This document shows positions 1 through 64,000 of a DNA stretch of 64,000 nucleotides, one piece after another. Position 1 is the first letter of the stretch. Each line of letters begins with the position of its first letter. The stretch spans positions 1 through 64,000 of the forward strand of contig JAPEUD010000021.1 in NCBI GenBank assembly GCA_026026165.1, read 5' to 3'. This DNA comes from Sarea resinae. Lineage: Eukaryota. Under the pieces are notes generated by a model. That model saw nothing but the letters and a program-made list of their open reading frames with translations. It made no database searches and was not told where the DNA came from. The position numbers and the translations under genes were made by a program.

Positions 1-124
1 CCCTAACCCTAACCCTAACCCTAACCCTAACCCTAACCCTAACCCTAACCCTAACCCTAACCCTAACCCTAACCCTAACCCTAACCCTAACCCTAACCCT
101 AACCCTAACCCTAACCCTAACCCT
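1..124. repeat. Telomeric repeat (CCCTAA)20 plus CCCT; chromosome end
   Basis: Perfect CCCTAA tandem from base 1 to 120, then CCCT; reverse complement of the canonical TTAGGG telomere of filamentous ascomycetes. Confidence 0.99.
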
Positions 125-1544
125 GGAGAGTACTGTATCACGGTATCGAGTATGATGAATCTGACACTTGGCGAATTCTACTCTCTGAATCCCGAAATCA
201 ACAGCAACTGTACGAACATGTTTGCTGGTTCGGCATACTGTGTACAGGCAGGAGCTTCTAATTCGTCGGCGTCGAAGTCTCCGCCAAGTCGTCAGAGATG
301 TCTCGAACCTTGGCCGCCTTCTTCCTGCTTCGAGGACGCATCTAACTATCCGCCTGCTCCTCTACTCGCCGGCAATATCTCGTATAGCCGAATTCCATTT
401 ATACCTGCATCATCGACCCCGACCAGTCCCGTGTCAATTCCTACACAAATGCCAATCGCCCCTGGAACTTTACAAGGTTGCGGGACGTACACTAATGGTC
501 TTACGCTCAATAGCAGCAACTCCACCTTCAACACCATGATGAATACTTGCCAGAATCTAGCCGAATACTATCAAGTCGGGGTTTCTGACCTTGTCGCTTG
601 GAATCCGAGTCTGAACCAATCTAATTGTGAGCTTCAGGACGGTTATAGCTATTGTGTACAGAAGACAGTGATTGCATCCAGCAGTAAGTCGTTCTGGGAA
701 ATACATAAAGGATCAATGCTTACCATAACAGCGTACGCTGTCGATTCGTGCGACTCTTCCGCCACTTCAACGCTATCCGGGACAATCTCTGACTGCTCCT
801 GCTATACTGAGATCTTTGGGTCCGATTCTGAAGGTAAGGCCCTAAGGACAATTCTCTCGTGAAGCTCCCCCTGACATGTATCTAGACTATGCTTGCGAAG
901 ATCTTGCCAGCGACTATAACGTGACGACGACCCAGCTACAAAGTTGGAACACCTGGATGGGAAGCAATTGCACGAATTCCATGTACAGTGGTATGGGTCT
1001 GAACGACGTCCGTTCAGTCTGCATCGGTGCCTCAGGCGCTGCCAACGATACAAGTGCATCTGCGAGTGCACCTGCCACAAACATCGCTTCTCCAAGCGCA
1101 AGTGCCAGCGCAAGTGCCAGCGCAAGCGGCGGTGCATCTAGCGCAAAAGCTTCCGCAAGTGCAAGTGCCAGTGCATCCGCGAGTACTTCAATCAGCGCAT
1201 CCGTCCCTCCATCCGCTGGTGCGTCATCTGCGACCTCCATAGTTGCAAGCGCATCTGCAACGGGCAGTTCCTCTGTTGCTCCAACGGCTACAGGTACCAC
1301 CAGCTCTTGTTCGCAATATTACACAACGAAGTCGGGAGACACTTGCGCCTCCATTGAGAGCACGTACAGCATCACGCTTGGCCAGTTCTTCGCCTGGAAT
1401 CCGGCTGTCGGCTCCGACTGCGAGAAAATGTGGATTGGCTATACGTATTGCGTAAAAGGCCCGGCCGTCTCTGCTGGTGCGTCAAGCACGCTGATATCAT
1501 CTGCGTCATCACCGTCAAGTTCGATTGCTGGAGCACCCTCTTAG
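122..1544 (+). pseudogene. 5'-truncated multi-LysM (chitin-binding effector-like) gene, about 4 LysM domains and a Ser/Ala-rich linker
   Basis: Frame from 122 reads PGEYCITVSSMMNLTLGEFYSLNPEINSNCTNMFAGSAYCV (fungal LysM). Further LysMs: TCQNLAEYY..LVAWNPSL..C..GYSYCV; ACEDLASDY..LQSWNTWM..C..VCI; YTTKSGDTC..FFAWNPAVGSDC..YTYCV. Probable GT-AG introns at about 684-731 and 834-885. No upstream start, signal peptide or promoter is possible because the telomere abuts. Confidence 0.85.
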
Positions 1545-2851
1545 AAAACTTCGGCCTCTTCGTGAATCTTGGTCAAGAGAACGAGACATGACTGCTACGA
1601 TTTTACGAGTTGTTGGAGGGCATTTACTACCTTTTCTTCTCGCCACTTCTCTGCTTTCTGAGATATAGTCTCTGATCATGACTCATTAAGTACTTGTTTC
1701 GGGACAAATGACCGAATATTGTTTAATGTAAGTCTACATCTTTTGTAATTTCAGGAGAACTGTTCTGACATTTGTTCTCCCTCTCGGAAGACCAACGTTC
1801 CCGGATTAGCTCCATGGTTCCAGATCGCCGGTCATCTTATATATAATTACCGAGATGAGGATGACGGCCCGGGTTCGGCGTTGATTGAATAAGGACGAAA
1901 GCAGCTTATCCCTTATGAAGGCGCGGATTGTGGCGTGGAAAGCCAGGTTTTAGTATGGAGAGATGGGCCTTCTGAAAGGAGCGGCTGTTATGGATTGCGC
2001 AGCAAGATCCAATACTCCGGAATACTAAGAGTATAGGATTGAATCTCGTGGATCACATGAAGGTGATTGAAAAGACCCACAGACCGAGAGATGGAAAAGC
2101 TGGGTGCGAAAGAGTGTAATAGACTACGAAAGTATGTGTGATGGCTGCTGTCATAGGTACGAGGACGAGGAGGAGGAGGAAACCATTATATGAGGAGCGG
2201 TCTTCTCATGTCTCATATCTGTGCGGCTGTTGCTACGCAGCGATTGATCGCCGAGCTACAGTTGGCTATGAATCAAATCGTCGACCAATGAAATCTAAAG
2301 GTTCAATGCTAAATAGACTACTGTCAGGCTGTATCGCAATTTCTTAAATGTATTAGTGCTATCATCATCGATCGCTATCATTTGTGCTTCTCAGTGCATT
2401 GAACGTTGACTAGGTACAAAAGAAATTGTCCATAAGAATACCTTCTGTGTCGATAGAATTCTACGTGGGTAGAGATGGAACGTATAGAGCTTTTCAATTG
2501 TTCGTAGTGCGGTAGATAGATAGGGTCTAAGCCTGACGTTCAGGTATTTGAGAGTACGTATACCAGCTCGACATCAGTTTGATCAGTTTGATGACTAGCT
2601 GGAGCAGCTGATTGATCATTTCACCAGCGTGCAACACGAAATGACATGGTCTAAAAGAATCAACTGTCGGGTGTTGATTCTGACAAGATCAATAGCGAAG
2701 AGCGTCGATAGAGACATATTGTAGACATTGATTGGCGGAGACTAGTCTTGCTCAAGCTCATATTTACTTCTCATTCAATCAGCTCGTCCCTTAGCTTCAC
2801 TTGCTCCATCTCCCTTCAGTTTCCCTCGACCTCGGCACAGAAACCCAAGTC

Positions 2852-3643
2852 CTATTCTTTGCCGCCAGCAAGATGCAATGCGAAACCTGTCGCACGATTC
2901 TCCTCGAGTCCCGGTCGTAATTGAAGTCTTGGAATGTCGTAGTCTCCTCCATTCTGACGACGATACGGGATCGATTTGGTGGTCGCAAGCGTCCGCAATC
3001 TTTGGCGAAGCTCGTCGCCAATAGTACGGAACACGTTATCGTCAGACCGATGCACACGATATGCAACAAAGGGTGGGAGAACGTCAAATCCCGCATAGTA
3101 GAGGACTCCATGGTTGATGGGAAATAAGAGATCATCAATGGGACCGTTGATGCCGCGGGCAGAGTAGTGTTCTGGCCAACCTCCGACGGTCACCACCAAC
3201 ATGGCGCGCTTTCCCGACAGCTTTCCCTCCCCATACCGGTCGCCAAAGTGTTGGTCATTGTACTCTCCCAAACCATAACCAAACCCACACGATAATGCTC
3301 TCTCCACCCATCCTTTCAGAATGGCAGGCATGGAGAACCACCAGAGAGGAAACTGGAGGATGACCGTGTCTGCCCACAGAAGCTTTGCTTGCTCCGACTT
3401 GACGTCTTCGGTCAGGCCATCGGACGCCGTCGCTTCCGACGAGACGGTCGTCACTCTCAGAGGAGCATCGTCGGCCAGGTCGGGAAAGTCGTCGCGGTCG
3501 ACTTGACTCTTCCAACGCATGGCATACAGATCGGACACCTGGACCTCATGGCCTTGCGACTCTAATTCCTCGACCGCAAGCCGGAGTAGGGCTGCGTTGA
3601 GCGACTGGGGCTCGGGATGGGCGAAAACAATCAAGACTTTCAT
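2852..3643 (-). CDS. NAD(P)H-dependent quinone oxidoreductase (flavodoxin-like fold, NQO/MdaB family)
   Basis: MKVLIVFAHPEPQSLN, DLYAM, ADTVILQFPLWWFSMPAILKGWVER and GKRAMLVVTVGG motifs; intact 263-aa ORF. Confidence 0.92.
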   Translation of the reverse strand: MKVLIVFAHPEPQSLNAALLRLAVEELESQGHEVQVSDLYAMRWKSQVDRDDFPDLADDAPLRVTTVSSEATASDGLTEDVKSEQAKLLWADTVILQFPLWWFSMPAILKGWVERALSCGFGYGLGEYNDQHFGDRYGEGKLSGKRAMLVVTVGGWPEHYSARGINGPIDDLLFPINHGVLYYAGFDVLPPFVAYRVHRSDDNVFRTIGDELRQRLRTLATTKSIPYRRQNGGDYDIPRLQLRPGLEENRATGFALHLAGGKE

Positions 3644-4354
3644 CGTGGCCCGCCCCGTTGCGAATTGTGATTGTTTGTTTTTGTAGGATCGTGTTGTCGT
3701 GTGGACGTTAGCTATATGAGGGGCCCTCTCTCGATCATCTCCTTTCGAGTTTTTGTATTTCTAATCCGCTTGCATTAATAATCGCTTTGTTGTAAGCACT
3801 AAATTGTAATCTTCCCAACATCGTTTCATTGTTACCGCCGCCAATTTCTCCAAGGCATCGTACGTCCGTCGTCTGACTGCCCAACTTTACGTACATCTTC
3901 GAGGAGCGGTAAGCAGCATCATGATCCGAGAATTATGGACTCTTCACACCGCATTTCGAAATTCTACGTCTGTCCGTTTCGACCGAGATCAAGATCTCGT
4001 TTGTCCTGTTGCAGTTCCACGTTTCACGTACCGTACTGTCAGGGTCTTCGGGTCTTTTCTGACGCAGTACCTCTAGTAAGGAACAAGAAAGTTTCAGAAC
4101 CGGCCAGCGGGTAGCGTCTGAAAAACGTCCACGTACTTGGTGTTCTTGAAGTTTGGGGGAATCCTCTGAACGCCACTTGTAGTATATTTTAGAAGATCTA
4201 AATAGAATCATATCTTCTAATATAATTAGGTGTAAGAATTAGAGATATAAGTGTTCTGTACTTTAAACATTATAGAAACTATAAAAGCCCCGTACGCTAT
4301 AAAATACTCTTAGCAATGTAATTATCCTTCTACTCCTGTATAATAGCTTCTAAA

Positions 4355-5949
4355 TTATTCTTCGTGAAAATCTTCTCTCTCTGTTCTAATAAATCCGCTT
4401 GCTACTACTACACCCGCTATTAACACCGACATGACCGCAAACGGCAGGCCCATCCAGATCCATCCCAGCTCGAGACCCTTTACCAGCAGCGCATTTACCG
4501 CCGGCCCTACCACACTCCGCACCACAATGCTCAACATCAGCGCCGCGCTATAGACTGCGCTCACCTGACTGGGCCGCACGGCGCCGCCCAACAAGCTCAT
4601 TAACAAGCCCGTGGTACAGCTACCAAGCGCCACTAGCAAAAGCCCAGTGGCCTCGATCGCTAAACCTGGCGCAACGGCTATGACCATTAGACCGCATGCT
4701 GTCACAGCAATAGACACAATAGCATATAGGCGGTCGCGCGCCCAGGCGGTCCAGCCACGTGGGTCAGCGATGAGGCGGGTGATCAAGGGCAGGAGCACGA
4801 GCACAACTACCCCTTGTGCGGCTTGAAAGAGCGAGAGAAGCACATTCCCCCGGGCGTAGGAAAGAGAGTATTTAGCGCGGGAGTATTGCAGGCCGATCAT
4901 GGTGAATAGTTCTCGGGCAGCGCTCTGGGGAGCGAAAATGCAGAGGAGCAATAGGGCTTGGCGGTTTGACGCTAGCACGCCAATTAGAGGAGCCAGCAGG
5001 CTAGAGACTCCGGCGACGATAGATATTGCTATCTTGGTGGGACTTGACGAAGCCGAGCGACGTGAAGAAGCGACGGAAATTCGCGGGGACGTAGGGCCGG
5101 ACGTCGGATCTGCGCTGCCAGAGGACTCCTCTCGCAAATTCAGCGTTTCCGGAATGAGTCGTGTAAGCAGAAACGTGCCCGAGAAGAGCACGCCCTCGGC
5201 AATGAGCAGGACGGTCCAAGCATGTCCTTTCTCCATCAACGCGGCGCTGATAGCCGGCCCGAAGAAGCCCGAAATCACGTCAGCCGCGTGAAGATATAAG
5301 AAAATCTGCGCGTGTTCGGCGCGGTCAGTCGCGTCAGTAACCATGACATGCACGATGCTGGAAGTGACGGCGTCGCCGCCGCCGATGAAGAGAAAGACAC
5401 CCGAAAGCCAAACCCAGCGGATCGAAGCAAATCGCCAGTAGCAAACAGCCAACACCCAAGAAAGGGCGGCAAAGACACCAGCACCGCTCAAGACGAGCAC
5501 GCGCCTGCGTCCGATGCGCTCCGCCAGCAGGCCGTAGGGCACAGTGCACAGCAGCGCTGCGAAGACGGGCACTAGCTGCTGGAAGCCGCGCACCAGCGCA
5601 AGCTCCTTCTGGACAGCTTGCGCTTTGCACCGATCAGCCAGCGGCGGCGTCGAGGAAGCGCTCCCGTTGGAGGCCGGGGGCTGCTGGTAGTAGTCCTCGC
5701 AGATGACGTCCTCGAAGACTTGAATAAGTGCTGCTGGTTGTAGATTGTCGCCGAGCATCATGGTAAAGGCAAAAGCGCACAGGAGCAGGATGATGCGTCC
5801 TTGAGCGCGAGAGGCACAAAGTGCCCTGGTTCCGCCGTGACCGACACATCGACAGCGACTTGGACGTCCTTTTGGAGGAGGGCCGAGGACTCAGACACAC
5901 TGCCGGATTCACCGTGGCCGCTGCTGCTGGCTGTCTCTGCAGAGGCCAT
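4355..5949 (-). pseudogene. MFS transporter with an apparent 1-bp frameshift near 5800
   Basis: Many hydrophobic helices and MFS motif A-like GLLAERIGRRRVL. The N-terminus (MASAETASS..PLALK, from 5949) is out of frame with RIILLLCAFAFTMMLGD..; no intron signals at the junction. Confidence 0.78.
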
Positions 5950-6986
5950 GATGCTTCATACGACCTCGCAATCGATAGACACAACAACTTCAAGGCGATT
6001 GAGAGGAGAGGAGTGCGTGCAAAGTTCAGAATTGTGAGGAAACAGTACGTGCAAAGTTCAAAGATGGATAGTGAAGAGTGACGCGCGGCAGTTATTGTAC
6101 GCAGAGCCTGTACATGTGGTACTGTAACTTTAGTCCGCGGGAAGGGCCGAGGCTTCTCCAAGGTCGCATTGGTCCGGTATTAGCGCACTTTACACGAACT
6201 CAATCGCGTCTAGAATGTCGAAAGGCATATACTAGGACAGGAACGACAGATCAAAGAGGCGGCACAAGCCCGAGGTTCGGTGAGGATCTTGGCTTGCTAT
6301 CCTGCAGGCCTGAAGCTTTTCAGATGGCCATCTCAGTTCACAGTATTTCAATTGAGATCAATTTTACCAGTAGTGCAGGTCGCGTGCCTCCTACCCTGTC
6401 TCTGCCACGGGATGGGCCGGACGGATGAGGCATTCTTTCAGCCTTTATTTGAATTTTCTTCTGCGCCTCGACGGCGAGGCAAGACAGCAAAATGAAGTTT
6501 CATCATTCTTGGCAAAGACGGCTTGTGTCCAAGGACCTAGACGTTTGTCGCCTCCGATAGGATGCGCAGCCGCTTGATTTGGTGGCGCGATCGGTAACTA
6601 ACCGCTGTGGGTAAGGGAACGGATGTTCCTTTTAAGCTATCCGGCCCCAAGATCTTGGCGCGGAGGCGATTGTACCATGCTGTAGCGGTACAGTATGCGA
6701 CGTAGTGGGGAAACAATCCTTTTTCGACGGACCCACTCGAGACGCCGGACAGCCCGGTTTGACGTCGATCGGTAACCTCGTGGCTAACTTCATTACAGCG
6801 GGCAATCTTGGTTGTGTTTACGACGTATTCAAGTGCGTGGTGTTATGAAGCATTCAATAATGTCAGCTAGCAAAGTTATCTGATGTCTGTATCGTAACCT
6901 AGGCCTGTCATGTTGACGCTTCTATCTATTGCGAAATCGTCATTCATGACTTGCATCATTCGAGAATGGTACAACAGCCCGTTCAC

Positions 6987-8590
6987 TCAGCGCGCAACCG
7001 TGGTCAGTGTCTTCATCCTCTGTGGACAAACGATGACCAGCAACGGTATGGGCACGGCGGCCAGCAGCACAAACGCCAGCAATGAGTTGGCCCAGCCGTA
7101 GCCGAGGCTGGAGTACATGTACGGAGCGGCGACGGGCAGAAAGGCGCCTGCGATGTAGCGCAAGGGCAGCACGGCGGCGACGGCAGAGGCAGACCGGTCG
7201 CCAAAGATGTCCACCAGATAGTTCATAATCGGGGTGGTGCTACTCGATAGCGAAAAGCCACAAAAGCCCGTAGCGACGGCCGGCACGATCCAGTGCAAGC
7301 GTTCCTGGAGAGACCAGCCGTACAACAGCAGACCGACGGGATATATAATCATGGCAGGGATGATCGGGATGAGGCGGTTCTCGGGGAGCGGCGTGGCACC
7401 ATCGTCGGGCTTTTGAAACAACAGACCTCGCAGCCGGAAGTAATCGAGGGTAAATCGGCACATGAGAGCCCCACTGAGCGTGCCGATGGCTGCGAAGCAA
7501 ATATATCAGCCAATCCAAAAAGGGCTTCGCTGATGATCGACTTACTCAAAGCAATGTAGACGAGGCCCGATGAGCTCTCAGAGAAACCATAGACTTCTTG
7601 GAAGACAGTGGCAAGGGTGGCGGCGAGAAGCGAAAGAAAGGCGAATAGAATTGATAGATACAAAGCCATCAGCACTGCAATGCGGGAGCGGCTCAAGATG
7701 ACAAAGGGGCGAACCACAAGCAGAGCGAGCGCTTTGACAGTTACCATATTCCATCCTGTAATGTATTTCGGGGGTGACCTGACCTTCTCGTTGGAGCTAG
7801 CCTTCTTGAGAGCCCTGCGGCGTATGACTGGCACATACGTTTCTTTCAGTACGACGACCATGATTGATGATAGACCGGCGGTGATGATGGCCATCAACCA
7901 GAACGTCCAGCGCCAATTGAGGCCCTGGGTGATGTAGCCTCCGACAATGGGACCTACGGCGCTGCCAAGGATCGGAATCAAACTCGTGATTGACATGGCG
8001 GATCCCCGCTTCTCTATAGCAAACAGATCGCCTGTGATGGCCGGATTCAGGCAGATGGAGCAAATGGACGCGCCGGCCAGGAACCTGAAGACAACAATCA
8101 TGCCGAGACTGTTGCTGAAGCCTGCGATCATAGTAAAGATGAGGAACGCGAGATTGAAAAAGTGGCAGACAGGCATGCGCCCCAGACGCTCGGACAATGG
8201 GCCCACATAGAGTGGAGAGATGACTTGACCGAGGTTAGGCACGGTGATGTAGAAGACGGAAAGGAAGCTGTCGTGATTGTCGAACGCTTTGGCAATGGCA
8301 GAACTTGCGGGGGCGCAGATGACAAGAGACATGTTGCTGAGGACCCCACATCAGCCTTGTTTGCACAGGAATAGAAAAACGTACACCATCAGTGACATCA
8401 AGGACAGTACGATCAAGATGAGCCATCTCCGCGTGCTGGACCAATTCTGCGGCAGCGAGGGATCGGTCTCGTCCGCATCCGCCAGGGGCCCATCCTCTAC
8501 CCGTGCCGAGGTAGGCACTACTGTCGGGCCCAGCACCAGAGGTGTAGGCGCGCTCTTCGTACTGGATGCCATGGTGTCCTTGTTCATCAT
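6987..8590 (-). CDS. MFS drug:H+ antiporter (DHA1-like), 3 exons
   Basis: PQNWSSTRRW, GPLSERLGR, GPIVGGYITQGLNWRWTFW, ETYVPV and PENRL motifs. GT-AG introns at about 8384-8337 and 7545-7490 join ORFs 8351..8767, 7349..8332 and 6987..7463 in frame. Confidence 0.9.
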
Positions 8591-9790
8591 TCTGAAGGTA
8601 AGGGGACGAAAGAGAAGAAAGAGAGGAAAAGGTGAAGGGGAAGCTAGAGGAAGCGCAGAAGGACAGGATCCGAACGGAAAGAAAAGGAAAAGAAGGGAAG
8701 AAAAAAAGGAAGGAGGTACCATCAATCTGGAATTGAATCCAATACGAGATGCACGTATGAGGCTCAATAAGTGTCATGTAGACCAATTCACGATCTCCAC
8801 AGCGCATTGTGCTGTTGTGGTGAGCACCGTCAAATCGGTGTTTCTCATTGGACGAGCAGATAGACAATCTGCTGCCTAGAACAACCATGGCGTGCGGCAG
8901 ATCCGATAAGCTGCAGATCCCTGTTGCAGTGGTGCCTCGCGCTTGCGTGTGGGCTGAATCGTGCTATCGTTCAGTCAGGAACAAAAGTACTCTCACGTAC
9001 AGTACCTCGACCGCGCTACAGTAAACCCTAAGCCCGTTCCTTTTATTGAACCCATCGTCACATCCTCACCTTCTGTCACTAGACCGTTGTTTGCAAGGCC
9101 TTGCTCCAAGAGATGTGGGCTCCGGCTGCTGTTAGATACTAGACATGCCGGTGCCTTTGTCGCTAGCTTAGTCATGGCAAATAGCCTCTCCACGGCGTCT
9201 TGTTGAAACTATCCGTCAAACGAACAACGACCCTCGATGCAATCTGACATGATTTCGACCCGATCATCGGCATGGAATAATATCCGGAGCGACCCGAAGA
9301 ACTGGGACTGGTGGTGTGGCATGTTGCAAAAGGGTTTGCTGTATGTTTGCTGCATCTCGAGGGTCAAACAGCCACCCAACTCTGTCGAAGCATGCGTTGC
9401 AATTATTCCACCTGCAAGGACCAATCGAACAGCATGATCATTGATGAAAACCAATGATGTGGTGGCCAAAGTTATTCCAGGCAAGGAACACTATTCGCAG
9501 AGTTATCGACAGGGCTGTATAGCTCCGGGGCACTCGAGGAAAGATGGTTTAGTGTGCAAGGACCAAAGCCATTCTCCGCCATCAGCGCCACCATGGGTAA
9601 GGGACCTTTTGGGTCAAGTCCAAGTTGTGCCTGTCAGAATGCTTCTCTCGGGCTCTGATCAACCCGTCTGCGTAAAGTAGCTGCTCCTCTGCCGTTTTCT
9701 GTAGGATGTGGTCTGCTTTTAAGCCGTTCCTCCTGCTCCAGGATCTCTTTCGTGAGCCATCATTATAGCAAGAAGCTAAAATTGGTTATC

Positions 9791-12700
9791 ATGGCTATCC
9801 TCCAAAACTTCCAGAATGCCATCCTTGCTGGCCACAGGTCCTACGAGAACGGCATTCCGCCTGGGCACTCATCCCCAAGCTACCTCTGTGCTAAACCCAG
9901 CATCTCATCCCGAAATCACGCGTTGCCCCCCCCGAGGTCCCACAAGCATGAGGAGAAACAATCCATTCTTGATATTCCCCTGCCAGGTCTCGGCTCGGGG
10001 ATTCCAGCATCTGTCAAGACGTGTGCAGCTTGGGCGGTTCTACTTGCTTCGCACGGATCAAGGAACGGACTCAGCATGTTTGCCCCCACTCTAGGCATAT
10101 TTAGCGGCCCTCTCGACCTACCTATCCAGTGGAGCTCGTGTGTTGGGGACCTGATTCGCCAAGTTGAGGCGGAGCTTGGAGAATATCTCCTTGGCGCGGC
10201 TGAGACGACAAACGACGCCAGCACATTCAACAAAAAGCGAGAGTACGAGCAGAGGTTTCTCATCACCATAACCCGAGGCCAACCCGGCTCTGGAGAGCTT
10301 CTACTGGAGTGCCACACACAACGGGACAGGATCAGTGCTAGGACAGTTGGTCTCGACGGTTATTCAGACAAGGCTTGGTCACTGAACCTCCTTCGACAAT
10401 ATGAGTACATTGTCCGCGAGATTTGCTTGCCGGACAACATCGAAAAGCCGCTTGTCGACTTGAAAGCCATATCAGATCAAGATCTGGAGCAGATTTGGGC
10501 CTGGAACGCTCGAGTCCCACCGAGCGTTGATGAGGTCTGCATCTACGAAGCATTTATCAACAGAGCGCGGCAGCATCCTGGCCGTTTGGCTCTTTCGGCA
10601 CATGACGGTGAACTGACGTATCGCGAGCTGGACGAGCTCTCAACTCGCCTGGCTAATGCTCTGCTTCAGCGAGGCGTTCAGCCTTCCAGCACGATCATTG
10701 TCTTCATCGAAAAGTCCATGTGGGTTCCCGTTGCCCAGATAGCAATCATGAAATGCGGGTGCGCCTCGACGGTTCTCGATGCGTCGCTCCCGCTTCAGCG
10801 ACAGCAGTCTATTGCCGAACTGGTTCAGGCCTCGGCTATCCTGACTTCGCCATGGTGCCAAAAACAAGCGGAAGCATTAAGTCTGGACTGTGCCAGACTC
10901 GTTCTGGACGACTGCTCGAGCCAGCACTGGCCCACCGCCCAGCCTGCTGTCCTTCCCACTGTCAGCCCTTCGGCTTGGGCATACATTGTTTTTACGTCCG
11001 GAAGCACGGGTACTCCTAAAGGCGCTATTATCAGCCATGCGAATTACGCCAGCGCTGTTGCCACTCAGCAAAAAGGCCTCGACTTCAGAGAATTCGACCG
11101 AGTCTTTGACTTTGCGTCCTATGCCTTCGACGCTGCTTGGTGTAATCTGATCCACGCTTTGCTGATCGGAGGCTGTCTCTGCATTCCCTCTGACGAGGAA
11201 CGAAAGGGAGACCTTGCCGGAGCGCTCCGTAAGTATCAAGTCAACTATGCCGTCCTCACACCTTCTGTGGCTTGGTTTCCGGCTGCCGAGCTTCCTGCCA
11301 GCCTGCGAACAATCCACTTTGGAGGAGAGCCACTCAAAGCTGCCCTTGTCAAGGAACTTGCAGCACTAACGGTCATCAATGCCTATGGCCCTGCCGAGTG
11401 TTCGACGGTCAGCACGGCAATTGTGACGGACCCTACTGATGACAAAGACCCAACTATCGGCACAGGTCTCGGCGCCTGCACATGGATTGCCAAGTTAGAT
11501 GGAATCGATCTAGTGCCCATCGGAGATATTGGAGAGCTATGGTTAGAAGGCCCCATCATCGGCCAAGGGTACCTACATGACCCCGAGAAGACTAATATGA
11601 CCTTTGTCGATTCTCCACCGTGGCTTCTCCGTGGCTGCCCCAGCCTCTTTGGCATCAAAGGCCACACTGGTCGCCGGGGACGCCTTTACCGCTCCGGAGA
11701 TCTTGTTCGTTATAGACCAGATGGAAATCTGGAATTCGTCGGCCGCAAGGATTCTCAGGTCAAGATCCGTGGTCAGCGTGTTGAGCTTGGAGAGATCGAA
11801 TACAACCTCCAGCGCGCCTTGACGGATGAAGCTCGGGCCAAGAATGTGCAGATCATCGCCGAGATTATCAAGCCGCATGGTAGTGACGTGTCAACGCTGG
11901 TGTCCTTTCTTTTCATATTGACCGGCTCAGAAGTGTCGTCGGCTGCTGCAAAGCCCATCATCTCGCAAGCTATGGCGAGTATTGAAGACCGGCTAGTCAA
12001 GTTTGTGCCACCTTTCATGGTCCCCTCGGCCTTTCTCCCTGTTGCAGAAGTGCCAATGACACCCACGGGAAAGGTGGACCGTCGACGCCTTCGTGAAATT
12101 GGTGCAACAATGTACTGGCAGCAGCTCAATACTCTATCAGTACCGAAAACAAACCCCGAGTCTGAATTAGAGGCGACACTTTGCAAGGTCTGGAGCGAGG
12201 TCTTGAACCTTTCTCTCGGAAAGATCGGGTTGGATTCTGCCTTTACGCGTCTAGGTGGGGACTCCATCAGTGCCATGCAGGTGGTTTCGCGCTGCCGTTC
12301 GCAGAACATCTCCATCAAGGTCGCAGATATTCTGAAGCTCCAGACCGTGCGGCTGATTGCTCAATCTAGCAAGCCCGTCCGAGATAAAGTGAATTGGCAC
12401 GGCATACAAGCAACTGAGGGTGAGGCTTGGTCGTTGACGCCAATTCAGCAGATTTTCTTCGACAATAACCCTCGGGGCATCAATCATTACACTCTCAGCT
12501 ATATCGTCAAGCTAGCGAGGCACAAAACTCACCAGGAGCTCCTTGACGCACTACTGGCCATCACAACGCGCCATAGTATGCTTCGTGCCCGCTTCCGCTT
12601 CCGCACGAATGAATCGACCTGGGAGCAGTATATTGCACCGGCGGGACCCAAATCTTTCCTCCTCAAACAGCACGTGTTTGTAGACCGCTCAACTATGCAG

Positions 12701-15700
12701 TCTGTAGTCAACGAGCGACAAGAATGCATGGACCTCGTCAACGGTCCTGTCTTTGCTGTAGACGTCTTCAACATCCCAAATGAGACCCAGACGCTTCTCA
12801 TGAGCTCGCACCATGCCGTGATGGACCTCGTTTCGTGGCGGATCATATGGCACGAGCTAAGTCAGTATCTATCAGGGCCCACGCGCCTACCTCCAGTTGA
12901 AGTCTCCTTTGAAGCGTGGTGTCGACTACAGCGCGAAGAAGGCGGGAAGCTCAATCCAGCCACTGTTTTGCCTCACGAGATTACTCCGGCGAATTTTGAG
13001 TACTGGGGCGTAACGCCCGAGGAGCTGCTATTTAAGGATTCGACGTTGAACTTGTCTATTGTCGACGCCGAGGCCACCGGACTGCTCCTGGACGCGAGTA
13101 ATGACTGCTTCCGAACGGAGATCCTGGATATTCTCGTGGGTACGCTCATTTTCTGCTTTGCTCAAGTATTTCCTGATCGCAGCCCGCCTCCTGTGTTCCT
13201 CGAAGGCCACGGCCGTGAGCCCATAGCCGACATGAATGACATCGACTTATCTGAGGTCATCGGCTGGTTTACCTCCATTCATCCCATCGAGCTTGGTTGC
13301 GGGCCGGACACCACCATCTTTGACATGATCAAGGTTGCCAAGGACATCCGCAAGAGAGTGCCCGGCAAAGGCAGGCCATATTTTGCATCTCGCTTCTATA
13401 GTGCATCAGGGAGGAAGGCCTTTGAAGCACACAAGCTTGTCGAGCTGATTTTCAATTATCGAGGCTCGTTCCAGCAGCTCGAGGATACCAGGTCCATGTT
13501 CAAACTTGAAGACAGAAAGGATCGCAACGTGGTCATTCCCGGTGAGGGACCTGAATACCAGCGGCCGTCACTAATCAATATGAATCTTGTCGTCCAGGAA
13601 GGCAAGTTGCAGATCTGGACAAGATCTCACAGCCATATGCGAAATCATGAAGCAGTCACCCGCTGGGTGGACCTATATGCAAAGACCCTCGGCAGCGTCG
13701 CACATGAGCTTGCCAGCTTACCCGCTGGCTACACGCTCGCTGATTTTCCGCTGCTCGACATCTCGTATGCTGGCCTGGAGACGCTCATAACGAAGCAGCT
13801 GGGGAGCGAGGGGACCAAAGAGACTGACCTGCGGGACATCTATTCATGCACGCCGACGCAGGAGGGTATACTTATCAGCTCCAACGTTGGCGCAGCCTCC
13901 TACCACAGTGTCTCCATCTGGCAGGCAGTCTCGACCGACCCGACAGTCTGTGTATCTCGTCTGGCAGCAGCGTGGAAGACCGTCTCGCGCATGCATCCAG
14001 TCTTCTCTACTGTCTTCTCAACCAATCCCGACACCGGTCGTTTCGTTCAGATCGTGTTGCACGATTCCAATGAGGCTTTCATTTGCAAGGCTGCGGATTC
14101 TGAGACTGCCGTTGAGCACCTAGGGCAGATGCAAGGTTTCGAAGCCTCATCTTCGCAGCCGCAATGCTTTTTCACAATCTGTTCTAGTCAGGAAGGCGAC
14201 GTTGCGTGCCGGCTTGACATGACACACGCGCTCATGGATGCCTTATCCTTGCCTGTCATATTACAAGATCTTGAGAAGGCCTATTCCGGCCAAGCCTTGT
14301 CATTGCACCCGCCTTTCCGCAATTGCATCGAGCATATTCAACGCACACCGGCATCGAATCGATTGTCGTACTGGAAACAGTACCTTGCTGGCGTGAAGGC
14401 TTGTAATCTGGTGGGAGATGCGGCATCGAGAGATTCAAAGTCTCAGCGTAACAGTCTGTATGGTTGGATTAGCCTCCCCACTGATGTGACGGCCCCCATT
14501 TCGAAGATCTGTCGTGAGAAAGGGTTGACTCGCTCCGCATTCCTTCATCTGGCCTGGTCCCTCGTACTTGCACATTTCACAGGCATGCGGCAGGTCTGCT
14601 TCGGCTATGTTTCGTCCGGCCGTGACTATCCCATCGATGGCATTGAAAACATTGTTGGGCCTCTGATCAATATGCTGATTGCACGCGTTGATCTGGAGCG
14701 GCCTTTGTCTGATGTAATGGCCACCATTAACAAGTACAATGTCGAACACCTGGAGAATCAGCACGTTTCGCTAGCAGAAGTTCAACATGAGATATCTGCA
14801 AGGCAACTTTTCAACACGAACATCACGGTCCGTGAAGAGCGCGGAGGCCATGGCGCGGCTGATGAAAGCATGCAACTCGTGGAAATATCGGAAGAGGACC
14901 CGCATGAGGTAATTTTTCCCAATTCCCAACTCTCCATTTCTGACTCCGCATAGTACGACTTGGTCTTGGCTGCCACCCTCAATAAGCGCGACACCAAAGT
15001 CAGCATCCAATACCGGACCGACTTTGCAACCCTGGCCAACGCTCAAGCGATCCAAGCTACGCTCCAGACTGCCATCAAGTTTCTCGGCTCCACTGCGCAA
15101 CAGGATACACCCGCCGCCCAAGCTTACGCCAAGTTCTGCGGCTCACTATACGAAGCTTACTTTTACTATACAATTGGCACCGATGAAGCGTCCGCTCTCG
15201 AACGATGGCAAGCCCAATTCAAGGGTATTGATGCCAGCTGCCACTTTCCTGCTCTGCCCCACGTGTCTCCTAAGCCACGTATTGACGCCTCAGCTTCTTG
15301 TAAGATTGAGAACCTTCAATGGCGAGGCGATTATGTCGTGACCACCCAGATCCTCGCATCATGGGCCTTGCTGCAAGCGACTTATGGAGGCACTGCCGAT
15401 GTCGTGCTTGGAGCTTGCCCTTTGGGCCTCGAATCCGGACCAACAAGCGGCGCACCCATGCCAGTGCGGATCAACGCTGACCTCAACCAGAGCGTCTCTT
15501 CGTACCTTGACTCGGTGCAGTCAACAATCACGACTTGTTCAGAGCTGCCACAGCTCAATGTACACCGGCTGCGCAGTCTCGGCGGTGAGTCAGCGCTTGC
15601 TCTAGACTTCCAGACCGTACTAGGAGTCGAGAGAGCTCCCGCCCAAGGCAAAGGACAAAGTCCCAGTGCCGACTCCAGCGTAACTCGTGCACTTTCCGTG

Positions 15701-18700
15701 CACTTTGCTATCGTTGACTCTGGAGCTCAAGTGACGGCGAGATTTGACGAGCACGTCATCAGCACCGAGCAAGTGAAGAGGCTTTTTCCCCAGCTTGAAA
15801 CTGTGCTACGCCATATCTGTTCACCAGCCACTCCCTCCCCAAGCCTGACCAAGATCGATACTATCAGTGATGAAGATCTTCGAGCCATTACTCTTTGGAA
15901 TGGGACACCTCATGAGAGTGTTCAAGATCTTGTTCACACCCTCATCTCTCGCACAGTCCAGGCAATGCCAGACTCCCCTGCCGTATCCGCTTGGGACGGA
16001 GAGCTTACTTACCGCCAGCTCGATCAGCTTTCCACTCGTCTGGCCCACGAATTAGTTCAGCTTGGCGTCGGACCAGAAGTCATTGTGCCCATCTACTCTG
16101 AAAAGTCCATGTGGGTGCCGGTTTGTGTGGTAGCTGTGATGAAGGCGGGCGGGGCAGGCGTGATGATCGACTGCACACAGCCTATCGAACGAGCTCAAGG
16201 CATTGTCAGCCAGATACATGCAAGACTCGTCCTCGTATCAAGAAATAACGTTGAGCGGGCTGCGCAATTTGAAGGGCTACAGCTCCTCGTTATCGATAAA
16301 GCTTCTTTGGACGGCTTGCCGGATCCAAAGGGAGGATTCCCTCTGCCACAACAAGTTCAGCCTTCGAACCTCGTCTACGTTTCTTTTACGTCGGGGAGTA
16401 CGGGCAAGCCAAAGGGTGCTATGATTACGCACTCCTGCTTTGTATCCTCTATAAAGCACCAACAAAGAGCTCTTGGCTTCAGGGCCGGTCAAAGGGTCTA
16501 TGATTTTGCGTCTTACGCTTTCGATGCCAGCTGGTCAAATGTGCTTCACTCATTGACGTCGGGAAGCTGCTTGTGCATCCCGTCAGAGTACCAAAGAACC
16601 AATGCGCTTTCTGATTCAATCAGAGACAGTAAAGCTACTCTGATAAACGCAACTCCTTCCGTTCTGCGCCATCTCGATCCCAGAGAACTCGCAGATCTAG
16701 AACAAGTTTTGCTGGGCGGAGAAGCTTGGTCCGAGGCAGATTTTGGTGACTGGATCGACTACACGAAGCTAATCAACAGCTACGGCCCTGGTGAATGTAC
16801 CATAAAGGCCTGCCTCATTCGCGCTGTCCGAGGCATGATCCCCAACAATATCGGAGTTGGCATAGGCCTCAATACATGGATCGTGAGAACGGATGGCTCG
16901 GATCGACTTGCACCGTTGAGCGCCGTTGGTGAGCTTTGGCTTGAGGGCCCACAAGTGGCGCGCGGTTACATAGCGGACGATTCAAGGACCTCTGCTTCGT
17001 TTGTGACAAGGCCCAAGTGGACGCAGTGCAATGGCCCAGCATGCCGTTTTTACCGCACGGGTGATCTAGTTCGTTACGGGCCAGATGGCACTCTGATTTT
17101 TGTCAGCCGCAAAGACTCGCAAGTCAAGATCCGCGGCCAGCGTACGGAACTGGGAGACATCGAGCACAGCATTCAAAAAGCCCTTCTTGCGGGCGATCTC
17201 AGGGCCCAGGTCATCGCTGATGTGTTTAAACCCCACAACAGCGATAACCCCATTCTCGTCGCGTTTTTAAAGGCCGAGGAAGCCGACGCATGGCAGAGGC
17301 CTGCCGGCGTGGACAAGCGCCTCGCAAAAATGGTACCTGAATACATGATCCCGACTGCTTACATTGTCCTACAGGAGTTCCCTATGACTGCGACAGGCAA
17401 GATTCACCGCAGGTCTCTGCGTGAAACCTACGCCAAAAAGACGCTGCAGCAACTTGTCGCACAAGATGCATTTCACGTGTCTGGCCATCGAAGTCCGAGC
17501 ACCGCCTCCGAAAAGCTTCTACGGGATCTCTGGGCTGGGATTCTTCAAATTGACCCCGCAACAATCTCGGCCGACGACAGCTTTCTTCGGATCGGGGGCG
17601 ACTCTCTCGGGGCAATGCGGCTTGTCAGCGCTGCGCGAAAGCAAAGTCTTGCACTCAGTGTCGCTGATATTTTCAAGTATCCGAAACTCAGCGCTCTTGC
17701 CGAGATTATTGAAGCGCAAAAACCTTCCTTGCAGCTAAATCAATCCACCATTGAGGCTTTCTCGCTCGTCGACGGGAATATTTCTGCAGAAGAAGCAAAG
17801 GACCAAGCGGCACGTCTCTGCGGCCTCCAGGCCACTGACATTGAAGACCTTTTCCCCTGCACACCTCTGCAGGGTGGATTGCTGGCCGAAACTGTTCGAC
17901 GCCCAGGAGCTAATGTCTTGACTGAGACCAGGATGTTTAGAAAAGCTGTAGACGTTGGCCGCTTTCGTGCCGCGTGGCAAAAAGCCGTTCAAGCAAACCC
18001 CATTCTACGGACCAGGATCGTAGATGTCGCCCAACAAGGCCTCGTCCAAGTCATCGTCCGTTACGAACGCTGCGAGATTGAAGGAGGCGTATCCGTGCGG
18101 GACTTTAGCCTCGGCACGCCTCTAGTCTCCTATAAAATATCAGAGGCTTGCTTCTCCTGGAGTATTCATCACGCCCTCTACGATGGATTTTCGATGCCTC
18201 TAGTCTTTGATTCCCTGGCGAGGAGTTACCGATCGGAAATGGTTCAGGATGCTCCTCCTTTCCAGGCCTTTATAAAGTATGTCGGAGACTGCAGCCAAAG
18301 CATGGCGGAGGAGTTCTGGAAACGGCAGTTTTGCGATTTCAAGGCACAGATGTTTCCCATCCTACCATCGAAAAGCTACAAACCAAGTTGTGATCAGCGC
18401 CTGAAGCTCGACATAAAGAACATCGCTTCGGATGGCGATTTCACAGCGGCAACAAAGATTAGACTTGCCTGGGCCATTCTACTATCGGCAATCACAAACT
18501 CTGCAGATGCCTCGTTTGGTATGACAGTGTCCGGCAGACAAGCAAATGTACCTGGCATTGAGAACATCACTGGACCAACGATCGCCACTGTGCCGCTGCG
18601 AGTGGCAATTGATAGCTCAAAGACCGTGAACGACTTGCTTCATCAAGTGCAACTGCAGGCTGCAGATATGATGCCATTTGAACAATTTGGAATCCAGCAG

Positions 18701-21700
18701 ATACGGCGTCTCAGCGAGGATTGTACCCTAGGGTGCCAGTTCCAATCGCACATGGTCATTCAGCCCGGAGGCAACCACAACGCCGAAGATGCCCTGTTTG
18801 AACCCAACCTTGTGCGAAATGAAGCTGACGAGATTGATCCTTTCAAACTCTATGCCATCTGCCTGGAGTTCATCGTCAAGCCGAACAGCATTTGCCTCCG
18901 TGCTAGTTACGACTCTACCGTGGTGCCTCCAACACAATTCCGCCGCCTTGCGGACCGATTCGAAAACATCTTGCGGCAGCTCTCCGTGCCTGAAGTCCAG
19001 GCTCAGCCACTGTCTCTTCTCAATACTAGCAGCTTGGGGGATCTGAAGCAAATCTGGAGCTGGAACGAAACTCCTTTGGAGAGATCAGACCAAACGATCC
19101 ACGAGATTTTTAGACAAATCGCTGCGAGGCAGCCCGAAGCTCCGGCAGTCTGCTCATGGGATGGCGATTTTACCTACGGCCAGATGGATGAAATATCCAC
19201 GAAAATTGCCCACAAACTGCTCCGAGTTGGTCTTCCACAAAGTGGCCAACGCATTGTACCTTTGATGTTCGAAAAGTCGAAATGGACGTCGGTCTGCCAA
19301 ATTGCAGTAATGAAAGCCAATGCTACTTCCGTAGCGCTGGATGCTACGCTTCCCATTGGCCGTCTCCAGATGATCATAGACCTTGCCAAACCTCAAATCA
19401 TCATCGCCTCTGCGGAACAAGAATCTAGAGCACGAGAGTTGGTTCCTCCAACTACACAAGTCATAGTGTTGAGTGACAATGAGACGCCTACTTTTAGGCT
19501 TCCCACAGATTCGTCTCTGCCGGCTGTGGACCCGGAAACTTGGCTGTATATGGTCTTTACTTCTGGCTCGACCGGCCTCCCCAAAGGTGCGATCATCAGC
19601 CACTCCAACTTCGCAAGCGCGCTCAGATATGGACAAACGGCGTTGAGGTTCGGCCCTCATACTCGCGCATACGACTTTGTGTCTTATGCTTTTGACGTCT
19701 CCTGGCTCAATGTGCTGTATACTCTTTGCTCGGGCGGATGTCTCTGCATCCCATCTCACTATGAGATTCAGAATGAACCAAGGAGGCTATTGCTCGCAGG
19801 CGTGCCAACACTGCATTTATCACTCCCACAGTTGGCAAACTACTGCGCGGAGCAGACCTCAAGTTTATCAATTACGGTGGCGAAAACTTGCCGCGGGATG
19901 AAATTCGTTATTGGGAAAAACGGGCTCAAATCATCCACTCGTATGGCCCATCCGAATGCACGCCGATTTCTATTTCTCACATTCTCGATCCCGCACGAAG
20001 TCGTGTGGTCATCGGCAAAGGTCTCGGGGCACGAACTTGGATCGTCGAGCCAGAGCGCGGAAACGCGTTGGCGGCTGTTGGCGACATTGGCGAGCTTTGG
20101 CTTGAAGGGCCTCTTGTCGGCCAAGGCTATCTTGACGATACAGAGAAAACAGATGCAGTATTCGTCAAGGATCCCGAGTGGCTCAAACGAGGCTGCCCTG
20201 GATTTGCCGGTCGGCATGGACGTCTATATCGTACAGGTGATCTAGTTCGATACGAGGAAGACGGTAACCTCGAGTTTATCGGGCGCAAAGACGCCCAGAT
20301 CAAGATTCATGGACAGCGTGTGGAGCTTGAGGAGATCGAGCACCATATCCTCGATGCTATTGGAGAGGCTACAGCAATTCAGGTCGTTGTGGACATGGTC
20401 AAGCCAGCCGGCTCCACCGAACCAGCCTTGGTCGTCTTCGTCAAGCTCTCGCATGGGACGATTGTTCCTGATACGCTGGAAGCGCAAGCTTACGCACAGA
20501 AACTTGCTGCTTCTACCAGGGATCGGCTGTCAGCCACACTACCAAGCTACATGATCCCGAATGCCTATATGATTGTAGACAGCATTCCAAATACGACATC
20601 CGGAAAAGTGGACCGTGGCAAACTGCGCAAAGCGGCATCATCGATGCGAAAAGAGGATCTCCTCCGAGTAGACTGCATTGGGAGACGCGCTCCAAAATCC
20701 CGACAGGAGATGGCGCTCCATGCTATTGTCGCACAAGTACTCTCGTTGGGTGGCGAGTCTTTTGGCATGGACAACAACTTCATCCAGCTTGGTGGGGACT
20801 CTATTAGTGCCATGAGACTGGCATCGATTGCCCGTGACAAAGCAATGTTCGTGACCGTCGCGGATATTCTTACCAAAGACCGGATCGCTGATCTTCTCGT
20901 CCCGGATTATGAGATGCACCTCGGAGACGAAAGCGAACAGCTGCGCTTCGCCTTGCTAGATATTGCAGACCCGAGCGCCTTTGTCGAAGAAGTGATGCCG
21001 CAAGTTCACTCCGGTCACGGTGAGCTTATTGACCTTCTACCGGCAACAGACATGCAGTCTACCTATCTGAGAGATAACCTCCACGCACCCCGGCGGTCCT
21101 GATTTTACAGTCATATCGACTTTGACCAGATTTCGGACGAGCATCGTCTCATCCAGAGCTGTGAGCAATTGGTTAGGCACTGCGACATCTATCGAACAGC
21201 CTTTGTTCGCTCCGGTCGTTCCTTTTTCCAGGCCATCTTTGATACTTGGAAGCCCACAATCGACATTATCAACGTTGAATGTGTGGACGCCGCATTCGAC
21301 AAGCTCGTAGAAGAAGAGGTGAAGTTGTCGGCTTCCCTCAGAGCTTCTCTACTGCAGTTCAAGCTCTTCCACGGACGAAGCGCAAAATCCAGACTTGTCT
21401 TTAGCATGTCGCATGCCATCTACGACGCAATTAGCTTTAGTCAAACCCTCCAGCTTCTGACCGACATATATTATGGCTCTCCCCTGAAAACCAAGGACTT
21501 CAGATGCTATGTCAACCACATCCAATCGCACAAGGCAGACAGCTACTCCTACTGGCGCAAGACCCTTCGAAACTCCTCAATGGCCACGATACCGTGCAAC
21601 TCGACCGTACCCACTCAGGATGGCCCGCCTACCGTGCTCGTACGCTCTGTCCCTAGGCCAAACGCACCCTCTGGCATCACGCAGGCTTCTCTCTTCACCT

Positions 21701-22254
21701 TAGCCTGCGCCTCCGCCCTCAGCTACCTCACCGGCTCTCCCGATGTTGTCTTTGGCCGCGTCGTATGCGGTCGTGCTACCGTTCCCGCCTCCCTACAGGA
21801 CGTTGTCGGTCCTTGTCTGAATCGTCTGCCCGTGCGCGTCCACTTTGCATCCGGCCAGACTAAAATCGAGCGGCTAGTGGTCCTGCAAAAGCAGTACGCA
21901 GAAAGTCTTGCCCATGAGACGACCGGTCTACTGGACATTGTCAAGCACTGTACCGACTGGCCGCCCAACACCAAGGATTTTGGCTGCTGGACACAATATC
22001 AGAATGTAGATGAGAAGCCCGTGCTCGCTCTGCCCGGTGCCATGGGCGGTCTGCGAAGCAAGGAGATGTGGCATATTCCCGTCGCGGCGGACTTCTTGGA
22101 GATTTTTGCCATCCCGAGCGGCCAAGGCACGCTCACAGTGAGGCTTATTGGAGGTCCTGGTTATGCGGCAGCCGACATTATTGAGTTGCTCGAGCGGGTT
22201 TGCACGGAGTTGGTAGATACACATGATACAAAATGGGCCGCCTCTAATGATTGA
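9791..22254 (+). pseudogene. Trimodular NRPS (partial C - A1 - T - E - C - partial C - A2 - T - C - A3 - T - terminal CT), disrupted in module 3
   Basis: A-domain cores FTSGSTGxPKG three times, YGPxE, YRxGDL, RKDxQxKI; T motifs GGDSI, GGDSL, GGDSI; E domain HHAVMDLVSWRI and EGHGRE; C motifs HALMD and HHALYD; terminal SHAIYD. Intron 14909-14953. 1-nt frameshift at about 19781 and in-frame TGA at 21100-21102. Confidence 0.9.
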
Positions 22255-22370
22255 AGGCAAGCCGGCATCCTATCTCTTTGACAAGCTTCGGCTGAGGCCT
22301 GTATATAGTCCGTACATAGGGTTTTTGCGAGTGAGCCCAACTTACAATGCCGCAATATTCTCGTCTCTTT

Positions 22371-23631
22371 TCATTTCCCCTTCTTTTCGTCCTTGAATTG
22401 ATCCTCTGACTGGTCCTGAAGATTGAAAATGAGATCGCCCTTTAGTTTACCGACTACCGCCATGGGTTTGTTTCGATGCAAGCGTTCTGCTTCCGGGACC
22501 TCAAGCACTTCGTCAATGAGCTCTTGGGCCACGATAGTAGCAATTGAACCTGCTCCGTCCGAATTTCCAAGGATAACGGCACCAAACTTGAAGCCAGGTA
22601 GGAAGAAGTGGTAGCTTTCAAATCCAGGTACCGCGCCATCGTGCCCGACAACCATATGCCCCCGATAATAATACACCTCCAGTCCAGCGGCGTATGCTAT
22701 CGGGGACGAGTACGGTTTCAATCTTCTGGCATTAGGATTCTGAAAGGCCCGCATCCGGATAAGGCCATGGTAGACTCTTTCATTGACGGGGATTTCGCGG
22801 TTCATCAAAGCCTTGACCCATATAATGTAGTCATTCACGCTCGTGATGATCGAGCCGGCGCCTTGAGCCTCCGGACAATCTGGGCTGTGGAATCCACGGT
22901 ATGTTGAGCTAATCTTGTCCCACGTGTAATCCGTCGCAATACGGTCTCCAAAACCCTTAGCTTGAGCGCTCGCAGGCCGAAGACTGGTCGACTGCATACC
23001 CAGCGGCCGAAAAAAGCGCTCGTGCAGGAAATCAGAAAAACTTTGCTGGCTTTTCACCTCTACCAGGTGCGTCGCCACAGTGAACATCATATTGCAATAC
23101 ATATATTTGGCGCGGATAGGTGCAGCCACGGGCAGGTTTCGCAGGTTCCTCGTGACCGATCGTGCATCGTCTGGATGCGCCGCTCGCACGCTCAAATAGG
23201 AACTGTCATGGCTGCATTGTACAGTCAGTGATAATCAACAGTCGAATGAGTGGGTTTGGTTACCCAGGCATGCCGCTTCTGTGGCTCAGAACATCCTCCA
23301 CGGTAACACCCTCTGTGTATCCAACGCCAGGCATAACGAAATCATCGGGCAGCAGGCTGGACATGGTAGCAGTGTACTGCACCTCGGAGTAGTTCTCATT
23401 ATCGTCCACGAGCAATCCAACCGATGCAGCAGTCAGTGATTTCGAAGATGATGCAATGTCAAAGAGTGTATCTGCTGTACACGGTATTGGCGGTTCAAAA
23501 GATGCTTTTCCATAGCCTTGAGAAGCCACTTGGTCATTCTGTAAAATCGCAATAGCGAGACCCGGCACATGATGTTGATGCATCAGATCTTCTACATGGG
23601 CAGAGAACGCTGAAGAGTGGGAGAATTCCAT
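22371..23631 (-). CDS. Serine beta-lactamase / AmpC-like peptidase family protein, 2 exons
   Basis: HHVPGLAIAI, SxxK (IASSSKS), LSHRSGMP, YxN (YMYCN), HxG (GHDG). Intron at about 23262-23212 joins ..GMPG to HDSSYL in frame. The C-terminus may be short. Confidence 0.88.
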
Positions 23632-24828
23632 AGTTGAGCATGTAGGAACAAGTGAGAAGAATAGAAAAATCAAACGATGTAAATATGCTTCGTACTCAAC
23701 ATGTCTTGATATTTCAGAAAGTTCCTTCAGTCGAATTAATGTTAGATCATGAGTCACCCTGCATCGGCTAGGCAGACGCGTCTTTGCGCGGGCGACCGAT
23801 GGCCTTCGATGACTCTTCAGCCTTAGCTTTATTCCATGTAGCTGATCCCTCGTGCTCACGTCGGATTTCACTCGAGGATGCCTGATGCAGGTGAGCGACA
23901 CTGCTTGTATATGATTTGCTGTAAAATTCGCATCCAAACTGACACATCTGATGTTTTCACATACTAGCGAGGCGTTCGGCAGGAGCTTGATGTTATTGCT
24001 CTTCCCTCCAGTATTTTGCTCTCGCGTCATCCGACATGCTTGGTGTTAAGCATTAGGTGTCAGGACGTAGGATCCGCATATTAAAACGTGCCGATCGAGG
24101 CCTGAGGAGAGGCGAAATTGAGGATGACTGAGCGGCCGCGTCAAGACTGATCAAACGAAATCGGCACCCCGAAAAAAGGGGCGGATGAGGCTGATGATGG
24201 TGATAGGAAGAGCAGAACAGTAACAATCGCAAAAGGTCCGAGCAATACCACAAATCGATGGATGAGATAATATAGATGAGTTAGACGGAGTCCAAAGCGT
24301 GATGTGTCGAGACTAGTCCGGTAGGCTGGAATCGCGGTGCCCGTCAGAGACGTGATACAATGAAGTTCAGCGGGACAACTCGCAGCGCTCCTTGACGTCT
24401 GATTGAACCTCAGGGCCAGGAACTTACTATAAACAGGTCATCTGTCGATTAAGAAGAGTTAGATAATCAGATCACAGCCATCAATGTGGTGAGCAAGAGC
24501 AAAAGCGTAGGCGTTGAAACGAGGACAGTCCAGCGAGAAACGCAATTTGAAGAGCTCAACATCAATTCGTGCAAGACTGAGGAATATCATCCCACGTGGC
24601 TCATTTCATCCAGTCTTGGTGAATGGCGTAATTGCAGTAGCCGAAGAACGCGTCGTACTTTGAAAGTTGTCTCCTCCCTTCTGGTCCTTCTCATCGCGTC
24701 AGCTCACCATCCTCATTCCAGTTCTACTATTCCACAACTTCAATCACAGCCACCAGATCACGCCCATCAGAGAGCCATCCACGTTGTGTCAATCTCTGTC
24801 ATCACTCATACTATTTCTCCCTTTTCTT

Positions 24829-24982
24829 TGTGGGGCCCTCGTGGCATCCGCAGTTTTGTTTCTCGCCCTCATCCCCTCATCTCATCTTCTTTGTGGAGCC
24901 CTCGTGGCATCCGCAGTTTCGTTTCTCTTTCCATCACCTCACCTTCCCCTTTCTTTTGTGAGGCTCTTGAGCTTCGCAGTTG
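24829..24982 (+). repeat. Array of 3 stem-loop repeats upstream of the 25025 ORF
   Basis: TGTGGGGCCCTCGTGGCATCCGCAGTTTTG (24829), TGTGGAGCCCTCGTGGCATCCGCAGTTTCG (24892), TGTGAGGCTCTTGAGCTTCGCAGTTG (24957); spacing 63-65 nt with pyrimidine-rich spacers. Confidence 0.9.
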
Positions 24983-25024
24983 TGGACTTTTCACTATCCT
25001 CCCACCCGATCTTTACAGCACAAG

Positions 25025-25588
25025 ATGCCATCCCAGGGTGATACGCCAGAGTCGTACGCGGCACGACTAAGGGCGATGCTCCAATTCCGTGAAGCAACAC
25101 TGGCACTGCCGGGATCCACGGCAGATCTTCCGCTACCAATGCGAATTACAGCACTTGAGGCGGATGTTGCAATGCTACAAGCAATTGTTCTTGCTTTGCA
25201 GGGACAGGTTCGTGTGCTAACCGATGCGGCGCAAGAAGCAGCTCCCCGCATGCAACATTCGGGAGAAGTCCGTGCTCAACGGCCATTATCACCGTCACCA
25301 CCACCACCGCCGTACCGAGCTGATCCTCCGTCGGCCCCAACGACAGTGCCTGCTCCGATAGTGACGGCTTCTGCCCCAAGTCAATCAGCACTACCGCAGC
25401 CACCGCCACCACCAACCCGAGCAAACGCCTCACCCACGCTCGCGACAATACGTGCTCCGCCAATAACAGCCTCCGCTACTGGCCCTAATATGTCGCCGAG
25501 GTCGAATGAAAATGGAGCGAGGAGGCCTGGGGGCAGCGTTGGGCGCAGCGGGAGCACACTGCCAGAGAGACCTCGTTGGAGATTTTAA
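25025..25588 (+). CDS. Hypothetical protein: short coiled coil followed by a Pro-rich tail
   Basis: ATG at 25025 in good context (CAAGATG); heptad-like RITALEADVAMLQAIVLALQGQVRVL; lies about 40 nt after the hairpin array. Confidence 0.55.
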   Translation: MPSQGDTPESYAARLRAMLQFREATLALPGSTADLPLPMRITALEADVAMLQAIVLALQGQVRVLTDAAQEAAPRMQHSGEVRAQRPLSPSPPPPPYRADPPSAPTTVPAPIVTASAPSQSALPQPPPPPTRANASPTLATIRAPPITASATGPNMSPRSNENGARRPGGSVGRSGSTLPERPRWRF

Positions 25589-26031
25589 GCCGAAGGCCTT
25601 CTTGCCTCCAGACCAGGTATGAGTATCCGAGCCTATAGATTTACCTAATCAGGCTAATTTGCAGACGCTTGCGATGACGTCTAAGATGATGGCGGCTACA
25701 TCCAAAAGACCCCAAGCCTGATCATATTGAATCCAACGTCCAGGCGCGCCAGCAACAGCCAGCCCCAATGGCCAAGGAGACGGACTCAGCCCCTCCGATT
25801 GCTGCATTTCGAATACAAGGCACTCAGACGTGTTTTCCAGTGGCCATCTCACGAAAGCAGGATTTCAAAACTCTGAGGATCTCCACGTTGTGTGACAGAG
25901 CAAAGCTGTTCAGCAGCTGCAGTCCTGGCTGTTCAGGCATCCCAAGGAGAACTAGTCAAGAGCTGAGGCCTGCTTGATCAACTAAGATGCTTTCCTCGCC
26001 GGCACTGTACCGAGGCTGCAGATAACGGTCA

Positions 26032-26490
26032 TCAGTATATTCGATGCCTTGGAGAACAACAACCATTCCGTCGATCGAAGATAACAAGAAATATGGGTGA
26101 TGGGTCTATTTTCGTCGAGTTGAACGGATGGTTGGCGACATGTATTTGGCGCTTTTTGAGTCCGCCCAGGCCAAGGAGGAAGGTGGAGAAGTCGAGAGCG
26201 GAAAGAGCGAGGCTAAGCTGCTCAACAGCAGCGAAGTACCGAAGCACCTCTAGAAGTCAGTATGAATATGCCTACAGGATGTCTTACCTGCACCAGGCCA
26301 CGGTCCAACTTGTCGCACCCATTACCATCCCTCCTTTGGAGAACATTCCAAGATCCTTTCCAGTAGCTCCGTAAGCCACCCACCTTCCCGGAATTCTGTA
26401 GCGGTAGGCCAGTCTCTCGGATGAAGCGTCGTCATATTCAGCAATATTCAGCAAGAAGGCTCGCTTTCTTGTTGCTCGAAGTCATGTAGC
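26032..26490 (-). pseudogene. Spliced orphan gene remnant with a stop codon and a 10-bp duplication
   Basis: Reads ..LNMTTLHPRDWPTATEFREGGWLTELLERILECSPKEGW*WVRQVGPWPGA, then an intron (GTAAGA..CTGAC..TAG, about 26288-26251), then EVLRYFAAVEQL..; boundaries approximate. Confidence 0.45.
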
Positions 26491-27442
26491 CATGTCGGAT
26501 TAGGCAAGCTGGATGTATGAGCTTGGCTTTACCTACATCACGATCGTTGAGCCCCCCGAATCGTGTAGCATGATACGCGTTTGATTGCCTCATTCTAAGC
26601 TGCGTCGAGGCTCTGTATCCTAGCTGTTTAGTAGGGTGGTTGGATTAATAACCACAAGACTGAGAGGGTTGAAGAATAGAAGAAATGGATCGTTGTGAAT
26701 AGACGTAATATAAGCATAGCTGACAGTAAAAATTAAAGCACCATTGAGGATCCCTCCAGCCATAACCCAATTTCAAATGTATATACGTAGCATTAAGGCC
26801 GCAATGTAGGTCAATGTTTCAGACTCGCGCAACAGTCGAGAGGAGGTCAACGCTTTCGATCAGGCGCGTTGGTATAATGACAGCGAAGATGATCGCTATG
26901 AGATCGAGATCATGTGGATACTTACTAAATGATCACCTCTCAATGATCATCTACTTTGCCAGGTGTTTTGATCTGGTAGAGCGAATATCAGCAGCGCCAA
27001 ATTGAGGATCGACAATGCCAAATCAAAGAGCTCGAAGGCCATATGGAGGCGCCTGGGAGATAAAATACGCGCAAGATATTGAAATGCCGTTGATCGATCT
27101 CTCCCTTAGCAGCCAGGACTGTCGTTGGCTGACGGACAATCCTTTCCTTTCATAGCTGGCTGTCTTCGTCCATGTAGAATTGTATCACCCTAGAGCGCCT
27201 GTGATTGTAAGATACTACAAAGCTCTGAGCTTTTATTTGTCTGCAGTTTCTACAATGTAACCACAGGTTTACAATATATTTGCAATCACAACAATTAAAG
27301 GTGTGGTATAGTATAGCAATAAGAACTAGAGAGACCTACAATATAATATCGATAGAGAAAAAGAAAAACAACAGGCTTTAGAAGATCGTGAAATGATTCA
27401 AACAATGGCCGAGGACGTGGCATCTCTGATAGCCGAGCCGCA

Positions 27443-30058
27443 TCATTGTCGAAGCAGGCGAATTTGTTCAGCATTTGCTGCAGAGGCTGCCTCAACCATC
27501 CTGAACAAAGCATCCAGGAGGTCATCTAGACGAAGTACTTGGAGGTACTTTCTCAGTGCTGAGCCTTTTTCGACAACTACGGACTCGCCACTTCCCCATC
27601 GAACAAACACGCCAGTGGCATCGCCATCTATCGTGAAGTCGTTGGCGAAGTAGCTGACGACCCCCTCCTTCTCATCAAAAACGCCGACCGAGGTGTCGTC
27701 CCTGACCAGCGTGACATATCGGTTTTCTTCCGGAACATCGACCAAGCGGAAAAGCCAGTGATTGGTCGTCCCTCCTTGGACTTCACTTTGGCCGTGCAAG
27801 TTCCAGATAATCGAGGGGAGAGACAACTTGAGCGATTCTGATTGGGCGTGGTCGGTCGCATACCCCAGTATTTGATATGCCCCCATCCCTAAAAGGTCGT
27901 CGGGAGTCTCGTCGATTGGCAGACTCAGATCTGGGCACATCAGATGCAATCGGGCCATTAGGATTAATGCCATAGCCCGATCCAATCCGTGGCGAGCGGG
28001 GCTGACCAAAACCGGCTTCAGGAGCGCGCGGAGCATGACCACGGTCCAGGATTCGATGGCCTCCTTGTCCAGGATCTGCTGAATCCAAAGGAGCCTCTCC
28101 GTGGTCGCCATCTGGTTTCTTCTCAGAAGAGCAAAGAGAAAGTGCACTGTTGGCTGGGGGGTCGCTGTTGCCGTTGGCGTGCCGGGGTATTTGTCTGCGA
28201 ACCGAACCAGTTCATGACCGCGTGTAACGGCCATGTCCTCCGTCCACTCCGTCTCTTCAATGCCGAGGTGACGAATGACTTGAGCAATCTCAGCCATTGA
28301 CAGGGACTTCCCCAAGCATTGCGAGTCCGCCAGCATCATCATAACCGACTCTCCGGTTTGTCTCTCTTGAAGTCGTCGGCTGAGATCTGCAGCTTCGGCA
28401 GTGGTTCTGTCCCGAACGGTCTGCATCTCCAGCCTGAGCGCCGAGATCGTCTTATCCTTGTCTGCCAGGCTTTCTTGCAGATTCTCAAGCGTTGATGGGT
28501 CGGCCGCATTGCTAGCCTGGAGAAAAAGCAACTCCATCTTGAGGGCTGAGATTATTATGTCTTTGTCTGCCAGAACGCCTTGCATATCCTTCAGCGTCGC
28601 ATCGTTGGCCGCGTTCTCGTCCCTGGATGCGATCAAGGTCTCACAGAGCAGTCGGACATGTTCATCCCGTTCCTGAAGAGTTGAGACGTTAGCCGCATTG
28701 TTGTCCCGCAATGTTTGCAGCTCCACGTTGAAGGCCGAGGATGCCTCCTCCTTGGCTGCCAGAGTGCTTTGCAGTTCCTCGATTGTTGTAGCCTTGTCAG
28801 AAGCGGCGTTCTGGAGATCTTCAATCTTACGCTGGAGCGCCTCGAAGGAATCTTTCAGCCTTTGAGTCTCCACAGCTTTGGAATTGTCTGCAGCTTGGCG
28901 CTGATTATTTGACTGCTCAATGGAATTTTCCAAAGCCTGGACCGTCCGCTCCAGCTCTGTCATTATCTGGCCACGCTTCTCGATCGTCAGCCGCAGTCGC
29001 TCGGCCGCATCCTCCAATTTGTGAATGGTTGCATCCTTTCCGACTATCGTGTCCTCCAATCTGCGTTTTGATATTTGCAGTTCGTCGAGGGTGGTTTGCT
29101 CGGCGGTGCGAGCGACATTGTAGTTGTCTCGGAAGCGCCTCATGTCTTCCAGGGACTCTTGGTACTTCTGCTCGACATCGTTTTTGGACCGTCGAGCAGC
29201 CTCTGCATCACCAGCCAATTCCGTGACCGTCGTCTGCAGATCGCTGATCTGGTCATCCCTTTCGGCTACATTCGCCTCTGCGCTGGCCAGATCGGCTTGG
29301 GCAATCTCGAGATCTGCTTCTAGATTCGCTTGTATTGTCATGCCATCCGCAAGCTCTTTTTGAAATTCACGCTCTTGGTGCCGAATAGCTGCTGCAGTCT
29401 GATATGCAGCCTCATCCGTTGCTGCCTTGATTGCTTGACATAGCTGGGCAATGGTCCATTCATCTCCGGGACCGATGATGTGAGTCAGCGCCTCAGAAAC
29501 CTCCGGATCAGTCGGTCTCCATAGCGTTCCTTCGGTCACTAGTGCTTGCTCTGGTGCCGATCCCGCGTCGAATTGTTCGAAGGCTCTGACCTTTCCCGGA
29601 TCCAGGAGTGATTCTGGTACGTGATATACCTCCGTGAGAATACGGGCGGCCCAAGCCACTGCATATTGGCGCCTAGGCAAGGTAATATCATCGTCTATTC
29701 CGGGCATCTCTTCTACTAGCAATCTGTCTAGCCCTTTCTCCGCGTCCGCCAGTTTTTCCTCTTCGATCATCGTCACATCCACATAACCATCTTTAGCCTT
29801 GAGCTCCTTTATCCTTTCGACCATTGCGGCATGAATGTGGCGAACTCGGGCTAGATCTCTGCTTAATGCTGGCTCTGAATAATCTGCGTCGGATGTATTA
29901 GACTTTCCCAACTCCTCATCTCGGCCGAGGAATCTGTGTAGTTGCTCTAACGCTTCCGTTTGAAGGTCAACTGAGGCTAAAGACCTGCCGATTCTAGGCA
30001 ACCGAATTACTCTGCGCCCGGCTCCGGCACGAGGGTTTGGTGGGACTCGAGAAGCCAT
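27443..30058 (-). CDS. Intronless orphan protein of about 871 aa with a long central coiled coil
   Basis: Uninterrupted ORF; likely ATG at 30058 (MASRVPPNP), 57 nt downstream of a leader hairpin; E/L/A/Q-rich heptads across the middle; globular-looking ends. Confidence 0.8.
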   Translation of the reverse strand: MASRVPPNPRAGAGRRVIRLPRIGRSLASVDLQTEALEQLHRFLGRDEELGKSNTSDADYSEPALSRDLARVRHIHAAMVERIKELKAKDGYVDVTMIEEEKLADAEKGLDRLLVEEMPGIDDDITLPRRQYAVAWAARILTEVYHVPESLLDPGKVRAFEQFDAGSAPEQALVTEGTLWRPTDPEVSEALTHIIGPGDEWTIAQLCQAIKAATDEAAYQTAAAIRHQEREFQKELADGMTIQANLEADLEIAQADLASAEANVAERDDQISDLQTTVTELAGDAEAARRSKNDVEQKYQESLEDMRRFRDNYNVARTAEQTTLDELQISKRRLEDTIVGKDATIHKLEDAAERLRLTIEKRGQIMTELERTVQALENSIEQSNNQRQAADNSKAVETQRLKDSFEALQRKIEDLQNAASDKATTIEELQSTLAAKEEASSAFNVELQTLRDNNAANVSTLQERDEHVRLLCETLIASRDENAANDATLKDMQGVLADKDIIISALKMELLFLQASNAADPSTLENLQESLADKDKTISALRLEMQTVRDRTTAEAADLSRRLQERQTGESVMMMLADSQCLGKSLSMAEIAQVIRHLGIEETEWTEDMAVTRGHELVRFADKYPGTPTATATPQPTVHFLFALLRRNQMATTERLLWIQQILDKEAIESWTVVMLRALLKPVLVSPARHGLDRAMALILMARLHLMCPDLSLPIDETPDDLLGMGAYQILGYATDHAQSESLKLSLPSIIWNLHGQSEVQGGTTNHWLFRLVDVPEENRYVTLVRDDTSVGVFDEKEGVVSYFANDFTIDGDATGVFVRWGSGESVVVEKGSALRKYLQVLRLDDLLDALFRMVEAASAANAEQIRLLRQ

Positions 30059-30114
30059 TGTGTGCGGAGTGAGTCGTGATAGGATCCAAAGAACGAGAGA
30101 TGGTATAGGAACGA

Positions 30115-30142
30115 CGAAACTGCGAAGCCCAAAGGCCTCACA
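30115..30142 (-). repeat. Single stem-loop repeat upstream of the coiled-coil gene
   Basis: Minus strand TGTGAGGCC-TTTG-GGCTTCGCA-GTTTCG; 9-bp stem with G-U pairs. Confidence 0.9.
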
Positions 30143-30597
30143 AGTAACGACGAGAAATTGATGGTCTGAGCTGTAACGTGACATCCAGCGCAGAGGAGAG
30201 CAGTTCTTCTGATACGCCAGTAGCTTATGGATCGGTGGAAAGTCGCAGCGGTATGTATTCGGGAAGATGGATGGAGTCAAGTAAAGCGTCGCGGAGGATA
30301 GATGGAGGATTGATGAAGTCAGGTAAAGTGTCGCAGGATGTATGGATTCGGATGCACTGCCGCCGCGAAGCGAGAGGTGAATCAAAGAAGAGTAATGGCA
30401 CAGACTTTGCTTGATGGTGTGTGCCTTTGCTAATTATTGAATACGAGTTGTGCCATGAGCACCATCTTCTCTCACCATCTTCTCTCAACACCACCACTCA
30501 ACACCATCATACCATCATCAGCATACCCCCACCCACGGTGATTACGTCTACTTCGTGTCAGTCTTTGGTGATATATTGCTCCTCTTCCCATCGTCCT

Positions 30598-30625
30598 TGT
30601 GGGGCCTTTGGGCTTCGCAGTTTCG
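30598..30625 (+). repeat. Single stem-loop repeat upstream of the GIY-YIG-like gene
   Basis: TGTGGGGCC-TTTG-GGCTTCGCA-GTTTCG, 58 nt before ATG 30683; one difference from the inverted copy at 30115-30142. Confidence 0.9.
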
Positions 30626-30682
30626 ATTCCCTCAATCATTATTCATTACCATCTCATCCTCAATATCACACACCCCACTACA

Positions 30683-32287
30683 ATGGATTCGCCGCAAATA
30701 GGATCCTCCCCTCCCGAACGGTCTCCTCGGTCTCCTCAACTTCCCTCGACTCAAAGTCTCGTATCACCTCACCAAGAAGCTCCTCGTGGACAACCTTCTG
30801 AGATGAGACTCACTTCGCCTCGCTTCTCAAGTGTTTCCCTCGTTGAAGAGACACCTCCTCCACCTGTAATAGTCGACTATGTGGCAGATTTCCCGGATTA
30901 TCCATTTGACCCTTTGCAGAAGGAATTCATGGAACAGCTCGAGCTTAGTGGGGATGGCGATTTGCTTAAAAGCATCAAGAAGCAAGGTAATGGATGTACC
31001 TTTCCAGCAGATGACAACAATGACTGACTGGTTTCGATTTTCAAGACATGATCGATCCTTTTAGCAGCCAAACAAACATCTTTCTCCGGGCCGAAAGATA
31101 TGCTAAGGTCTATGGATGTCAGGTCCTCTTTTCCCTGCCGAAGGAAGTCAAGACTGGGTTAATCAAGGGGGATCTTTTGACGCGACAGCCGCCGATCCAG
31201 TTGACAGGCCAGGCTCGACTGAGGGATGTGGAGCTCGCCAAGAAGGCGTGGCCTGTGATATACGGACATTTTCACGTACATCGCAAGACAAAGCAGGCTC
31301 CAACGGCCAACCAGTACTTCAGGGTCATCGGTGATATCGAAAATTACATTCAGCATTTCATGGGGGTTCGGGTTACCAACCATGCTCACGATCTGAATGC
31401 GCACAGGATCGACGCAGTCATCCAGACCGGAAAACCCTGTGGTTTTCGAGATGGAGACTCATTGACGGGCAAGCGGCGATATTGTCAGAGTGATGCATAC
31501 CGCGCACACATTGAGACATGGCTGGCAGGATTACGTTGCCGGCTTAGACTTATTCCCATAGCGCATCACGACAAGCCAATCCCATGGCCTTTGTGCGGAG
31601 TTGGGTACACTTCTGACCCGGCCACCACAGAACAGCAACATCGCGAGCATACGAGTTCTCAGCAACTCATGTACCTGGTCCGCTCGGCATTTGATCGCCG
31701 CTGGCCAGACAACTTCGAGATGGAGTTCATGGTCCTGTACGAATGCTGGAATTCCGAGCAAGCTCCAATTGCTGAGCATGTCATATCACGACTTTGCTTC
31801 TCATACGTCCCACATGGCGGATTCAATGTGACATTAGGTGGGGTAGGCAACATATCAGCTCAGGATGAGCCTGAGACTATCTATGAGCCGATTTGGGAAG
31901 ACGTCCTCGAACGTGGTCACTTTACAGAGAATCTTGAGTTCGCGAACGATTGCGTTGAGAGGAAATTAGACTTGGTCAGACAGATCAAGCAAATCAAGGC
32001 GGAAGTGGCCGAATTCGAGGTGCTCAAAGTTGAGCATCTGGCCAAGAGGAAAAGGTTAGCAAGGCTCCAACACGAAAATGCGGTCCGAGGTAAGCTTGCA
32101 AACCATCTATGTGATGATAGGACTAATTGGAAAAGGTGCTGAAATAGAGAGACTCTCTATCCCCTACCTTAAACGTGTTCTGGCAGACATCAAAAAAGCG
32201 AATGAGATACTAGCGGAGTCGGAAGTTTTGGCAGCTTTTGCGGCAGATGTCAATGAATTGGCCGAGCTTGGCAGGAGACCGCAGTAG
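30683..32287 (+). CDS. Hypothetical protein of about 500 aa with a GIY-YIG-like nuclease domain and C-terminal coiled coil, 3 exons
   Basis: Introns 30987-31045 and 32090-32135 (GT..CTRAY..AG) join three ORFs in frame. Motifs VGYTSDPATTEQQH, AxxAExxI and GGFNVTLGG resemble the GIY-YIG pattern (YxG..R..QH..E..GxN). The gene model is better supported than the domain call. Confidence 0.65.
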
Positions 32288-32969
32288 ATTGGCGGAAGTT
32301 CCCTTACGCGTATTCTTCCAGAGTGTCAGAAGTTCCAGCTAGCTTTAAATATCATGCGTTGTCCTGTCGCGTTCACAAAGTTGAATCCATCATGATCTAC
32401 GTCCACGTCAGATTAAGCTCGCGCCGCTACATCGGCCTCGGCTAGCTGCATTGACCGAAATTCCGTGTGGCAAGATCTGTGCGCATCGCTTGGATAAGCG
32501 ATGATAGAGGGTTTACGGCGTCCCTAATCAGATAACGATGATCATGTTCTCTCTTCCCGTGAGCAAATCGCATTCCACATCATCTGTCGTCTGACGCCAT
32601 CATGTCTTTTGACCTTACCGGTGTCTTGGCGTACCTAATATTGCTCGCGCCAATTATTGTGGATGATATTGGTGAGCACCAAAATCTGCTTCTCAATTCC
32701 ATTGCCATGTAAATACAAGAAAAATCGCATCAATGTAAGGTACAGTAAATAGGCAAGCATGTTCCTAGTTGCGCTCAAAAGGCTACCATAACCTGGCTCG
32801 TCCGGTCCATACCCAGTTGCCTACTATAAAGCGCAGCGCTCCTCGCATTCGAAGAGAAAGTGAGTGAGGACTTGACCGCCAGGGAATAAACCATTTCAAA
32901 TTCAATACCAGAAAATACACTAGATCCTAAGCCCCCTCAGCCTGGACACCAAATTTCAAGCTGTTCTGC

Positions 32970-34560
32970 TCATGTCGCTGTGATATTGAAGCGTACATGT
33001 ACCTTAGTCTGTCGTTGGATCTCATCTGGGGTGGGACTCTTAGTTCGGACGATGTGCTCCTTGATAAAATACACACACTGGCGCCCGGTTACGGCAAAGG
33101 CATGGCACTTGTTGGTCATATTCGGCCAGTAAAAGTTGCCTCCGTGCGTGATTGCCTGCACCCACCAGCATTTGGTTTGGTGGTTCTGATTGACCACGAG
33201 ACTGGTGTTTCGCGCGGCAAGGCCTTTCCTTTTGATGGTGTTCTTGATCTTATTGTGAAGGATCGAGGCGTCCAGGAGCTCGTACCCGTCGTCGACCTTT
33301 CCTACGTTGATGTCGAGGAAATTGTTTGGCCGAGCGTTGATCACGAATGCAGCAGGGCGAGGATCGCGCTCTTGCTCTGGGGACAGAGCAGGCGAAACTC
33401 GAGACCTTGCTGGGATTCTTTGCGTAGCTGTCCCTGTGGCCGCCAAGCCCGATCTCCTTCCTCGCAAGGAAGTTCTGGTCCTGCTCGCGATCGTTGGTTC
33501 GAGAAAGCCCCGAGCGCCTCCACGGCTGCGATCGCTGGTTGGAGCCACATTCTCACCAGTCCTGGAGCGTTCCCCTTCCTCGGGCCTCGAGCCGTTGTCT
33601 GCCGTCGTAGAAGCGCTCTTTGCCGACAGCGAACGATACCTACCCGAGCTGTCCCGAGGTTTGACCTCTTTGCCCTTGCTTCGGGCTCGGCGTCCGTCCG
33701 CAAATGTCAGAATAGTTTTGAGCATAGTGACCCACCTTCGTCTGAGCTGACATTGTACAGATCTACTTCTGGCGAATCGGCCTTGTCATGTTGGGGGAGA
33801 ACATCAGGCGTCGCGTCCATCGCTGCCGGAAGCTCACTTACAGCTGTGCTCGCACGGTGGCGGTTTTTCTCCGGGCTTATACTCGGAACGTGACCACGAG
33901 CACCTGCCGTTGGCGAGACTACTCTTTGACCCTCCGTGGCAGCCTGGCCGGCATCGTGAAGAGAAAGCACCTTTTGCCATCTGGCGTTCCTTTCGTCGGC
34001 TCTCTTTTCTCCCCTTTCTTCTTCCAACCTGCCCGCTTCCAAGAGCCGCTCGATGTTGACGTCAAATTGGACGGCAAATTGGCTGACCAGTGATCTAGGG
34101 TCGTAAGAGTTTACGAGGCGTTGAAAAATCAAGCCCTCCTCGTCTTCCCTGAGGGCCTTGCAGGTCTGCGTAAATAATTGATCACGCTCGGTATGCCAGA
34201 GGGAATCAATGTATAGGAGGACAAGCTGCTTGAACACCTCCACGACCTTCTTAACCAATGCCTCTCGATCTTTACCGGCCAGATTACCCAATTCAGTGTA
34301 GATACTAGTCTAGATCTTGTCAAGTGCTGTCACGATATCTGCCGGAAGGTTCTCGTTGAGATATTGAAAGAGCGTGTCCGAGAGGATCTTCTTGATCATC
34401 GTTTCGTGCACTTCCTTTAGCAGGTCGAGTTCTTTGCTCCTCTTCTCGACCTCAATCTTCCAACCATTGCTAGTACGTGCTAGAACTTCCGCATGGCTTA
34501 CCTTGTCATCAGCTGCGGCTTTCGTGAGTTGAGCGATTGCCCGCTCATGCTGAGTTTGGA
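32970..34560 (-). pseudogene. Orphan gene (helical/coiled N-terminus, low-complexity middle, Cys-containing C-terminus) with a RIP-type stop
   Basis: ..QHERAIAQLTKAAADDK, intron GTAAGC at about 34500, IEVEKRSKELDLL..ALDKI*TSIYTELGNLAGK (TAG at about 34310, CAG>TAG type). A probable intron at about 33735-33686 links it to the 32970..33725 frame. The 5' end is lost in AT-rich sequence. Confidence 0.55.
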
Positions 34561-34842
34561 AACCCTACAGCCAAGAATAAGGATACCTTCTATTGGCCCT
34601 GCAATATACCCTAGTAAAAATTAATCTAAAATATTAATTGTCTGATAAGGACAGTTAGGATACACTTCCTCTAGCTCTTGTAGCAGAGGATTGCGTATTG
34701 TAGTTAGAGCCGGCCTTTTATGTCTGCATGAATAAGTTATTAGAGGCTGTCATTAGCGCTTGAGGCCAATCAGTAGATGTATGTCGGGCTAATGTAGCAG
34801 GATGCTTAGCCTAGATGCAGGAATTCACAGGCATGGCTTGTT

Positions 34843-35160
34843 CTAATGCTTATTTCGTATGGCCTCTTTCAGCGGCACGAAGGATGCGAATTCTAAATCG
34901 GCTGGTAGCGACGTCAGCCCGGCGAAGTCGAAAGCAGCAGTCGCCGGGGTCTTCCTTGTCGTGGAATTCCAGTCATTGGTAACCCTCTTGCCCATAGTTG
35001 GCTCATAGCCCGCGGCAATGAAGATCATTTGAGCCATCTAAGTGAGTACAATTTTCTGGCGGGAAAGATAGAGGGAATTCAGGGTTCCATCTGTATAGAC
35101 CAAGCTGAATACAATGAACTTAGCTTCTGAGCCTTCGAAATTGTCGCTGGTCTCAACCTG
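34843..35160 (-). pseudogene. C-terminal fragment of an SF1 helicase paralog (copy C)
   Basis: QVETSDNFEGSEAKFIVFSLV (motif V) and FIAAGYEPTMGKRVTN align with QVETREKFQGSEAQV and FITVSHEPTMSKRVPN of copy B. Confidence 0.7.
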
Positions 35161-35825
35161 TGAACGAGCCATTCACCCAGTATCGCAGTGAATGTGGAGG
35201 TATCGATGACGTGCTAAGTCCAGAATAGTCGGAGACCAGTTTGATGGCGTTCGCATAGATGCAGTAAACCCTCGTCTTCAGGATGGGAAGATGCCTAGAC
35301 CTTCGCGCAAGCCAGATCCACAATGCTTTTTGCTTTTAGGCCTTGCAATTCCTCACGCGATTGTCTGCGTAGTCTATCCGCAGAAAGTATAGGGAAATCG
35401 TTCGACTGTATAACAACTTTAAGTATAGTGTCTACCGCCTAGTTCTCTACTGCCTGCAAGTTAGTACAGTCGTAGTCAGATAACACTTGCCTAATAGCTT
35501 TGTGTCGCCCGCCCTTGATTTTATTTAAGGTCACCCCGAAATGTATGTACGCTTCTAACAACTTAGCTTTTATTAATTCTCTTATCTAAGGATTAGGGCC
35601 TGAAATAGTCCTGCTATCTGGTCGAAAAATCGTCTGCTATTATATCTCCTGTTAGTCACGTCTTTCGTATAACAGGAGAGCAACTTACTTTGCCAGAAAG
35701 ATTTGACATAATATGGCGAAGCAATCAACTGTAGAGTGAAGTGAAGGGCTTGATTCTCTTATGACACTATCTCCTCGCGCCCTTATCATCGAAGCACGCA
35801 ATGGTCAGCACAGAGTCCGGATCAC

Positions 35826-38800
35826 CTAGGCCCCAGCAATCCTGAGGGTCCCTTGCACCCTCACGGCGTTTGCCCCGAGAAGCTTCAGGACATCGGCCAT
35901 AGGGCAGGGTTTGTTGGGTACCCTCTTGCTCATGGTCGGCTCGTGGCTGACGGTGATGAACACTTCCCGTGCCCTTGATGTGGCGACATTGATGCGGCGG
36001 GGGTGGTGGAGGAAACCTAGGGTGTCATCGGCACGGACGAAGCTGAATACAGGACTTGAGCTTCGGAGCCTTGGAACTTTTCTCTGGTCTCAACCTGCGA
36101 CGTCCAGCCATGCTCGGCCCGTATCGTCCTCAACAGGTCGACCTGATCCCGGTACGGGGTCAGGTCGACCACCTCGGCCGGCGCAATGCCCATCTTCATC
36201 AGTCCCTGCACTATAGTTGACACTACTAGTGCTTCTCGTCGAATGGAGACTATAGTGTTGATGGCATGCTGACCCTCGTGCACGTTGAAGACGTACTTGG
36301 TCGAGTTGAGGCTGAAGGCCCGGCCGGAGTCGTCGAAGAAGTTGACCGTGAGAGCGATCTCGCAGAACCGAGCGCTGAAGGGCCGGTCGACGCTCGTTGG
36401 GAAGGGGATGATGCGACCATCGTAGAACCGGACGCTGGTATGCGTGGCCAGCTCCTTATGCGCCTGGTACTGGATCCTTACCAGGGCGTAAGGCCAGCCC
36501 GAGTCGATCATCCGCTCTATCGGGGTCACATCCCATGCGCGGCTGCCCTCACCGATGATCATGACCGGACCATTCTGCTTGTAGTCGCCCGTGAAGTATG
36601 CGGCCCGGAGAGAAGGCTGCGACAGGATTGGCAGCAGACTGTCTGGGTCCTTTGCCGAAACGACCTCGTCAACGATGAGATAGTCCGCCTTGAACTTCCT
36701 CAGGAGCTTCAGGCCCAAGTTCGTACAGGTGCCGAACAAGACCTGAGTGCCCTCCAGCACCATTTCGTCGAGGGTGACCGACTGCCCTATCTGTTATCTC
36801 TATCAAAGTTTAAGTCTCTCTTTCTGATTATTTTCTACGCCCTGTCCCTGCAGTGTAGCCTCGCACTAGTTTCATAAGATTATTCGCTGTTATTAATGTT
36901 CCCAACCAGAATTAGTATTAGGAAAGATGTATTGCACAACAACCACAGAATAATTGACTTTTATAATCTTCTTGTCCTTTCCCTTTTGTAGAGTAGTAGT
37001 GTCTAACTCTTCTTAGTTTATTTTTTAGTTCTTAGAGTATTATATTAGAAGTAGTTACAACAGGCATTTTAAATGAAACTACTTACATCCTAGGCTTTTA
37101 GAAGAAAGTCTACGCTCTTTAGCTTCTCTCTTTCCTCTCTTATAGAGATTTTGTTAATAATATTATAGACATGTATAACAGCCTCTAGCTTATAGCTGTA
37201 TCTCTGTAGAAATTGTATTATAGCCTAGTTACGTTCACTAAGCAAGAGTGATTTTTCCGAAACGCTTTTATTAAACATACCTTTTGTAGAGCATAACCCT
37301 TGTAGGAGTCTGCTATTTTGGAAGGAAGTTAGGTAGTGCAGTGGTCTAAGAGTTAAGTGCCCGCTCGCTCCCGTCTTGGGTCGAGACAAGTCCGTCAGTC
37401 TCTCGATCCCGGACAGATATGGAGCCCATTGGACGGGGCTGAGATAAGCGATCCTCAGCCTCAGCGCATCCAGATCGGACGGGGTGCTCGACATGTTTAC
37501 CTGAAGCCCACGAGCCACACGTCGCCGTATGATCTGGCTCTAATAGTGGACGCGAAACGCCTTGAATGGCACATTGTACCGCCTCAAGCAGGTGGCACAC
37601 TTATGCTTGGCAATTTCTATGGCTGCAACATACCTATTGCTAAATTTAATATCACATCTTTTGTAGCTTCCTCCTTATTAGCTTCTTGATTCAATCATCT
37701 ATAGGTAGGACTCTAGTATAAGCTATAGTCAGACTTGTCTTCTGTATTTCAAGATATCTTGCGGTCGAGTCTAATCAGGATTAGCTAGGCAAAGGACACT
37801 ATTTACGTTAACGATTCCATGACCTTTACTTAAGTCGTCTGTTGCAAAATTATAAGGCTAGGGTAGATCCTGTAGGCAGCTTCTTTTTCTGCCTTTGCTA
37901 GTCGTCGACAACTTTCTCGCCGCGTCGGCGTGTCGATCGGCAGTAGGGTCGGCGAAGTCGACGGTGACATGGATCCCCTCTTGCACAAGGCCGTCGTATT
38001 TCTGCACGTCGACTCTATCTTCGACGATGCCGACGACTGATCCAGAGAAGGGCAACTCCGACTCGACCCGAACGCCAAGAACATCTTCGCCATCGTCGGC
38101 ATCGGGCTCAGGGTTCGTGAGCCGGATTCGCTGGCCGGAACTGATATCCCAGGCCCCCGTAGCTGCTTGCACCGGTTCGATCTGCGCCACGATGAACCCA
38201 CGATACGCGTGGTAGCGGACGGTGCAGCACTCACGCTCTTGACCGTTCAGCCTCTCTTTTGCGGCCTTTGACTCTGCAGAGATCGCGTCGAGATTCATCT
38301 TAATGTACTCTCGGAGGTGTCGTTAGCTCATGAACTTTTTATCCGACACCTCTAGGAGAGGGTCCGCGGCGATGTACTTGTCTGCGAGTCGAATACGCAA
38401 GCCGTCATACTCCCGAATTTTCTTGCATGCGGGAATGTGTTCGGGTCGGAGCAAGCGAAGGCAATCTGGTCGGCCTGGTGGGAAACCTGGTCCGTATTGC
38501 GGGATCTTGCCGCCGTGTACGCATTGGGCTTGACGCTGAACGTGAACTCGGTCATGTTGTCAACGGTCCGGTGCTCGTACTCGATCTTCTCCCACTTGAA
38601 CACGACGCCGTATTTGACCGAGCTGGATTCGCCCTTTGGACTCACGCGCGATTGCCATATCGAGAGCTCTGGGTGAAGGGTCATCCTAGCATTGAAACCT
38701 GTTGGCGTTTCTTCAGGCAACTCCCCATCTCTTTTCCGAAGCATGAACCATAGTCGATCTTCGTCGCGGGCGTCGTTCGCCTCAGTAGAAAAGAGTACCC

Positions 38801-38846
38801 AAATGGGCAAAGCCTTCAACTTCTGGAGTTTCAGTGGTAGCACCAT
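35826..38846 (-). pseudogene. Upf1/DNA2/Nam7-like superfamily 1 helicase gene (copy B), fragmented
   Basis: Motifs LIVDE (II), GDYKQ (III), IQYQAH and FYDG (IV), LTPYRDQ, KFQGSE (V) and, after a frameshift near 36050, RRINVATSRAR (VI). N-terminus MVLPLKLQKLKALPI at 38846. Walker A was not found; AT-rich tracts interrupt the gene at about 36790-37340 and 37600-37890. Confidence 0.8.
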
Positions 38847-38875
38847 GACGAAAGCGTTGGAGGGTCGGGAGAATG

Positions 38876-39159
38876 GAAATTGCGAGCGTTACTCAGAGAC
38901 ATGGCCACAAACAGCTAACCAGGGAGGAGAAACACTGACATGAAACTGCGAGAGTCACGAGGACTTCATAGACAAAGGAACAAGAGAAAAAGAGGAACAC
39001 ACACAACACTTCGGGAGTACGATCACACGAAACTGCGAAAGCCGAAAAGTTTTACAATCAAGAGAGAGAAAAAGAAGGTAGACACAGTGAAGTACGCTGA
39101 TCTCAGAGATGAACAACAGAGAAGAGATCGAAACTGCGGAAGCCGAAAGACCCTACACA
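38876..39159 (-). repeat. Array of 4 partly degenerate stem-loop repeats upstream of helicase copy B
   Basis: Plus-strand units GAAA(C/T)TGCG...CACA/CATA/TACA at 38876-38909, 38941-38970, 39028-39056 and 39129-39159. Confidence 0.8.
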
Positions 39160-39540
39160 GACGACGACGAAGTAAGATAGGTCAAGGGAGAGACAAGCCA
39201 GATATCTGCGCGCCCGGGGTCCCATGACGCATTCTACACGAAAACAGCACATATCATCGCACCTCTAGCGTGACCGCACCCACGAGATGTTGCTTGTCAT
39301 TACGCTCCTGTGTTCCGACACCACATTTTCAACTGCCCGACGTATTCTTTCCCACCTAGCTACTAAAGGCATGATATGTAGCAGCTTGTCAATTTGTCTG
39401 GCCTTCAGCTGTCAATGCCGGTACTGATCCAGTGTCGCTCGGCACTCCTGCAAGCTTAGTTGATGTGGGTCGAGGGCGATCTTTAGTTAGACCGTTAGTG
39501 AATGACTTTTCGTTCCCTATAATGCTTGCTTCTGCTACAA

Positions 39541-39843
39541 TCAGTATAGAAAACCAAATTGGTAGCTGGCAAAGCTCAAGGTCGGTTTGACTCTCGCGGC
39601 TTTTGCTTTGAGCAGCTGCATGACGTCGGCCATAGGGCAGGCCTTGTTAGGAACCCTCTTGTTCATGGTTGCGCGTGAATAGTAAGCTATCGGCGCGGAA
39701 AATGTTGAACACGATACTTCCCATCTTGTTTCAAGCGTGTACCATGTCCGATCGTCGTTGGCGACATCGTCCGTACCCGTAGAGAAGACGATTGTGATGG
39801 GCAAGTTCTTCAGCTTCTGAAAATTCAGTGGTGGGACCGACAT
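39541..39843 (-). CDS. 100-aa internally deleted mini paralog of the helicase gene (copy A)
   Basis: N-terminus PLNFQKLKNLPITIVFST..DDRTW matches copy B PLKLQKLKALPIWVLFST..EDRLW; C-terminus TMNKRVPNKACPMADVMQLL matches copy B TMSKRVPNKPCPMADVLKLL. Confidence 0.7.
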   Translation of the reverse strand: MSVPPLNFQKLKNLPITIVFSTGTDDVANDDRTWYTLETRWEVSCSTFSAPIAYYSRATMNKRVPNKACPMADVMQLLKAKAARVKPTLSFASYQFGFLY

Positions 39844-39866
39844 CGCGAAGGTATTGAAAGGGGTAT

Positions 39867-40198
39867 CGAATTGCTGCTGCGAGCGTCACCAAGAGCCTCA
39901 CAAAGCAATAATCGAGGATATAAACACTTACACGAAACTGCGAAGCCCAAAGGCCCCACAGACGAACGGGGTTTAATAAACGCACACGAAACTGCAAAGC
40001 TTAAAGACCCCACAAACAAACTGGAGGGTGATGACACACACGAAACTGCGAAGCCTAAAGGCCTCACAGGTAACGAGAAACTGATGGTCTAGAAACTTGC
40101 GTAGAGTAAATGAGAACTGCGAAAGTCACTAGAACCTCACACCAAACAATTGTGAAGGTGAAATACACGAAACTGCGAAAGTGACTGATGACCTCACA
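39867..40198 (-). repeat. Array of 6 stem-loop repeats with unique spacers upstream of helicase copy A
   Basis: Plus-strand CGAAACTGC...CC(T/C)CACA units at 39867 (degenerate), 39933, 39987, 40041, 40113 and 40168; period 54-55 nt for most units. Confidence 0.92.
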
Positions 40199-42444
40199 AA
40201 CAAACGAACCGGGAAGGTGAGGAAGAGAGTTTCTTGGAAGAGAGTTGATAGTGGAACGGTAAGAAAATCAGGTTTCTGTGACGAAGACTCGCGTACTTAT
40301 AGAGAGGCGACGTAATCACTCTCAAGAAGTAGGTGTGAAATTAGTGTGATTTTTAGGAGTGTTCTCTCTGCGAAACTCTTGCTCTGCTACTATACTCTAT
40401 CTTTTCGAAGAGTATAGTTTAGAAAAGAGCTTTCTCTATTGTTAAATTTGAATCTCTTGAAATTAGAACAGTAGTCGTATAAGTTTGTTAGGGTACTCTG
40501 CAGCAGTAAGATTATAACAAATATAGAAGTAATAAGCTCTAGGCTTGTTAAGACTATTTACTCAAGAATGGTAGTAAAGCAATTGTAGTGTATTTATGCT
40601 TCGTTCTTATAGAGGATTTCTTAGTCCTGCTTGAAATTGGTCGCTCGAGAAGGCAGCAAAGAGATTTGGTCGTGTCGTAAGACACGGCGACAGGCCGTAG
40701 ATAGTAGATAGTATATCGATCGTAATGTCGGAATCTTATATTTATACTGTGACCTGGCTCTATTACAGGCACTGTATTGCCAGCACTAAATCGTTCGCGA
40801 ATTCAGCACAGTCTGCAGAGCCAGCTAGGTAGTCTGTAGAATAGTGTGTTAGTATATTTCTATCGTGAGAGACCGGCCCCCTGGTTATAGCTGATGTCCG
40901 ACAGAAAGTGAACAGGTAAGTGAATGCTTATAGATAAAGTTTCTACTCGGCAGAGGTGAATGCCTGTGGGCGTAGAACTGCATTCACCGTGAAAGCCGAG
41001 TGGAAAAAAGATAAGGATGACATAGAGACAGCCGTTACAGCTGTTGCGAATCAATGAGCTCTTTCTGGCGCTTGAGCGACTTCTTCTCGAATATAAGCAA
41101 GACTCTAGCTTTAGCCTCTCGAGTCACCAAATCGTGCCAGAAAAGCACTGCAGAGAGGACGCGAGGGATCGAGCATCTTGCTAGATTCTCATAAGTCGTA
41201 GATAGCATCCTTCAACTTCTCAATCCAGGGCTCCCAAAACCCTCGAGGGCCTAGTGTCGCTGCTTAAGGTCAGCAGCTATGCATGCGAGAGAATGGCTGT
41301 ACTAACTGCATTATTCTACTCGAAGCATGCTCTAGCTTATTTGATGTGATCGTCGATGACAAGGGCTTACCAGTGGTTTATCAAGGAATGGTTGACAAGA
41401 GGTGGCTAACTGAGGAGGACGTTCCTTGCTTCGTTGATTCAAAGAGTCTGAATATAATTCATAAGAGGTTGCGTGAAAAAGAAAGAGAAAGCAGATTAAG
41501 CAGATTAAGCAGATATTTATATCTGCTGGTGTTCGGTTAGGCAACAGGCAATTCATTGTAGAACTAGTGGGGGAATCAACTTTCAGAAAGGGAAGTGACG
41601 GTGACTCGACTGGAAAAAGAAGCTTCACTGAGAAATAGCGTGTCAGAAGGGAGTGTGTATGATGTAGCATCTTAAAAGAGAACTTGTGTAATGCGTGGAA
41701 GGTAGATGAATGCCCCGACTTAGAGGATACAATGGCCATGTCAGCATTTCTGGCTCTGGACCGTGGCATGTTGCTCGGGTGAAGTAGCTCGTGGAGTTAT
41801 ATCGGGTTATATCCCAGCGAATTGTAATGCTCAAGGAATGTATTGCACCACTGGAACACATCGCGATACGTCAGCATTTGATATCTTCATCCAGCCAAGC
41901 TCTCCAAATTAGTCAGCAGTTGAGTTCAGGACGTGCCAGTATTACAACACGATCCCTTTCCGCCGCGTTTGCACTCGACAATCCGAGCACCGCTTCACTC
42001 ATAGGATCTACGAGCTTTGCGAGCATCCCCGACCTAAGGGGACCTTTCGTCATTGCAAAAAAGAACTAACCCAACGCAAAGATAATGTCGGTATCGGATC
42101 GATGACGAAGGGAGGGGCTTGTGAGGCATGTCTACACAAAGCAAACAAGCCAGCAAAGGAGCGAAAGTCGGAGATCTGTGTATGGCCGCTCTTTCAGCTT
42201 ATTAGAAGGCATTCTGATCATTCAAGACTGATGTGGAGGGCTCGTTGTTGGACATGCTGGCGGGGGTCTAGTCCCTCTGGTCAGTCTTCAGCGTATCGGA
42301 TACTCCATTGTCGTCGCTAGTCTTCTCATGGCATCCTTCAATAGCTATACCTTCGAATACAAGGATATTTCTAGCGAGTTACGTTAGTCTTCATCCCATT
42401 GACTGTAATATCTATCTGCTTACTTCTCCATGGCTAAATCAGAT

Positions 42445-43320
42445 TCAATCAGGCTGCCGTCCCAGCAACGAGGTGAGAGCATACACGAGTTTGAGGACCT
42501 GGACCGCAGCGCAGATGGTGAAAGCAGTGGGCAGATGGGGGAGAGGATTCATTAGTTGAGAGGAGCTTGGTTGTGATTGGATCCCCGATATTAGATTCCC
42601 CTCTTCCAGGGCCGCCTGGCGAATACACTCGAGATCGGTGATGACTTCTGCCACTGATTTGTAGACGGCCGCCCAGCATTTATCAATGTGATCCTTGAGC
42701 AAAAGCCGCTCTGCGCGTGGAAAGATGCCAGCTCTGAAGAGTCCTTGAACCTTGTCACCAGAAGCTTTGTCGTGATGTGGTCGTTGGGCGGTGGAGATTT
42801 CGTAGAGCACAGAGCCCAGTGCAAATATTTCGGAGCGTATAGAAACCTCGTCATCGTGAGGATATCGAGTCCGCGCGTCGTAGGCCACCATTGCTTCCTG
42901 GCCGTCAATCGAGGATCCCGCAAAATCGCAGAACTTTACATCATCATGCGGATCGACGAGGAGATTATGGCATCCGATGTCAATCTGCAAAACCGCGTTC
43001 TCGTGCATGTATTGTAGCCCTTCGGCCACCTGGATCGCCCATTGGAGGATGAGATGCGTCGAGACCGCTCCATTGCAGTCTTGATTTCGCTTGCGGAGTT
43101 GGCATTCCAGTCTTTCTAGCATGATGCCCTTCTCGTTTGACCCCAGAGATTTGACGATCCGCGGATGCAAACCCAATCGGGCGTAGATCCTCGTCTCGAT
43201 GTCCATGCTCTTTCGGCCCCAGTCATGCGGCAGATGCATCTTGAAAACGCGCTTTGCGTCTAAAGCGTAGACGATCCCGGAAGCACCAACACCTATGGAG
43301 TAGGGTTACTTTTCCGGCAT
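42445..43320 (-). pseudogene. Protein-kinase-like gene with a stop at codon 5
   Basis: MPEK*PYSIGVGASGIVY (Gly-rich loop), VFK, HPRIV, QIDIGCHNLLV (variant catalytic loop), DFAG, IFALGSVLYEI. Confidence 0.75.
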
Positions 43321-43745
43321 ACTGAGAGAGGTGGTGGAATGAGACGAGCCCCTGATGTTGTGAGATGGCTGCCGATCTCGAGGCACCGGGTCTCCAGCAG
43401 ACAGCGCTCGCTAAAAGTCTTCAGAAACAACGTTTGCTCCAAGTCATACTGATTCACTCGATCCGCGGCGAATGTAAGTGGGTTTGTACTTACACCTGGG
43501 TGCACTGCAGCATGGGTGGTGCATTTGTATTATCAATGATCACAGTTTAGCTGGTCAAGACACGAGGCATCATGAGAGCACATGTACATTGAGGCGAGAG
43601 CACAGTCAGTGGACTCGTTCAGCAGGCTCAATTGAGATGATAAGTTAAATATCACGAGACGAGATGAAAGCATCGTGATGCTCGCCCAAAGTTCCTCGAG
43701 CGCTTATTCTCTGACTCGGCTATAAGCACAGCTTCTTCGAGACCC

Positions 43746-44642
43746 TCATAGAGATAGCATATGACGACCGGTGGAAACCTCCAAGGCACATGCTATGATA
43801 GCATAAGTCTCAGAGTCTCGGGACAAGACTTGCCCGTCAACTAGAATCTCATCGTCCGACCGCCGCTGACGACTCGGATAATGGTTTCCGTTTCTGGTTG
43901 GAGTACACTTGACGCTGAAATGACGGTCTGGTTGAGGGGTCGTACATTTTAGTGCAATGATGCCGGGAGCATTCGGTCGTGGCCCGTCTGCATAAGGCGC
44001 GTATTCTGGGGTCGCGAGCCAATCGGTGGCGGTAGATTGCCAGTCCTGCAAGTCCTGCGGCAGCCAAGCGGGGTTCTCGACAAGGACGGTCGAAAGGACA
44101 TCGGGCATCTCAAACTCAGTCAGAACTTCCTGGTGAAGTTGCGTAGCTGTCAATGCGAATATATGCTGAACGCCCAGGTCCAGAGTAGCCTGGGCGAACT
44201 TTGCGACGAAGTCTGCGTGCGCACTCAGATCTTCTCCCGGTACGGTAGTGTACTCGTATGCAGCCATTTCCCCGCTGGAAGATGCCTTGAAGTACAAGCC
44301 TCGCATATCTGGACAGTCCGCTGGCTTGCGAGGGCTACTGAGGACAAATTCGGGATGATTGTGACCCCGAACGATCTCGTAGACCATGACCCGTCCATGC
44401 GGAATGTCAAAATGCTTGTGAATCAGGTGAACGGAAAAGTGTTGAGCAAGGCCATGGGAGGCAATGAGACCAAGAAGCTGAGCATGAGCTTCGACGTTCT
44501 TGGCTGCTGCATCTCTCATCGAGTCGATGTGGGGAAGTCCATTGTACAGGGAGGCAGATAACGGCACCTCGATGAGGTGAGTGTTGTTCAGACCGTTATC
44601 GGTAGGATGCATCTTCGATGAAGCTGAAATGATGCCGTGCAT
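43746..44642 (-). CDS. Hypothetical protein
   Basis: Intact 298-aa ORF with globular composition and a His-rich FSVHLIHKHFD motif; no family assigned. Confidence 0.6.
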   Translation of the reverse strand: MHGIISASSKMHPTDNGLNNTHLIEVPLSASLYNGLPHIDSMRDAAAKNVEAHAQLLGLIASHGLAQHFSVHLIHKHFDIPHGRVMVYEIVRGHNHPEFVLSSPRKPADCPDMRGLYFKASSSGEMAAYEYTTVPGEDLSAHADFVAKFAQATLDLGVQHIFALTATQLHQEVLTEFEMPDVLSTVLVENPAWLPQDLQDWQSTATDWLATPEYAPYADGPRPNAPGIIALKCTTPQPDRHFSVKCTPTRNGNHYPSRQRRSDDEILVDGQVLSRDSETYAIIACALEVSTGRHMLSL

Positions 44643-45801
44643 AGTAAAGCATGATTGGGAAGATAGGTGACCAACACCCCCTACACAGGTCTTACCGCCC
44701 GCGCCGTCCGGTCGTCCGACGCGGACCCTATGATCAGTCAGTCAGTCCTTGGTGTCCACTTACGATCCCGTACAGCGTTCGAATTCTGGTTCACGTGCAC
44801 ATATACAGTCTTGCCATGTTCAGGATATAGATGTGCAGAGAAGGTAGAGGGAGGAGTGTAGATATTGATGACAAGCTAAGCCACTAAATACTACGCCGGG
44901 TTTTCTTACCTTAGTGTTGCACACCTTACTGTTGCACACACGGAGTACTCCCGTCTCGTTCGCGGTCATTGGGATCAGCCGAGCAGATAGACCAGATGCC
45001 AAGTCTCTCCTCGTCGACTCTCCAGCTACTATTGCACGCTACGTATGGCTAGGCCTGACACGCCGGTGGGCTCAATTCGTAGAGTACAGCCTCAAAACAA
45101 CCAGGCAACCGTTGATGGAGGCGCGCGCCAGGAACGTCTGGAATCATGGGCTACAGGGCTAAGCCAGGCTGTGCATATCCAGGCTCCATTGGACTGCACT
45201 AATGAGGGGCGTCTATCAAGTCGCTCGAAGCGCCTTGTTCAGGCACTCTCGTGCGTGTTGTAGGATTGGTGCATCAAATGCATACCCACCGGCGCTCAAC
45301 AAGTTTCGGAAGTCATTTGCTCTGGCATTTCGTCTTGACCCCTACTATTGAACGTAAGTCTTGAGACGATGCTGGACGATGTAGCCGCGCGCGGAGCATT
45401 GGTGGGGTTGACGATGATACGCCTGGATCCTGACGATCTCGGCATATGCACGACCAGTGAAAGTGATCGGTTTGCCGCACGCAACATGAGATACTGCTCT
45501 GGCTCGGCATTAGCCAACCAAAAACGAGAATCCTACCATGGATTCTCAACAGTCTCAGCCTTGCCGCCTCCGCCACGATTTCGAGATGTCCCGTCATCAT
45601 CTGCTTCGTCTGCCTTGTTACCATCCGTTTCGCCTGCCTTTATCGTCTGCTTCGCCTACATTGTTATTTGCTGCTTCGCCCACCTTTTTATCGTCTGCTT
45701 TATCATCTGCATCGTCTGCTTTATGGTCTGCTCGTCTGCGTTCAGACGACTGCATCGTCTGCCTGCTTCGTTCTATCAGATTACTATCCCAACCAAAAAT
45801 C

Positions 45802-47990
45802 ATGGAGCCTCTAAGTGCTGCAGCGAGCATGATGGGCGTTGTTTCGCTCGCTGTTCAAGTTTGCAACGATATCAACCAAGTGCACAACTTCTGGCTGTCG
45901 GTCAAAGATGCACCGGCAGATGTCCAGCAAATTCTTGATGAATTGGACCTGTTCATGCAGTGGATCAGTATCATAGCGGAAGAGTACCGGCGAAGCCCCG
46001 TTTCGGGACCGACCGAAAAGGCGGCCATGGATACATTGATGCTATGTTGGAAGGCAGCTGGAGAAATGAACGCAATGGTAAAGGACCTGGAGAGCGGACT
46101 AGCAAAGTCAGGAAAGGCTCGTCATTGGAATGCGATGAAAGCGGTCTTGAGAAAAGAGAAAATAGAGAAAACCCAATGGCAGATAGAGCGGATGAAGTCT
46201 GTCTTGAATACCGCGCAGATATTCACCATTTGGTAAGTAGCTCCAATTTTGCAGGAGTTTACTGATGCAAGACAGGACGACGTTGGCTAGCTGCGTAAAC
46301 GGCAAGTCGCTGCTGGATCATACGGCTGGACCGGACGGCAAGGCTACCGCATCAGTGACTCTGCAAAACGGAAGTCCCATTGGCGACATTCAGAGAAGAC
46401 AGGGTTATCCCAAACATACGAAAGTCATCAATCAAAGACAAGAAAATTATGCCTTCTGGCTAGCCTCTTTGACCTGGACGTCGCTCGACATGGAGCTTAT
46501 CACGGTTGACGAGAACACCGGAAAGGAGTACAAGACCAACCAGCAGCGGATTTCTTACAACATCAGGATGTCACAATGGTTGTGGCGCCGAGCCTTCTCT
46601 TGGTATTCGAATGGGATGTTCAATACTTGGACTCGCGAACTACGTACTTTCCGTTACATTCCGGAGGATTCTCGAATCGTGGAGTATTGCAAAACCGGTG
46701 ATATCGACAATGTCCAGAAAATGTTCGATTGGGGACTGGCATCACCATTCGACAGAGTTCATCGAAAGCTCTGGGGCTATGACTCCAACCCGGATGACGA
46801 CTATACTCTACTACATGTAGGTACCCCTCTTCATCTACTTTCTGACTGTAAAGCTGACCTGTGCCTTACTGAGCAGTACGCTACGGAAGGTCGCCATGTT
46901 CAACTGTGTAAGCTCTTAATTCGGCTCGGCTTGGGTAACGGGGTGGCGTCTGGGGTTTCATAGTAAGGGATCCAAATACATCTAGCGCAACGCTATTATA
47001 CTAACCTAACAAAGTTTCCCAATCTTGACTATGGTCTTCGACGCGAGGTCAGATGAGCTGCCTCTCGTGCCTCCCGATAATATGGTTGAGACATTAAGGG
47101 TACTGGTTGAAGACGGTCAATATGATCCGGCGGCACGAGAGGGCAACCAAACTGCTCTAGACACTTATAAGGGACCTGCTGAAGGACTCAAGTACCTTCT
47201 AAACCAGAACGAGTTTGTATTAGACTTTGAAGACGAATCTTACCTTTTTCACTACCTTCTACAGAATCCTAATACCACCAGATCGCGGTACCTCCCTGAG
47301 CTGGTTGCAACAGTTTTAGAACATCAAAAACGTCATCCCGAAACGCTACAGTTTGAGGTCCTCCCCCGAATTGTATATAACGCACCTCTCCAATTCGAAT
47401 TTCTCGAATTCCCAAAACAAATTGCGCTCCTGGTAAGCGCTGGGGCCGACGTCCATTTAATCGGCCGTTCGAGTTCCAAAACACTGCTTGACAAGCTTCT
47501 GGAAGCTTCAGCGCTCGAGCTTCGTGATAGGTTCTCCACCGTGCCACGATATATGGAGAAAAACAGAGGAGATCCCTTATCCCTAGAATCTGACTCTTCT
47601 ACGCCTTTCAGGAAGGTACCTCGGCGAGAACTGCGCAGCTGGTATCCCGCCGATATACCTTATCTGCCAGGGATGGAGTTGATACAGCGCCTCCTAGACG
47701 CATGGGTGGAGATCATACATGAGGCTGGGATAGACATGGAAGCCTACGGGCGCAGGGAAGAATCACTGCATCCAGATCATATATTCTCAGCCTCCCTAGA
47801 GGATACCGACTCTCGGATGCCGAAGACCCGTCGCCTCTTTCAAGCACGTTTCGTGTTCGACTATGGCGAAAAAGTTGACGGGCTACGGATCCGGGTCGTT
47901 GAGCTTTTGGGCAACGAATGGAAGACATTGCGGAATCTCCAAGGCCGGCCTGTCCAGTCTATGCCCGGAGGTTGGATCATCGAAGAATAA
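45802..47990 (+). CDS. Protein with a fungal STAND/HeLo-like N-terminal helical domain and degenerate ankyrin-like repeats, 4 exons
   Basis: MEPLSAAASMMGVVSLAVQ..VKDAPADVQQILDEL N-terminus; GDIDNVQKMF..ASPFD, TLLHYA..GRHVQLCKLLI and LLVSAGADVH ankyrin-like segments. Introns at about 46233-46275, 46817-46876 and 46963-47014 keep the frame. Confidence 0.7.
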
Positions 47991-49605
47991 GTCGGTGGTG
48001 TAGAAGGCTTGTGGTGGCTGTCCCAGAACTTACACGGGCTGTGAAATCATACACGATCCTCATGCCTGTCATCCTTCCAATCTGCAAACAAGTCACACAA
48101 CCCGCGCCGGCAATATCGCACAAGAAATCCAACAATCCATCACGTTAGATACGCAATGACGCATACTAAGACTTCGAAGTCACTCGTTGAAACCTCACAT
48201 TCCGGGGTAAATCTACCATCTGTAGAAAACTCTGCTAGACAAATAGATGTAGTCTCAGAGTCAGGCATGTTTTTGAATTATTGGATAGGAGATTCAACGG
48301 CGCATTCACAGTTGGAATTCACTTAGGGGGGCGGAGAAGCAGAATGAGGGTATATAAGAGGGTGGCGTGGATCAGTCGTATGCTGTGCTTTTCTTCGATT
48401 AACCTGGTGGTTTTCTTTCCCAGGTACTCACGACAAATGAACTCCGTGACTCAGACCATGCTGTAGCACCACATCCAACAGATACACCATTACACTTGGG
48501 AGAATGCCCGGGATGTTCATCATTCATGTGTGTGAGCCACAAACGGCTATATCCGAATGAGACAGACAGTCTGGAAGCCAAACGTCAATTTCGTCCCGCT
48601 TCGTTCTCCTACGTCTTCGTTCTTGTGTTCTAAACACTTTCCTCTTCAGTCTATAAGCTCACTAAGAAGCTGAGCACAGTGACAACAGGACCCCCGGACC
48701 AGCCTTTATGGAAAAGCCTCTCTTCCGCTCTCTCCTCATCCGCGCCACCTCACTTCTACCAGCTCGCCTCTTCCCAGACGGACCTAAGCCTCACACATGC
48801 GCCGTCGCTCTCATCACGAGTAAGTCCGAGCTATCCTAGAGAGCCCTCGATCAAGCAACCCCGTCACTCTCTCTTCCTCTTGCCCCTCATACTTCTTAGC
48901 CAGGTACTCGTATCCAGTCCAATAGACCAGACGAGGGTCAGCAATATAACGGCCTTAATGACAATGGCATATACTACAGAACAATTCAACACGAACAAGT
49001 CACAGTATAGAGAAAAAGGCTGGCAAGGGACAGTGTTGTGTGTTGCTAAGCGGCTGGTGAGACAGACGACGTTGGGAGAGGGTTTCGTGTTTTTGGTTTC
49101 GTGCTTGGGTTGGGGCGGGTCGTCTGTTATATCATACCGTATATGTTATATCAGCTCGGCCCAGCTCCGCGGATGCAAAGAGCAGTAAGCAAGCACATGA
49201 TGGTGCAGGCGAAGAGTGGCAAAGGCTGACACGGACACTGTTGCGTTGACAAGGGGAGAATAAGACAGACGACATCAAGGATCGGGCATCATTCCCCTGT
49301 TTTCTTTTGTGGCTGTCTCGTGTTGTATGTATCAAAGCATAGCATATCATATATCATATATCAGAGCAGACGCAAGAGCGGCACATGGGGGAACAAGCGG
49401 TCAGACATGTCTAGCATGAGCATCAAGCATGACAGGTAGAGAAAAAGTCGGGATAGGCGCATCGATTTGTGTAATCAGCAAGTAGACAAATCTACAAAGA
49501 CTGAAGAAAGAATCTATTCCGAGATATGCATAACACCTTCAACTCCATGCTAAACGCTGCAAAGACCGCAAAAAATGCCGCACCGTCCGTGTCTGAGTAC
49601 AAAGT

Positions 49606-50553
49606 CTATCCCAAGACCTTTAAGCCTCCCTTGGTCTTGGAGTGCTTTTTATGGACGCCGGCACCGGTTTTGGCTCCGTTGGAGGGATTCTTGCCGCCCT
49701 TGGCCTTGCCTTTGCGCGAGTCGGGCTGGGCGGTGGGCCGGATCTCGGTGGTGCTGCGACGGATGAGGACGGGATGGCTGCCAATGTATTTGCCCTGCAT
49801 GTCGCGGCCGGCCTGAAAGTACTCGTCGCCGTCGGCGAAGCTGACGAAACCAAAGCCTTTGGACTTGGTGGTGCGCTTGTCGCGGACGACGCGGGCTTTC
49901 TGGACCGAAGGATAACGAGAAAAGGCCTTGAGCAGGGACTCATCGGTGACTTCGCCGGCGAGATTGCCGACAAAGAGTCGAAAATGGGCGGGGTTCCATT
50001 CGAGAAGACTGGGATCCTGCCAGGTCTGGCCGCCGCCGGAGCGGACGACGGTCTTGGCCTTGGCTTCTTTGGCGGGCTCGGTCACGGGAGTGGAGGGCTC
50101 GGGGCGGCCGATGGGGCCCGCGTTGGCGCCGGTGACGGCCTCATCGGTGTAGCGCTTCTTGGGCTCGCTGACGTAGGCGCTCTGCCATTGGGCGATCTGG
50201 GCTTCGAGCTCGGGGTCTTCGCCTCGACCGCGGCCGTGGCCGTCCTGGCCGGGCAGCGGAAAGGGGTTTTGGATCTGTGGCGGCGACGGGTTGTATGGCT
50301 GAGGATAGTAGCCGGTGGAGGAGTAGCCAGAGTAGACGGTGGGACTGGCGGTATAGGGTATCGAGGGGGCGGAGGTGCTGAGGGGAGGGCCGCGGGCGAC
50401 GGAGCGGGGCGCAAAGGCGAATGAGGAGGCGCCCGAAAAGGACGGAGCCACGGCCGGAGCGGCAGCGGGGGGTGGACGAGGCGGCAGAGCAAAGGCAGGG
50501 GATGCCGAGGGTTGCGGAGACGGATGGAGACCTGGAGGAGGAGGATACGACAT
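49606..50553 (-). CDS. RRM RNA-binding protein, RBM42-like
   Basis: WQDPSLLEWNPAHFRLFVGNLAGEVTD, KSKGFGFVSF and MQGKYIGSHPV motifs. Confidence 0.9.
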   Translation of the reverse strand: MSYPPPPGLHPSPQPSASPAFALPPRPPPAAAPAVAPSFSGASSFAFAPRSVARGPPLSTSAPSIPYTASPTVYSGYSSTGYYPQPYNPSPPQIQNPFPLPGQDGHGRGRGEDPELEAQIAQWQSAYVSEPKKRYTDEAVTGANAGPIGRPEPSTPVTEPAKEAKAKTVVRSGGGQTWQDPSLLEWNPAHFRLFVGNLAGEVTDESLLKAFSRYPSVQKARVVRDKRTTKSKGFGFVSFADGDEYFQAGRDMQGKYIGSHPVLIRRSTTEIRPTAQPDSRKGKAKGGKNPSNGAKTGAGVHKKHSKTKGGLKVLG

Positions 50554-51269
50554 GATGAACGGCTGCGCAGTGAGACGGCAGTGATTTACGTACCTCTCGT
50601 CACGGGGTCGAGGTGACGAAGGAGTCAGCTATCCGTCGAGGGTTGCGTGTCTGTAGAGTCTGATATGCATGATAGCTGGAGAGCAGAAATGATGGCGACG
50701 AAACGATCACGAAGATGAGGCTGAAAAAGGCGTGGGGGTGCAGTTAGTCATCCAGGTTGTCCGGGCTGCCGTACTCCGCGGCGGTACAAAGTACTTCAGT
50801 ACTCGAACGGAAACGACGTACTCGGTCCAGGTACCAGTACCGTACTCTCTGGCGAGTTGGACCGAAGGCCACAGAAAGGCGTTGGGGTACATGTGTTACG
50901 GTTGGAAATAGCTGCACAGAGAGGTAGAGGTGGGATCGGTAATGGCATGGCCACCTCATGTCGTCCGTGGTACGCAGACTGCAAAATCACTCAGTCTGTC
51001 CGTCGAGAACAGTCGTCCAGACTTGTGCAATAGTGTAATCATCAATCCACAACGGTCACGGCTCAATGTCGGTCGGAGACGTAAATGTTTCGCTTGGGGC
51101 CGTCTAATGGGCTAGAGCGAGGCCGATACGTAGTATGAGGTAACTCATGCCAGAATATGCCTCGATCAATACCTTTACTTACTCTGCCCCTCCCCCGCTT
51201 CTCTCTTGACCCTCAACCATCTCATCGAAAAGCAAGCAACGCCACGATCAACATCAAAGAGTAAACATC

Positions 51270-52925
51270 ATGACTACCGAGGCAGTGTAGGTGAATGAAT
51301 CCCGAAAAAGGGATGGCGCTGACGGATGCAGAGGAGATTTCGGCCTCATTGGCCTGGCCGTCATGGGTCAGAATCTGATCCTCAACGCGGCGGACCATGG
51401 CTTCACGGTCGTGGCCTTTAACCGCACGGTGTCCAAGGTGGACCATTTCCTGGCCAACGAGGCCAAAGGTAGGTTTGTCGTCGGCACGGTCGTTCAAGGC
51501 TGACAAGCTAGGCAAATCCATCGTGGGAGCCCATTCGGTCGAGGACTTTGTGGCCAAGCTCAAGCGACCACGCAAGATCATGCTGCTGGTGATGGCGGGC
51601 ACGCCGGTGGATGCCTTTATCGAGACCCTGCTGCCGCATGTGGAAAAGGGCGACATCATTATCGATGGTGGCAACTCGCATTTCCCGGACAGCAACCGTC
51701 GTTGCAAATACCTGGCCGACAAGGGCATTCGATTCGTCGGCACGGGCGTGTCTGGGGGTGAGGAAGGTGCTCGATACGGGCCGAGTCTGATGCCCGGCGG
51801 AAATGAAGAGGCGTGGCCCTATATCAAGGACATCTTCCAGAGCATCGCGGCGAAGAGCGATGGCGAGGCGTGCTGCGACTGGGTGGGTGACGAGGGTGCG
51901 GGACATTATGTGAAGATGGTGCACAACGGGATCGAATATGGCGACATGCAATTGATCTCCGAGGTATGTCACCAACCGCAAAATTGGACGTAGCTGACGA
52001 ATAGGCCTACGACATCATGAAACGCGGCGCGGGCATGTCCAACAAGGAAATCGGAGATGTCTTGGCCAAGTGGAACAAGGGCGTGTTGGATTCGTTCTTG
52101 ATCGAGATCACGCGTGACATCCTCTACTACACCGACGAGGAGGGTGCTTCCGTGCTCGACAAGATCCTCGACTCTGCCGGCCAGAAGGGTACGGGCAAGT
52201 GGACGGCCATCAATGCGTTGGATCTCGGAATGCCCGTCACTCTCATCGGCGAAGCCGTGTTTGCGAGATGCCTGAGCTCTCTCAAGGCCGAACGTACCCG
52301 AGCCGCCAAACTTCTCGATTTCCAAGGCGAGGCGCCGAAATTCTCGGGCGACAAGCAAGAGTTCCTTGACAACCTCGAGCAAGCGTTGTATGCGTCAAAG
52401 ATCATCTCGTATGCTCAGGGATTCATGTTGATCCAGAATGTAAGTTTCACGGCTCTGCTTGCTTGCATATACTAAAAAAATCAGGCCGCCAAGGAATACT
52501 CGTGGAAACTCAACAAGCCGTCCATCGCTCTCATGTGGCGTGGAGGCTGCATCATCCGATCCGTGTTCCTCAAGGACATTACGGCAGCATACCGAAACAA
52601 TCCGGACCTGGAAAATCTGCTGTTCGACGACTTCTTCAACAAGGCGATCCACAAGGCTCAGCCGGGCTGGAGAGATATCGTCAGCAAGGGTGCTCTCTGG
52701 GGCATCCCGACCCCGGCATTCAGCACGGCCCTGAGCTTCTTCGACGGCTACCGCACCAAGGATCTGCCCGCCAACATTCTGCAGGCGCAGCGAGATTACT
52801 TTGGAGCGCACACGTTCCGCGTCAAGCCGGAGCACGCCAGCGCCAAGTATCCCGAAGGCAAGGACATCCACGTCAACTGGACCGGCAGGGGAGGCAACGT
52901 TTCGGCTTCGACCTATCAAGCATGA
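51270..52925 (+). CDS. gnd1: 6-phosphogluconate dehydrogenase, decarboxylating (multi-exon)
   Basis: [73 protein letters not shown] and [11 protein letters not shown] motifs. Confidence 0.97.
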
Positions 52926-53169
52926 GGGAATTCTGGATCGCGTTGAATAAAATGACCATCCCGATGTTTAGATTTTGACCAATACAAGACGTGTAGAAAG
53001 CCGTAACGTTGCTGACTAAGCATAAGCGAACGTTGACTTGAACCATCCTGAAGCAAAGTGAAGCAGAGGCGTCGACGTCGCGGTGGGAGAACGGCGCCTG
53101 TGAATGATATTGTCGTCGCTCTTTTACCATTGCCGTTCCTTCTCCCGATGAATTGAGGCTCGTAGAATC

Positions 53170-54091
53170 ATGGCCGACTCGAAGCGTCAATCGGCCAAGG
53201 TGGCTCCAGCGACGCCCGCGACTCCCAACGTTGGCGCCGCGGGAATGGCGTCCATCGAGACGGCCTTGAGCGGAGTCGTGGGTGCACGGTAAGTAATCAT
53301 GTAATTCAAAAGGGATTTGCTGACTCGGATCAGCATCCGACTGACGACCGCGCACACGGCTCAAACGCTCGAAGGCACCGTCTTCACCTACTGCCCTCTC
53401 ACCCATCTTCTCGCCATCAACACGGCTCCTCCCCCGCCGACTCCGGCACCGGCGGCGGGAAGCACGTCGGAGCAGCTCCCGGGCGACTACCACATCATCC
53501 CCGTCTCCAAGATCCAGTCTTTCAATCTGCTGTCGGCCAGATCCAAGGCAGACGGAGGAGCCTTTGAGTCGGCGCAGCCGGCCATCGCCCCCGTCGACAT
53601 GAGGGCGCTCAAGGCCCGCGAGGAGGCTGCCGTCCGACGTCTCAAGGAGGTCGAGGCGCGCAGGGGCAAGGGTGTGGGCAAGGAGGGCCAGGACATCTTC
53701 GACGCCTTTGCTCGGACGTGAGTTTTTTTTGTCGTTCAAATGGCCCTGTGCTGATGGTTTCTGTTAGACTGCCCACGCGCTGGGAGGGCACGTCGATCAA
53801 CGTGCTCGACGCCGTCACCATCTCACCGCCGTACCGAGTCGAGGACTGCAAGGCGGCTCCCAATCACCGGAATGCGCTCAATCGAGTCAAGACCGTGGTA
53901 TGTATTCTTGTCTCTGTATTGCGACATGGCCGACGAAGCTGACGTCTTTTTCTCTGCAGCTTGAATCCGAACGCAAGAAACTCGACGCCCGTCCCAGGAG
54001 AAGCGGGACCCCGTCCGCCGGAGCAGGCGTGGCCAACACGAATGCCGGGACTCCGGGTGCAGAGAAAGGCGGACCTCGCAAGGGTGGATGA
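53170..54091 (+). CDS. LSM12-like protein (Lsm fold and anticodon-binding AD domain), multi-exon
   Basis: LEGTVFTYCPLTHLLAI, GKGVGKEGQDIFDAFART, LPTRWEGTSINVLDAVTISPPY and ALNRVKTVLE segments joined by GT-AG introns. Confidence 0.8.
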
Positions 54092-54299
54092 GGAGGCTCC
54101 TCTTGGGTATGAGATGGAGGGGAGGGACGGCGTTGGTTCTGAGTGCAGACGTCGTGGCTGGGATGGATCGGCAAGGAAGCGGAGCGTACGAGAGAATGAC
54201 GAGAGGGGATGAGACGGGTGAGACGGAACGAGGGCAAAGGACCCTTGGATGGCTGTTGAACAAGAGAGTCTAGTCGTTATTCAGACATAAAGACGGAGA

Positions 54300-56130
54300 C
54301 AGAGATGGAAAGGCGCACAGACACAGTCATGCACCGAAAGCGAGGAGAGGGTGAGAGAACGAGAGGATAGAGTTCAAGACCAGCATGAGATAAAAGCAAG
54401 CGGGACGAGCAGACGGACGGACAGACGGGCATGGGAATTGCATGAGCGTACGGATGGATGGGTGAGCGGGCATGGGCATGGGCATGGGCATCTGTCTTGT
54501 TGGTCTGTCTCTTTTGTCATCTTATCTCATCTCATACATACCATTCTGTGCGTGCGGGCGTGCCATACTATAACGTGCCGTGCCGTGCCGCGCCGTGCTA
54601 TACTAGCTGAAGGTTATAGTAAGCCGTGCCATGCTATGTTATGCTATACAGTCAATTAGCACGCATGACAGAACCTCATCCATCAATCAATCGATTGACC
54701 AATTAACCAATCAATCAATCAACCAAGTAAGTACGTAAGTAAATGACACTCACACTCAACAGAAACGCCTAAAGAAACATCTACTCTATCCTACATTTAG
54801 TGAAAGATTATAGTAGAATGCCTCCTCTGTCATCAATCATCAATCATCTATTACCTATCTGCCTGTTACCTTTTACCTACTACTATCACGACCACTACTA
54901 CACACAATCATCTATTACCGTTCTAGAGCTTCGAGCTTGAAGCTTCGAGCTTCTGTCGCCCATCTATCATCTCTCTCTCTCTCCTTCCTACATAGAAACA
55001 AGAAGAAACGCATTGAAGAAAAGTAAAGGATAGATACCTTATTATACAGACACCTAGCTCAGGCAGCTAGAAGGACAAATAGTAACCCTTTTAGAGTACT
55101 ATCAAGGTGCTTATATCGTACTATTAGCAATATAGGTGAAGTAGAGTAGAGAATATATAAGTAGAGTATAGTCTCTCTCTAGATAGTATAAGATAGATGT
55201 CGATAGAAAAGGATAGATGTAGATATAGACAATAGGTAGTAGAGAGAGAGTAAAATCACAAGAGTAAAGAGTCGAGTAAAACATAGTATACACAGAAAAC
55301 AAAAGGAAAGCAAGATACCTACCTCCCTAGACAGCTAGACAGCTAGACTGCTTTTTCTATTCTCTCTCTATTTCCCATCGCTTTTCCTTTTCCCTTTCTT
55401 CTTTCCTCGATCCATCCATCTACTCCTAGAATTCCCGGTTCATAAATAGACATCTACCTACCGATCTGTTTCTTATCTATTGTCCTACTCTCTTACCTTA
55501 CCTTACCCTACTCTACCCTAACTAGATTCTTCTAAACCCATGTAGCAATTATAGAAAGAAAAAGGCTTAGCGGCTTGATAAGTCTTGTGTTAGACTGAAT
55601 TGTTAACACAAGAGGCGAACGTGAAAGTGAAAGTGCGGGCAGAGCCGAGAGTCGATGTAAAGAAAACGTCGTCGAGATGTTTAGTAGAATAAGTAATTGA
55701 TTGATGAATTGATTGATTAATAGAAGAGATAGGAGGTAAAACGTTAATCGATCAAAAGGGGTATGTAGACCAAACCGCCCGAAATAGTAAATGTAAACGT
55801 AAACGTCGATATAGACGTGGAACAGAAAACAAAAGGGGAGGAGAGAGACCAGACAAGACATGCAGAGAAAGAGGAGATAGGTATACATGTCTATACACAC
55901 AATCCTGTTCTTGCCTTGTCTTTTATTGTCTGTCTGCTTGTCTCGTCGTCTTGCCCGTCGTCTTGCCTCGTCTCGCCATCTTGTCTCGTCATGTCTGGCC
56001 AAACATCGACGGCATCAAAGATGCGGAAAAGAAATGTCAAATTCTGCAGACAATACAATGTAGGATATACATGCCAAATTCAATTGCCCGTACCGTGCCA
56101 TGCCACGCCACACCACACCACACCATGCAT
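54300..56130. repeat. Low-complexity, microsatellite-rich intergenic region between convergent genes
   Basis: GGGCAT x3, GCCGT, ATCA, AGACAGCT, CTTAC and CACCA short tandem repeats; AT/TA-rich core. Confidence 0.7.
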
Positions 56131-56244
56131 CCCTGTACTGCCAGAGTATATATGCCATGCCTGCCCCGACAAACCGTAAAAGCCAAACAGAACAGAGAAC
56201 AGGTAGATACTGCCTCGCCTCCAAAATACAGATGCCAGAAACAA

Positions 56245-58174
56245 TCACTCGTCAGCCTCGGACCTCCTCTCAACAATAGGAGGCGGAGCCGATGGAACGG
56301 CAAAAGGGACGGGAGAGGCGCGTGCAGAATTATCCGAAGATGGTCCATTAGTGTCAGACACCACCCCCGTAGGCGTGATGCTCAGACTCGGTCGATGCGC
56401 CATGATAAGTCCCGTGGTATTCGCTCTGCCGCGTCGAGGACCTTTGGAGCTATCGATGATCAAATCATCGACGGGTTTCGTAGAAGGCGACCCCCCGGCC
56501 GCAGCGGTGGTCGTCGTGGTAATAGTCTGTTCCTCGGACTCAACCGGTACGTATCCCTCATCGCCTCCCTGGGCGGCAAGATGAGCATCTCTTTGTGCAT
56601 CTTGCCGCATCTTTCGGATCTTGAGGAAATTGTATGCGCCAATGCTGGCAATGGTGACCAGCAACCCCGAAACATTGATCGGAGTCAAGGGATCATGAAA
56701 GACGATCCCGGCGGCGCTAATGGTGACGACTTCCTTGAAGATGCCGCAGATGCTCAGAGTGACGACAGAGGTTCGTTGAAGAAGAGCAAATTCAGAAGAG
56801 GTCATGAGGAATGCGAGGATGCCCGGAAAGATCAGAATGACAATCCCGGTAAACGTTCCCCTGGCTTGAGTGAGGTTGGCAAGCCCGACGAAAAGTTCAC
56901 GCGGACCTTCCACCGGGAGAGCGATAACTAGCAAAGACAAAAACATGACGGGGGCAAGAAAGAAAATGCTACTGAAAGGATTGGAGGTGGCGGGGTTTCG
57001 TAAGAGTAGAATCTGGGTGAGCGCCCAGCGAAAGCCCGAGAAAAAGGCCGACGATAGGATCAAGATGAAGCCGAGGGCGTTAAAGGCAGTTTCACCGGCG
57101 ACCATCATGATGACTCCGACGGTCATGGCGCAGATGATGACAACCAATTTCACCGACGGCTGTTCGAGGCGGAATAAAAAGGCAAAGATCAAAACAAATG
57201 CCAGGGCAGACGATTTACACATAGCTGGGACTGGTTAGAACGCCAAGCTGGACCAAGAATTAGGCAGAACTTACTGAAGAACGTAAGGCTGATAAACTTC
57301 AAACTCATATTCCCCAATCCTATGTCCAATCCGGTGGCGGCACCACATGGACCGATCCGGGTCAAATAAAACATTCGCGTCATGAGAGGTTTCTGATCGT
57401 GGGTATCATCGTGCTGGTGTGAGATGGAATCGTGTCGTGGTCGGAATCGAGGGATGAAGAAGAGGACGAGCGACGAGAGAAGAAATTGGACGAGCATGTG
57501 TATGCAGGTGGTGAAGAGTGGAAAGTGAAAGTCGAGGTGATCGGGTGAGAACATCCATTTGTTGTACTAGACCGTCAGCGGTGCGCAGCGTTGGACTGCC
57601 AATAACTTACAATGGAAATGGAGAGCGAAAAGAGATACCACATCCCGATCAAGACGGAATTGACCAGCGATGCTTTGAGGACGCTTTGATCGGCCAATCG
57701 TCGCTCATCCTGTGTCGTCTTGGTCTCGGCGACTCTCTCGTCCAGCCGGGTATGCCGCCTCTTCCGTCGCCTTCTCTTCCGACGGTCCTTTCCCGTCAAG
57801 GCCAATTCCTCATCGTCCGGGGAAGCATCTTCGGAGAGATGATCGAGCTCGAGGTCGTCGCTCGTCGAGGCGGAGTGATCCGACGCGTATCCGTCGGTCG
57901 AGTGTTTGTATTCGGCAGCCTCGTTGATATGGCCATCGCTTGATGGCTGCCATCGAACATTCTTATTTGGCGGTCGATCTTCGGTGACCAGATCGCCATT
58001 CATCATCAGGCTTCTCCGCCGACGATGGCCCGGCTGATCCGCCATGGTGGGAGGGTCGACGAGACGGGCGGACTCGTGGGATCGGAAAGGCGTCGAGAGT
58101 CGATCATCCAGACGATGATGATGAAGTTTCGAGGAATGGTGGACCAGGGACTGGGAGTCGGAGTCGGCGTTCAT
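56245..58174 (-). CDS. Triose-phosphate/nucleotide-sugar transporter family protein (TPT; SLC35C2/YMD8-like), 3 exons
   Basis: WYLFSLSISI, FHFPLFTT, ATGLDIGLGNMSL, MCKSSALAFVLIFAFLFRLE, SGFRWALTQILL and TLSICGIFKEV motifs. The start could instead be at 58045. Confidence 0.9.
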
Positions 58175-59334
58175 GACGCACAGCTGAAAACGGGTTAGAA
58201 GTCAAGTCATAACAATCATAGTGACTTGTGCATCTGCTTGCCTTACTCTGTGTATCGAGTAGCTGACCGATTACTGATGTGGTGTTGGACGAGTATTAGC
58301 TTCGTCCGACTATCCAGTAGCAAGGCCGTAGTGGTCGTAGTCTCGAGCGAAGAGTTCGAGGTAAATTAGTCGGCCCAAGCGACGGATGCTGAGTGGTCAC
58401 GACGACAGGAGTACTTGGTAGTACCTGAGGATCCCAGCCAGGGACAAAGTAGGGACAAAGTAGGGACAAAGTAGCGATGCTTCTCTCCTCTCTTCTCTTC
58501 TCTCTTCTCTCTGAACGTGGTCCAGATCCAGGTCGTCATATAATGTAGATCCGTATTGCAATCACCGTCGGCGTACAAATGCTTCTATCAAAAAGAAGAG
58601 CAATTCTCACCGCCTGTCCGCTCAGGGAGAGCACCGTACGAGCTGGTGACCTGCCAAGGGCTGATCGGATCTCAGCACGGGGTCAGTACTAGCAAGCCGT
58701 CCCTGATTATCAATGACAAGATCCGGCTACTGCGGATCTACTCGGTACCCCTACAGAGCACAGAGCATGTAATACAGTACTCTGTTCCAGCGCAGTCCAG
58801 CCCAGCCCAGTCAGTCAGCCCAGTCCACAGTGGGGTCGGCCACTCGGCCCGATTGGGTCATTCCCCACAAGATGAACTTCAGAGAGATCTTGATCCGGGA
58901 TACCTTATCAGACCTTTGGTGTTTACTATCGTGGTCAGAGAGGGACCAAGGAGAGGAAGAATGTCATGGCCTCACTTGGGCGTTGTTCCTTGATCTGGCT
59001 CAGCTTCATCCGCGTAGACCATCAATGAAAAGCGGCATATTGTCAATTTAAACTTACGATTCAGACTAACGCTTTGTGATACTGGCTTCCCGAATCAGGC
59101 TGACATGCTGAGATTGATGGCACGAGACGACGGTGGGAGAGGACAGCTAGAGTGTAAGAGCCCATCTGACATTCCAAAATCTGCGGGTATGACATCAGCA
59201 GAAGCTGTCATGAGCTACTCGAGCTTTGACATCAATCGCTCAGAGCAGGCAGAATGGTATTCACTTGCTCCTCATCTGCTGTCAATAGCACAACTGCAAA
59301 GTCCAGCGGTGATTGATTTAATTTCAACAACAAT

Positions 59335-61611
59335 ATGGCTGCTGCAAGCCAAGATGGCGCTCCTCACAATGATCCGCTCTCGATGCGGAGAGCAACGGGC
59401 TACATGCCGGTAAGTCAGCGTCGATGCGGCGTGCCTGGCTGACACGAAAAGATCGAGAATTATGGCCTCATCGGGAACATGAGGACTTGTGCAATGGTCG
59501 GCGTGGATGGCGGTTTGGACTACATGTGCTGGTGAGATCATCACCTTTGCTCTGATTTCCGCTCAATGAAACAGGCCTGAATTCGACTCCCCCTCGATAT
59601 TTTGCCGTCTCTTGGACAAGCAAAAAGGCGGTCATTTCAGTATTGGACCTCCGCAAGATGTCACGCCAACGACGAAACAACAATATCTCCCCAGCAGCAA
59701 TATACTACGGACGCGCTATTTCCACGACACAGGAGTGGTGAATCTCCTTGATTTCTTTCCTCGTCCACGCGCCATATCTCTACCGATCCCTAGCCCCGGC
59801 GGCGGCGCGCATACCGTCAAAGGAGATCTTAAGAAATGGCTGGTGAGAAGAGTGGAATGCATGCGTGGTGTAGTGGACCTCAACGTCGAACTCTTCCCGG
59901 CATTCAACTATGCTCAAGATCAACACACCACCAAAGTCTTCGGTCAAAGTCAGGGGCCCCATTCTCCATCTCCTATGGTCTTGTTCAAGAGCAAAGACCA
60001 AGAGCTACAACTCGACGTGACAATCGATTGTGGTGAGAGCAACGACGAGTCTTGTCCCCTCGTAAAATTTCAAAAGGAATTTCGATCGCCTCATCTTGGA
60101 GAAGGTGTTGTGACGAGCATTCGACTACTCGAAGGACAAGCAGTGTCTTTTATCCTTCGAGATCGTTCCGAGGATCGGCTCACAAAAGAGGAAATAGACC
60201 GAGTACAGCACGAGACGGAAAGCTTTTGGTTTCAGTGGATCTCAAAGAGCAAGTACACGGGCCGTTGGCGTGAGGTGGTCGCTCGAAGTTTGCTCACCCT
60301 CAAATTACTCACTTACGAACCTACTGGAGCCATTGTTGCCGCTGCTACTTTTTCCATTCCCGAACATTTCGGCGGAACGAGAAATTGGGATTATAGGTAT
60401 TGCTGGGTTCGAGATAGCTCGTTCACCGTGTACATTCTCCTACGCATGGGCTTTACAGAAGAAGCGGAAGCCTACATGGGGTTTATTACGGAGCGGATCA
60501 AATATTCACGCTCCAAAGATGGCGCGTTGCCTATCATGTTCAGCATCAGGTATGAACTGCTCATCACGATAGCATCACTGCTGACGTTTGCAGGGGTGAA
60601 ACAGATCTGAAAGAGATTGAACTTTCTCACATGGAAGGTTATCGAGGCAGTCAACCCGTTCGCATTGGAAACGGGGCAGCTTTCCACAAACAGCTCGACA
60701 TTTACGGTGAGCTTCTGGATGCCATCTATCTCTACAACAAATACGGTAAACCGATCTCGTGGGATCAATGGGTTGCCGTCCGAGAGATTATCGACTACGT
60801 CTCAGGGATCTGGCACGAAGAAGACATGTCCATCTGGGAGACTCGGGGACAGGTGCGCTTTTCCTAAATCACTTGCCAATACTCATGAAAATAGAAACAA
60901 AATTTCGTGTACTCCAAAGTCATGCTGTGGGTTGCATTCGACCGCGCCATTCGCCTGGCCGACAAACGTTGCCTTCCTTGCCCTCACCGCGCGCAATGGC
61001 TCTCTACGCGCGATCAAATATACGAAGAAGTAATGGCCCGCGCCTTCAATCCAAAAATCAACTGTTTCATTCAGAGCTACGAGAGCAATGACATCCTGGA
61101 CGCTGCCGTGCTCGTGATGCCATTGGTCTTCTTCATCGCGCCGAATGATCCACGATTCACTGGGACAATCGATCAGATTTTGAAGCCGCCAGAAAAGGGC
61201 GGATTGACCAGCACGGGGCTTGTATACCGATACAACTTTCTCGAAAGCAACGATGGTGAGCCAATTTCCCCCATCGATTTCGCAATGCTAAACAACAGCA
61301 GGGGTTGGTGGTCAAGAGGGCTCATTCAGCATGTGTGGCTTCTGGCTCGTCGAAGCATTGACCAGGGTATGTCGGCATACAACAAAAGAAAACTTCTAAT
61401 TCATCTCCAGGCCGGCGCATACGATAAGAAATATCTGATCAAAGCCGTAACGTTATTCGAGAACATGCTATCATTTTCGAACCATCTAAGCATGTTCTCC
61501 GAGGAGATTGCTCGCTCAGGGGAACAACTAGGCAACACGCCGCAAGCCTTTAGTCACCTTGCTTTGATCAGTGCGGCGTTTAATCTCGACCGTACGACGT
61601 CGGGCAATTAG
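59335..61611 (+). CDS. Glycoside hydrolase family 15 (glucoamylase/trehalase-like), multi-exon
   Basis: IENYGLIGNMRTCA, FDSPSIF, TGAIVAAATFSIPE..GGTRNWDYRYCWVRD, PVRIGNGA..QLDIYGE, SIWETRG and LGNTPQAFSHLALI motifs. Confidence 0.93.
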
Positions 61612-61913
61612 CAGTAGATTCGGGCCGGACGTTGGCGTCGGAGTTGGAGTACTGGAATGGAATTAGGAGGTTCTGTGTTTTGGCTAGCGGGTAGATACAT
61701 CCAATATGAGCAACAAAAGTAATACATATAATGAGTTGTTCCTGTGTTTGTCCTCGAAATTGGTGGCAGAAGCGATTGCATTCCCGGGTCAGATCGAGAT
61801 CGTGCACGGACTCCATCAGCGCGTCATTGAACGCGAGATCGACAGGGTCCAGATGAGAGCTTCGTACCTCTCCGGATTGAAGATTACAGATTCGTAATTG
61901 TTGCGGCGATGAG

Positions 61914-64000
61914 ATGTCGCCTCGTACGAAAAAGCCACAGCCTCCCGTCGCCCTCGAATCATCAAGCTCTGACCTTTCGTCGGTGCCAGACGTCTCCGAC
62001 GCGGCCGAGTCGAGCGAAAACAACACGACCCGAGACGCGAATAGCACGGCTGCTTCTTCAGGCGCCGCCAACGGCTCAAGCCAGACGATCAAACGCACAC
62101 GAAAACAACCTGCAGAGGAAGCCGTCGAAGCCGTGATACACTCGGAACGCACGAAGAGGCCGCTGAGAGGATCAAGGACGAAGACTGAACAAGTGAAACA
62201 TGAGACGGTTTCCGCAGACAGCACAGTTGCCACAAGGACTATGAGACAAAAGGCCACGACGAACGGCGTCAACGGCCATCTACGGCGCCAAAAGGACGCA
62301 TTGGTTACCGGCTCTTCAACAGCCAAGCAAGGCAGAGGACAAGGGCTGAGAAAAGCGGACAGCAAAGACATCAAGATCGAACACGAAGAAGCAGACGTCG
62401 AGGTCGCCAAGGTATCGCCGAGGAAGAAAAGGCAAGTCAAGGCCAAGGTTGAGGTCGACGAGGACGAGGAAGCCAGCGAAGAAGCGCCCAAGAAGAAGAA
62501 ACGAAAGACGAAAGAGGAAAAAGAGGCAGATGCCATGCCGATCGCCTCACGAGCAACAGGCCTGAGCGTCTTCATCGGTGCCCACGTCAGTGCTGCCAAG
62601 GGTGTGTAATATCGCGAGACCACCCCTTCAAGCGCATGCTCATCACTTCATCAGGCGTACAAAACGCAGTGACGAATAGCGTTCATATCGGGTGAGTGAG
62701 CCAGCTATGCCGTCTGATCTTGCTTCGTATCAATTCTAACACGGCCATTCCAGCGCCAACGCATTCGCGCTTTTCCTGAAATCACAGCGGAAATGGGAGA
62801 ATCCGCCCCTCAAAGACGAGCATCTGGATCAATTCAAGATGTTCTGCCAGGACCACAAATACGACAGCGCGAAGTGAGTGGTCTATACTCGCTCTTTCCA
62901 CTAGCCCGACATTCCGGCTAACAAGATTTGAAGACACGTCGTGCCGCACGGGTCGTATCTAGTCAACCTGGCGCAATCGGACCCGACGAAAGCGAAGCAA
63001 GCGTACGACGCATTCGTCGACGACCTTCAACGCTGCGAGCGTCTCGGGGTCGGGCTATACAACTTCCAGTAAGACAGCTTTATTCCATAGTCACCATTCA
63101 AACTGACCATGCATCTATCCTCACTCAGCCCGGGCAACACGAACTCGCTCCCGCGTGCCGAGGCCATTGGCCGCATAGCCGCACAGCTCAATCGCGCCCA
63201 CGCGGCCACTAGCTCCGTCGTCACGCTGCTCGAGACCATGGCGGGCGGCGGCAATGTGATTGGGTCTACGTTTGAGGACCTGCGCGATATCATTGCGCTG
63301 GTGGACGACAAGGAGCGCGTCGGCGTGTGTCTGGATACATGTCATGTTTTCGTACGTCTCCCGTTTCTCCTTTCTCCTTTTTCCTTGTTTATTCTCCTTT
63401 CTTCTTTGTCCTTCCTTCATTTTCTTTTCTCCTTTCCCCGCTTCTCTCTCTGTTCTCACGCCGTCACTCTTCGCAAATAAATGCAAACAGCCCACCACCC
63501 AGAAGTTACGAAAGCTAACACGGCACCCTCGAACCAGGCAGCAGGATACGACCTCCATCCACCACACGGGCTACCCAAGACCCTCGCGCACTTCGCCAGC
63601 ACGCTCGGCCTGTCCAACCTCCGAGCGATCCACCTCAACGACTCCAAAGCGCCCCTGGGCTCGCACCGCGACCTGCACGCGAACATCGGCACGGGCTTCC
63701 TCGGCCTGCGCACCTTCCACGCCATCATGAACCACGCCGCCTTCCGGGGCCTGCCGATGGTGCTGGAGACGCCGATCACGGTCAAGCGCGACGCTGCTGC
63801 CGGCGGAAGCGGCACCGGCAAGGAAGAAGAAGACAAGGGCATCTGGGCACGCGAGATCAAGCTCCTCGAGGGCCTGGTGGGTATGGATGTTGAGAGTGAG
63901 GCTTTCAGGGTCGTGGAGCGCGAGTTGTGGGATAGTGGACGGGTGGAACGAGAGAGGATTCTCGGGCAGGTGGAGAGGAAGAGGGAGAAGGATGGCGAGA
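61914..64000 (+). CDS. APN1: AP endonuclease 1 (endonuclease IV family), runs off the window end
   Basis: [82 protein letters not shown] and PMVLETP motifs. Confidence 0.95.

Follow-up and report, generated by a model that had tools for sequence, protein, structure and literature searches.

A hairpin module confined to a block of orphan and nucleic-acid-enzyme genes in Sarea resinae marks a possible co-regulated, partly decayed gene cluster

The window, which is the whole 64,000-nucleotide stretch of Sarea resinae DNA analysed here, contains a compact block of genes at ~24.8-40.2 kb that share a short hairpin module, present in 12 copies that are all sense to the next ORF. Our leading reading, held tentatively, is that the block is a co-regulated, lineage-restricted and partly decayed nucleic-acid 'conflict' cluster, and as such would be a gene neighbourhood that occupies an accessory part of the genome; its appearance is not that of a currently mobile element. 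A sequence-only reading had described a compact unit of genes, tied together by the hairpin and devoid of housekeeping or metabolic functions, and this description was borne out: our Pfam scans found neither a housekeeping nor a metabolic domain in the block, and the hairpin proved real and block-specific. One flank is formed by a beta-lactamase-fold gene (22371-24045, minus strand) adjoining a three-module NRPS, and the other by a protein kinase gene (42445-43305, minus strand). Beside this kinase, the neighbours of the block include a SesA-domain gene, of a type that occurs next to fungal NLRs.

Each module consists of a CT-rich tract, then a 28-nt hairpin, CUGUGGGGCC-UUUG-GGCUUCGCAG, and then UUUCGUGU. 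The core 10-mer of the hairpin, CGCAGTTTCG, has 8 exact matches in the 64 kb against 0.17 expected, all within 24912-40177. Using a covariance model derived from 6 copies and run on all 64 kb with filters off, we obtained 12 matches at E≤0.43, every one located in 24824-40203; the best match outside these copies had E=1.1, with none at E<1 in the other 49 kb of the window. Modules always lie upstream, at a distance of ~45-100 nt from hairpin to ORF start.

The left array (24824-24992, plus strand) comprises three modules with a 63-nt period, each a CT-rich tract followed by a hairpin (24824-24866, 24887-24929 and 24952-24992; E = 8e-05, 1.5e-05 and 9e-11), and its final stem stops ~45 nt short of the ATG at 25025. 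Single modules are found ~60 nt upstream of the ATG of a coiled-coil gene (30107-30147, minus strand; 54.6 bits) and ~60 nt upstream of that of a GIY-YIG-fold gene (30593-30633, plus strand; 53.4 bits), the latter with a CT-rich tract and a TATATT box ahead of it; the two genes are divergent and have their promoter region in common, its hairpins being mirror images. The middle array (38933-39164, minus strand; modules 38933-38975, 39020-39061 and 39121-39164) precedes the helicase ATG at 38846. With a 54-nt period, the right array (39864-40203, minus strand) holds four model matches (39925-39965, 39979-40019, 40033-40073 and 40160-40203) and two degenerate units (39864-39905 and 40104-40146), and runs in the opposite orientation to the left array. 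Inverted edge arrays are also what a terminal-repeat reading predicts.

Because several pairs of the 10-bp stem are G·U, the stem can fold on the sense strand only, and the summed minimum free energy of 14 copies was -132.9 kcal/mol for sense RNA versus -63.1 kcal/mol for antisense. In the alignment fitted to the covariance model, 97.3% of 113 cells were paired, compared with 32-72% when the partner column was slid, and U·G or G·U was the commonest pair at three of the ten stem positions (12, 9 and 8 of 12 copies). Changes on both sides occurred at 3 of the 10 pairs; since the copies are paralogous repeats, these double changes (4 cells) amount to weak covariation. Modules ahead of different genes are 93-100% identical over 28-30 nt, whereas the paralogous helicase DNA adjoining them is just 71-77% identical, a difference that points to constraint or concerted evolution acting on the module.

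At the left end of the block, gene 1 (25025-25588, plus strand) is a 187-aa Pro-rich ORF without a match in Pfam or PADLOC. Its GC3 of 0.436 is below that of its neighbours, so its coding status is doubtful and it may be noncoding. The coiled-coil protein, P0002 (27443-30058, minus strand), is encoded by an intact 871-aa ORF and consists of an N-terminal region, a coiled coil of ~300 aa that contains internal repeats, and ~230 aa of C-terminal region. We saw no P-loop on reading its sequence. Pfam gave only Cast, at 4.8e-05 and below the cut-off, and PADLOC only LmuB, at E = 0.006 in the coiled-coil part; a sequence search returned only the protein itself, and the best feature score in another comparison was 0.81. 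Alongside the unmatched ORFs of the block, P0002 agrees with the earlier mention of a long coiled coil among orphans.

The GIY-YIG-fold gene, P0001 (30683-32287, plus strand; exons 30683-30985, 31045-32091 and ~32141-32287), has an intact ORF of 499 aa and is named in one source 'hypothetical protein M1819_002402 [Sarea resinae]'. Its product has a disordered N-terminus, a GIY-YIG domain (residues ~170-365) with a helical insert of ~100 aa between strand 1 and the 'YIG' strand, and a single long C-terminal helix (393-495). When the domain model (pLDDT 91.9) was compared with 48,161 chains, the four best were all GIY-YIG nucleases: I-TevI (Z 7.9, rmsd 2.0 Å, 87/92 residues), the single chain with Z≥5, followed by PD-T4-3 (Z 4.9), T4 EndoII (Z 4.5) and the UvrC N-terminal domain (Z 4.2). 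The fold thus confirms the GIY-YIG likeness suspected from sequence, even though the Pfam GIY-YIG, T5orf172 and Eco29kI models match neither P0001 nor any of 55 relatives. P0001 belongs to a large, fast-evolving Ascomycota family (350 representative clusters at 20-36% identity) in which Y174, G288, R296, H300, H303 and E345 are conserved. Alone among 55 sequences, P0001 carries Thr at position 296 in place of the conserved active-site Arg, and it departs from the family at four further conserved positions. No fused forms were present among the 55 family members, and no other block protein resembled the extensions of 149 members.

Beyond a short dispersed repeat (32732-32810, unstranded) that is matched by 5-7 other contigs of the same run, gene 4 (32970-34564, minus strand) runs through pieces 34564-34313 and 34309-33736, a probable intron and 33684-32973, with an in-frame TAG at 34310-34312 and an uncertain start. 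It lacks a hairpin module and a match in the Pfam and PADLOC scans.

The helicase noticed beforehand is confirmed as Upf1-like SF1; it is a pseudogene, accompanied in tandem by two truncated copies. In the main copy (35826-38846, minus strand), the N-terminal region (38846-37858), ~320 aa without a Pfam or PADLOC family match, contains a frame change and a stop, and the AT-rich stretch at 37857-36794 has stops in all three frames; no Pfam match was found in three minus frames of 36794-37902. The core at 36793-36017 comprises the C-terminal part of AAA_11 (1.5e-06) and AAA_12 (6.4e-14), and a frameshift joins it to the last AAA_12 piece at 36089-35826. Its best PDB match was UPF1 (5e-10) and its PADLOC match MkoA (7.5e-13); a motif II 'DE' and a motif III-like 'TGDYKQ' stretch are visible, and no Walker A or N-terminal RecA half is recognisable. 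Word-based search recovered no longer relatives. A C-terminal fragment (34900-35200, minus strand; AAA_12 at 0.014) has stop codons and is 69-74% identical to 35914-36126. The mini-copy (39541-39843, minus strand) is an internally deleted 100-aa ORF that joins ~38 aa of N-terminus (50% identical to 38843-38730) to ~34 aa of C-terminus (68% identical to 35936-35835).

In the cluster reading, the block would comprise five transcription units, each with 1 to ~6 promoter-proximal modules: the Pro-rich ORF, the coiled-coil orphan, the GIY-YIG-fold protein, the Upf1-like SF1 helicase and the deleted helicase copy. The hairpin would function at the RNA level, at the transcript's 5' end or close to it, where it could provide a common handle for a single trans-acting factor coupling mRNA stability or translation; we infer this RNA-level role and the co-regulation. 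Alternatively, the hairpin could be an orientation-dependent promoter element, and a DNA-level element fits the hairpin positions equally well. By domain type, the combination of nuclease, 5'-3' RNA/DNA helicase and long coiled coil suggests a nucleic-acid conflict system, either a defence or an old selfish module, and their adjacency and common module would be what joins the three. Decay is evident in the helicase pseudogene, the in-frame stop of gene 4 and the nuclease that has lost its active-site Arg.

The earlier proposal of a large mobile element or endogenized viral segment fared poorly. We consider it unlikely that the block is an immobilised relic of such an element or integrated virus of unknown class, with edge arrays that are former termini or gene promoters and with nuclease and helicase as decayed mobility or replication genes. 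Such a relic would account for a content made up solely of orphans and nucleic-acid enzymes, for the inverted edge arrays, for a deleted helicase copy that retains both gene ends as non-autonomous derivatives do, for the AT-rich, RIP-like patches at 36.5-38 kb and the right edge, and for the size and rapid evolution of the GIY-YIG family. The GC3 of the helicase core (0.77) is far above its neighbours and could reflect a separate, possibly horizontal, history. By contrast, GC3 is 0.57 in the intact coiled-coil and GIY-YIG genes against 0.55-0.60 in most flanking genes (range 0.51-0.75), so that these two appear host-like rather than foreign. In agreement with the initial failure to see a DDE transposase, reverse transcriptase, tyrosine recombinase, Rep or pPolB, no transposase, reverse transcriptase, recombinase, Rep, polymerase or capsid domain was detected by Pfam in the scanned parts (15 ORFs; 34900-35828 and 36794-37902 in three minus frames; 25589-27444 and 40206-42445 in all six). 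Apart from the hairpin arrays, we found no terminal repeats, and the internal modules, which precede genes at a similar ATG distance, fit a promoter or leader better than termini. Among IMG/VR viral contigs, 0/47 pattern matches for the GIY-YIG alignment (A4) and 0/2 for P0002 encoded relatives, and the hairpin was unmatched. Depth was flat (~350) in the only run containing this DNA, and at ≥80% likeness the Logan contigs of that run show the block as single-copy except at ~32732-32810 and at 36844-37310, the latter matched by one other contig, as a relic might be. RIP-like damage, also claimed for the block, was only partly upheld: within the block, the composite RIP index rises above zero in just two AT-rich patches, 36.5-38.0 kb and the right edge at 39.5-41.0 kb, and nowhere in the left half (24.5-33 kb), and similar patches occur outside (1-1000 nt and 3.5-4.5, 46.5-47.5, 50-51 and 54.5-56 kb). 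Transitions and transversions between helicase paralogs are close to 1:1 (27:27, 11:14 and 36:29), a spectrum that is not RIP-like, and the argument from RIP to other copies is weak because these differences are not transition-biased.

The same run contains a low-depth (~10-12x) genome, 80-90% similar, in which parts of the flank and of at least four block genes are present, including the 3' exon of gene 4; on one of its contigs the GIY-YIG gene and gene 4 are joined and keep the order they have in the block. The left array of this genome is apparently one unit shorter, as might be expected if the module were a small repeated cassette of ~54-63 nt, promoter-carrying or MITE-like, that spread locally by duplication or gene conversion among genes forming no functional system. 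The variable copy number of the tandem arrays, the higher identity of modules than of adjoining paralogous DNA and the similarity of the whole 54-nt unit (88.9% between 30114-30167 and 40040-40090) would fit such a cassette, to which we give roughly one chance in a handful, as we do to the relic. However, the 12 copies are all confined to 15 kb and have the sense orientation of the next ORF, at a similar ATG distance, and strand-specific G·U pairing has been kept, which argues for selection on an expression function and against neutral spread. An active defence or drive module, in which the GIY-YIG protein, the coiled-coil protein and the small ORF work together and the helicase copies are dispensable remnants, seems improbable. 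Both large ORFs are intact with host-like codon composition, their promoter region is shared and a kinase and a SesA-domain gene lie nearby, but the loss of Arg296 and the four other departures from the family count against activity.

Compared with known systems, P0001 shares its core fold with the GIY-YIG superfamily (I-TevI, T4 EndoII, the UvrC N-terminal domain, PD-T4-3, Eco29kI and Slx1). Its family keeps the strand-1 Tyr (vIY174), the G288-Y289 strand, R296, H300 and E345, at spacings resembling those of the Tyr/Arg/His/Glu set of I-TevI. P0001 differs in its ~100-residue helical insert, ~100-residue C-terminal helix and Thr for Arg, as well as in escaping, with its relatives, the Pfam models; its gene is nuclear with spliceosomal-type introns and does not belong to the intron or intein homing genes. 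With Upf1-like SF1B proteins (UPF1/NAM7, SMUBP2, SEN1, DNA2 and bacterial Mokosh MkoA) the block helicase has AAA_11 and AAA_12 in common, but it has no recognisable Walker A or N-terminal RecA half and carries stops and frameshifts. Starships, Helitrons and large eukaryotic DNA transposons resemble the block in its ~15 kb, its cargo-like orphans and its accessory location by a biosynthetic cluster, whereas our scans of the block found no DUF3435 tyrosine-recombinase captain, Rep/Pif1 or DDE, there is no multi-copy signal and the helicase is of Upf1 type, not the Pif1 type of Helitrons. The adjacent helicase, nuclease and long coiled-coil protein recall the bacterial helicase-nuclease defence pairs Mokosh, Hachiman, Gabija and Lamassu, but the block is eukaryotic with introns, its coiled-coil protein has no ATPase head and its helicase is dead; the PADLOC matches to MkoA and LmuB are weak, that to LmuB being below a useful threshold. 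Co-regulated fungal clusters share a promoter motif, such as the cluster-specific transcription-factor sites of secondary-metabolite clusters. For these a short palindromic DNA site is expected instead of a strand-specific, often tandem 10-bp G·U hairpin, and the block differs further in its non-metabolic genes and in having no transcription-factor gene in Pfam scans; what it has in common with them is the same upstream element in defined positions, including at a divergent gene pair.

We examined a compact block of genes at ~24.8–40.2 kb of the window and found that the features which the sequence-only reading had attributed to it (a shared hairpin, a helicase, a GIY-YIG-like protein, a long coiled coil and orphan genes) were all present, leaving that first observation largely right. 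The hairpin, which lies with a CT-rich tract upstream of block ORFs, proved real. The window contains eight occurrences of its core CGCAGTTTCG, where 0.17 would be expected, and they all fall within 24912–40177. A covariance model built from six copies (10-bp stem) and run on the whole 64-kb window with filters off returned 12 matches at E ≤ 0.43, all within 24824–40203: the six seeds, five more with E values of 4e-06 to 0.012, and a last one with 0.43. The best match beyond these 12 had an E of 1.1 and was unconvincing. Every copy is oriented as the next downstream ORF, with the last stem ~45–100 nt before the ATG. Three copies precede gene 1, a Pro-rich ORF at 25025 (+), one precedes the coiled-coil gene (ATG 30058, −), one the GIY-YIG gene (ATG 30683, +), three the helicase (ATG 38846, −), and four to six a helicase mini-copy (ATG 39843, −); gene 4 (32970–34564, −) has no hairpin. 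The module tags five units of this 15-kb block and nothing else in the 64 kb, and it offers a simple, testable handle on co-regulation.

The hairpin has the stem and loop CUGUGGGGCC/UUUG/GGCUUCGCAG. In an alignment of the 12 copies, which was fitted to the structure and consists of paralogous repeats, 97.3% of 113 cells were standard pairs, compared with 32–72% when the 3′ partner was slid. Two-sided changes were found in three of the ten stem pairs, with only four cells being true double changes, and at three stem positions out of ten U·G or G·U outnumbered any other pair. Because of these frequent U·G and G·U pairs, the sense RNA folds far better than the antisense (summed minimum free energy of −132.9 versus −63.1 kcal/mol over 14 copies). 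With conserved strand-specific pairing and pair-preserving changes, the module has the sequence features of a putative structured cis-regulatory RNA. Modules of different genes are 93–100% identical over 28–30 nt whereas adjoining helicase paralog DNA is only 71–77% identical, which we take as a sign that constraint or concerted evolution acts on the module. No Rfam family was found at E ≤ 0.1 in 23–42 kb, hairpin module included, and no tRNA in the same interval. Fungal gene clusters are known to share DNA motifs; a conserved RNA-type stem-loop placed in tandem before each gene of a cluster is, to our knowledge, unusual.

The GIY-YIG gene (30683–32287, +) has three exons and encodes P0001, a 499-aa protein that is 100% identical to the entry 'MAG: hypothetical protein M1819_002402 [Sarea resinae]'. 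A word-indexed search matched P0001 to nothing but itself. Exhaustive phmmer recovered 350 representative proteins at E ≤ 1e-3, 56 of them at E ≤ 1e-10, at 22–36% identity, and a protein atlas placed P0001 among Ascomycota 'hypothetical protein' clusters (scores of 0.92–0.94), with weak leads (0.77) to GIY-YIG, Eco29kI and T5orf172. The Pfam models PF01541, PF10544 and PF09517 did not match P0001 or its 55 aligned relatives (E ≤ 0.01), no recurrent partner domain was found among the latter, and a profile of the family gave coiled-coil matches only when compared with PDB sequences. P0001 belongs to a sizeable Ascomycota family of 'hypothetical proteins' that is matched by no Pfam model. The literature listings that we saw on GIY-YIG proteins, fungi, Starships and Upf1-like helicases contained nothing on this family.

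The designation 'GIY-YIG-like' was borne out by the predicted fold. AlphaFold2, run with the alignment, gave a pLDDT of 84.9 for the whole of P0001 and 91.9 for residues 160–395. The model of this domain shows a predicted three-stranded sheet with flanking helices, as in the GIY-YIG fold, and when VIA-align compared it with 48,161 PDB chains, ranks 1–4 were all GIY-YIG nucleases: the I-TevI catalytic domain (Z 7.9, rmsd 2.0 Å, 87 of 92 residues), PD-T4-3 (Z 4.9), T4 EndoII (Z 4.5) and the UvrC N-terminal domain (Z 4.2). Just one chain reached Z ≥ 5, and HIGLE, Eco29kI and Slx1 ranked lower. Foldseek returned nothing at E ≤ 1e-3 for the full-length or domain model, with I-TevI at rank 13 for the latter (E 1.7), and 49 of 50 VIA-align rows for the full-length model were matches to the C-terminal helix. 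Unlike GIY-YIG enzymes, the P0001 family has its first strand set apart from the 'YIG' strand by a helical insert of ~100 residues, and its members end in a single C-terminal helix of ~100 residues that forms a coiled-coil tail. Some members (within P0003–P0151, the relatives of P0001) reach 700–1900 aa with unrelated N-terminal extensions. The other block proteins show no similarity to the 149 family members.

Residues conserved across the family are vIY174, Y202, D224, RRY247, G288-Y289, R296, H300, H303, E345, Y355 and GGFN362. The 'GIY'-strand Tyr (Y174) and both positions of the 'YIG'-type strand (G288, and Y/W/F at 289) are each found in 54 of the 55 sequences. The metal-binding Glu is invariant (E345, 55/55), and the distal Asn, which P0001 retains, is N362 in 32 and Ser in 15. 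In their order and spacing, from which we infer equivalence to the I-TevI residues, the Tyr, Gly-Tyr, Arg, His, Glu and Asn fit a GIY-YIG catalytic set. The catalytic Arg after the YIG strand (R296) is present in 54 of 55 sequences, P0001 being the only one with Thr. Because of this replacement and further departures from the family at E286, N307, N311 and E314, P0001 itself may be catalytically impaired. For the 'hypothetical proteins' of the P0001 family, the fold assignment provides a first biochemical hypothesis.

The long coiled-coil protein was likewise present as P0002 (871 aa), with a database entry of exactly equal length. A word search with its C-terminal 312 residues returned P0002 itself and no relatives, Pfam and PADLOC gave sub-threshold coiled-coil matches only, and its best atlas score (0.81) was in the range of shuffled proteins, with no meaningful neighbour. 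Gene 1 (187 aa) is without a match, and its GC3 is atypical (0.436). Gene 4 has a probable intron, an in-frame TAG at 34310–34312 and no clear start. The GIY-YIG gene and gene 4 converge, and between their 3′ ends lies a ~75-nt dispersed repeat (32732–32810) with short inverted ends (TAGGCAA/TTGCCTA), which is neither a tRNA nor a member of an Rfam family.

The predicted SF1 helicase was found at 36017–36793 (−), with matches to AAA_12 (6.4e-14) and to the C-terminal 70 positions of AAA_11 (1.5e-06), the RecA-like domains of an Upf1-like SF1B helicase. Its nearest solved structure is UPF1 (5e-10) and its nearest PADLOC model the Mokosh helicase MkoA (7.5e-13); a word search with the core among longer proteins gave no match. 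The last piece of AAA_12 (35826–36089) lies in a different frame, indicating a frameshift near 36020–36090. Upstream, 36794–37857 is AT-rich with stops in all three frames, and the three minus frames of 36794–37902, translated with X at stops, gave no Pfam match. The N-terminal ~320 aa (38846–37858) had no family match and contain one frame change and one stop. An intact Walker A/N-terminal RecA1 half and an open frame are lacking, and the stops, the frame changes and the missing Pfam match upstream of the core together indicate that the helicase gene is a pseudogene. A C-terminal fragment with stops (~34900–35200, −) lies in tandem with the main helicase and is 69–74% identical to it. The mini-copy, a 100-aa ORF at 39541–39843 (−), combines ~38 N-terminal residues (50% identical) with ~34 C-terminal residues (68% identical). 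No helicase similarity was left in 35186–35830 (score of 13.0 versus a shuffle mean of 13.0).

The sequence-only reading had also described patchy RIP-like damage, from which it argued that other copies exist or existed. We looked for three signs of RIP: C:G to T:A transitions in strong excess between copies, raised TpA/ApT and lowered (CpA+TpG)/(ApC+GpT). The indices exceeded their usual thresholds at 36.5–38.0 and 39.5–41.0 kb, while the left half of the block had none of this signal (composite of −0.6 to −1.6), so the damage was confirmed in part. Comparable patches also occur in the window outside the block. Transitions and transversions stood at 27:27, 11:14 and 36:29 in three internal helicase paralog pairs, and at 17:13 among 30 listed differences between the block and another contig (36851–37308). 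Since these ratios are nearly even and the helicase core has a GC3 of 0.77, the helicase is indeed damaged, though not with a RIP spectrum. The block does not have the character of a RIP-mutated repeat, and with paralog differences that lack this spectrum, the argument from RIP to other copies fails in its stated form. The strongest RIP-like composition in the window lies outside the block, at 54500–56000 (GC 0.39, TpA/ApT 1.34, substrate index 0.72).

We estimated copy number from the contigs of the one public run found to carry this stretch, probably the source sample; no RNA run appeared among the carriers. Contigs placed on 22500–42400 at ≥80% likeness, which show presence rather than absence and are no substitute for a genome search, gave a flat summed depth of ~345–405 across the interval in this one run. 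Extra contigs occurred at two short places only, ~32732–32810 (5–7 others) and 36844–37310 (one other). The latter contig (depth 449) matches the AT-rich, stop-riddled helicase stretch at an estimated ~85–90% identity, and represents either a repeat that inserted into the gene or a second remnant of helicase sequence at another genomic site.

We tentatively read the block as a resident, lineage-restricted, co-regulated and decaying cluster of nucleic-acid-handling genes, tagged by a strand-specific 5′ hairpin module, and put this at a little short of an even chance. That it is instead the relic of an unknown mobile element seems fairly unlikely to us. The hairpin arrays at the block edges (24824–24992, +; 39864–40203, −) are inverted and might be taken for termini. 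A promoter or leader fits better, however, as every internal gene is also preceded by the module, with a comparable spacing to the ATG. Pfam scans covered 15 ORFs, both degenerate helicase stretches in three frames, and the two largest gaps (25589–27444 and 40206–42445) in all six frames; as had been seen from sequence, they contained no transposase, reverse transcriptase, tyrosine recombinase, Rep or polymerase domain. The DUF3435 tyrosine-recombinase 'captain' of Starships was absent from the 15 ORFs and the six frames of both intervals. In contrast to Helitrons, where an HUH Rep is fused to a Pif1-type helicase, the block helicase is Upf1-like, with no Rep in the scans made. Finding orphans, a helicase and a nuclease side by side does not by itself amount to a mobile element.

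The earlier suggestion of an endogenized viral segment was not upheld: none of 47 pattern matches in IMG/VR viral contigs from alignment A4 of the P0001 family encodes a relative of that family, neither of two pattern matches encodes one of P0002, and the 25-nt hairpin pattern had no match there. Among JGI metagenome contigs that pattern also had no match, and none of 65 A4 pattern matches encodes a relative of the P0001 family. GC3 of the intact block genes is host-like (0.57). The hairpin could also be a promoter cassette spreading locally before unrelated genes, an explanation to which we give perhaps one chance in five. We regard a still-active defence or drive module, which the sequence-only reading had likewise raised, as quite improbable.

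In a bolder reading, which we offer as a long shot, a fungal nucleic-acid conflict system would use the hairpin as an RNA 'address label' for co-licensing or co-silencing its genes, with the P0001 family as effector class. The mRNAs of the nuclease, helicase and coiled-coil module would all begin with the same strand-specific stem-loop, through which a single factor, perhaps the helicase or the nuclease-like protein of the module itself, would license them jointly or silence them jointly. The effectors would be the hitherto undescribed Ascomycota-wide GIY-YIG family with its helical insert and coiled-coil tail. If true, this would give bacterial helicase-nuclease defence islands a counterpart in eukaryotes. 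We know of no description of this post-transcriptional regulon logic for fungal gene clusters.

Sarea resinae belongs to the Sareomycetes, a class of ascomycetes, and no title or abstract that we found for it contains the word 'genome'. We established the gene order of the window from Pfam scans of long ORFs. To the left of the block lie a LysM-domain ORF (846–1544), a flavodoxin-like reductase and two MFS transporters (within 2852–8963), a three-module NRPS (9659–22254, +) with A-T-C repeats, and, as the left neighbour of the block, a beta-lactamase-fold gene (22371–24045, −). The NRPS modules are paralogous (~10–12.5, 15.6–17.7 and 18.8–20.9 kb), and a seeming in-frame stop at 14951–14953 falls within a canonical GT...AG intron. 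The NRPS, both transporters, the reductase and the beta-lactamase-fold gene likely form a secondary-metabolite cluster immediately left of the block. On the right are a protein kinase gene (42445–43305, −) and an ORF (45514–46236, +) with a SesA domain, which we take to be of the type seen at the N-terminus of fungal NLRs; this is a self/non-self-type neighbourhood. ORFs without a Pfam match trail the SesA ORF up to 47990 (+), and an RRM protein, 6-phosphogluconate dehydrogenase and a GH15 enzyme follow further right. Flanked by a biosynthetic cluster and by kinase/NLR-type genes, the block sits in an accessory-looking stretch. At the far left edge, 1–124 holds a perfect 54-nt tandem repeat (1–70 versus 55–124, 100% identical) within an ORF for a repeat protein, whose PARP-like Pfam match is weak and sub-threshold.

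The same run held a second contig set at a depth of ~10–12 (~3% of the main set) and 80–90% likeness, representing a related, rarer genome; variant letters were listed at a share of at least 10%. A join of 23794 to 29495 on opposite strands (depth 10.8) had 45 letters on its short side and was not trusted. The rarer genome covers pieces of the beta-lactamase flank, coiled-coil gene, intergenic hairpin region, GIY-YIG gene, gene 4 and helicase. Its left array appears to be one unit shorter, and there are weak signs that the left-array stem still pairs (GGAGCC/GGCUCU). One of its contigs (2,990 nt) joins 31364 to 32970, with 1,238 letters between them compared with 1,605 in the window, which indicates the same gene order in the related genome. 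With a flank and several block genes in an order that is at least partly the same, this genome is a possible source of comparative data.

Follow-up and report, generated by a model that had tools for sequence, protein, structure and literature searches.

A repeated, hairpin-forming motif upstream of five genes in an orphan-gene island of Sarea resinae

Within the window, the 64,000-nt stretch of Sarea resinae DNA that was analysed, an island of lineage-specific genes contains five neighbouring members with a common upstream motif (Table 1). The ATGs of four of the five (25025, 30058, 30683 and 38846) match public gene models (187, 871, 499 and 306 amino acids), and for four of the five only self matches were found. 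A Pfam search of 19, 53 and 5 open reading frames or proteins identified no DNA- or RNA-binding domain in the island, and a PDB sequence search with P0001 and P0003 gave no match at E ≤ 1. Because residues 59–92 of the g39843 product are 68% identical to a helicase-fragment region (35835–35936), this gene is probably a truncated or chimeric copy. The island also holds other repeated and broken genes, including helicase fragments, a 937-bp tandem duplication and a high-depth repeat at 32732–32811.

Table 1 Genes of the island and copies of the motif. Read in sense, minus-strand copies start at the higher coordinate.
Feature	Position	Strand	Remarks
g25025, 187-aa protein, no family	25025..25588	+	same model in public protein set (P0005)
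g30058, 871-aa coiled-coil protein	27443..30058	-	self match only (P0002)
g30683, 499-aa hypothetical protein (P0001)	30683..32300, 3′ end approximate	+	intron 30995-31044
g38846, 306-aa protein (P0003), two exons, no family	37858..38846	-	public gene model
g39843, 100-aa ORF	39541..39843	-	paralogue of g38846 N-terminus, 31% identity
Copy, long B type (5-nt loop, bulged A), distal in g25025 array	24829..24858	+	-10.4 kcal/mol; 28.8 bits, E 6.8e-06
Copy, B type, middle of g25025 array	24892..24921	+	-11.3 kcal/mol; 26.2 bits
Copy, short A type, top pair U-A instead of C-G	24957..24984	+	-10.7 kcal/mol; 47.6 bits; end 40 nt before ATG 25025
Single A-type copy	30115..30142	-	-13.6 kcal/mol; 54.7 bits; end 56 nt before ATG 30058
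Single A-type copy	30598..30625	+	-12.6 kcal/mol; 51 bits; end 57 nt before ATG 30683
Degenerate proximal copy, GCAA for GCAG, contains upstream ATG	38875..38909	-	-2.7 kcal/mol; E 7.9; end 28 nt before ATG 38846
Degenerate copy, TATG start makes upstream ATG, GUC/GAC apical stem	38941..38970	-	-2.8 kcal/mol; E 0.3
Copy with 5′ arm destroyed, CGCAGTTTCG intact	39028..39056	-	-0.6 kcal/mol; 20.5 bits
Copy with insertions in both arms (internal loop), distal in g38846 array	39129..39159	-	-4.9 kcal/mol; 30 bits
Degenerate proximal copy, tail GCAGCA	39872..39902	-	-8.7 kcal/mol; missed by model; end 28 nt before ATG 39843
A-type copy, 28 nt identical to 30598-30625	39933..39960	-	-12.6 kcal/mol; 55.1 bits
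A-type copy, G-U and U-G for G-C and C-G, one C.A mismatch	39987..40014	-	-4.2 kcal/mol; 49.3 bits
A-type copy, ~20 nt upstream flank common with 30115-30142	40041..40068	-	-12.7 kcal/mol; 55.4 bits
Weak B-like copy, tail GTTCTC	40112..40141	-	-6.0 kcal/mol; E 3
Distal copy of g39843 array, long loop, weak stem	40168..40198	-	-3.6 kcal/mol; 31.4 bits

The motif, which is able to form a hairpin, spans roughly 30 bases and has the consensus YTGTGRGGYC-loop-GGCTTCGCAG-TTTCG. The original prediction listed about 15 copies, and all 15 are present in the sequence at the places it gave. The core YTYGCAGTTTCG matches 10 times with at most one mismatch, against 1.39 expected (none of 100 shuffles reaches 10), and a pattern for the long motif matches 6 times against 0.00 expected. 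A covariance model was built from six copies and used to scan the whole 64-kb window with filters off (E ≤ 10), which gave 19 matches. The 11 with E < 0.01 are all known copies in gene-sense orientation, and the copies starting at 38970, 40141 and 38909 match weakly; the copy starting at 39902 is absent from the matches at E ≤ 10. The remaining five matches (27232, 49089, 25186, 3996 and 47835; E 0.56–5.5) are at noise level, in agreement with the earlier statement that the motif does not recur elsewhere in the window. About four or five of the 15 copies are degenerate. Identity between copies is 0.73–0.86, whereas their 25-nt flanks reach 0.52–0.59, the level of random sequence (0.53); the motif is therefore under selection. 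One 28-mer is identical in two unrelated promoters with different flanks, and some copies have an extra 20–25 nt of upstream flank in common, including a TCACCTTCCC-like block; element-like flanks common to copies extend no further than about 25 nt. CT-rich tracts lie immediately 5′ of every copy, and the arrays consist of tandem, homotypic units of 54–65 bp.

All 15 copies lie on the sense strand of the adjacent gene, as originally described, and the gaps between the nearest copy and the ATG (Table 1) fall within the 25–60 nt then proposed. Genes g30058 and g30683 have a divergent promoter of 625 bp in common, which contains one copy per gene, each pointing at its own gene from 56–57 nt. Distal array copies lie 313–355 nt upstream of the ATG, a distance that would make a long leader for a fungus. 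The stretches from first copy to ATG contain 3 upstream ATGs where 8.1 would be expected (P = 0.017), all of them in the degenerate half of one array. The motif had been described as common to otherwise unrelated genes, which does not hold for the paralogues g38846 and g39843, so the five promoters represent at most four independent cases. As there are about four independent promoters and some copies have extended flanks in common, the uniform sense orientation carries a chance weight of about 1 in 8.

The motif forms a stem of 9–10 bp on the sense strand only, and RNAalifold, proposed earlier as a check, returns a 10-bp consensus stem. The predicted one-strand folding is seen both in the mean core minimum free energy (−7.8 kcal/mol sense versus −3.3 antisense) and in the z-scores of the arrays (−3.57 and −1.74 sense versus −1.53 and +0.14 antisense). 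Standard pairs occupy 97% of 101 pair cells, compared with 34–67% when partners are slid by 1–3 columns, and where only one side has changed, wobble keeps the pairing in 10 cells versus 3 unpaired cells. Conservation is concentrated in the 3′ tail UUUCG(U) and at the stem base (Y-UGUG / CGCA-G), where one U.G wobble never varies; the apical stem is variable yet complementary, with loops UUUG, UUUA, CUUG or CUCGU. The distance from the TGTG block to the GCAG block is 19, 20, 21 or 22 nt among well-scoring copies, and the two longer, bulged B-type copies of the g25025 array fold as well as the A type. Stem position 3 is U.G in 12 of 12 scored copies and position 6 is G.U (or A-U) in 11 of 11, and neither ever resolves to a perfect DNA palindrome. 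The best-conserved part, CGCAGTTTCG, lies partly outside the stem and is kept at 39028–39056 despite the destroyed 5′ arm.

Compensatory changes, on which the original prediction drew, are present but few: across 12 copies they affect three pairs and four cells. At the top pair C-G is replaced by U-A, at pair 4 G-C by A-U, and at pair 5 A-U or G-U by G-C. In a single alignment of these 12 paralogous copies, fitted to the structure model, the double changes in 3 of 9 pairs are reached by 27 of 500 shuffles and the covariation score (0.241 versus 0.185) by 10 of 500. When arms are exchanged between copies, the average cost is 0.9 kcal/mol (p = 0.07). The covariation of the stem is marginal: of the earlier inference of selection on RNA structure, the selected motif and the sense-only stem stand, and the covariation falls short.

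Judging from the DNA sequence, we tentatively favour, as a little short of probable, the reading that the motif is a 5′-leader RNA stem-loop marking a small, island-specific regulon. It would then be transcribed as part of the 5′ leader of the five genes and act in cis as a signal, folding in the mRNA into a stem-loop of 9–10 bp; a sequence- and shape-specific RNA-binding factor would recognize the stem base and tail and, once bound, would set the translation or stability of all these mRNAs together. Such a small post-transcriptional regulon would be IRE/IRP-like in its working and lie outside that family, and the tandem arrays of three to six units would either give each mRNA more than one binding site or supply multiple start sites, each with its own hairpin. 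Three features speak for a hairpin rather than a rigid site on double-stranded DNA: the variable block distance, which a hairpin, unlike a rigid DNA dimer site, would tolerate, the variable-yet-complementary apical stem and the well-folding bulged copies. We regard the motif as an interesting candidate for an RNA element. A label of island-wide post-transcriptional control goes further: it would describe a de novo IRE-like hairpin regulon (UUUCG tail, 1–6 copies per mRNA), unlike any catalogued RNA family, in which a dedicated RNA-binding factor switches the whole island and which spread between unrelated young genes by copying of a leader module of ~30–50 nt. This we consider rather unlikely.

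The main rival reading, doubtful but with an appreciable chance of being correct, is a DNA-level promoter element, an imperfect palindromic site that would be able to form a hairpin only incidentally. The ~30-bp unit and the preceding CT-rich block would together form a (composite) transcription-factor site or a core-promoter/start-site module, which arose by tandem duplication and was then copied between the promoters of co-regulated island genes. Homotypic tandem clusters such as these are typical of DNA binding sites and count against an RNA reading, and CT-rich tracts like those found here directly before every copy are a mark of start sites in filamentous fungi. Sequence conservation covers both arms and the unpaired tail; the persistence of the 3′ block without its 5′ partner, together with its position partly outside the stem, points to sequence recognition, which is equally possible on DNA. 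Furthermore, the changes at wobble positions are all transitions, a pattern that Y/R degeneracy in a DNA half-site would equally produce. The extra flank common to some copies suggests that whole promoter pieces were copied, the concordant orientation is weak evidence with so few independent promoters, and the covariation is marginal. A DNA element sits less easily with a block spacing that differs by 1–3 bp among well-conserved copies, with stem positions 3 and 6 that avoid the perfect palindrome, and with apical pairs that change on both sides while keeping complementarity. Single copies 56–85 nt from the ATG, each facing its own gene in the divergent promoter, would also be unusual for an upstream activating site, and no gene for a DNA-binding domain was found in the island. 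Several specific sites were tried and rejected. SYGGRG, the CreA-type consensus, is broken by the GTGAGG of half of the copies, and an HMG or PRE-like CTTTG site would lie in a loop that is not conserved. Zn2Cys6 (Gal4-type) sites have a CGG/CCG triplet pair at fixed spacing; the consensus lacks a CGG...CCG pair and has only a TCG-N5-TCG direct repeat in the tail.

Two further readings are less probable. One is a short repeat, selfish or neutral and with no regulatory role, such as a MITE-like palindrome, transposon subterminal repeats or a minisatellite; it draws on the repeated and broken genes of the island and on copies that face inward at the ends of gene pairs, like transposon ends. MITEs and transposon terminal repeats would be expected as dispersed copies, oriented either way relative to genes, that have terminal inverted repeats and target-site duplications. 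This reading is improbable, given that within-array spacers have decayed to random level with the motif kept, that coding and other intergenic DNA of the 64 kb contains no copies, and that all arrays lie right next to an ATG and in sense. The array bins show no large excess in contig depth in the run that is probably the source DNA (354–419, versus a baseline of ~346–356 and 1148 for a true repeat bin), a comparison that matches as short as 28 nt may escape. Transposon ends bounding the gene pairs were rejected, as the shared terminal sequence stops at the motif units. Very improbable, in our estimate, is a splicing-related or introner-like element, in which the copies would be leader introns or splice-site decoys, their use controlled by pairing of the arms. 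With GTGAGG or GTGGGG, the 5′ arm does look like a 5′ splice site, the 3′ arm terminates in the YGCAG of a 3′ splice site, and several long copies have a branch-like GTGAC or GTAAC 8–10 nt before the CAG; GT and AG are among the most invariant positions, one of which the degenerate copies have lost (TATG, GCAA), and introns would require the strict sense orientation that is seen. However, the GT-to-AG unit measures only 21–25 nt, far less than the introns of filamentous ascomycetes, position 6 of the 5′ site is G rather than T, a branch-like motif is missing from the short A-type copies, and the public gene models, which carry no UTRs, place no intron there. An ordinary leader intron of 53 nt could run from a GTAAGT at 39929–39924 to the GTGAC...CGCAG that follows ~50 nt on, at 39877.

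An Rfam 15 scan of positions 24000–41000 on both strands (E ≤ 1), one of the checks first proposed, matched no family and found nothing at the motif copies; its one sub-threshold match, to sR55 (19.4 bits versus a gathering score of 35), is unrelated. A metagenome scan with TGTGRRG-N5-12-TYCGCAGTTTCG matched at least 118 loci, one match each; among the loci listed, none has a GGCC...GGGC apical stem, and none has a second core nearby except L027 (2 core matches). We read these matches as chance or unrelated, and they are uninformative on fungal relatives. The probable source run (X1) covers the region fully and contributes low-depth, diverged contigs (share below 10%), and two unrelated DNA runs of the same study gave three tiny pieces (X2) and none (X3). 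One low-depth, diverged syntenic X1 contig has a copy at the g25025 site that lacks the bulge and differs in its loop; pairing between its 3′ arm and the adjoining 5′ arm would be retained, assuming that the aligned 5′ arm is unchanged.

If the RNA stem-loop reading is correct, its proposed mode of action would be that of the IRE/IRP system of animals, in which a short 5′-leader stem-loop common to unrelated mRNAs defines a regulon and translation is blocked by a protein that binds close to the 5′ end. An IRE has a CAGUGN apical loop with an unpaired C five pairs below. The motif, in contrast, has neither that loop nor a C bulge (its sole bulge is an A, in two copies) and no Rfam match; it occurs in a fungus, its transcription is putative, and its arrays reach six tandem units, which is not a feature of 5′-leader IREs. 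The Smaug/Vts1 recognition element, a CNGG(N) loop on a short stem, was rejected, as no copy has a CNGG loop. On the DNA side, the TR34/TR46 tandem-repeat promoter enhancers of cyp51A and the mimp elements (MITEs marking effector promoters) upstream of Fusarium SIX genes are likewise short repeated units in proximal promoters, tandem or common to unrelated genes. Their action or marking is at the level of DNA, and they need neither fixed orientation nor a one-strand stem, whereas the motif has strict orientation, a G-U-reliant stem and ends 28–57 nt from the ATG. In anatomy it resembles bacterial intrinsic terminators, with a 10-bp G+C-rich stem and a T-rich tail, and a simple scan flagged three copies as such; unlike terminators, it lies upstream of genes in a eukaryotic nuclear locus with spliceosomal introns, and the divergent promoter has no upstream transcript to terminate. 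Among fungi, a 5′-UTR hairpin candidate, the SDC motif upstream of SAM decarboxylase genes, has been proposed by comparative genomics (PMC5640933). As described in the text of that paper, motifs of this type are conserved hairpins just upstream of the coding region in Pezizomycotina and proposed regulators of the adjoining gene, each tied to one orthologous gene across many species; the motif here, in contrast, precedes four to five different lineage-specific genes of one island, often in tandem, in one genome and one diverged contig. The text of PMC5640933 has no tandem or multi-gene motif, and its supplements or those of PMC8216456 may list others. Among the records retrieved by full-text search, strings of the motif occur only in primers or unrelated sequence, and the records retrieved on the species concern taxonomy or ecology, none of them regulation.

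The coordinated regulation of young, lineage-specific genes in the accessory regions of fungal genomes is poorly understood. A short portable module that stands just before the ATGs of unrelated orphan genes and is kept by selection while its surroundings decay would provide a concrete, testable example, whether it acts as RNA or as a promoter. As a promoter element it would be a more ordinary finding; as RNA, it would be among very few regulon-defining leader hairpins in fungi and a possible compact regulatory part.

A repeated motif of about 30 nt precedes five genes within a 16-kb island, and 15 copies can be read at the places named in the original prediction. A typical copy, as read from the sequence, spans 28 nt and consists of a 9-nt arm (TGTGRGGCC), a 4-nt loop, a second arm (GGCTTCGCA) and the block GTTTCG. 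If one mismatch is allowed, the core YTYGCAGTTTCG has 10 occurrences (1.39 expected), a count reached in 0 of 100 shuffles, and a long gapped pattern occurs six times against 0.00 expected. We built a covariance model from six copies of the short 28-nt type (A-type) with a 9-bp stem and applied it, unfiltered, to both strands of the 64-kb window, obtaining 19 matches at E ≤ 10. Eleven of these have E < 0.01, and all 11 are copies in the table, in gene-sense orientation; three more tabulated copies score weakly (E 0.3, 3 and 7.9), and the copy at 39902 was missed by the model at E ≤ 10 over the whole 64 kb. About a third of the copies are degenerate. The other five matches are at noise level (E 0.56–5.5), in agreement with the earlier statement that the window holds no further copies.

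Copies of the motif and the start codons that they precede
Gene	Copies	Position	Strand	Start codon
g25025	3	24829, 24892, 24957	+	25025
g30058	1	30142-30115	-	30058
g30683	1	30598-30625	+	30683
g38846	4	39159, 39056, 38970, 38909	-	38846
g39843	6	40198, 40141, 40068, 40014, 39960, 39902	-	39843

The motif is under selection: identity between copies is 0.73 over all 15 and 0.86 when each gene is represented by a single copy, whereas the 25 nt on each side are only 0.52–0.59 identical, a random level given the 0.53 of shuffled CT-rich 25-mers. In the six-copy array of g39843, the spacers now resemble one another no more than random sequence does, whereas the motif has been kept; an identical 28-mer is common to the g30683 and g39843 promoters. 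Some copies, including those at 30142 and 40068, share an extra 20–25 nt upstream, indicating that pieces larger than the hairpin were copied between promoters. A CT-rich block (TCACCTTCCC-like; 24937–24959, 40200–40222 and 30579–30597) lies 9–13 nt upstream of several copies and is common to arrays of different genes; this block may represent either a start-site tract or a further component of the unit.

The predicted preference for folding on one strand was borne out, with a mean core folding energy of −7.8 kcal/mol in gene-sense orientation versus −3.3 kcal/mol on the opposite strand. Well-preserved gene-sense copies reach −10.4 to −13.6 kcal/mol; five copies fold at −4.2 kcal/mol or weaker, and the copy at 39159 at −4.9 kcal/mol. 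Whole arrays, too, fold better than their shuffles on the sense strand (z −3.57 and −1.74), but not on the antisense strand (−1.53 and +0.14). The RNAalifold consensus is a 10-bp stem that includes a Y-G closing pair. When 12 copies are aligned to the model, standard pairs fill 97% of the 101 cells, versus 34–67% if the 3′ partners are shifted by 1–3 columns; pair 3 is U.G in all 12, and pair 6 is G.U in nine copies and A-U in two. Covariation is the weak point of the RNA-structure case. The compensatory changes described earlier are present, with both-sided changes in three of the nine pairs (four cells), but they are statistically weak: in this structure-fitted alignment of paralogous copies, 27 of 500 column shuffles reached the count and 10 of 500 the covariation score. 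A separate arm-swap test joining each 5′ half to every other 3′ half gave −7.8 kcal/mol for own versus −6.9 kcal/mol for foreign halves (permutation p = 0.07). X1, the probable source sequencing run, also contains low-depth contigs (24000–41000; roughly 10x versus 350x for the main genome) that are 80–90% alike and cover the island in patches, in unchanged order; they come either from a diverged relative or from a second haplotype within X1. Where one of these contigs crosses the g25025 array, it skips 87 nt and has 20 other letters, which correspond to an A-type loop and 3′ arm without the bulge. Provided that the aligned 5′ arm next to it is unchanged, this diverged 3′ arm would remain able to pair, an observation that is suggestive only.

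As anticipated, the nearest copy lies close to the ATG in all five genes, ending 40, 56, 57, 28 and 28 nt before it in g25025, g30058, g30683, g38846 and g39843, respectively. g30058 and g30683 share a divergent promoter of 625 bp with two copies, each adjoining and pointing at its own gene. Upstream ATGs are fewer than expected between the first copy and the ATG (3 observed, 8.1 expected; P = 0.017), and the three observed fall in the degenerate half of the array before g38846; for g39843, about three would be expected in the 355 nt from first copy to ATG, and the sense strand contains none in the 700 nt upstream of that start codon (39844–40543, −). A leader or core-promoter position fits better than an upstream activating site, although the distal copies, 313–355 nt from the ATG, count against it. 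An in-frame ATG at 30184 (−), with no stop before 30058, precedes the g30058 copy by 42 nt, so that only a narrow interval is left for the start site of g30058, provided that its start codon is correctly annotated. Use of this ATG would make the motif copy part of the coding sequence; in the public model, the start is at 30058.

The start codons originally named for g25025, g30058, g30683 and g38846 coincide with those of public gene models of 187, 871, 499 (intron 30995–31044) and 306 aa, respectively, recovered as self matches. Beyond self, a word-indexed search gave no matches for these four proteins; a full HMMER search with g38846 added a single match, to a repeat protein through a short low-complexity stretch, and Pfam returned no family, only coiled-coil matches that fall short of the curated cut-off (best E 4.8e-05). 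In a language-model atlas, the 499-aa protein (P0001; 30683–32300, +) resembles Ascomycota clusters of hypothetical proteins (score 0.94, TM 0.65/0.75), and ‘orphan’ thus means without sequence-detectable relatives, not of unique fold. Feature-level leads from P0001 to GIY-YIG/T5orf172-type nucleases in the same atlas are faint (0.77, below the useful bar). The genes were described as otherwise unrelated, which holds except for g38846 and g39843 (31% identity), leaving about four independent cases among the five promoters. g39843 is probably a truncated, chimeric copy, as part of it also shows 68% identity to the region of helicase fragments at 35835–35936.

Fragments of this SF1 helicase (AAA_11/AAA_12) occupy 34976–36793 (−) in several frames with a tandem duplication of about 937 bp, and a second, diverged copy, at full depth in X1, covers about 36844–37308; this looks like a decaying multi-copy gene. 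The stretch 32732–32811, where contig depth in X1 is about 3–8 times that of the surroundings and 5–7 different contigs end, is a dispersed repeat. The stretches 9791–22254 (+) and 22371–24030 (−), directly upstream of the island, hold large NRPS ORFs with A, T and C domains in several modules and, adjoining them, a beta-lactamase-fold gene split over two ORFs; the covariance-model scan detected no motif upstream of any of these ORFs. The right flank holds a protein-kinase-domain ORF (42448–43305, −) and a SesA-domain ORF (45514–46233, +), SesA being the N-terminal domain of fungal NLR-type proteins. The SesA-domain ORF and the NRPS are in keeping with Pezizomycotina, and the name that one source attaches to the 499-aa protein points to a resin-dwelling ascomycete whose genome was assembled from a metagenome.

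We tentatively favour, at somewhat below an even chance, a transcribed 5′-leader stem-loop read by an RNA-binding factor. Such an element would work like IRE/IRP, but the IRE loop and bulge differ from those of the motif, which is not a member of that family. The main competitor, less probable, is an element acting as DNA close to the promoter, or a start-site module, that was amplified as tandem copies. In its favour, the copies form homotypic arrays, as is usual for DNA sites; part of the conserved CGCAGTTTCG block falls outside the stem, and at 39028–39056 this block persists without its partner arm. A hairpin is favoured over a rigid double-stranded site by the variable distance from TGTG to GCAG (19 nt in A-type copies, 20–22 nt in the others) and by the g25025 array, whose two long, bulged copies fold no worse than the short ones.

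That the copies are a functionless short repeat is unlikely, given their strict placement and the decay of spacers around a kept motif. We give slightly less credence still to a splice-signal or introner-like element, even though the arms resemble splice signals (GTGAGG...GTGAC or GTAAC...CGCAG) and a possible 53-nt leader intron (39929–39877, −) would begin with GTAAGT at 39929–39924; the CGCAG of the last copy follows about 50 nt later, a normal size for a fungal intron.

Neither Rfam nor a full-text literature search with motif strings yielded a matching family, and passages of a fungal structured-RNA survey contain no matching motif; within these sources, the claim that no known fungal element matches stands. 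A metagenome scan returned at least 118 loci, with single chance-like matches among those listed. We regard the motif as a good candidate, not a discovery. A short cis-regulatory module common to a gene set is a familiar kind of thing; what is unusual is that this one is confined to lineage-specific genes within a single island, forms tandem arrays and has a stem that depends on wobble pairs.

Follow-up and report, generated by a model that had tools for sequence, protein, structure and literature searches.

A divergent gene pair and its upstream hairpins

Two genes, here called B and C, are arranged head to head in the 64-kb window (the whole stretch of DNA that was analyzed) and are separated by a symmetric 624-nt spacer, in which one hairpin copy precedes each start codon:

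27443-30058, minus strand: gene B, encoding P0001 (871 aa) in one open frame of 871 codons
30115-30144, minus strand: hairpin copy B, upstream of the ATG of the coiled-coil gene (stem 30143-30120; covariance model score 50.8 bits)
30145-30595, unstranded: core of the shared divergent promoter region, between hairpins B and C
30596-30625, plus strand: hairpin copy C, upstream of the ATG of the GIY-YIG-like gene (stem 30597-30620; covariance model score 50.6 bits)
30683-32287, plus strand: gene C, encoding P0002 (499 aa; exons 30683-30986, 31046-32089 and 32136-32287)

An earlier note on this DNA had described a head-to-head pair of genes free of lesions, and this description holds: gene B is open throughout, and splicing of the two GT-AG introns of gene C (30987-31045 and 32090-32135) gives P0002 exactly, with the start MDSPQIG. 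P0001 matches a database protein letter for letter. The start codons, on which the matching distance between hairpin and ATG depends, are the same ATGs that begin the database proteins P0001 and P0002. Upstream of gene B, the frame stays open from an ATG at 30184 down to 30058, which offers a possible extension of the protein by 42 residues; were translation to start there, hairpin B would fall within coding sequence.

P0001 has a central coiled coil, and its N- and C-terminal parts belong to no known family. Its only Pfam match, to Cast (residues 399-567), is sub-threshold, neither terminal part has a PDB or Pfam match, and two word-index searches as well as the Atlas returned no relatives. 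At the search sensitivity used, the predicted gene B protein is a coiled-coil orphan. Paralogs of genes B and C were not found in the 64-kb window.

The two hairpin arms constitute a 30-nt inverted repeat with 29 of 30 positions complementary (97%) and 451 nt in between, and a 30-mer match of this kind did not occur in any of 100 dinucleotide shuffles. The identity of 27 of 28 nt given previously refers to the inner 28 nt of these arms. Read in the sense of its gene, each arm folds as.((((((((((....)))))))))). and hence as a 10-pair hairpin, with -15.0 kcal/mol for copy B (Z -4.5) and -14.0 kcal/mol for copy C (Z -3.7), values that none of 200 shuffles reached in either case; the respective antisense folds have -6.3 and -4.0 kcal/mol. 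The sole difference between the copies, the A/G change at position 7 of the 30-mer, indeed leaves pairing intact, as its partner U20 forms A-U in B and G-U in C. The proposed spacings of 57 and 58 nt are likewise borne out by the coordinates, counted from the last base of the arm to the A of the ATG (30115 to 30058 for B, 30625 to 30683 for C). These two offsets place the copies in different frames relative to their ATGs, which argues that they are non-coding.

The hairpin family in the window

Run without filters over both strands of the whole 64-kb window, a covariance model, R1, yielded 11 matches at E ≤ 0.052, all of them inside five clusters upstream of genes, with the next match at E 2.1. 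Three degenerate copies (E2, E6 and D3) were recognized by regular expression and by eye, which brings the family to about 14 copies. The copies are found ahead of five gene starts, in a span of about 15 kb of this fungal contig (24.8-40.2 kb), and each of them is oriented in the sense of the gene that comes next, about 30-360 nt before the ATG of that gene. In addition to copies B and C, these are:

24827-24984, plus strand: cluster A, three tandem copies 63 and 65 nt apart, ending 41 nt before ATG 25025 (+)
38941-39161, minus strand: cluster D, three degenerate copies, 95 nt before ATG 38846 (-)
39872-40200, minus strand: cluster E, six copies including a tandem array with a 54-nt period, 29 nt before ATG 39843 (-)

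The ATG at 25025 (+) opens a proline-rich ORF, and that at 39843 (-) starts a 100-codon remnant in which a D-like start is joined to a helicase C-terminal piece. In cluster D, the model scores amount to 28.8 bits for D1 and 16.1 bits for D2, and D3 reaches only E 7.1. The outer clusters, A (+) and D/E (-), point towards one another over 15 kb. D and E represent a local duplication with an internal deletion, and the island also holds broken genes.

When placement was defined as co-orientation with an ORF of at least 100 aa that starts with ATG, at most 360 nt upstream of it, all five clusters were so placed, compared with 19.5% of the strand-positions in the window (p about 3e-4, or 1.4e-3 with clusters D and E counted as one). 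All evidence on the hairpin comes from this single 64-kb window of one genome. Scans of metagenome and viral contigs gave no match to the motif, and an Rfam scan of the region 24-41 kb at E ≤ 1 produced no family match except for one chance snoRNA row.

On this basis, two points of the earlier picture lack support in the form given. The hairpin is not a mark of the B/C pair alone, since three more gene starts of the window have the same element, and the family as a whole does not keep a matching distance to the ATG, as clusters A, E and D end 41, 29 and 95 nt before their ATGs. Because at least five gene starts within 15 kb carry the hairpin, B and C are not singled out as partners, and membership of their hairpins in a family of about 14 copies at five gene starts points to a shared expression signal rather than a private link.

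Repeats of this kind could also be remains of a mobile element without any regulatory role, in which case the B and C copies would bound, as inverted ends, an insertion of 511 bp that resembles a MITE, and the arrays would represent subterminal repeats or a minisatellite. Miniature inverted-repeat transposable elements are found in fungal promoters, the mimp elements of Fusarium being an example, and they share with the locus studied here short inverted repeats that lie close ahead of accessory genes at a mutual distance of a few hundred bases. The 30-nt terminal inverted repeats (29/30) at a distance of 451 nt have the textbook look of such an element, and the facing outer clusters, the broken genes and the D/E duplication with its internal deletion would also suit it. 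However, a target-site duplication is absent (the arms are bordered by ...GGAACGA on one side and ATTCCCT on the other, with no direct repeat in common), and unlike fungal promoter MITEs the unit has no known terminal motif, occurs in tandem arrays of the same orientation and has both of its supposed ends fixed before start codons, where distances of 57 and 58 nt would be an unlikely accident. Moreover, similarity between the clusters stops at the 30-54 nt unit, the 451-nt interior has no second copy within 23-45 kb, each of the five clusters is located close before a gene start, and the viral and metagenome contig scans were without a match. We consider this origin improbable.

Gene C and its GIY-YIG-fold family

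Structure models of P0002 (pLDDT 84, and 93.3 for a domain model of residues 165-395) predict a GIY-YIG-fold core at residues ~170-365, with a C-terminal helix of ~100 residues after it. A helical insertion of ~110 residues separates the first strands of the core from its G-Y-T motif. In a wide search with VIA-align, I-TevI (1ln0_A) ranked first against the core with Z 8.0 and an rmsd of 2.0 A over 87 residues of its 92-residue chain, and it was the sole chain among 48,161 with Z ≥ 5 against the domain model. The chains on ranks 2-4 (Z 4.8, 4.4 and 4.0) are GIY-YIG enzymes, too; with the top four chains all being nucleases of this type, the previous label "GIY-YIG-like" gains support from the fold. 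Foldseek placed I-TevI (1mk0) on rank 2 with a probability of 0.69 but an E-value of 0.6, and the Atlas feature search listed GIY-YIG, Eco29kI and T5orf172 clusters only at 0.77, i.e., at the level of a lead. Pfam assigned no family to P0002 at E ≤ 0.01 and detected neither PF01541 nor any other member of the GIY-YIG clan in 49 members of the P0002 family.

This family comprises 350 cluster representatives at E ≤ 1e-3 and appears confined to Ascomycota. Core fold and residue order resemble those of the GIY-YIG superfamily (the I-TevI catalytic domain, T4 EndoII, the UvrC N-terminal domain and PD-T4-3), the order in 49 aligned members being the usual Tyr, G-[YW]-[TAS]-x5-R-x3-H, Glu and Asn. 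The family differs from the superfamily in lacking a Pfam match and in having the ~110-residue insertion and the long C-terminal helix. The tyrosine of the first motif, Y174 in V-I-Y-G, is Tyr in all 43 members with a residue at this position (six are gapped), and we infer its equivalence to the I-TevI tyrosine from residue order and fold match. The glutamate associated with metal binding, E345, is present in 49 of 49 members including P0002, and the downstream asparagine, N362, in 31 of 49, again including P0002. In the motif G288-[YW]-[TAS]-x5-R296-x3-H300, arginine is found in 48 of the 49 members, and we take it to correspond to catalytic R27 of I-TevI. P0002 is the only one of the aligned proteins with Thr in its place, encoded by the ACA codon at 31627-31629, and the lack of this near-invariant residue makes nuclease activity doubtful. 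By its predicted fold, P0002 is a divergent member of this family, and it may bind nucleic acid rather than cut it. For a large family of "hypothetical" proteins, apparently restricted to Ascomycota and without a Pfam model, the GIY-YIG fold with a big helical insertion is a useful annotation by itself.

These findings bear on the proposal that B and C are a co-regulated functional pair. The part that concerns control agrees with the data, as a leader hairpin in the sense of each gene fits common control; nothing specific emerged for a pair of nuclease and partner. In its full form, the proposal sees a dedicated module of a GIY-YIG nuclease and a coiled-coil scaffold or inhibitor, co-expressed via mirrored leaders. 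It can refer to the head-to-head arrangement with its symmetric spacer and matching leaders, to the intactness of both genes amid broken neighbours, and to the nuclease fold of P0002, whose ~100-residue end helix could pair with the coiled coil. Yet the leader element is common to three other gene starts, and P0002, without the arginine kept by 48 of 49 members, may have no nuclease activity to restrain. Furthermore, 350 cluster representatives of the C family stand against no detected relative of P0001, so that, as far as the searches see, the pairing is not an old property of the C family; a P0001-like part fused to a family member was not encountered among 149 retrieved members either. A dedicated module is improbable.

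Structure and possible role of the element

The element consists of a stem, UGUGRGGCC / GGCUUCGCA, with a loop of 4-9 nt and, after it, a conserved single-stranded GUUUCG, the unit comprising ~30 nt. In 12 of the 14 copies, the sense strand gives the better fold of the two strands, and the seven best copies have -11.6 to -16.3 kcal/mol in sense vs. -4.0 to -9.5 kcal/mol in antisense. G-U accounts for about a third of the paired cells. Seven of the 14 fold no better than shuffles, being equalled by 26 to 207 of 300. When 11 copies were aligned by fitting them to the model, pairing was seen in 98.1% of 107 cells, and three of the 10 pairs change on both sides; 8-10 of 500 shuffles reached the observed values for pairing and covariation, and slid registers pair at 33-73%. 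Covariation and the support for a conserved stem on the sense strand are modest; the alignment follows the structure by design, and the copies share a common descent. Constraint on the element is suggested by the identity of copies C and E5 in 28 of 28 nt and of B and C in 29 of 30, set in flanking sequence that is unrelated.

A DNA-level element at the five promoters, either a transcription-factor site or a core-promoter/initiator box with merely incidental hairpin potential, has to be weighed here. High conservation is seen in the sequence itself and not in pairing alone, with GCAG present in all 14 copies and TGTG and GTTTCG in most of them, and the most invariant bases, TGTG and GCAG, could equally be contacts for a protein on DNA. 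The arrays of 3-6 copies at 54-65 nt spacing look like upstream activating repeats, and CT-rich tracts lie ahead of most copies. A TATA-like GATATATT is located only ~20 nt before hairpin C, so that the start site could fall inside the hairpin, which favours a role at the DNA level. On the other hand, strict co-orientation with the gene in all five clusters would be unusual for an upstream activator site, although it would suit a core-promoter element. The distance between the half-sites TGTG and GCAG differs by 0-3 nt with pairing retained, and the loop varies in length and sequence (UUUG vs. CCUCGU in A1 and A2) while the stem persists, so that a hairpin fits better than a rigid two-part DNA site. 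The changes from A-U to G-U and from C-G to U-A, together with the G-U share of about a third, keep pairing on the sense strand only, an asymmetry that would be meaningless for duplex DNA and speaks against this possibility. All in all, we regard it as rather unlikely.

The sequences before the start codons have the look of leaders, which is an indirect sign of transcription. The ATG-free stretch before the start codon amounts to 401 nt for A, 125 nt for B, 227 nt for C and 1139 nt for E, compared with a background median of 43 nt, and no G occurs in the 57 nt that separate hairpin C from its ATG. Upstream ATGs are present in cluster D, and the E array, the largest and best-kept one, heads the 100-codon remnant, which means that not every copy serves an intact gene. 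Beyond the hairpin, the B and C leaders (~90 nt) retain weak similarity that was reached by five of 1000 shuffles. An inverted duplication of the ~90-nt leader as a whole is a better account of the matching distances of B and C.

That the stretch contains a cis-acting expression element shared by a set of genes, be it as RNA or as DNA, is probable. We give about an even chance to the more specific reading that it is a stem-loop of the transcribed 5' leader tying neighbouring accessory genes together. The data establish the copies with their positions and orientation, pairing on the sense strand alone and some covariation; transcription of the element, a binding factor and the regulatory outcome we infer. 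The stem-loop would be situated at or just past the transcription start and would be recognized by one trans-acting factor, whose binding would tie the expression of several neighbouring accessory genes at the level of translation, stability or initiation. An old inverted duplication of ~90-nt leaders would have provided B and C with one hairpin copy each, and whereas the remainder of the two leaders decayed, 29 of the 30 hairpin bases would have been preserved. Such a leader element would resemble IRE/IRP and similar 5'-UTR stem-loop regulons, in which a sense-strand stem-loop of ~30 nt with conserved loop and flank serves several unrelated genes in single or multiple copies and the stem is kept via G-U and compensatory changes. 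Unlike in these systems, the genes in the window are physical neighbours, the arrays have up to six copies 5' of a gene, and both leader and binding protein are predictions; there is no sequence likeness to the IRE. Few leader-RNA regulons are known in filamentous fungi, and a conserved, strand-specific 30-nt stem-loop before five neighbouring but unrelated nuclear genes, with up to six copies per array, would, if true, provide an unusually clear entry to coordinated control in such an organism. The finding would be an ordinary one if the hairpins were a mere promoter box or repeat remnant.

Going further, the island could be a self-contained expression module of a filamentous ascomycete, in which the leader element marks the mRNAs and is read by a product of the island itself, a speculation that we would not expect to hold. 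The marked set would comprise fast-evolving accessory genes, namely those for the GIY-YIG-fold protein, the coiled-coil orphan, the helicase-linked product and the proline-rich protein. The candidate reader would be the GIY-YIG-fold protein, turned into a hairpin-binding regulator after loss of the catalytic arginine. The module, possibly part of a mobile or conflict-related element, would then correspond in a fungal nucleus to the leader-hairpin regulons of IRE type or phage type.

The locus also invites comparison with bidirectional promoters of fungal gene clusters that contain a repeated cis-element. Divergent pair, symmetric spacer and recurrence of the motif at other promoters of the neighbourhood are shared features, whereas the motif in the window is 30 nt long, forms a hairpin on one strand, is strictly oriented with the gene and resides near the ATG instead of mid-spacer. 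Two further repeats lie in the spacer between B and C, a direct one of 18 nt (30275-30292 and 30317-30334) and a tandem one of 13 nt (30460-30485).

Hairpin copies in front of five gene starts

In the spacer between gene B (27443-30058, minus strand), which encodes a coiled-coil protein, and the divergent GIY-YIG-like gene C (30683-32287, plus strand), a repeat search returned two inverted-repeat arms at 30115-30144 and 30596-30625, each 30 nt long, 97% complementary and 451 nt apart. Arm B ends 57 nt before the ATG at 30058 (minus strand) and arm C ends 58 nt before the ATG at 30683 (plus strand). In the orientation of the neighbouring gene, both form a stem of ten pairs with a UUUG loop (-15.0 kcal/mol for hairpin B and -14.0 kcal/mol for hairpin C, z-scores -4.5 and -3.7, none of 200 shuffles as good), and they differ solely by the replacement of an A-U pair with G-U. 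The shared 30-mer was absent from 100 shuffles of the window at up to three mismatches. The mirrored hairpins at 57 and 58 nt from the start codons, the central observation of an earlier note on this DNA, are thus confirmed by repeat search, folding and coordinates, and both ATGs agree with database proteins (P0001 for gene B, P0002 for gene C). For gene B an additional in-frame ATG is found upstream at 30184 with no stop in between, and hairpin B would be coding were it used.

What did not hold is the notion that the hairpin is private to this pair, since about 14 copies precede five gene starts. The 30-mer recurs on the minus strand at 39933-39962 and 40041-40070, and its 12-nt core TTCGCAGTTTCG (up to two mismatches) revealed clusters at 24.85-24.98 kb (plus strand), 38.94-39.14 kb (minus) and 39.93-40.18 kb (minus). 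The regular expression TGTGRRG...YYYGCAG yielded 11 convincing copies and one match at 59342 that is likely due to chance. A covariance model of the hairpin (R1), built from six copies and searched against both strands of the whole window with filters off, gave 11 matches at E ≤ 0.052, all of them inside the five clusters, and the next match had an E value of 2.1. The degenerate copies E2, E6 and D3 were added by regular expression or by eye.

Clusters of the hairpin element and the gene starts that follow them
24827-24984, plus strand: cluster A, three copies, next gene start ATG 25025 (plus)
30115-30144, minus strand: cluster B, one copy, next gene start ATG 30058 (minus)
30596-30625, plus strand: cluster C, one copy, next gene start ATG 30683 (plus)
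38941-39161, minus strand: cluster D, three copies, next gene start ATG 38846 (minus)
39872-40200, minus strand: cluster E, six copies, next gene start ATG 39843 (minus)

All five clusters lie no more than 360 nt upstream of an ATG-started open reading frame of at least 100 aa, a location shared by 19.5% of the strand-positions in the window; the probability of this placement by chance is about 3e-4, or 1.4e-3 when clusters D and E, which belong to paralogs, are counted as one. Cluster E contains a tandem array with a period of 54 nt, and between clusters the sequence beyond the unit of 30-54 nt is unrelated. That the copies are remnants of a repeat or transposon is a rather improbable explanation, given that target-site duplications are lacking and that the copies sit before start codons. 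The element is instead probably a shared cis-acting expression element of the neighbouring gene set. The motif TGTGRGGYYYTTRRGCTTYGCAGTT had no match in metagenome contigs and none in viral contigs, a search of Rfam over 24-41 kb returned nothing relevant, and a literature search found no paper on the hairpin motif or the gene C family.

The hairpin family as such keeps no fixed distance to the start codon, for clusters A, D and E end 41, 95 and 29 nt before theirs. Downstream of the hairpins, the leaders of B and C retain a weak residual similarity (score 6 versus -5.1 ± 3.9, reached by 5 of 1000 shuffles); upstream of them there is none (304 of 1000 shuffles reach the score). A leader of about 90 nt may have been duplicated in inverted orientation between B and C long ago, with the hairpin alone remaining constrained, and this event would account for the 57/58-nt match. 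Two other functions were rejected: a code for a shared N-terminal peptide, since copies B and C, counted from their respective ATGs, fall into different frames, and a splice signal, suggested by the splice-site-like GTGAGG...GCAG, because the 23-nt unit is too short for an intron; the B and C leaders also lack a downstream AG.

Stem-loop in the leader or box in the promoter?

Seven copies (A1, A2, A3, B, C, E3 and E5) reach folding energies between -11.6 and -16.3 kcal/mol, which no more than 7 of 300 shuffles equal, while the remaining seven are no better than shuffles (26 to 207 of 300 equal them). For 12 of the 14 copies, folding is more stable on the sense than on the antisense strand because about one third of the pairs are G-U. 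An alignment of 11 copies has 98.1% of its 107 cells paired and three of its ten pairs changed on both sides, values matched by 8-10 of 500 shuffles; this alignment is model-fitted and thereby biased to structure, and copies related to one another can outscore shuffles even where no structure exists. Slid registers of the same alignment pair at only 33-73%. The loop of A1 and A2 deviates in length and sequence, and the spacing between the TGTG and GCAG halves differs by 0-3 nt among copies with pairing retained, a variability that, judged from the sequence, is easier to reconcile with a hairpin than with a rigid bipartite DNA site. Conserved in sequence are GCAG (all 14 copies), TGTG and the 3' tail GTTTCG, which would be explicable by any sequence-specific reader, be it of RNA or of DNA.

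The stretches without ATG before the start codons measure 401 nt for gene A (start 25025, plus strand), 125 nt for B, 227 nt for C and 1139 nt for E (start 39843, minus strand), compared with a median of 43 nt across the window; stretches at least this long have probabilities of 0.008, 0.16, 0.05 and <0.005, respectively. For gene D (start 38846, minus strand), one ATG lies 56 nt upstream and another within the third copy of cluster D. The 57 nt from hairpin C to its ATG contain no G, and CT-rich tracts precede most copies, a context that is ordinary in 5' UTRs and core promoters of fungi. About 20 nt before hairpin C there is a TATA-like GATATATT, so that transcription might begin within the hairpin or close to it. 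A scan for bacterial-type promoters and terminators, whose model is unsuited to a fungus, matched hairpin C again.

A stem-loop in a transcribed leader, read by one putative factor, has, in our estimation, an even chance of being the right reading; it is favoured because of the strict orientation towards genes, the G-U pairing confined to the sense strand, the variability of the loops and the leaders free of ATG. A promoter box acting at the DNA level is ranked below the leader stem-loop and is possible, if distinctly less probable.

Two further features were seen in the same regions. The 1,139 nt before gene E without a sense-strand ATG (39844-40983, minus strand; even 480 nt has a chance of <0.5%) extend well past the hairpin array into AT-richer DNA (GC 0.44). 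In its middle, the spacer between B and C carries an 18-nt direct repeat, AGTCARGTAAAGYGTCGC, in two copies at 30275-30292 and 30317-30334 and nowhere else in the window, as well as a perfect 13-nt tandem repeat, CACCATCTTCTCT, at 30460-30485; both might serve the shared divergent promoter as upstream factor sites.

The proteins encoded by genes C and B

Gene C contains two GT-AG introns (30987-31045 and 32090-32135), and its spliced product is exactly P0002, a protein of 499 aa with the N-terminus MDSPQIG. The sole identical database protein is a hypothetical protein from a Sarea resinae metagenome-assembled genome, encoded on a contig of 314 kb, and the closest relative shares 36% identity. 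Pfam assigns no family to P0002 and gives no credible hit for any of 49 aligned family members. An exhaustive HMMER search with gene C collected 350 cluster representatives at E ≤ 1e-3 and 56 at E ≤ 1e-10. The nearest Atlas clusters are from Ascomycota, an assignment that stems from these clusters alone, and have no common Pfam family; GIY-YIG, Eco29kI and T5orf172 clusters appear in the Atlas at lead level only (0.77). The full-length model (pLDDT 84) starts with a helical region, followed by an alpha/beta core and, at the C-terminus, a helix of about 100 residues, and Foldseek and a wide VIA-align search retrieved only coiled-coil look-alikes of this helix. When the core (residues 165-395) was folded alone (pLDDT 93), the catalytic domain of I-TevI was the only chain with Z ≥ 5 among 48,161 in the wide VIA-align search (Z 8.0, rmsd 2.0 Å, 87 residues aligned of a 92-residue chain), followed by PD-T4-3 (Z 4.8), T4 endonuclease II (4.4) and the N-terminal domain of UvrC (4.0), all of which are GIY-YIG enzymes; Foldseek placed I-TevI at rank 2 (probability 0.69, E 0.6). 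The designation 'GIY-YIG-like' is therefore upheld at the level of the fold, with a helical insertion of about 110 residues.

The family conserves Y174, R245-R246-Y247, G288-[YW]-[TAS]-x5-R296-x3-H300-x2-H303, E345, Y355 and G-G-F-N362, and the spacing G-x-x-x5-R-x3-H is that of the classical second GIY-YIG motif. P0002, alone among 49 members, has Thr (codon ACA) in place of R296, and at position 314 it has Arg where 45 of the 49 have Glu or Asp. The arginine matching R296 is required for I-TevI catalysis, so P0002 may, to go by its sequence, be inactive as a nuclease.

The family profile matched PDB sequences only in coiled-coil rows and a weak MDA5 row (E 0.003). Nine distinct PDB sequences of MDA5 weakly match, in their helical insertion domain, profile positions 135-201 within the helical insertion (E 0.003-0.011), which may be a chance likeness of helical segments. 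Among the relatives, one member (P0104 or P0081) has a sub-threshold chromo domain (E 2.6e-4), another of 1,919 aa has an AAA ATPase P-loop, and most long ones carry N-terminal extensions without a Pfam match. The closer family set (A6) had no match in viral contigs and matched one metagenome contig of 1,208 bp, too short to show context.

Gene B is a single open frame whose 871-aa product, P0001, is in the database letter for letter. In Pfam it gives nothing but a match of coiled-coil type to Cast, below threshold (residues 399-567, 22.3 bits versus a cut-off of 29.1). In word-index searches, residues 560-871 and residues 1-240 each retrieved nothing but the protein itself, both ends are without PDB or Pfam relatives, Atlas scores do not exceed 0.81 (the Atlas model has pLDDT 0.43), and the window contains no paralog; at word-index sensitivity the gene B protein thus appears to be an orphan. 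A phmmer comparison of P0001 with 149 retrieved gene C relatives gave no match, and hence there is no fused B-C form among them. An AlphaFold-type complex prediction for C residues 165-499 and B residues 215-871 gave no answer (score 0.00) and speaks neither for nor against an interaction. That B and C are a dedicated nuclease-partner pair, proposed in the earlier note as a nuclease with its scaffold or inhibitor, is compatible with the other readings and yet very unlikely: the hairpin is shared with other genes, gene B has no relatives at that search sensitivity as against the large nuclease-like family of gene C, and P0002 has lost the catalytic arginine, leaving the proposal without specific support.

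Neighbourhood of the gene pair

The window is fungal nuclear DNA. Upstream of the pair, NRPS modules occupy 9.7-22 kb, with MFS transporters farther upstream at 4.4-8.3 kb; the modules (A, T and C domains) are spread over four consecutive open reading frames (9752-22254, plus strand), and a beta-lactamase-family gene follows in two (22371-24030, minus strand). On the other side, the start of gene D at 38846 is followed by broken frames, and a helicase remnant at 35826-36793 comprises the C-terminal part of AAA_11 together with AAA_12; upstream of it, an N-terminal ATPase part could not be recognised. Gene E (39541-39843, minus strand, 100 codons) joins about 40 D-like first codons to a piece resembling the helicase C-terminus, and is hence a local duplicate that has lost an internal segment. 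Given the broken gene D, the helicase remnant and gene E, it was fair to describe B and C as long intact genes in a decayed accessory region. A 101-nt repeat, 77% identical, connects 35836-35936 in the helicase remnant region (35826-38888) with 39569-39669 in gene E (minus strand).

Genes beyond the island
42445-43239, minus strand: protein-kinase-like open reading frame
45538-46236, plus strand: open reading frame with a SesA domain
49606-50553, minus strand: RRM protein

SesA is the domain found at the N-terminus of NACHT/NLR-type proteins in fungi. Together, the kinase-like, SesA and RRM genes suggest a variable region of the non-self-recognition type.

Follow-up and report, generated by a model that had tools for sequence, protein, structure and literature searches.

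What is a repeat array with a 54-nt period doing directly upstream of an open reading frame at the end of a fungal chromosome? The window analysed here, a stretch of 64,000 nt from Sarea resinae contig JAPEUD010000021.1, begins with the CCCTAA telomere repeat (1-124), which identifies it as a chromosome end. At 39868-40200 it carries conserved units alternating with variable spacers. The initial annotation had compared this layout with a CRISPR array, and had proposed either a precursor cut at each hairpin into small RNAs or a multivalent platform for protein binding. Our case is built on one metagenome-assembled genome, and our readings of transcription are drawn from its DNA.

We found six copies of the element upstream of ORF E, three of them exactly 54 nt apart. 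Together they span 34-330 nt upstream of the ORF E start codon (ATG at 39843, minus strand):

39541-39843, minus strand: ORF E, 100 codons, from the ORF list; a chimeric gene fragment.
39868-39904, minus strand: copy E1; nhmmer E=1.4e-05; sense fold -15.0 kcal/mol, z -1.81.
39929-39962, minus strand: copy E2, a short variant that folds strongly in sense (-15.9 kcal/mol, z -4.49; reached in 0 of 200 shuffles).
39983-40016, minus strand: copy E3, a short variant whose stem is weakened (-5.4 kcal/mol in sense, z -1.20).
40037-40070, minus strand: copy E4, a short variant that folds strongly in sense (-16.3 kcal/mol, z -5.04; reached in 0 of 200 shuffles).
40108-40143, minus strand: copy E5, long variant; nhmmer E=6.2e-06; sense fold -8.1 kcal/mol, z -1.10.
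40164-40200, minus strand: copy E6, long variant; nhmmer E=3.5e-06; sense fold -4.8 kcal/mol, z -0.62.

A 13-nt core, ACGAAACTGCGAA, begins at 39932, 39986, 40040 and 40167. With up to two mismatches allowed, the window contains 12 occurrences where 1.61 would be expected; 12 was reached in none of 100 shuffles. Tandem Repeats Finder reported the region 39930-40069 with period 54, 2.6 copies and 78% matches (score 173), and a separate repeat search gave three 54-nt units at intervals of 54 and 54 nt, with units 74% and 69% identical to the reference. The 54-nt spacing described in the initial annotation is thus correct, with its coordinates corresponding to the core register shifted by +1. Its other measurements had to be revised. 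It had counted five units, overlooking the weaker E1 at 39868-39904 that adjoins the ATG. It had given the last interval as 55 nt, and in register this is 56 nt (CTGCG at 40117 and 40173). Instead of repeats of 28-31 nt and spacers of about 26 nt, we measured elements of 32-34 nt as delimited for the mismatch test (the short and long variants together span 32-37 nt) and spacers of, in order, 27, 22, 22, 39 and 22 nt. E1 is a weak long variant, and the 3' end of its hairpin lies 34 nt from the ORF E ATG. E6 lies farthest out, at 330 nt from this codon.

The contrast between conserved repeats and divergent spacers is real. In register, we counted 3-5 mismatches per 32-nt element and 13-16 per 22-nt spacer, and the difference is significant in all three pairs compared (Fisher p <= 0.0013). 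Aligned in this way, spacers are no more alike than random sequence, since their identity was matched by 3162, 8094 and 12361 of 20000 shuffles, and to that extent the claim of unrelated spacers stands. With gaps allowed it does not. The spacer between E3 and E4, the spacer between E5 and E6 and the flank past E6 are mutually related (0-5 of 1000 shuffles), and the spacer between E4 and E5, which is the distal flank of E4, is homologous to the flank of a distant copy, B1, with a match of 17 of 18 nt (0 of 1000 shuffles). Because of these similarities, some of the spacers must be regarded as diverged duplicates. Matches to other sequences were looked for as well: the three spacers compared with a viral collection (mostly phage) had no exact match there, and the two searched in the window had no other match within 3 mismatches.

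The element is not confined to ORF E. Nine further copies, making 15 in total, lie upstream of four other predicted genes, which we call A, B, C and D:

24827-24988, plus strand: A array upstream of ORF A, with copies A3 (24827-24862), A2 (24890-24925) and A1 (24955-24988).
25025-25588, plus strand: ORF A, 187 codons, proline-rich; start codon taken from the ORF only.
27443-30058, minus strand: gene B, predicted, an 871-aa coiled-coil orphan protein; the Atlas has the 871-aa sequence letter for letter.
30111-30144, minus strand: B1, single copy; sense fold -15.0 kcal/mol, z -3.46; E=1.7e-05 with a model of the E copies only.
30596-30629, plus strand: C1, single copy; sense fold -14.0 kcal/mol, z -3.00; E=5.4e-05 with a model of the E copies only.
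30683-32290 (end approximate), plus strand: gene C, predicted, a 499-aa orphan protein (P0002), divergent from B.
35826-36793, minus strand: truncated Upf1-like helicase fragment (Pfam AAA_11 and AAA_12; alignment).
37858-38846, minus strand: gene D, predicted, a 306-aa orphan protein (P0003) in two exons.
38873-39160, minus strand: D array upstream of gene D, with copies D1 (38873-38911), D2 (38937-38972), D3 (39024-39058) and D4 (39125-39160).

Each of the 15 copies is upstream of a predicted start codon, and with respect to the gene they all point the same way. Read in the gene sense, the consensus is YTTGTGRGG, followed by 8-13 variable nucleotides and YCGCAGTTTCG(TG). The 3' end of the proximal hairpin is 34 nt from the ATG at D and E, 46 nt at A, 62 nt at B and 63 nt at C. 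An nhmmer search with all 15 copies, whose members match by construction, returned 15 matches at E <= 0.0034, with the next one at E = 3.1. The A copies scored E=1.1e-06 to 1.8e-05, with folding energies of -11.6 to -12.5 kcal/mol (z -1.82 to -2.99), and those of D scored E=4e-06 to 0.0034, with most of their stems degenerate (z -0.92 to +0.90). When the model was built from the six E copies only, it recovered B1, A1, C1, D2, A3 and A2 at E <= 0.0022 and placed D4, D3 and D1 at E = 0.24-0.65, ahead of the first unrelated match at E = 7. Conversely, a covariance model of the A, B and C copies ranked the 10 held-out D and E copies right after its 5 training copies, eight of the ten at E <= 0.45. 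In this model, which lacks the D and E copies, E2 reached 41.4 bits (E=6.8e-08) and E3 23.6 bits (E=0.0016).

The arrays themselves bear traces of duplication. A3 and A2 together make up a tandem repeat of 63 nt with 95% identity. The D array can be aligned with the E array, with four copies in D and six in E, and here again the elements are better kept than their surroundings: E1-E3 are identical at 75 of 105 positions, compared with 43 of 88 for the stretch of leader between the ATG and E1 and the three adjoining spacers. Two ORFs that overlap the repeats were considered as coding and rejected, an 80-codon ORF with a GTG start at 39825-40067 and a 95-codon ORF at 38940-39227. Both lack a signal sequence and track the repeat period, and the former has no ATG start.

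Searches beyond the window returned little. Scanning the metagenome with a 28-nt pattern of the short variant gave no matches, and a looser gapped pattern matched at 16 loci, once at each and never twice. Eight of these 16 sites scored 7.4-20.8 bits in the structure model and the other eight did not appear at E <= 10, compared with 39-51 bits for the strong copies of the window. On a rough estimate, we take all 16 for chance matches and not for relatives. Among sequencing runs, one DNA run, which may be the source of the stretch, and no RNA run contained it. The contigs of the DNA run compared with 39800-40279 contained the locus itself and a 37-nt piece with the flanks of the B locus, by an aligner that misses 30-nt matches such as C1. 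Rfam 15 searched over 24000-41000 at E <= 10 gave three chance-level matches, none of them at an element and all far below the gathering scores. A full-text literature search for a 12-mer of the element, in both orientations, returned papers whose titles and abstracts have no bearing on gene regulation in this fungus, and the titles found for Sarea resinae genomes included no genome or regulatory study.

The starts of B, C and D are consistent with database gene models. The predicted proteins of A, B, C and D are unrelated orphans: BLASTP among the A-E proteins gave no pair at E < 0.05 except D and E (50% identity over 38 aa, E=3e-09). ORF A had no family match. Protein B had only a sub-threshold Cast match in Pfam. 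The sole database match of protein C was itself, named as a hypothetical protein of the Sarea resinae metagenome-assembled genome. Protein D belongs to no Pfam family, and among 1.84 billion representatives it matched itself (99%, 306 aa) and a repeat protein at query residues 6-51, which we judged spurious as a homologue. The Atlas models are of low confidence (pLDDT 0.27 for D and 0.43 for B), and the ESM Atlas neighbours of D and B, with scores <= 0.81 and TM <= 0.36, gave no lead.

ORF E is of a different kind. Its codons 1 to ~45 are paralogous to gene D, as seen in the DNA alignment of D and E, and its 3' part derives from the helicase fragment, whose 3' end it copies (77% identity between 39569-39669 and 35836-35936). 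It is a chimeric and probably dead gene fragment, and since it is degenerate, the E array may no longer serve anything. Duplicated gene fragments are abundant around the array in the repeat comparison of the window, among them helicase pieces at 35122-35163 and 36059-36100. The initial annotation had mentioned a nuclease-like gene and helicase genes nearby. We found no nuclease family near the array, and the helicase is only a truncated fragment covering AAA_11 profile positions 186-254 of 257, the last quarter of this profile, plus AAA_12. A homologue search with the helicase ORF returned no informative relatives beyond its own database record. The absence of cas genes was confirmed, as none of the 49 ORF translations compared with Pfam contained a Cas family.

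We then consider the pairing potential of the element. On the gene-sense strand, which is the minus strand at E, the element forms a G·U-dependent hairpin of ~10 bp; a hairpin had been proposed initially and is present, on the strand opposite to the one that had been read. RNAalifold on the gene-sense strand of 14 of the 15 copies (D1 was left out) gave 10 pairs, four of them with compensatory changes, and no consensus structure on the opposite strand, where single folds reached z < -2 in two of the five copies folded. Of 140 cells, 90.7% are paired, compared with 38.6-48.4% after the partners were shifted by 1-3 columns. Two of 500 shuffles reached the covariation score, and two reached the number of double-change cells. 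G·U or U·G occupies 47 of the 140 cells, including one U·G pair invariant in all 14 copies, and these cells would become A·C mismatches if read on the other strand. Single copies folded in the sense direction gave z <= -1.8 in eight of 15 cases, the best being -16.3 and -15.9 kcal/mol. For the whole E leader we obtained -108.8 kcal/mol in the sense direction (z -5.02, 0 of 100 shuffles) and -81.6 kcal/mol in the antisense direction (z -1.76). Upstream ATGs are also rare on this strand: the five leaders contain three against 11.1 expected (P = 0.0034), compared with 19 on the opposite strand, and the E leader contains none against 4.9 expected (P = 0.006). All three are in the D leader. The covariation, upstream-ATG and orientation statistics are inflated because the copies descended by duplication and are not independent. 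What these data suggest, with moderate support from paralogous copies, is that pairing was kept through sequence change. Adding structure raised the held-out bit scores, that of E2 for example from 31.3 to 41.4, and brought no gain in significance (E2 had E=6.8e-08 with structure and 1.1e-08 without).

Taken together, the array very probably represents a tandemly amplified, lineage-specific cis-regulatory element of ~33 nt belonging to promoters or 5' leaders, and, as part of the same judgement, the element would mark the promoter-proximal or 5'-leader region of the neighbouring subtelomeric genes A, B, C and D and of the chimeric E. Since copies recur upstream of four neighbouring genes in one orientation, it looks like an ordinary, undescribed gene-control element rather than an immune-type array. 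As to how it would act, we lean, tentatively, toward a sense-strand RNA hairpin in the 5' leader. The elements would be transcribed within 5' leaders, where each could fold into the ~10 bp G·U-rich hairpin followed by a conserved single-stranded UUUCG tail. A common trans-acting factor might then recognise them and couple these mRNAs in their translation or stability. B and C would offer it one copy, and the three to six copies on A, D and E would form a multivalent platform, a reading with which the protein-binding platform proposed initially is compatible. The arrays appear to have grown by duplication of the element together with its flank, after which the flanks would have drifted and the element would have been kept.

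A transcription-factor site in DNA is the strongest competitor, somewhat less probable in our view but to be taken seriously. One or two factors would recognise a composite site made of the boxes TGTGRGG and YCGCAGTTTCG, the pairing would be incidental, and each array would repeat an upstream activating or repressing site, as in other fungal promoter repeats. One to six copies reaching up to 330 nt upstream do resemble arrays of factor sites, and such a reach, long for a fungal 5' UTR, speaks against an RNA mechanism, as do the three upstream ATGs of the D leader. Furthermore, the best-conserved stretch, YCGCAGTTTCG, is linear and persists in copies with weak or decayed stems (the D copies, E3, E5 and E6, z -1.2 to +0.9), a pattern that a linear motif, in DNA or RNA, explains no less well than a hairpin does. 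The antisense of the element tail reads CACGAAA in five of 15 copies, a lead only, which we take to fit the budding-yeast Swi4/Swi6 box CRCGAAA that is iterated upstream of HO. However, the orientation relative to the gene is fixed at every locus, and enhancer-type sites need no such constancy. The proximal copies lie just 34-63 nt from the ATG, and upstream activating sites are usually farther away. The distance between the conserved arms, or boxes, takes four values (18-21 nt) in the alignment, which would suit a hairpin better than a rigid dimeric DNA site. Finally, all three stem columns that are predominantly non-Watson-Crick are G·U on the sense strand, and four pairs show compensatory changes.

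The remaining explanations are weaker. We consider it improbable that the copies are a neutral relic, pieces of an ancestral promoter spread by subtelomeric segmental duplication and minisatellite-type slippage with no present function. The neighbourhood, scrambled with duplicated fragments, does count against a functional reading: in ORF E a D-like 5' end is fused to the 3' piece of a helicase, helicase fragments are duplicated, the B1 flank is homologous to the spacer between E4 and E5, several spacers are diverged copies of one another, and the orphan proteins have low-confidence Atlas models. Yet decay should strike element and flank equally, and the element is far better kept; pairing is maintained via changes on both sides, and similar distances and the sense orientation recur before four unrelated ORFs. 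Splicing in the 5' leader is very unlikely. The arms mimic a donor (GTGAGG) and an acceptor (CGCAG), and the arrays would then lie in, or define, alternative 5'-UTR introns, with the long variants carrying a branch-point-like TRAC a few bases before CGCAG. The 5' arm contains GT in every copy, the 3' arm ends in CAG in 14 of 15, and GTGAC, GTCAC or GTAAC stands 4-5 nt before the CAG arm in E1, E5, E6, D1 and D2. An interval of 55 nt in the E leader, from a GTAAGT at 39931-39926 to the E1 CAG at 39879-39877, has a typical fungal intron size. Within each element, though, only 18-21 nt separate the two arms, which is less than a fungal intron needs; no branch-like motif is present in the short variants (B, C, E2 and E4), and D1 ends in CAA instead of CAG. 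Still less credible is the terminus or relic of a mobile element, such as a Helitron 3' hairpin or a miniature inverted-repeat element inserted into promoters, to which a short hairpin dispersed over several loci and the nearby helicase-like fragment might point. A Helitron 3' terminus has its hairpin ~10 nt upstream of a CTRR end, and Helitrons carry Rep/helicase genes. Here the hairpins are followed by tails such as TTTCGTG and TTTCGAT with no CTRR end, and the helicase is an AAA_11/AAA_12 fragment, with no Helitron-type or PIF1 family in the scanned ORFs. There are no inverted repeats >= 12 nt around the array and none >= 40 nt in the window, and the copies keep strictly to start codons in both position and orientation. 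Least probable of all is a CRISPR-like or small-RNA array whose precursor is cut at each hairpin and whose spacers derive from foreign or repetitive DNA. The repeat-spacer layout, the 54-nt period and the hairpin potential are what recommends it. Against it are the eukaryotic host, repeat copies of unequal sequence and length (the short and long variants, 32-37 nt), spacers of 22-39 nt that are partly related to each other, single copies upstream of other genes, and stems of ~10 bp, where a Dicer-type precursor has ~20 bp or more; Dicer substrates have longer stems than those found here.

The RNA-hairpin reading can be carried one step further, to a proposal that we hold to be possible and, on balance, unlikely. 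The hairpin and its UUUCG tail may have been recruited to the leaders of a cluster of lineage-specific, subtelomeric orphan genes as a private RNA regulon and multiplied to three to six copies on some of them. The arrays would then give a single RNA-binding factor a multivalent place to land, from which it switches the entire cluster through translation or mRNA stability. If true, new eukaryotic genes would have gained shared post-transcriptional control via a copied leader cassette. More generally, if the element is functional, unrelated new genes at a fungal chromosome end would have been wired together by duplication of a 33-nt cassette. It offers a compact, testable motif in which the question of RNA or DNA takes a definite form, a hairpin and tail or two boxes.

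How does the element compare with known systems? It shares with CRISPR arrays a conserved repeat of ~30 nt with pairing potential that alternates with variable spacers of similar length. It differs from them in its place in a eukaryotic subtelomere without cas genes, in its imperfect repeats of variable length, in copies that stand singly at gene starts, and in spacers that are partly interrelated, that between E4 and E5 being shared with the B1 flank. With the same element upstream of four other genes and stems of ~10 bp, the analogy and the hairpin-diced precursor proposed with it are unsupported, and the CRISPR comparison does not stand for this array.

Fungal promoter repeats offer another comparison. 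Aspergillus fumigatus cyp51A has upstream repeats of 34 and 46 bp, and Penicillium digitatum CYP51 has enhancer repeats of 126 bp; like the array described here, these are short units duplicated head-to-tail directly upstream of a gene with a conserved motif inside. As in that kind of repeat, the copy number differs between related promoters (four at D and six at E). In our case 15 copies upstream of five start codons share the motif, and the genes may be co-regulated. However, the cyp51A and CYP51 repeats are recent, perfect and found at one gene, whereas the units here are old and their spacers near random, and the element is common to unrelated genes, with a fixed orientation and a strand-specific pairing potential. 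The Swi4/Swi6 boxes upstream of HO are similarly iterated upstream of a gene, and CACGAAA appears antisense in five of the 15 copies; unlike those boxes, the heptamer here is only the tail of the element, is not conserved in the other 10 copies, and is accompanied by CGCAG and TGTGRGG, which have no counterpart there.

At the RNA level the element can be compared with protein-bound hairpins of 5' UTRs, such as the iron-responsive element of ferritin mRNA. Both are stem-loops of ~10 bp near the start codon, in sense orientation, on a group of mRNAs (predicted ones in our case), and in both the lower stem is conserved in sequence and the upper stem covaries. They have no similarity in sequence or loop, and unlike the iron-responsive element, the element of Sarea resinae is present in up to six copies per leader, in leaders whose transcription, like the binding of a protein, is presumed.

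The core of the repeat, ACGAAACTGCGAA, starts at 39932, 39986, 40040 and 40167, and Tandem Repeats Finder reported an array at 39930-40069 with a period of 54, 2.6 copies, 78% matches and a score of 173. The repeats and the 54-nt period described in the initial annotation are thus real. A repeat search placed three 54-nt units in register with identities of 100, 74 and 69%. Other measurements were revised: the elements, as delimited here, are 32-34 nt long instead of about 28-31 nt, the spacers between them are 27, 22, 22, 39 and 22 nt long instead of about 26 nt, and the last interval measures 56 nt instead of 55 nt. The copies listed previously were all recovered, but the list lacked a sixth one (E1). 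Allowing up to two mismatches, a scan of the window counted 12 occurrences of the core where 1.61 would be expected; 12 was not attained in any of 100 shuffles. Eleven of these occurrences fall inside the elements, the exception being at 23138. The element was found upstream of five genes or ORFs:

39868-39904, minus strand: E1, sixth and weaker copy, adjoining the ATG of ORF E
39843, minus strand: ATG of ORF E, array directly upstream; start placed from the ORF only
38846, minus strand: ATG of gene D, neighbour and paralogue of E; own array of four copies at 38873-39160
25025, plus strand: ATG of ORF A, three copies at 24827-24988; start placed from the ORF only
30058, minus strand: ATG of gene B, one copy at 30111-30144
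30683, plus strand: ATG of gene C, divergent from B, one copy at 30596-30629

The nhmmer profile made from the full set returned exactly the 15 copies at E ≤ 0.0034 (next match E = 3.1), a recovery that is circular by construction, as the profile was built from them. When the profile was made from just the six E copies, it recovered B1, A1, C1, D2, A3 and A2 at E ≤ 0.0022, while D4, D3 and D1 scored E 0.24-0.65 and the first unrelated match E = 7. With a covariance model trained solely on the five copies at A, B and C, the ten held-out D and E copies ranked right after the training set. E ≤ 0.45 was reached by eight of them; D1 and D2 (E 2.5 and 3.8) were inseparable from noise at 4.9. The assignment of the copies to one family holds up in these held-out tests. 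Orientation relative to the downstream gene is identical in 15/15 copies. The proximal hairpin ends 34 (D, E), 46 (A), 62 (B) or 63 (C) nt from the ATG, and the farthest copy lies 330 nt away.

In gene sense, the alignment gives the consensus YTTGTGRGG, 8-13 variable nucleotides and YCGCAGTTTCG(TG), with the two conserved boxes forming the arms of a hairpin. Short variants fold into a 10-bp stem with a 4-nt loop. The sense folds reach -15.9 kcal/mol for E2 (z -4.49), -16.3 for E4 (z -5.04), -15.0 for B1 (z -3.46), -14.0 for C1 (z -3.00) and -11.6 to -12.5 for the A copies (z -1.82 to -2.99). In total, 8/15 single-copy folds have z ≤ -1.8, and the remaining seven (E3, E5, E6, D1-D4) range from -1.20 to +0.90. 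The alignment-based pairing tests covered 14 of the 15 copies, D1 being excluded. RNAalifold predicted 10 pairs in sense, four of them with changes on both sides, and zero structure on the plus strand. Paired cells made up 90.7% of 140; sliding the partners by 1-3 columns lowered this to 38.6-48.4%. Only 2/500 shuffles attained the covariation score, and only 2/500 the number of double-change cells; like the folding statistics, these values overstate independence because the copies are paralogues. G·U or U·G occupies 47 of the 140 cells, one U·G pair being invariant (14/14 copies), and since the sense pairing leans on these cells the other strand does not fold. For the entire E leader the fold energy is -108.8 kcal/mol in sense (z -5.02, 0/100 shuffles as good) and -81.6 kcal/mol in antisense (z -1.76). 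Adding structure to the model raised the held-out bit scores but not their significance, and Rfam gave no match for the element.

When the 54-nt units are compared in register, mismatches fall at 3-5 of 32 positions in the element and at 13-16 of 22 in the spacer (Fisher p ≤ 0.0013), and the in-register spacers resemble one another no more than shuffles do, so the reported contrast of conserved repeats and divergent spacers is genuine. The spacers had also been called largely unrelated, which is correct in register but, for some of them, not when gaps are allowed. Spacers E3-4 and E5-6 and the flank past E6 then form one family (0-5/1000 shuffles), and spacer E4-5 matches the B1 flank at 17/18 nt (0/1000 shuffles), a match also seen in contig pieces. 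Elements E1-E3 are identical to their D partners at 75/105 positions, and the stretch from the ATG to E1 with the three adjoining spacers at 43/88. This spacer kinship and the D/E comparison show that the arrays grew by duplication of the element plus flank, tandem and dispersed. The flanks then diverged by drift, and the element was preserved. A3 and A2 lie in a 63-nt tandem duplication (24824-24927, plus strand) with 41-nt cores 95% identical; it is much younger than the E-array duplications.

D and E are alignable from the ATG to about -160 and over the first ~45 codons, and their proteins share 50% identity over 38 aa (BLASTP). The start codons of B, C and D match database gene models. BLASTP detected no similarity among proteins A, B, C and D, and no Pfam family exceeded the threshold in them. 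The sole protein with a database match has the source name hypothetical protein, from a Sarea resinae metagenome-assembled genome. The database search returned no credible homologues of D and C apart from their own records. The sole non-self match of D, a 906-aa protein (P0004) with nine tandem ~42-aa repeats (LKELPIGVFYN...) aligned to D residues 6-51, was judged not homologous, the likeness being a chance one to a leucine-rich repeat. ORF E is chimeric: ~45 D-like codons run into a duplicate of the 3' end of a helicase fragment. The two lie as follows:

39541-39843, minus strand: ORF E
35826-36089, minus strand: helicase 3' end

Between them, 39569-39669 and 35836-35936 are 77% identical over 101 nt. 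This suggests that ORF E originated when a D-plus-helicase unit was duplicated and lost a large part of its interior. By Pfam, the helicase near the array comprises the C-terminal quarter of AAA_11 plus AAA_12 and nothing more. Since ORF E is chimeric and its helicase source merely a fragment, the gene behind the array is probably degenerate. A piece of the helicase fragment is itself duplicated (35122-35163 and 36059-36100, 86% identical), and between 33 and 38 kb the DNA resembles a mosaic of gene pieces.

The window opens with 20.7 CCCTAA repeats (1-124) and therefore represents a chromosome end, with the array ~40 kb from the telomere. Its ORFs include a multi-module NRPS, MFS transporters and beta-lactamase-fold ORFs. 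The NRPS (AMP-binding, PP-binding and Condensation domains, at least three modules) is flanked by the latter two; the region and flanking ORFs lie at 9752-22254 (plus), 22371-24030 (minus) and 4355-8332 (minus). It looks like a subtelomeric secondary-metabolite cluster, and the profile search of the window placed no element copies at its genes. Just past the array are a protein-kinase-domain ORF (42445-43239, minus) and a second ORF (45538-46236, plus) whose product carries the SesA N-terminal domain of NACHT/P-loop NTPases. Such genes are frequent company of fungal non-self-recognition loci. The ~1 kb at 40200-41300 is AT-richer (GC 0.44 for 40001-42000) and has no ORF of at least 80 aa until 41283. 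A sense-strand TATAAG (40297-40302, minus), followed by a CT-rich stretch, lies ~97 nt upstream of E6, the most distal element, with the AT-richer kilobase beyond it; this arrangement is compatible with transcription starting shortly before the array, without proving it.

Because of its presence at several genes, its anatomy and its duplication history, the element is probably a cis-regulatory one, promoter-proximal or in the 5' leader, common to a small gene neighbourhood and amplified by duplication. Our preferred, though tentative, reading is that it would act as an RNA hairpin in the 5' leader. Fixed orientation, the ATG proximity of the proximal copies, G·U-rich sense pairing and compensatory changes argue for it, as do an arm spacing with four values (18-21 nt in the alignment) and a depletion of upstream ATGs in sense (3 where 11.1 are expected, P = 0.0034, compared with 19 on the opposite strand; in the E leader, 0 against 4.9). 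We rank it above a DNA site, which is possible but less likely. In favour of a DNA site, the linear box YCGCAGTTTCG outlives the stem in weak copies, three upstream ATGs occur in the D leader, the arrays reach 330 nt, and 5/15 copies have a tail whose opposite strand reads CACGAAA, similar to the yeast Swi4/Swi6 box.

It is unlikely that the copies are neutral relics of subtelomeric shuffling. A splicing-related role is improbable. In the E leader a consensus-type GTAAGT donor (39931-39926), a branch-like GTGAC and the CAG of E1 (39879-39877) bound 55 nt, a typical fungal intron size. The D leader, with GTCAGT and GTAAC at matching places, lacks the AG. Still more doubtful is a mobile-element terminus, and a CRISPR-like or small-RNA array comes last.

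As a CRISPR array, the proposed architecture fails every testable defining feature. Unlike in CRISPR, the repeats are imperfect and variable in length, the spacers are partly related to one another and the host is eukaryotic. The absence of cas genes noted in the initial annotation was borne out by a Pfam scan of 49 ORF translations. Three spacers had no exact match in a viral collection, and two none elsewhere in the window at ≤3 mismatches. Titles and abstracts retrieved with the element's 12-mer mention nothing on gene regulation in this fungus. The family, described from one genome, comes closest to two known kinds: the tandem repeats in fungal promoters and 5'-UTR hairpins bound by proteins.
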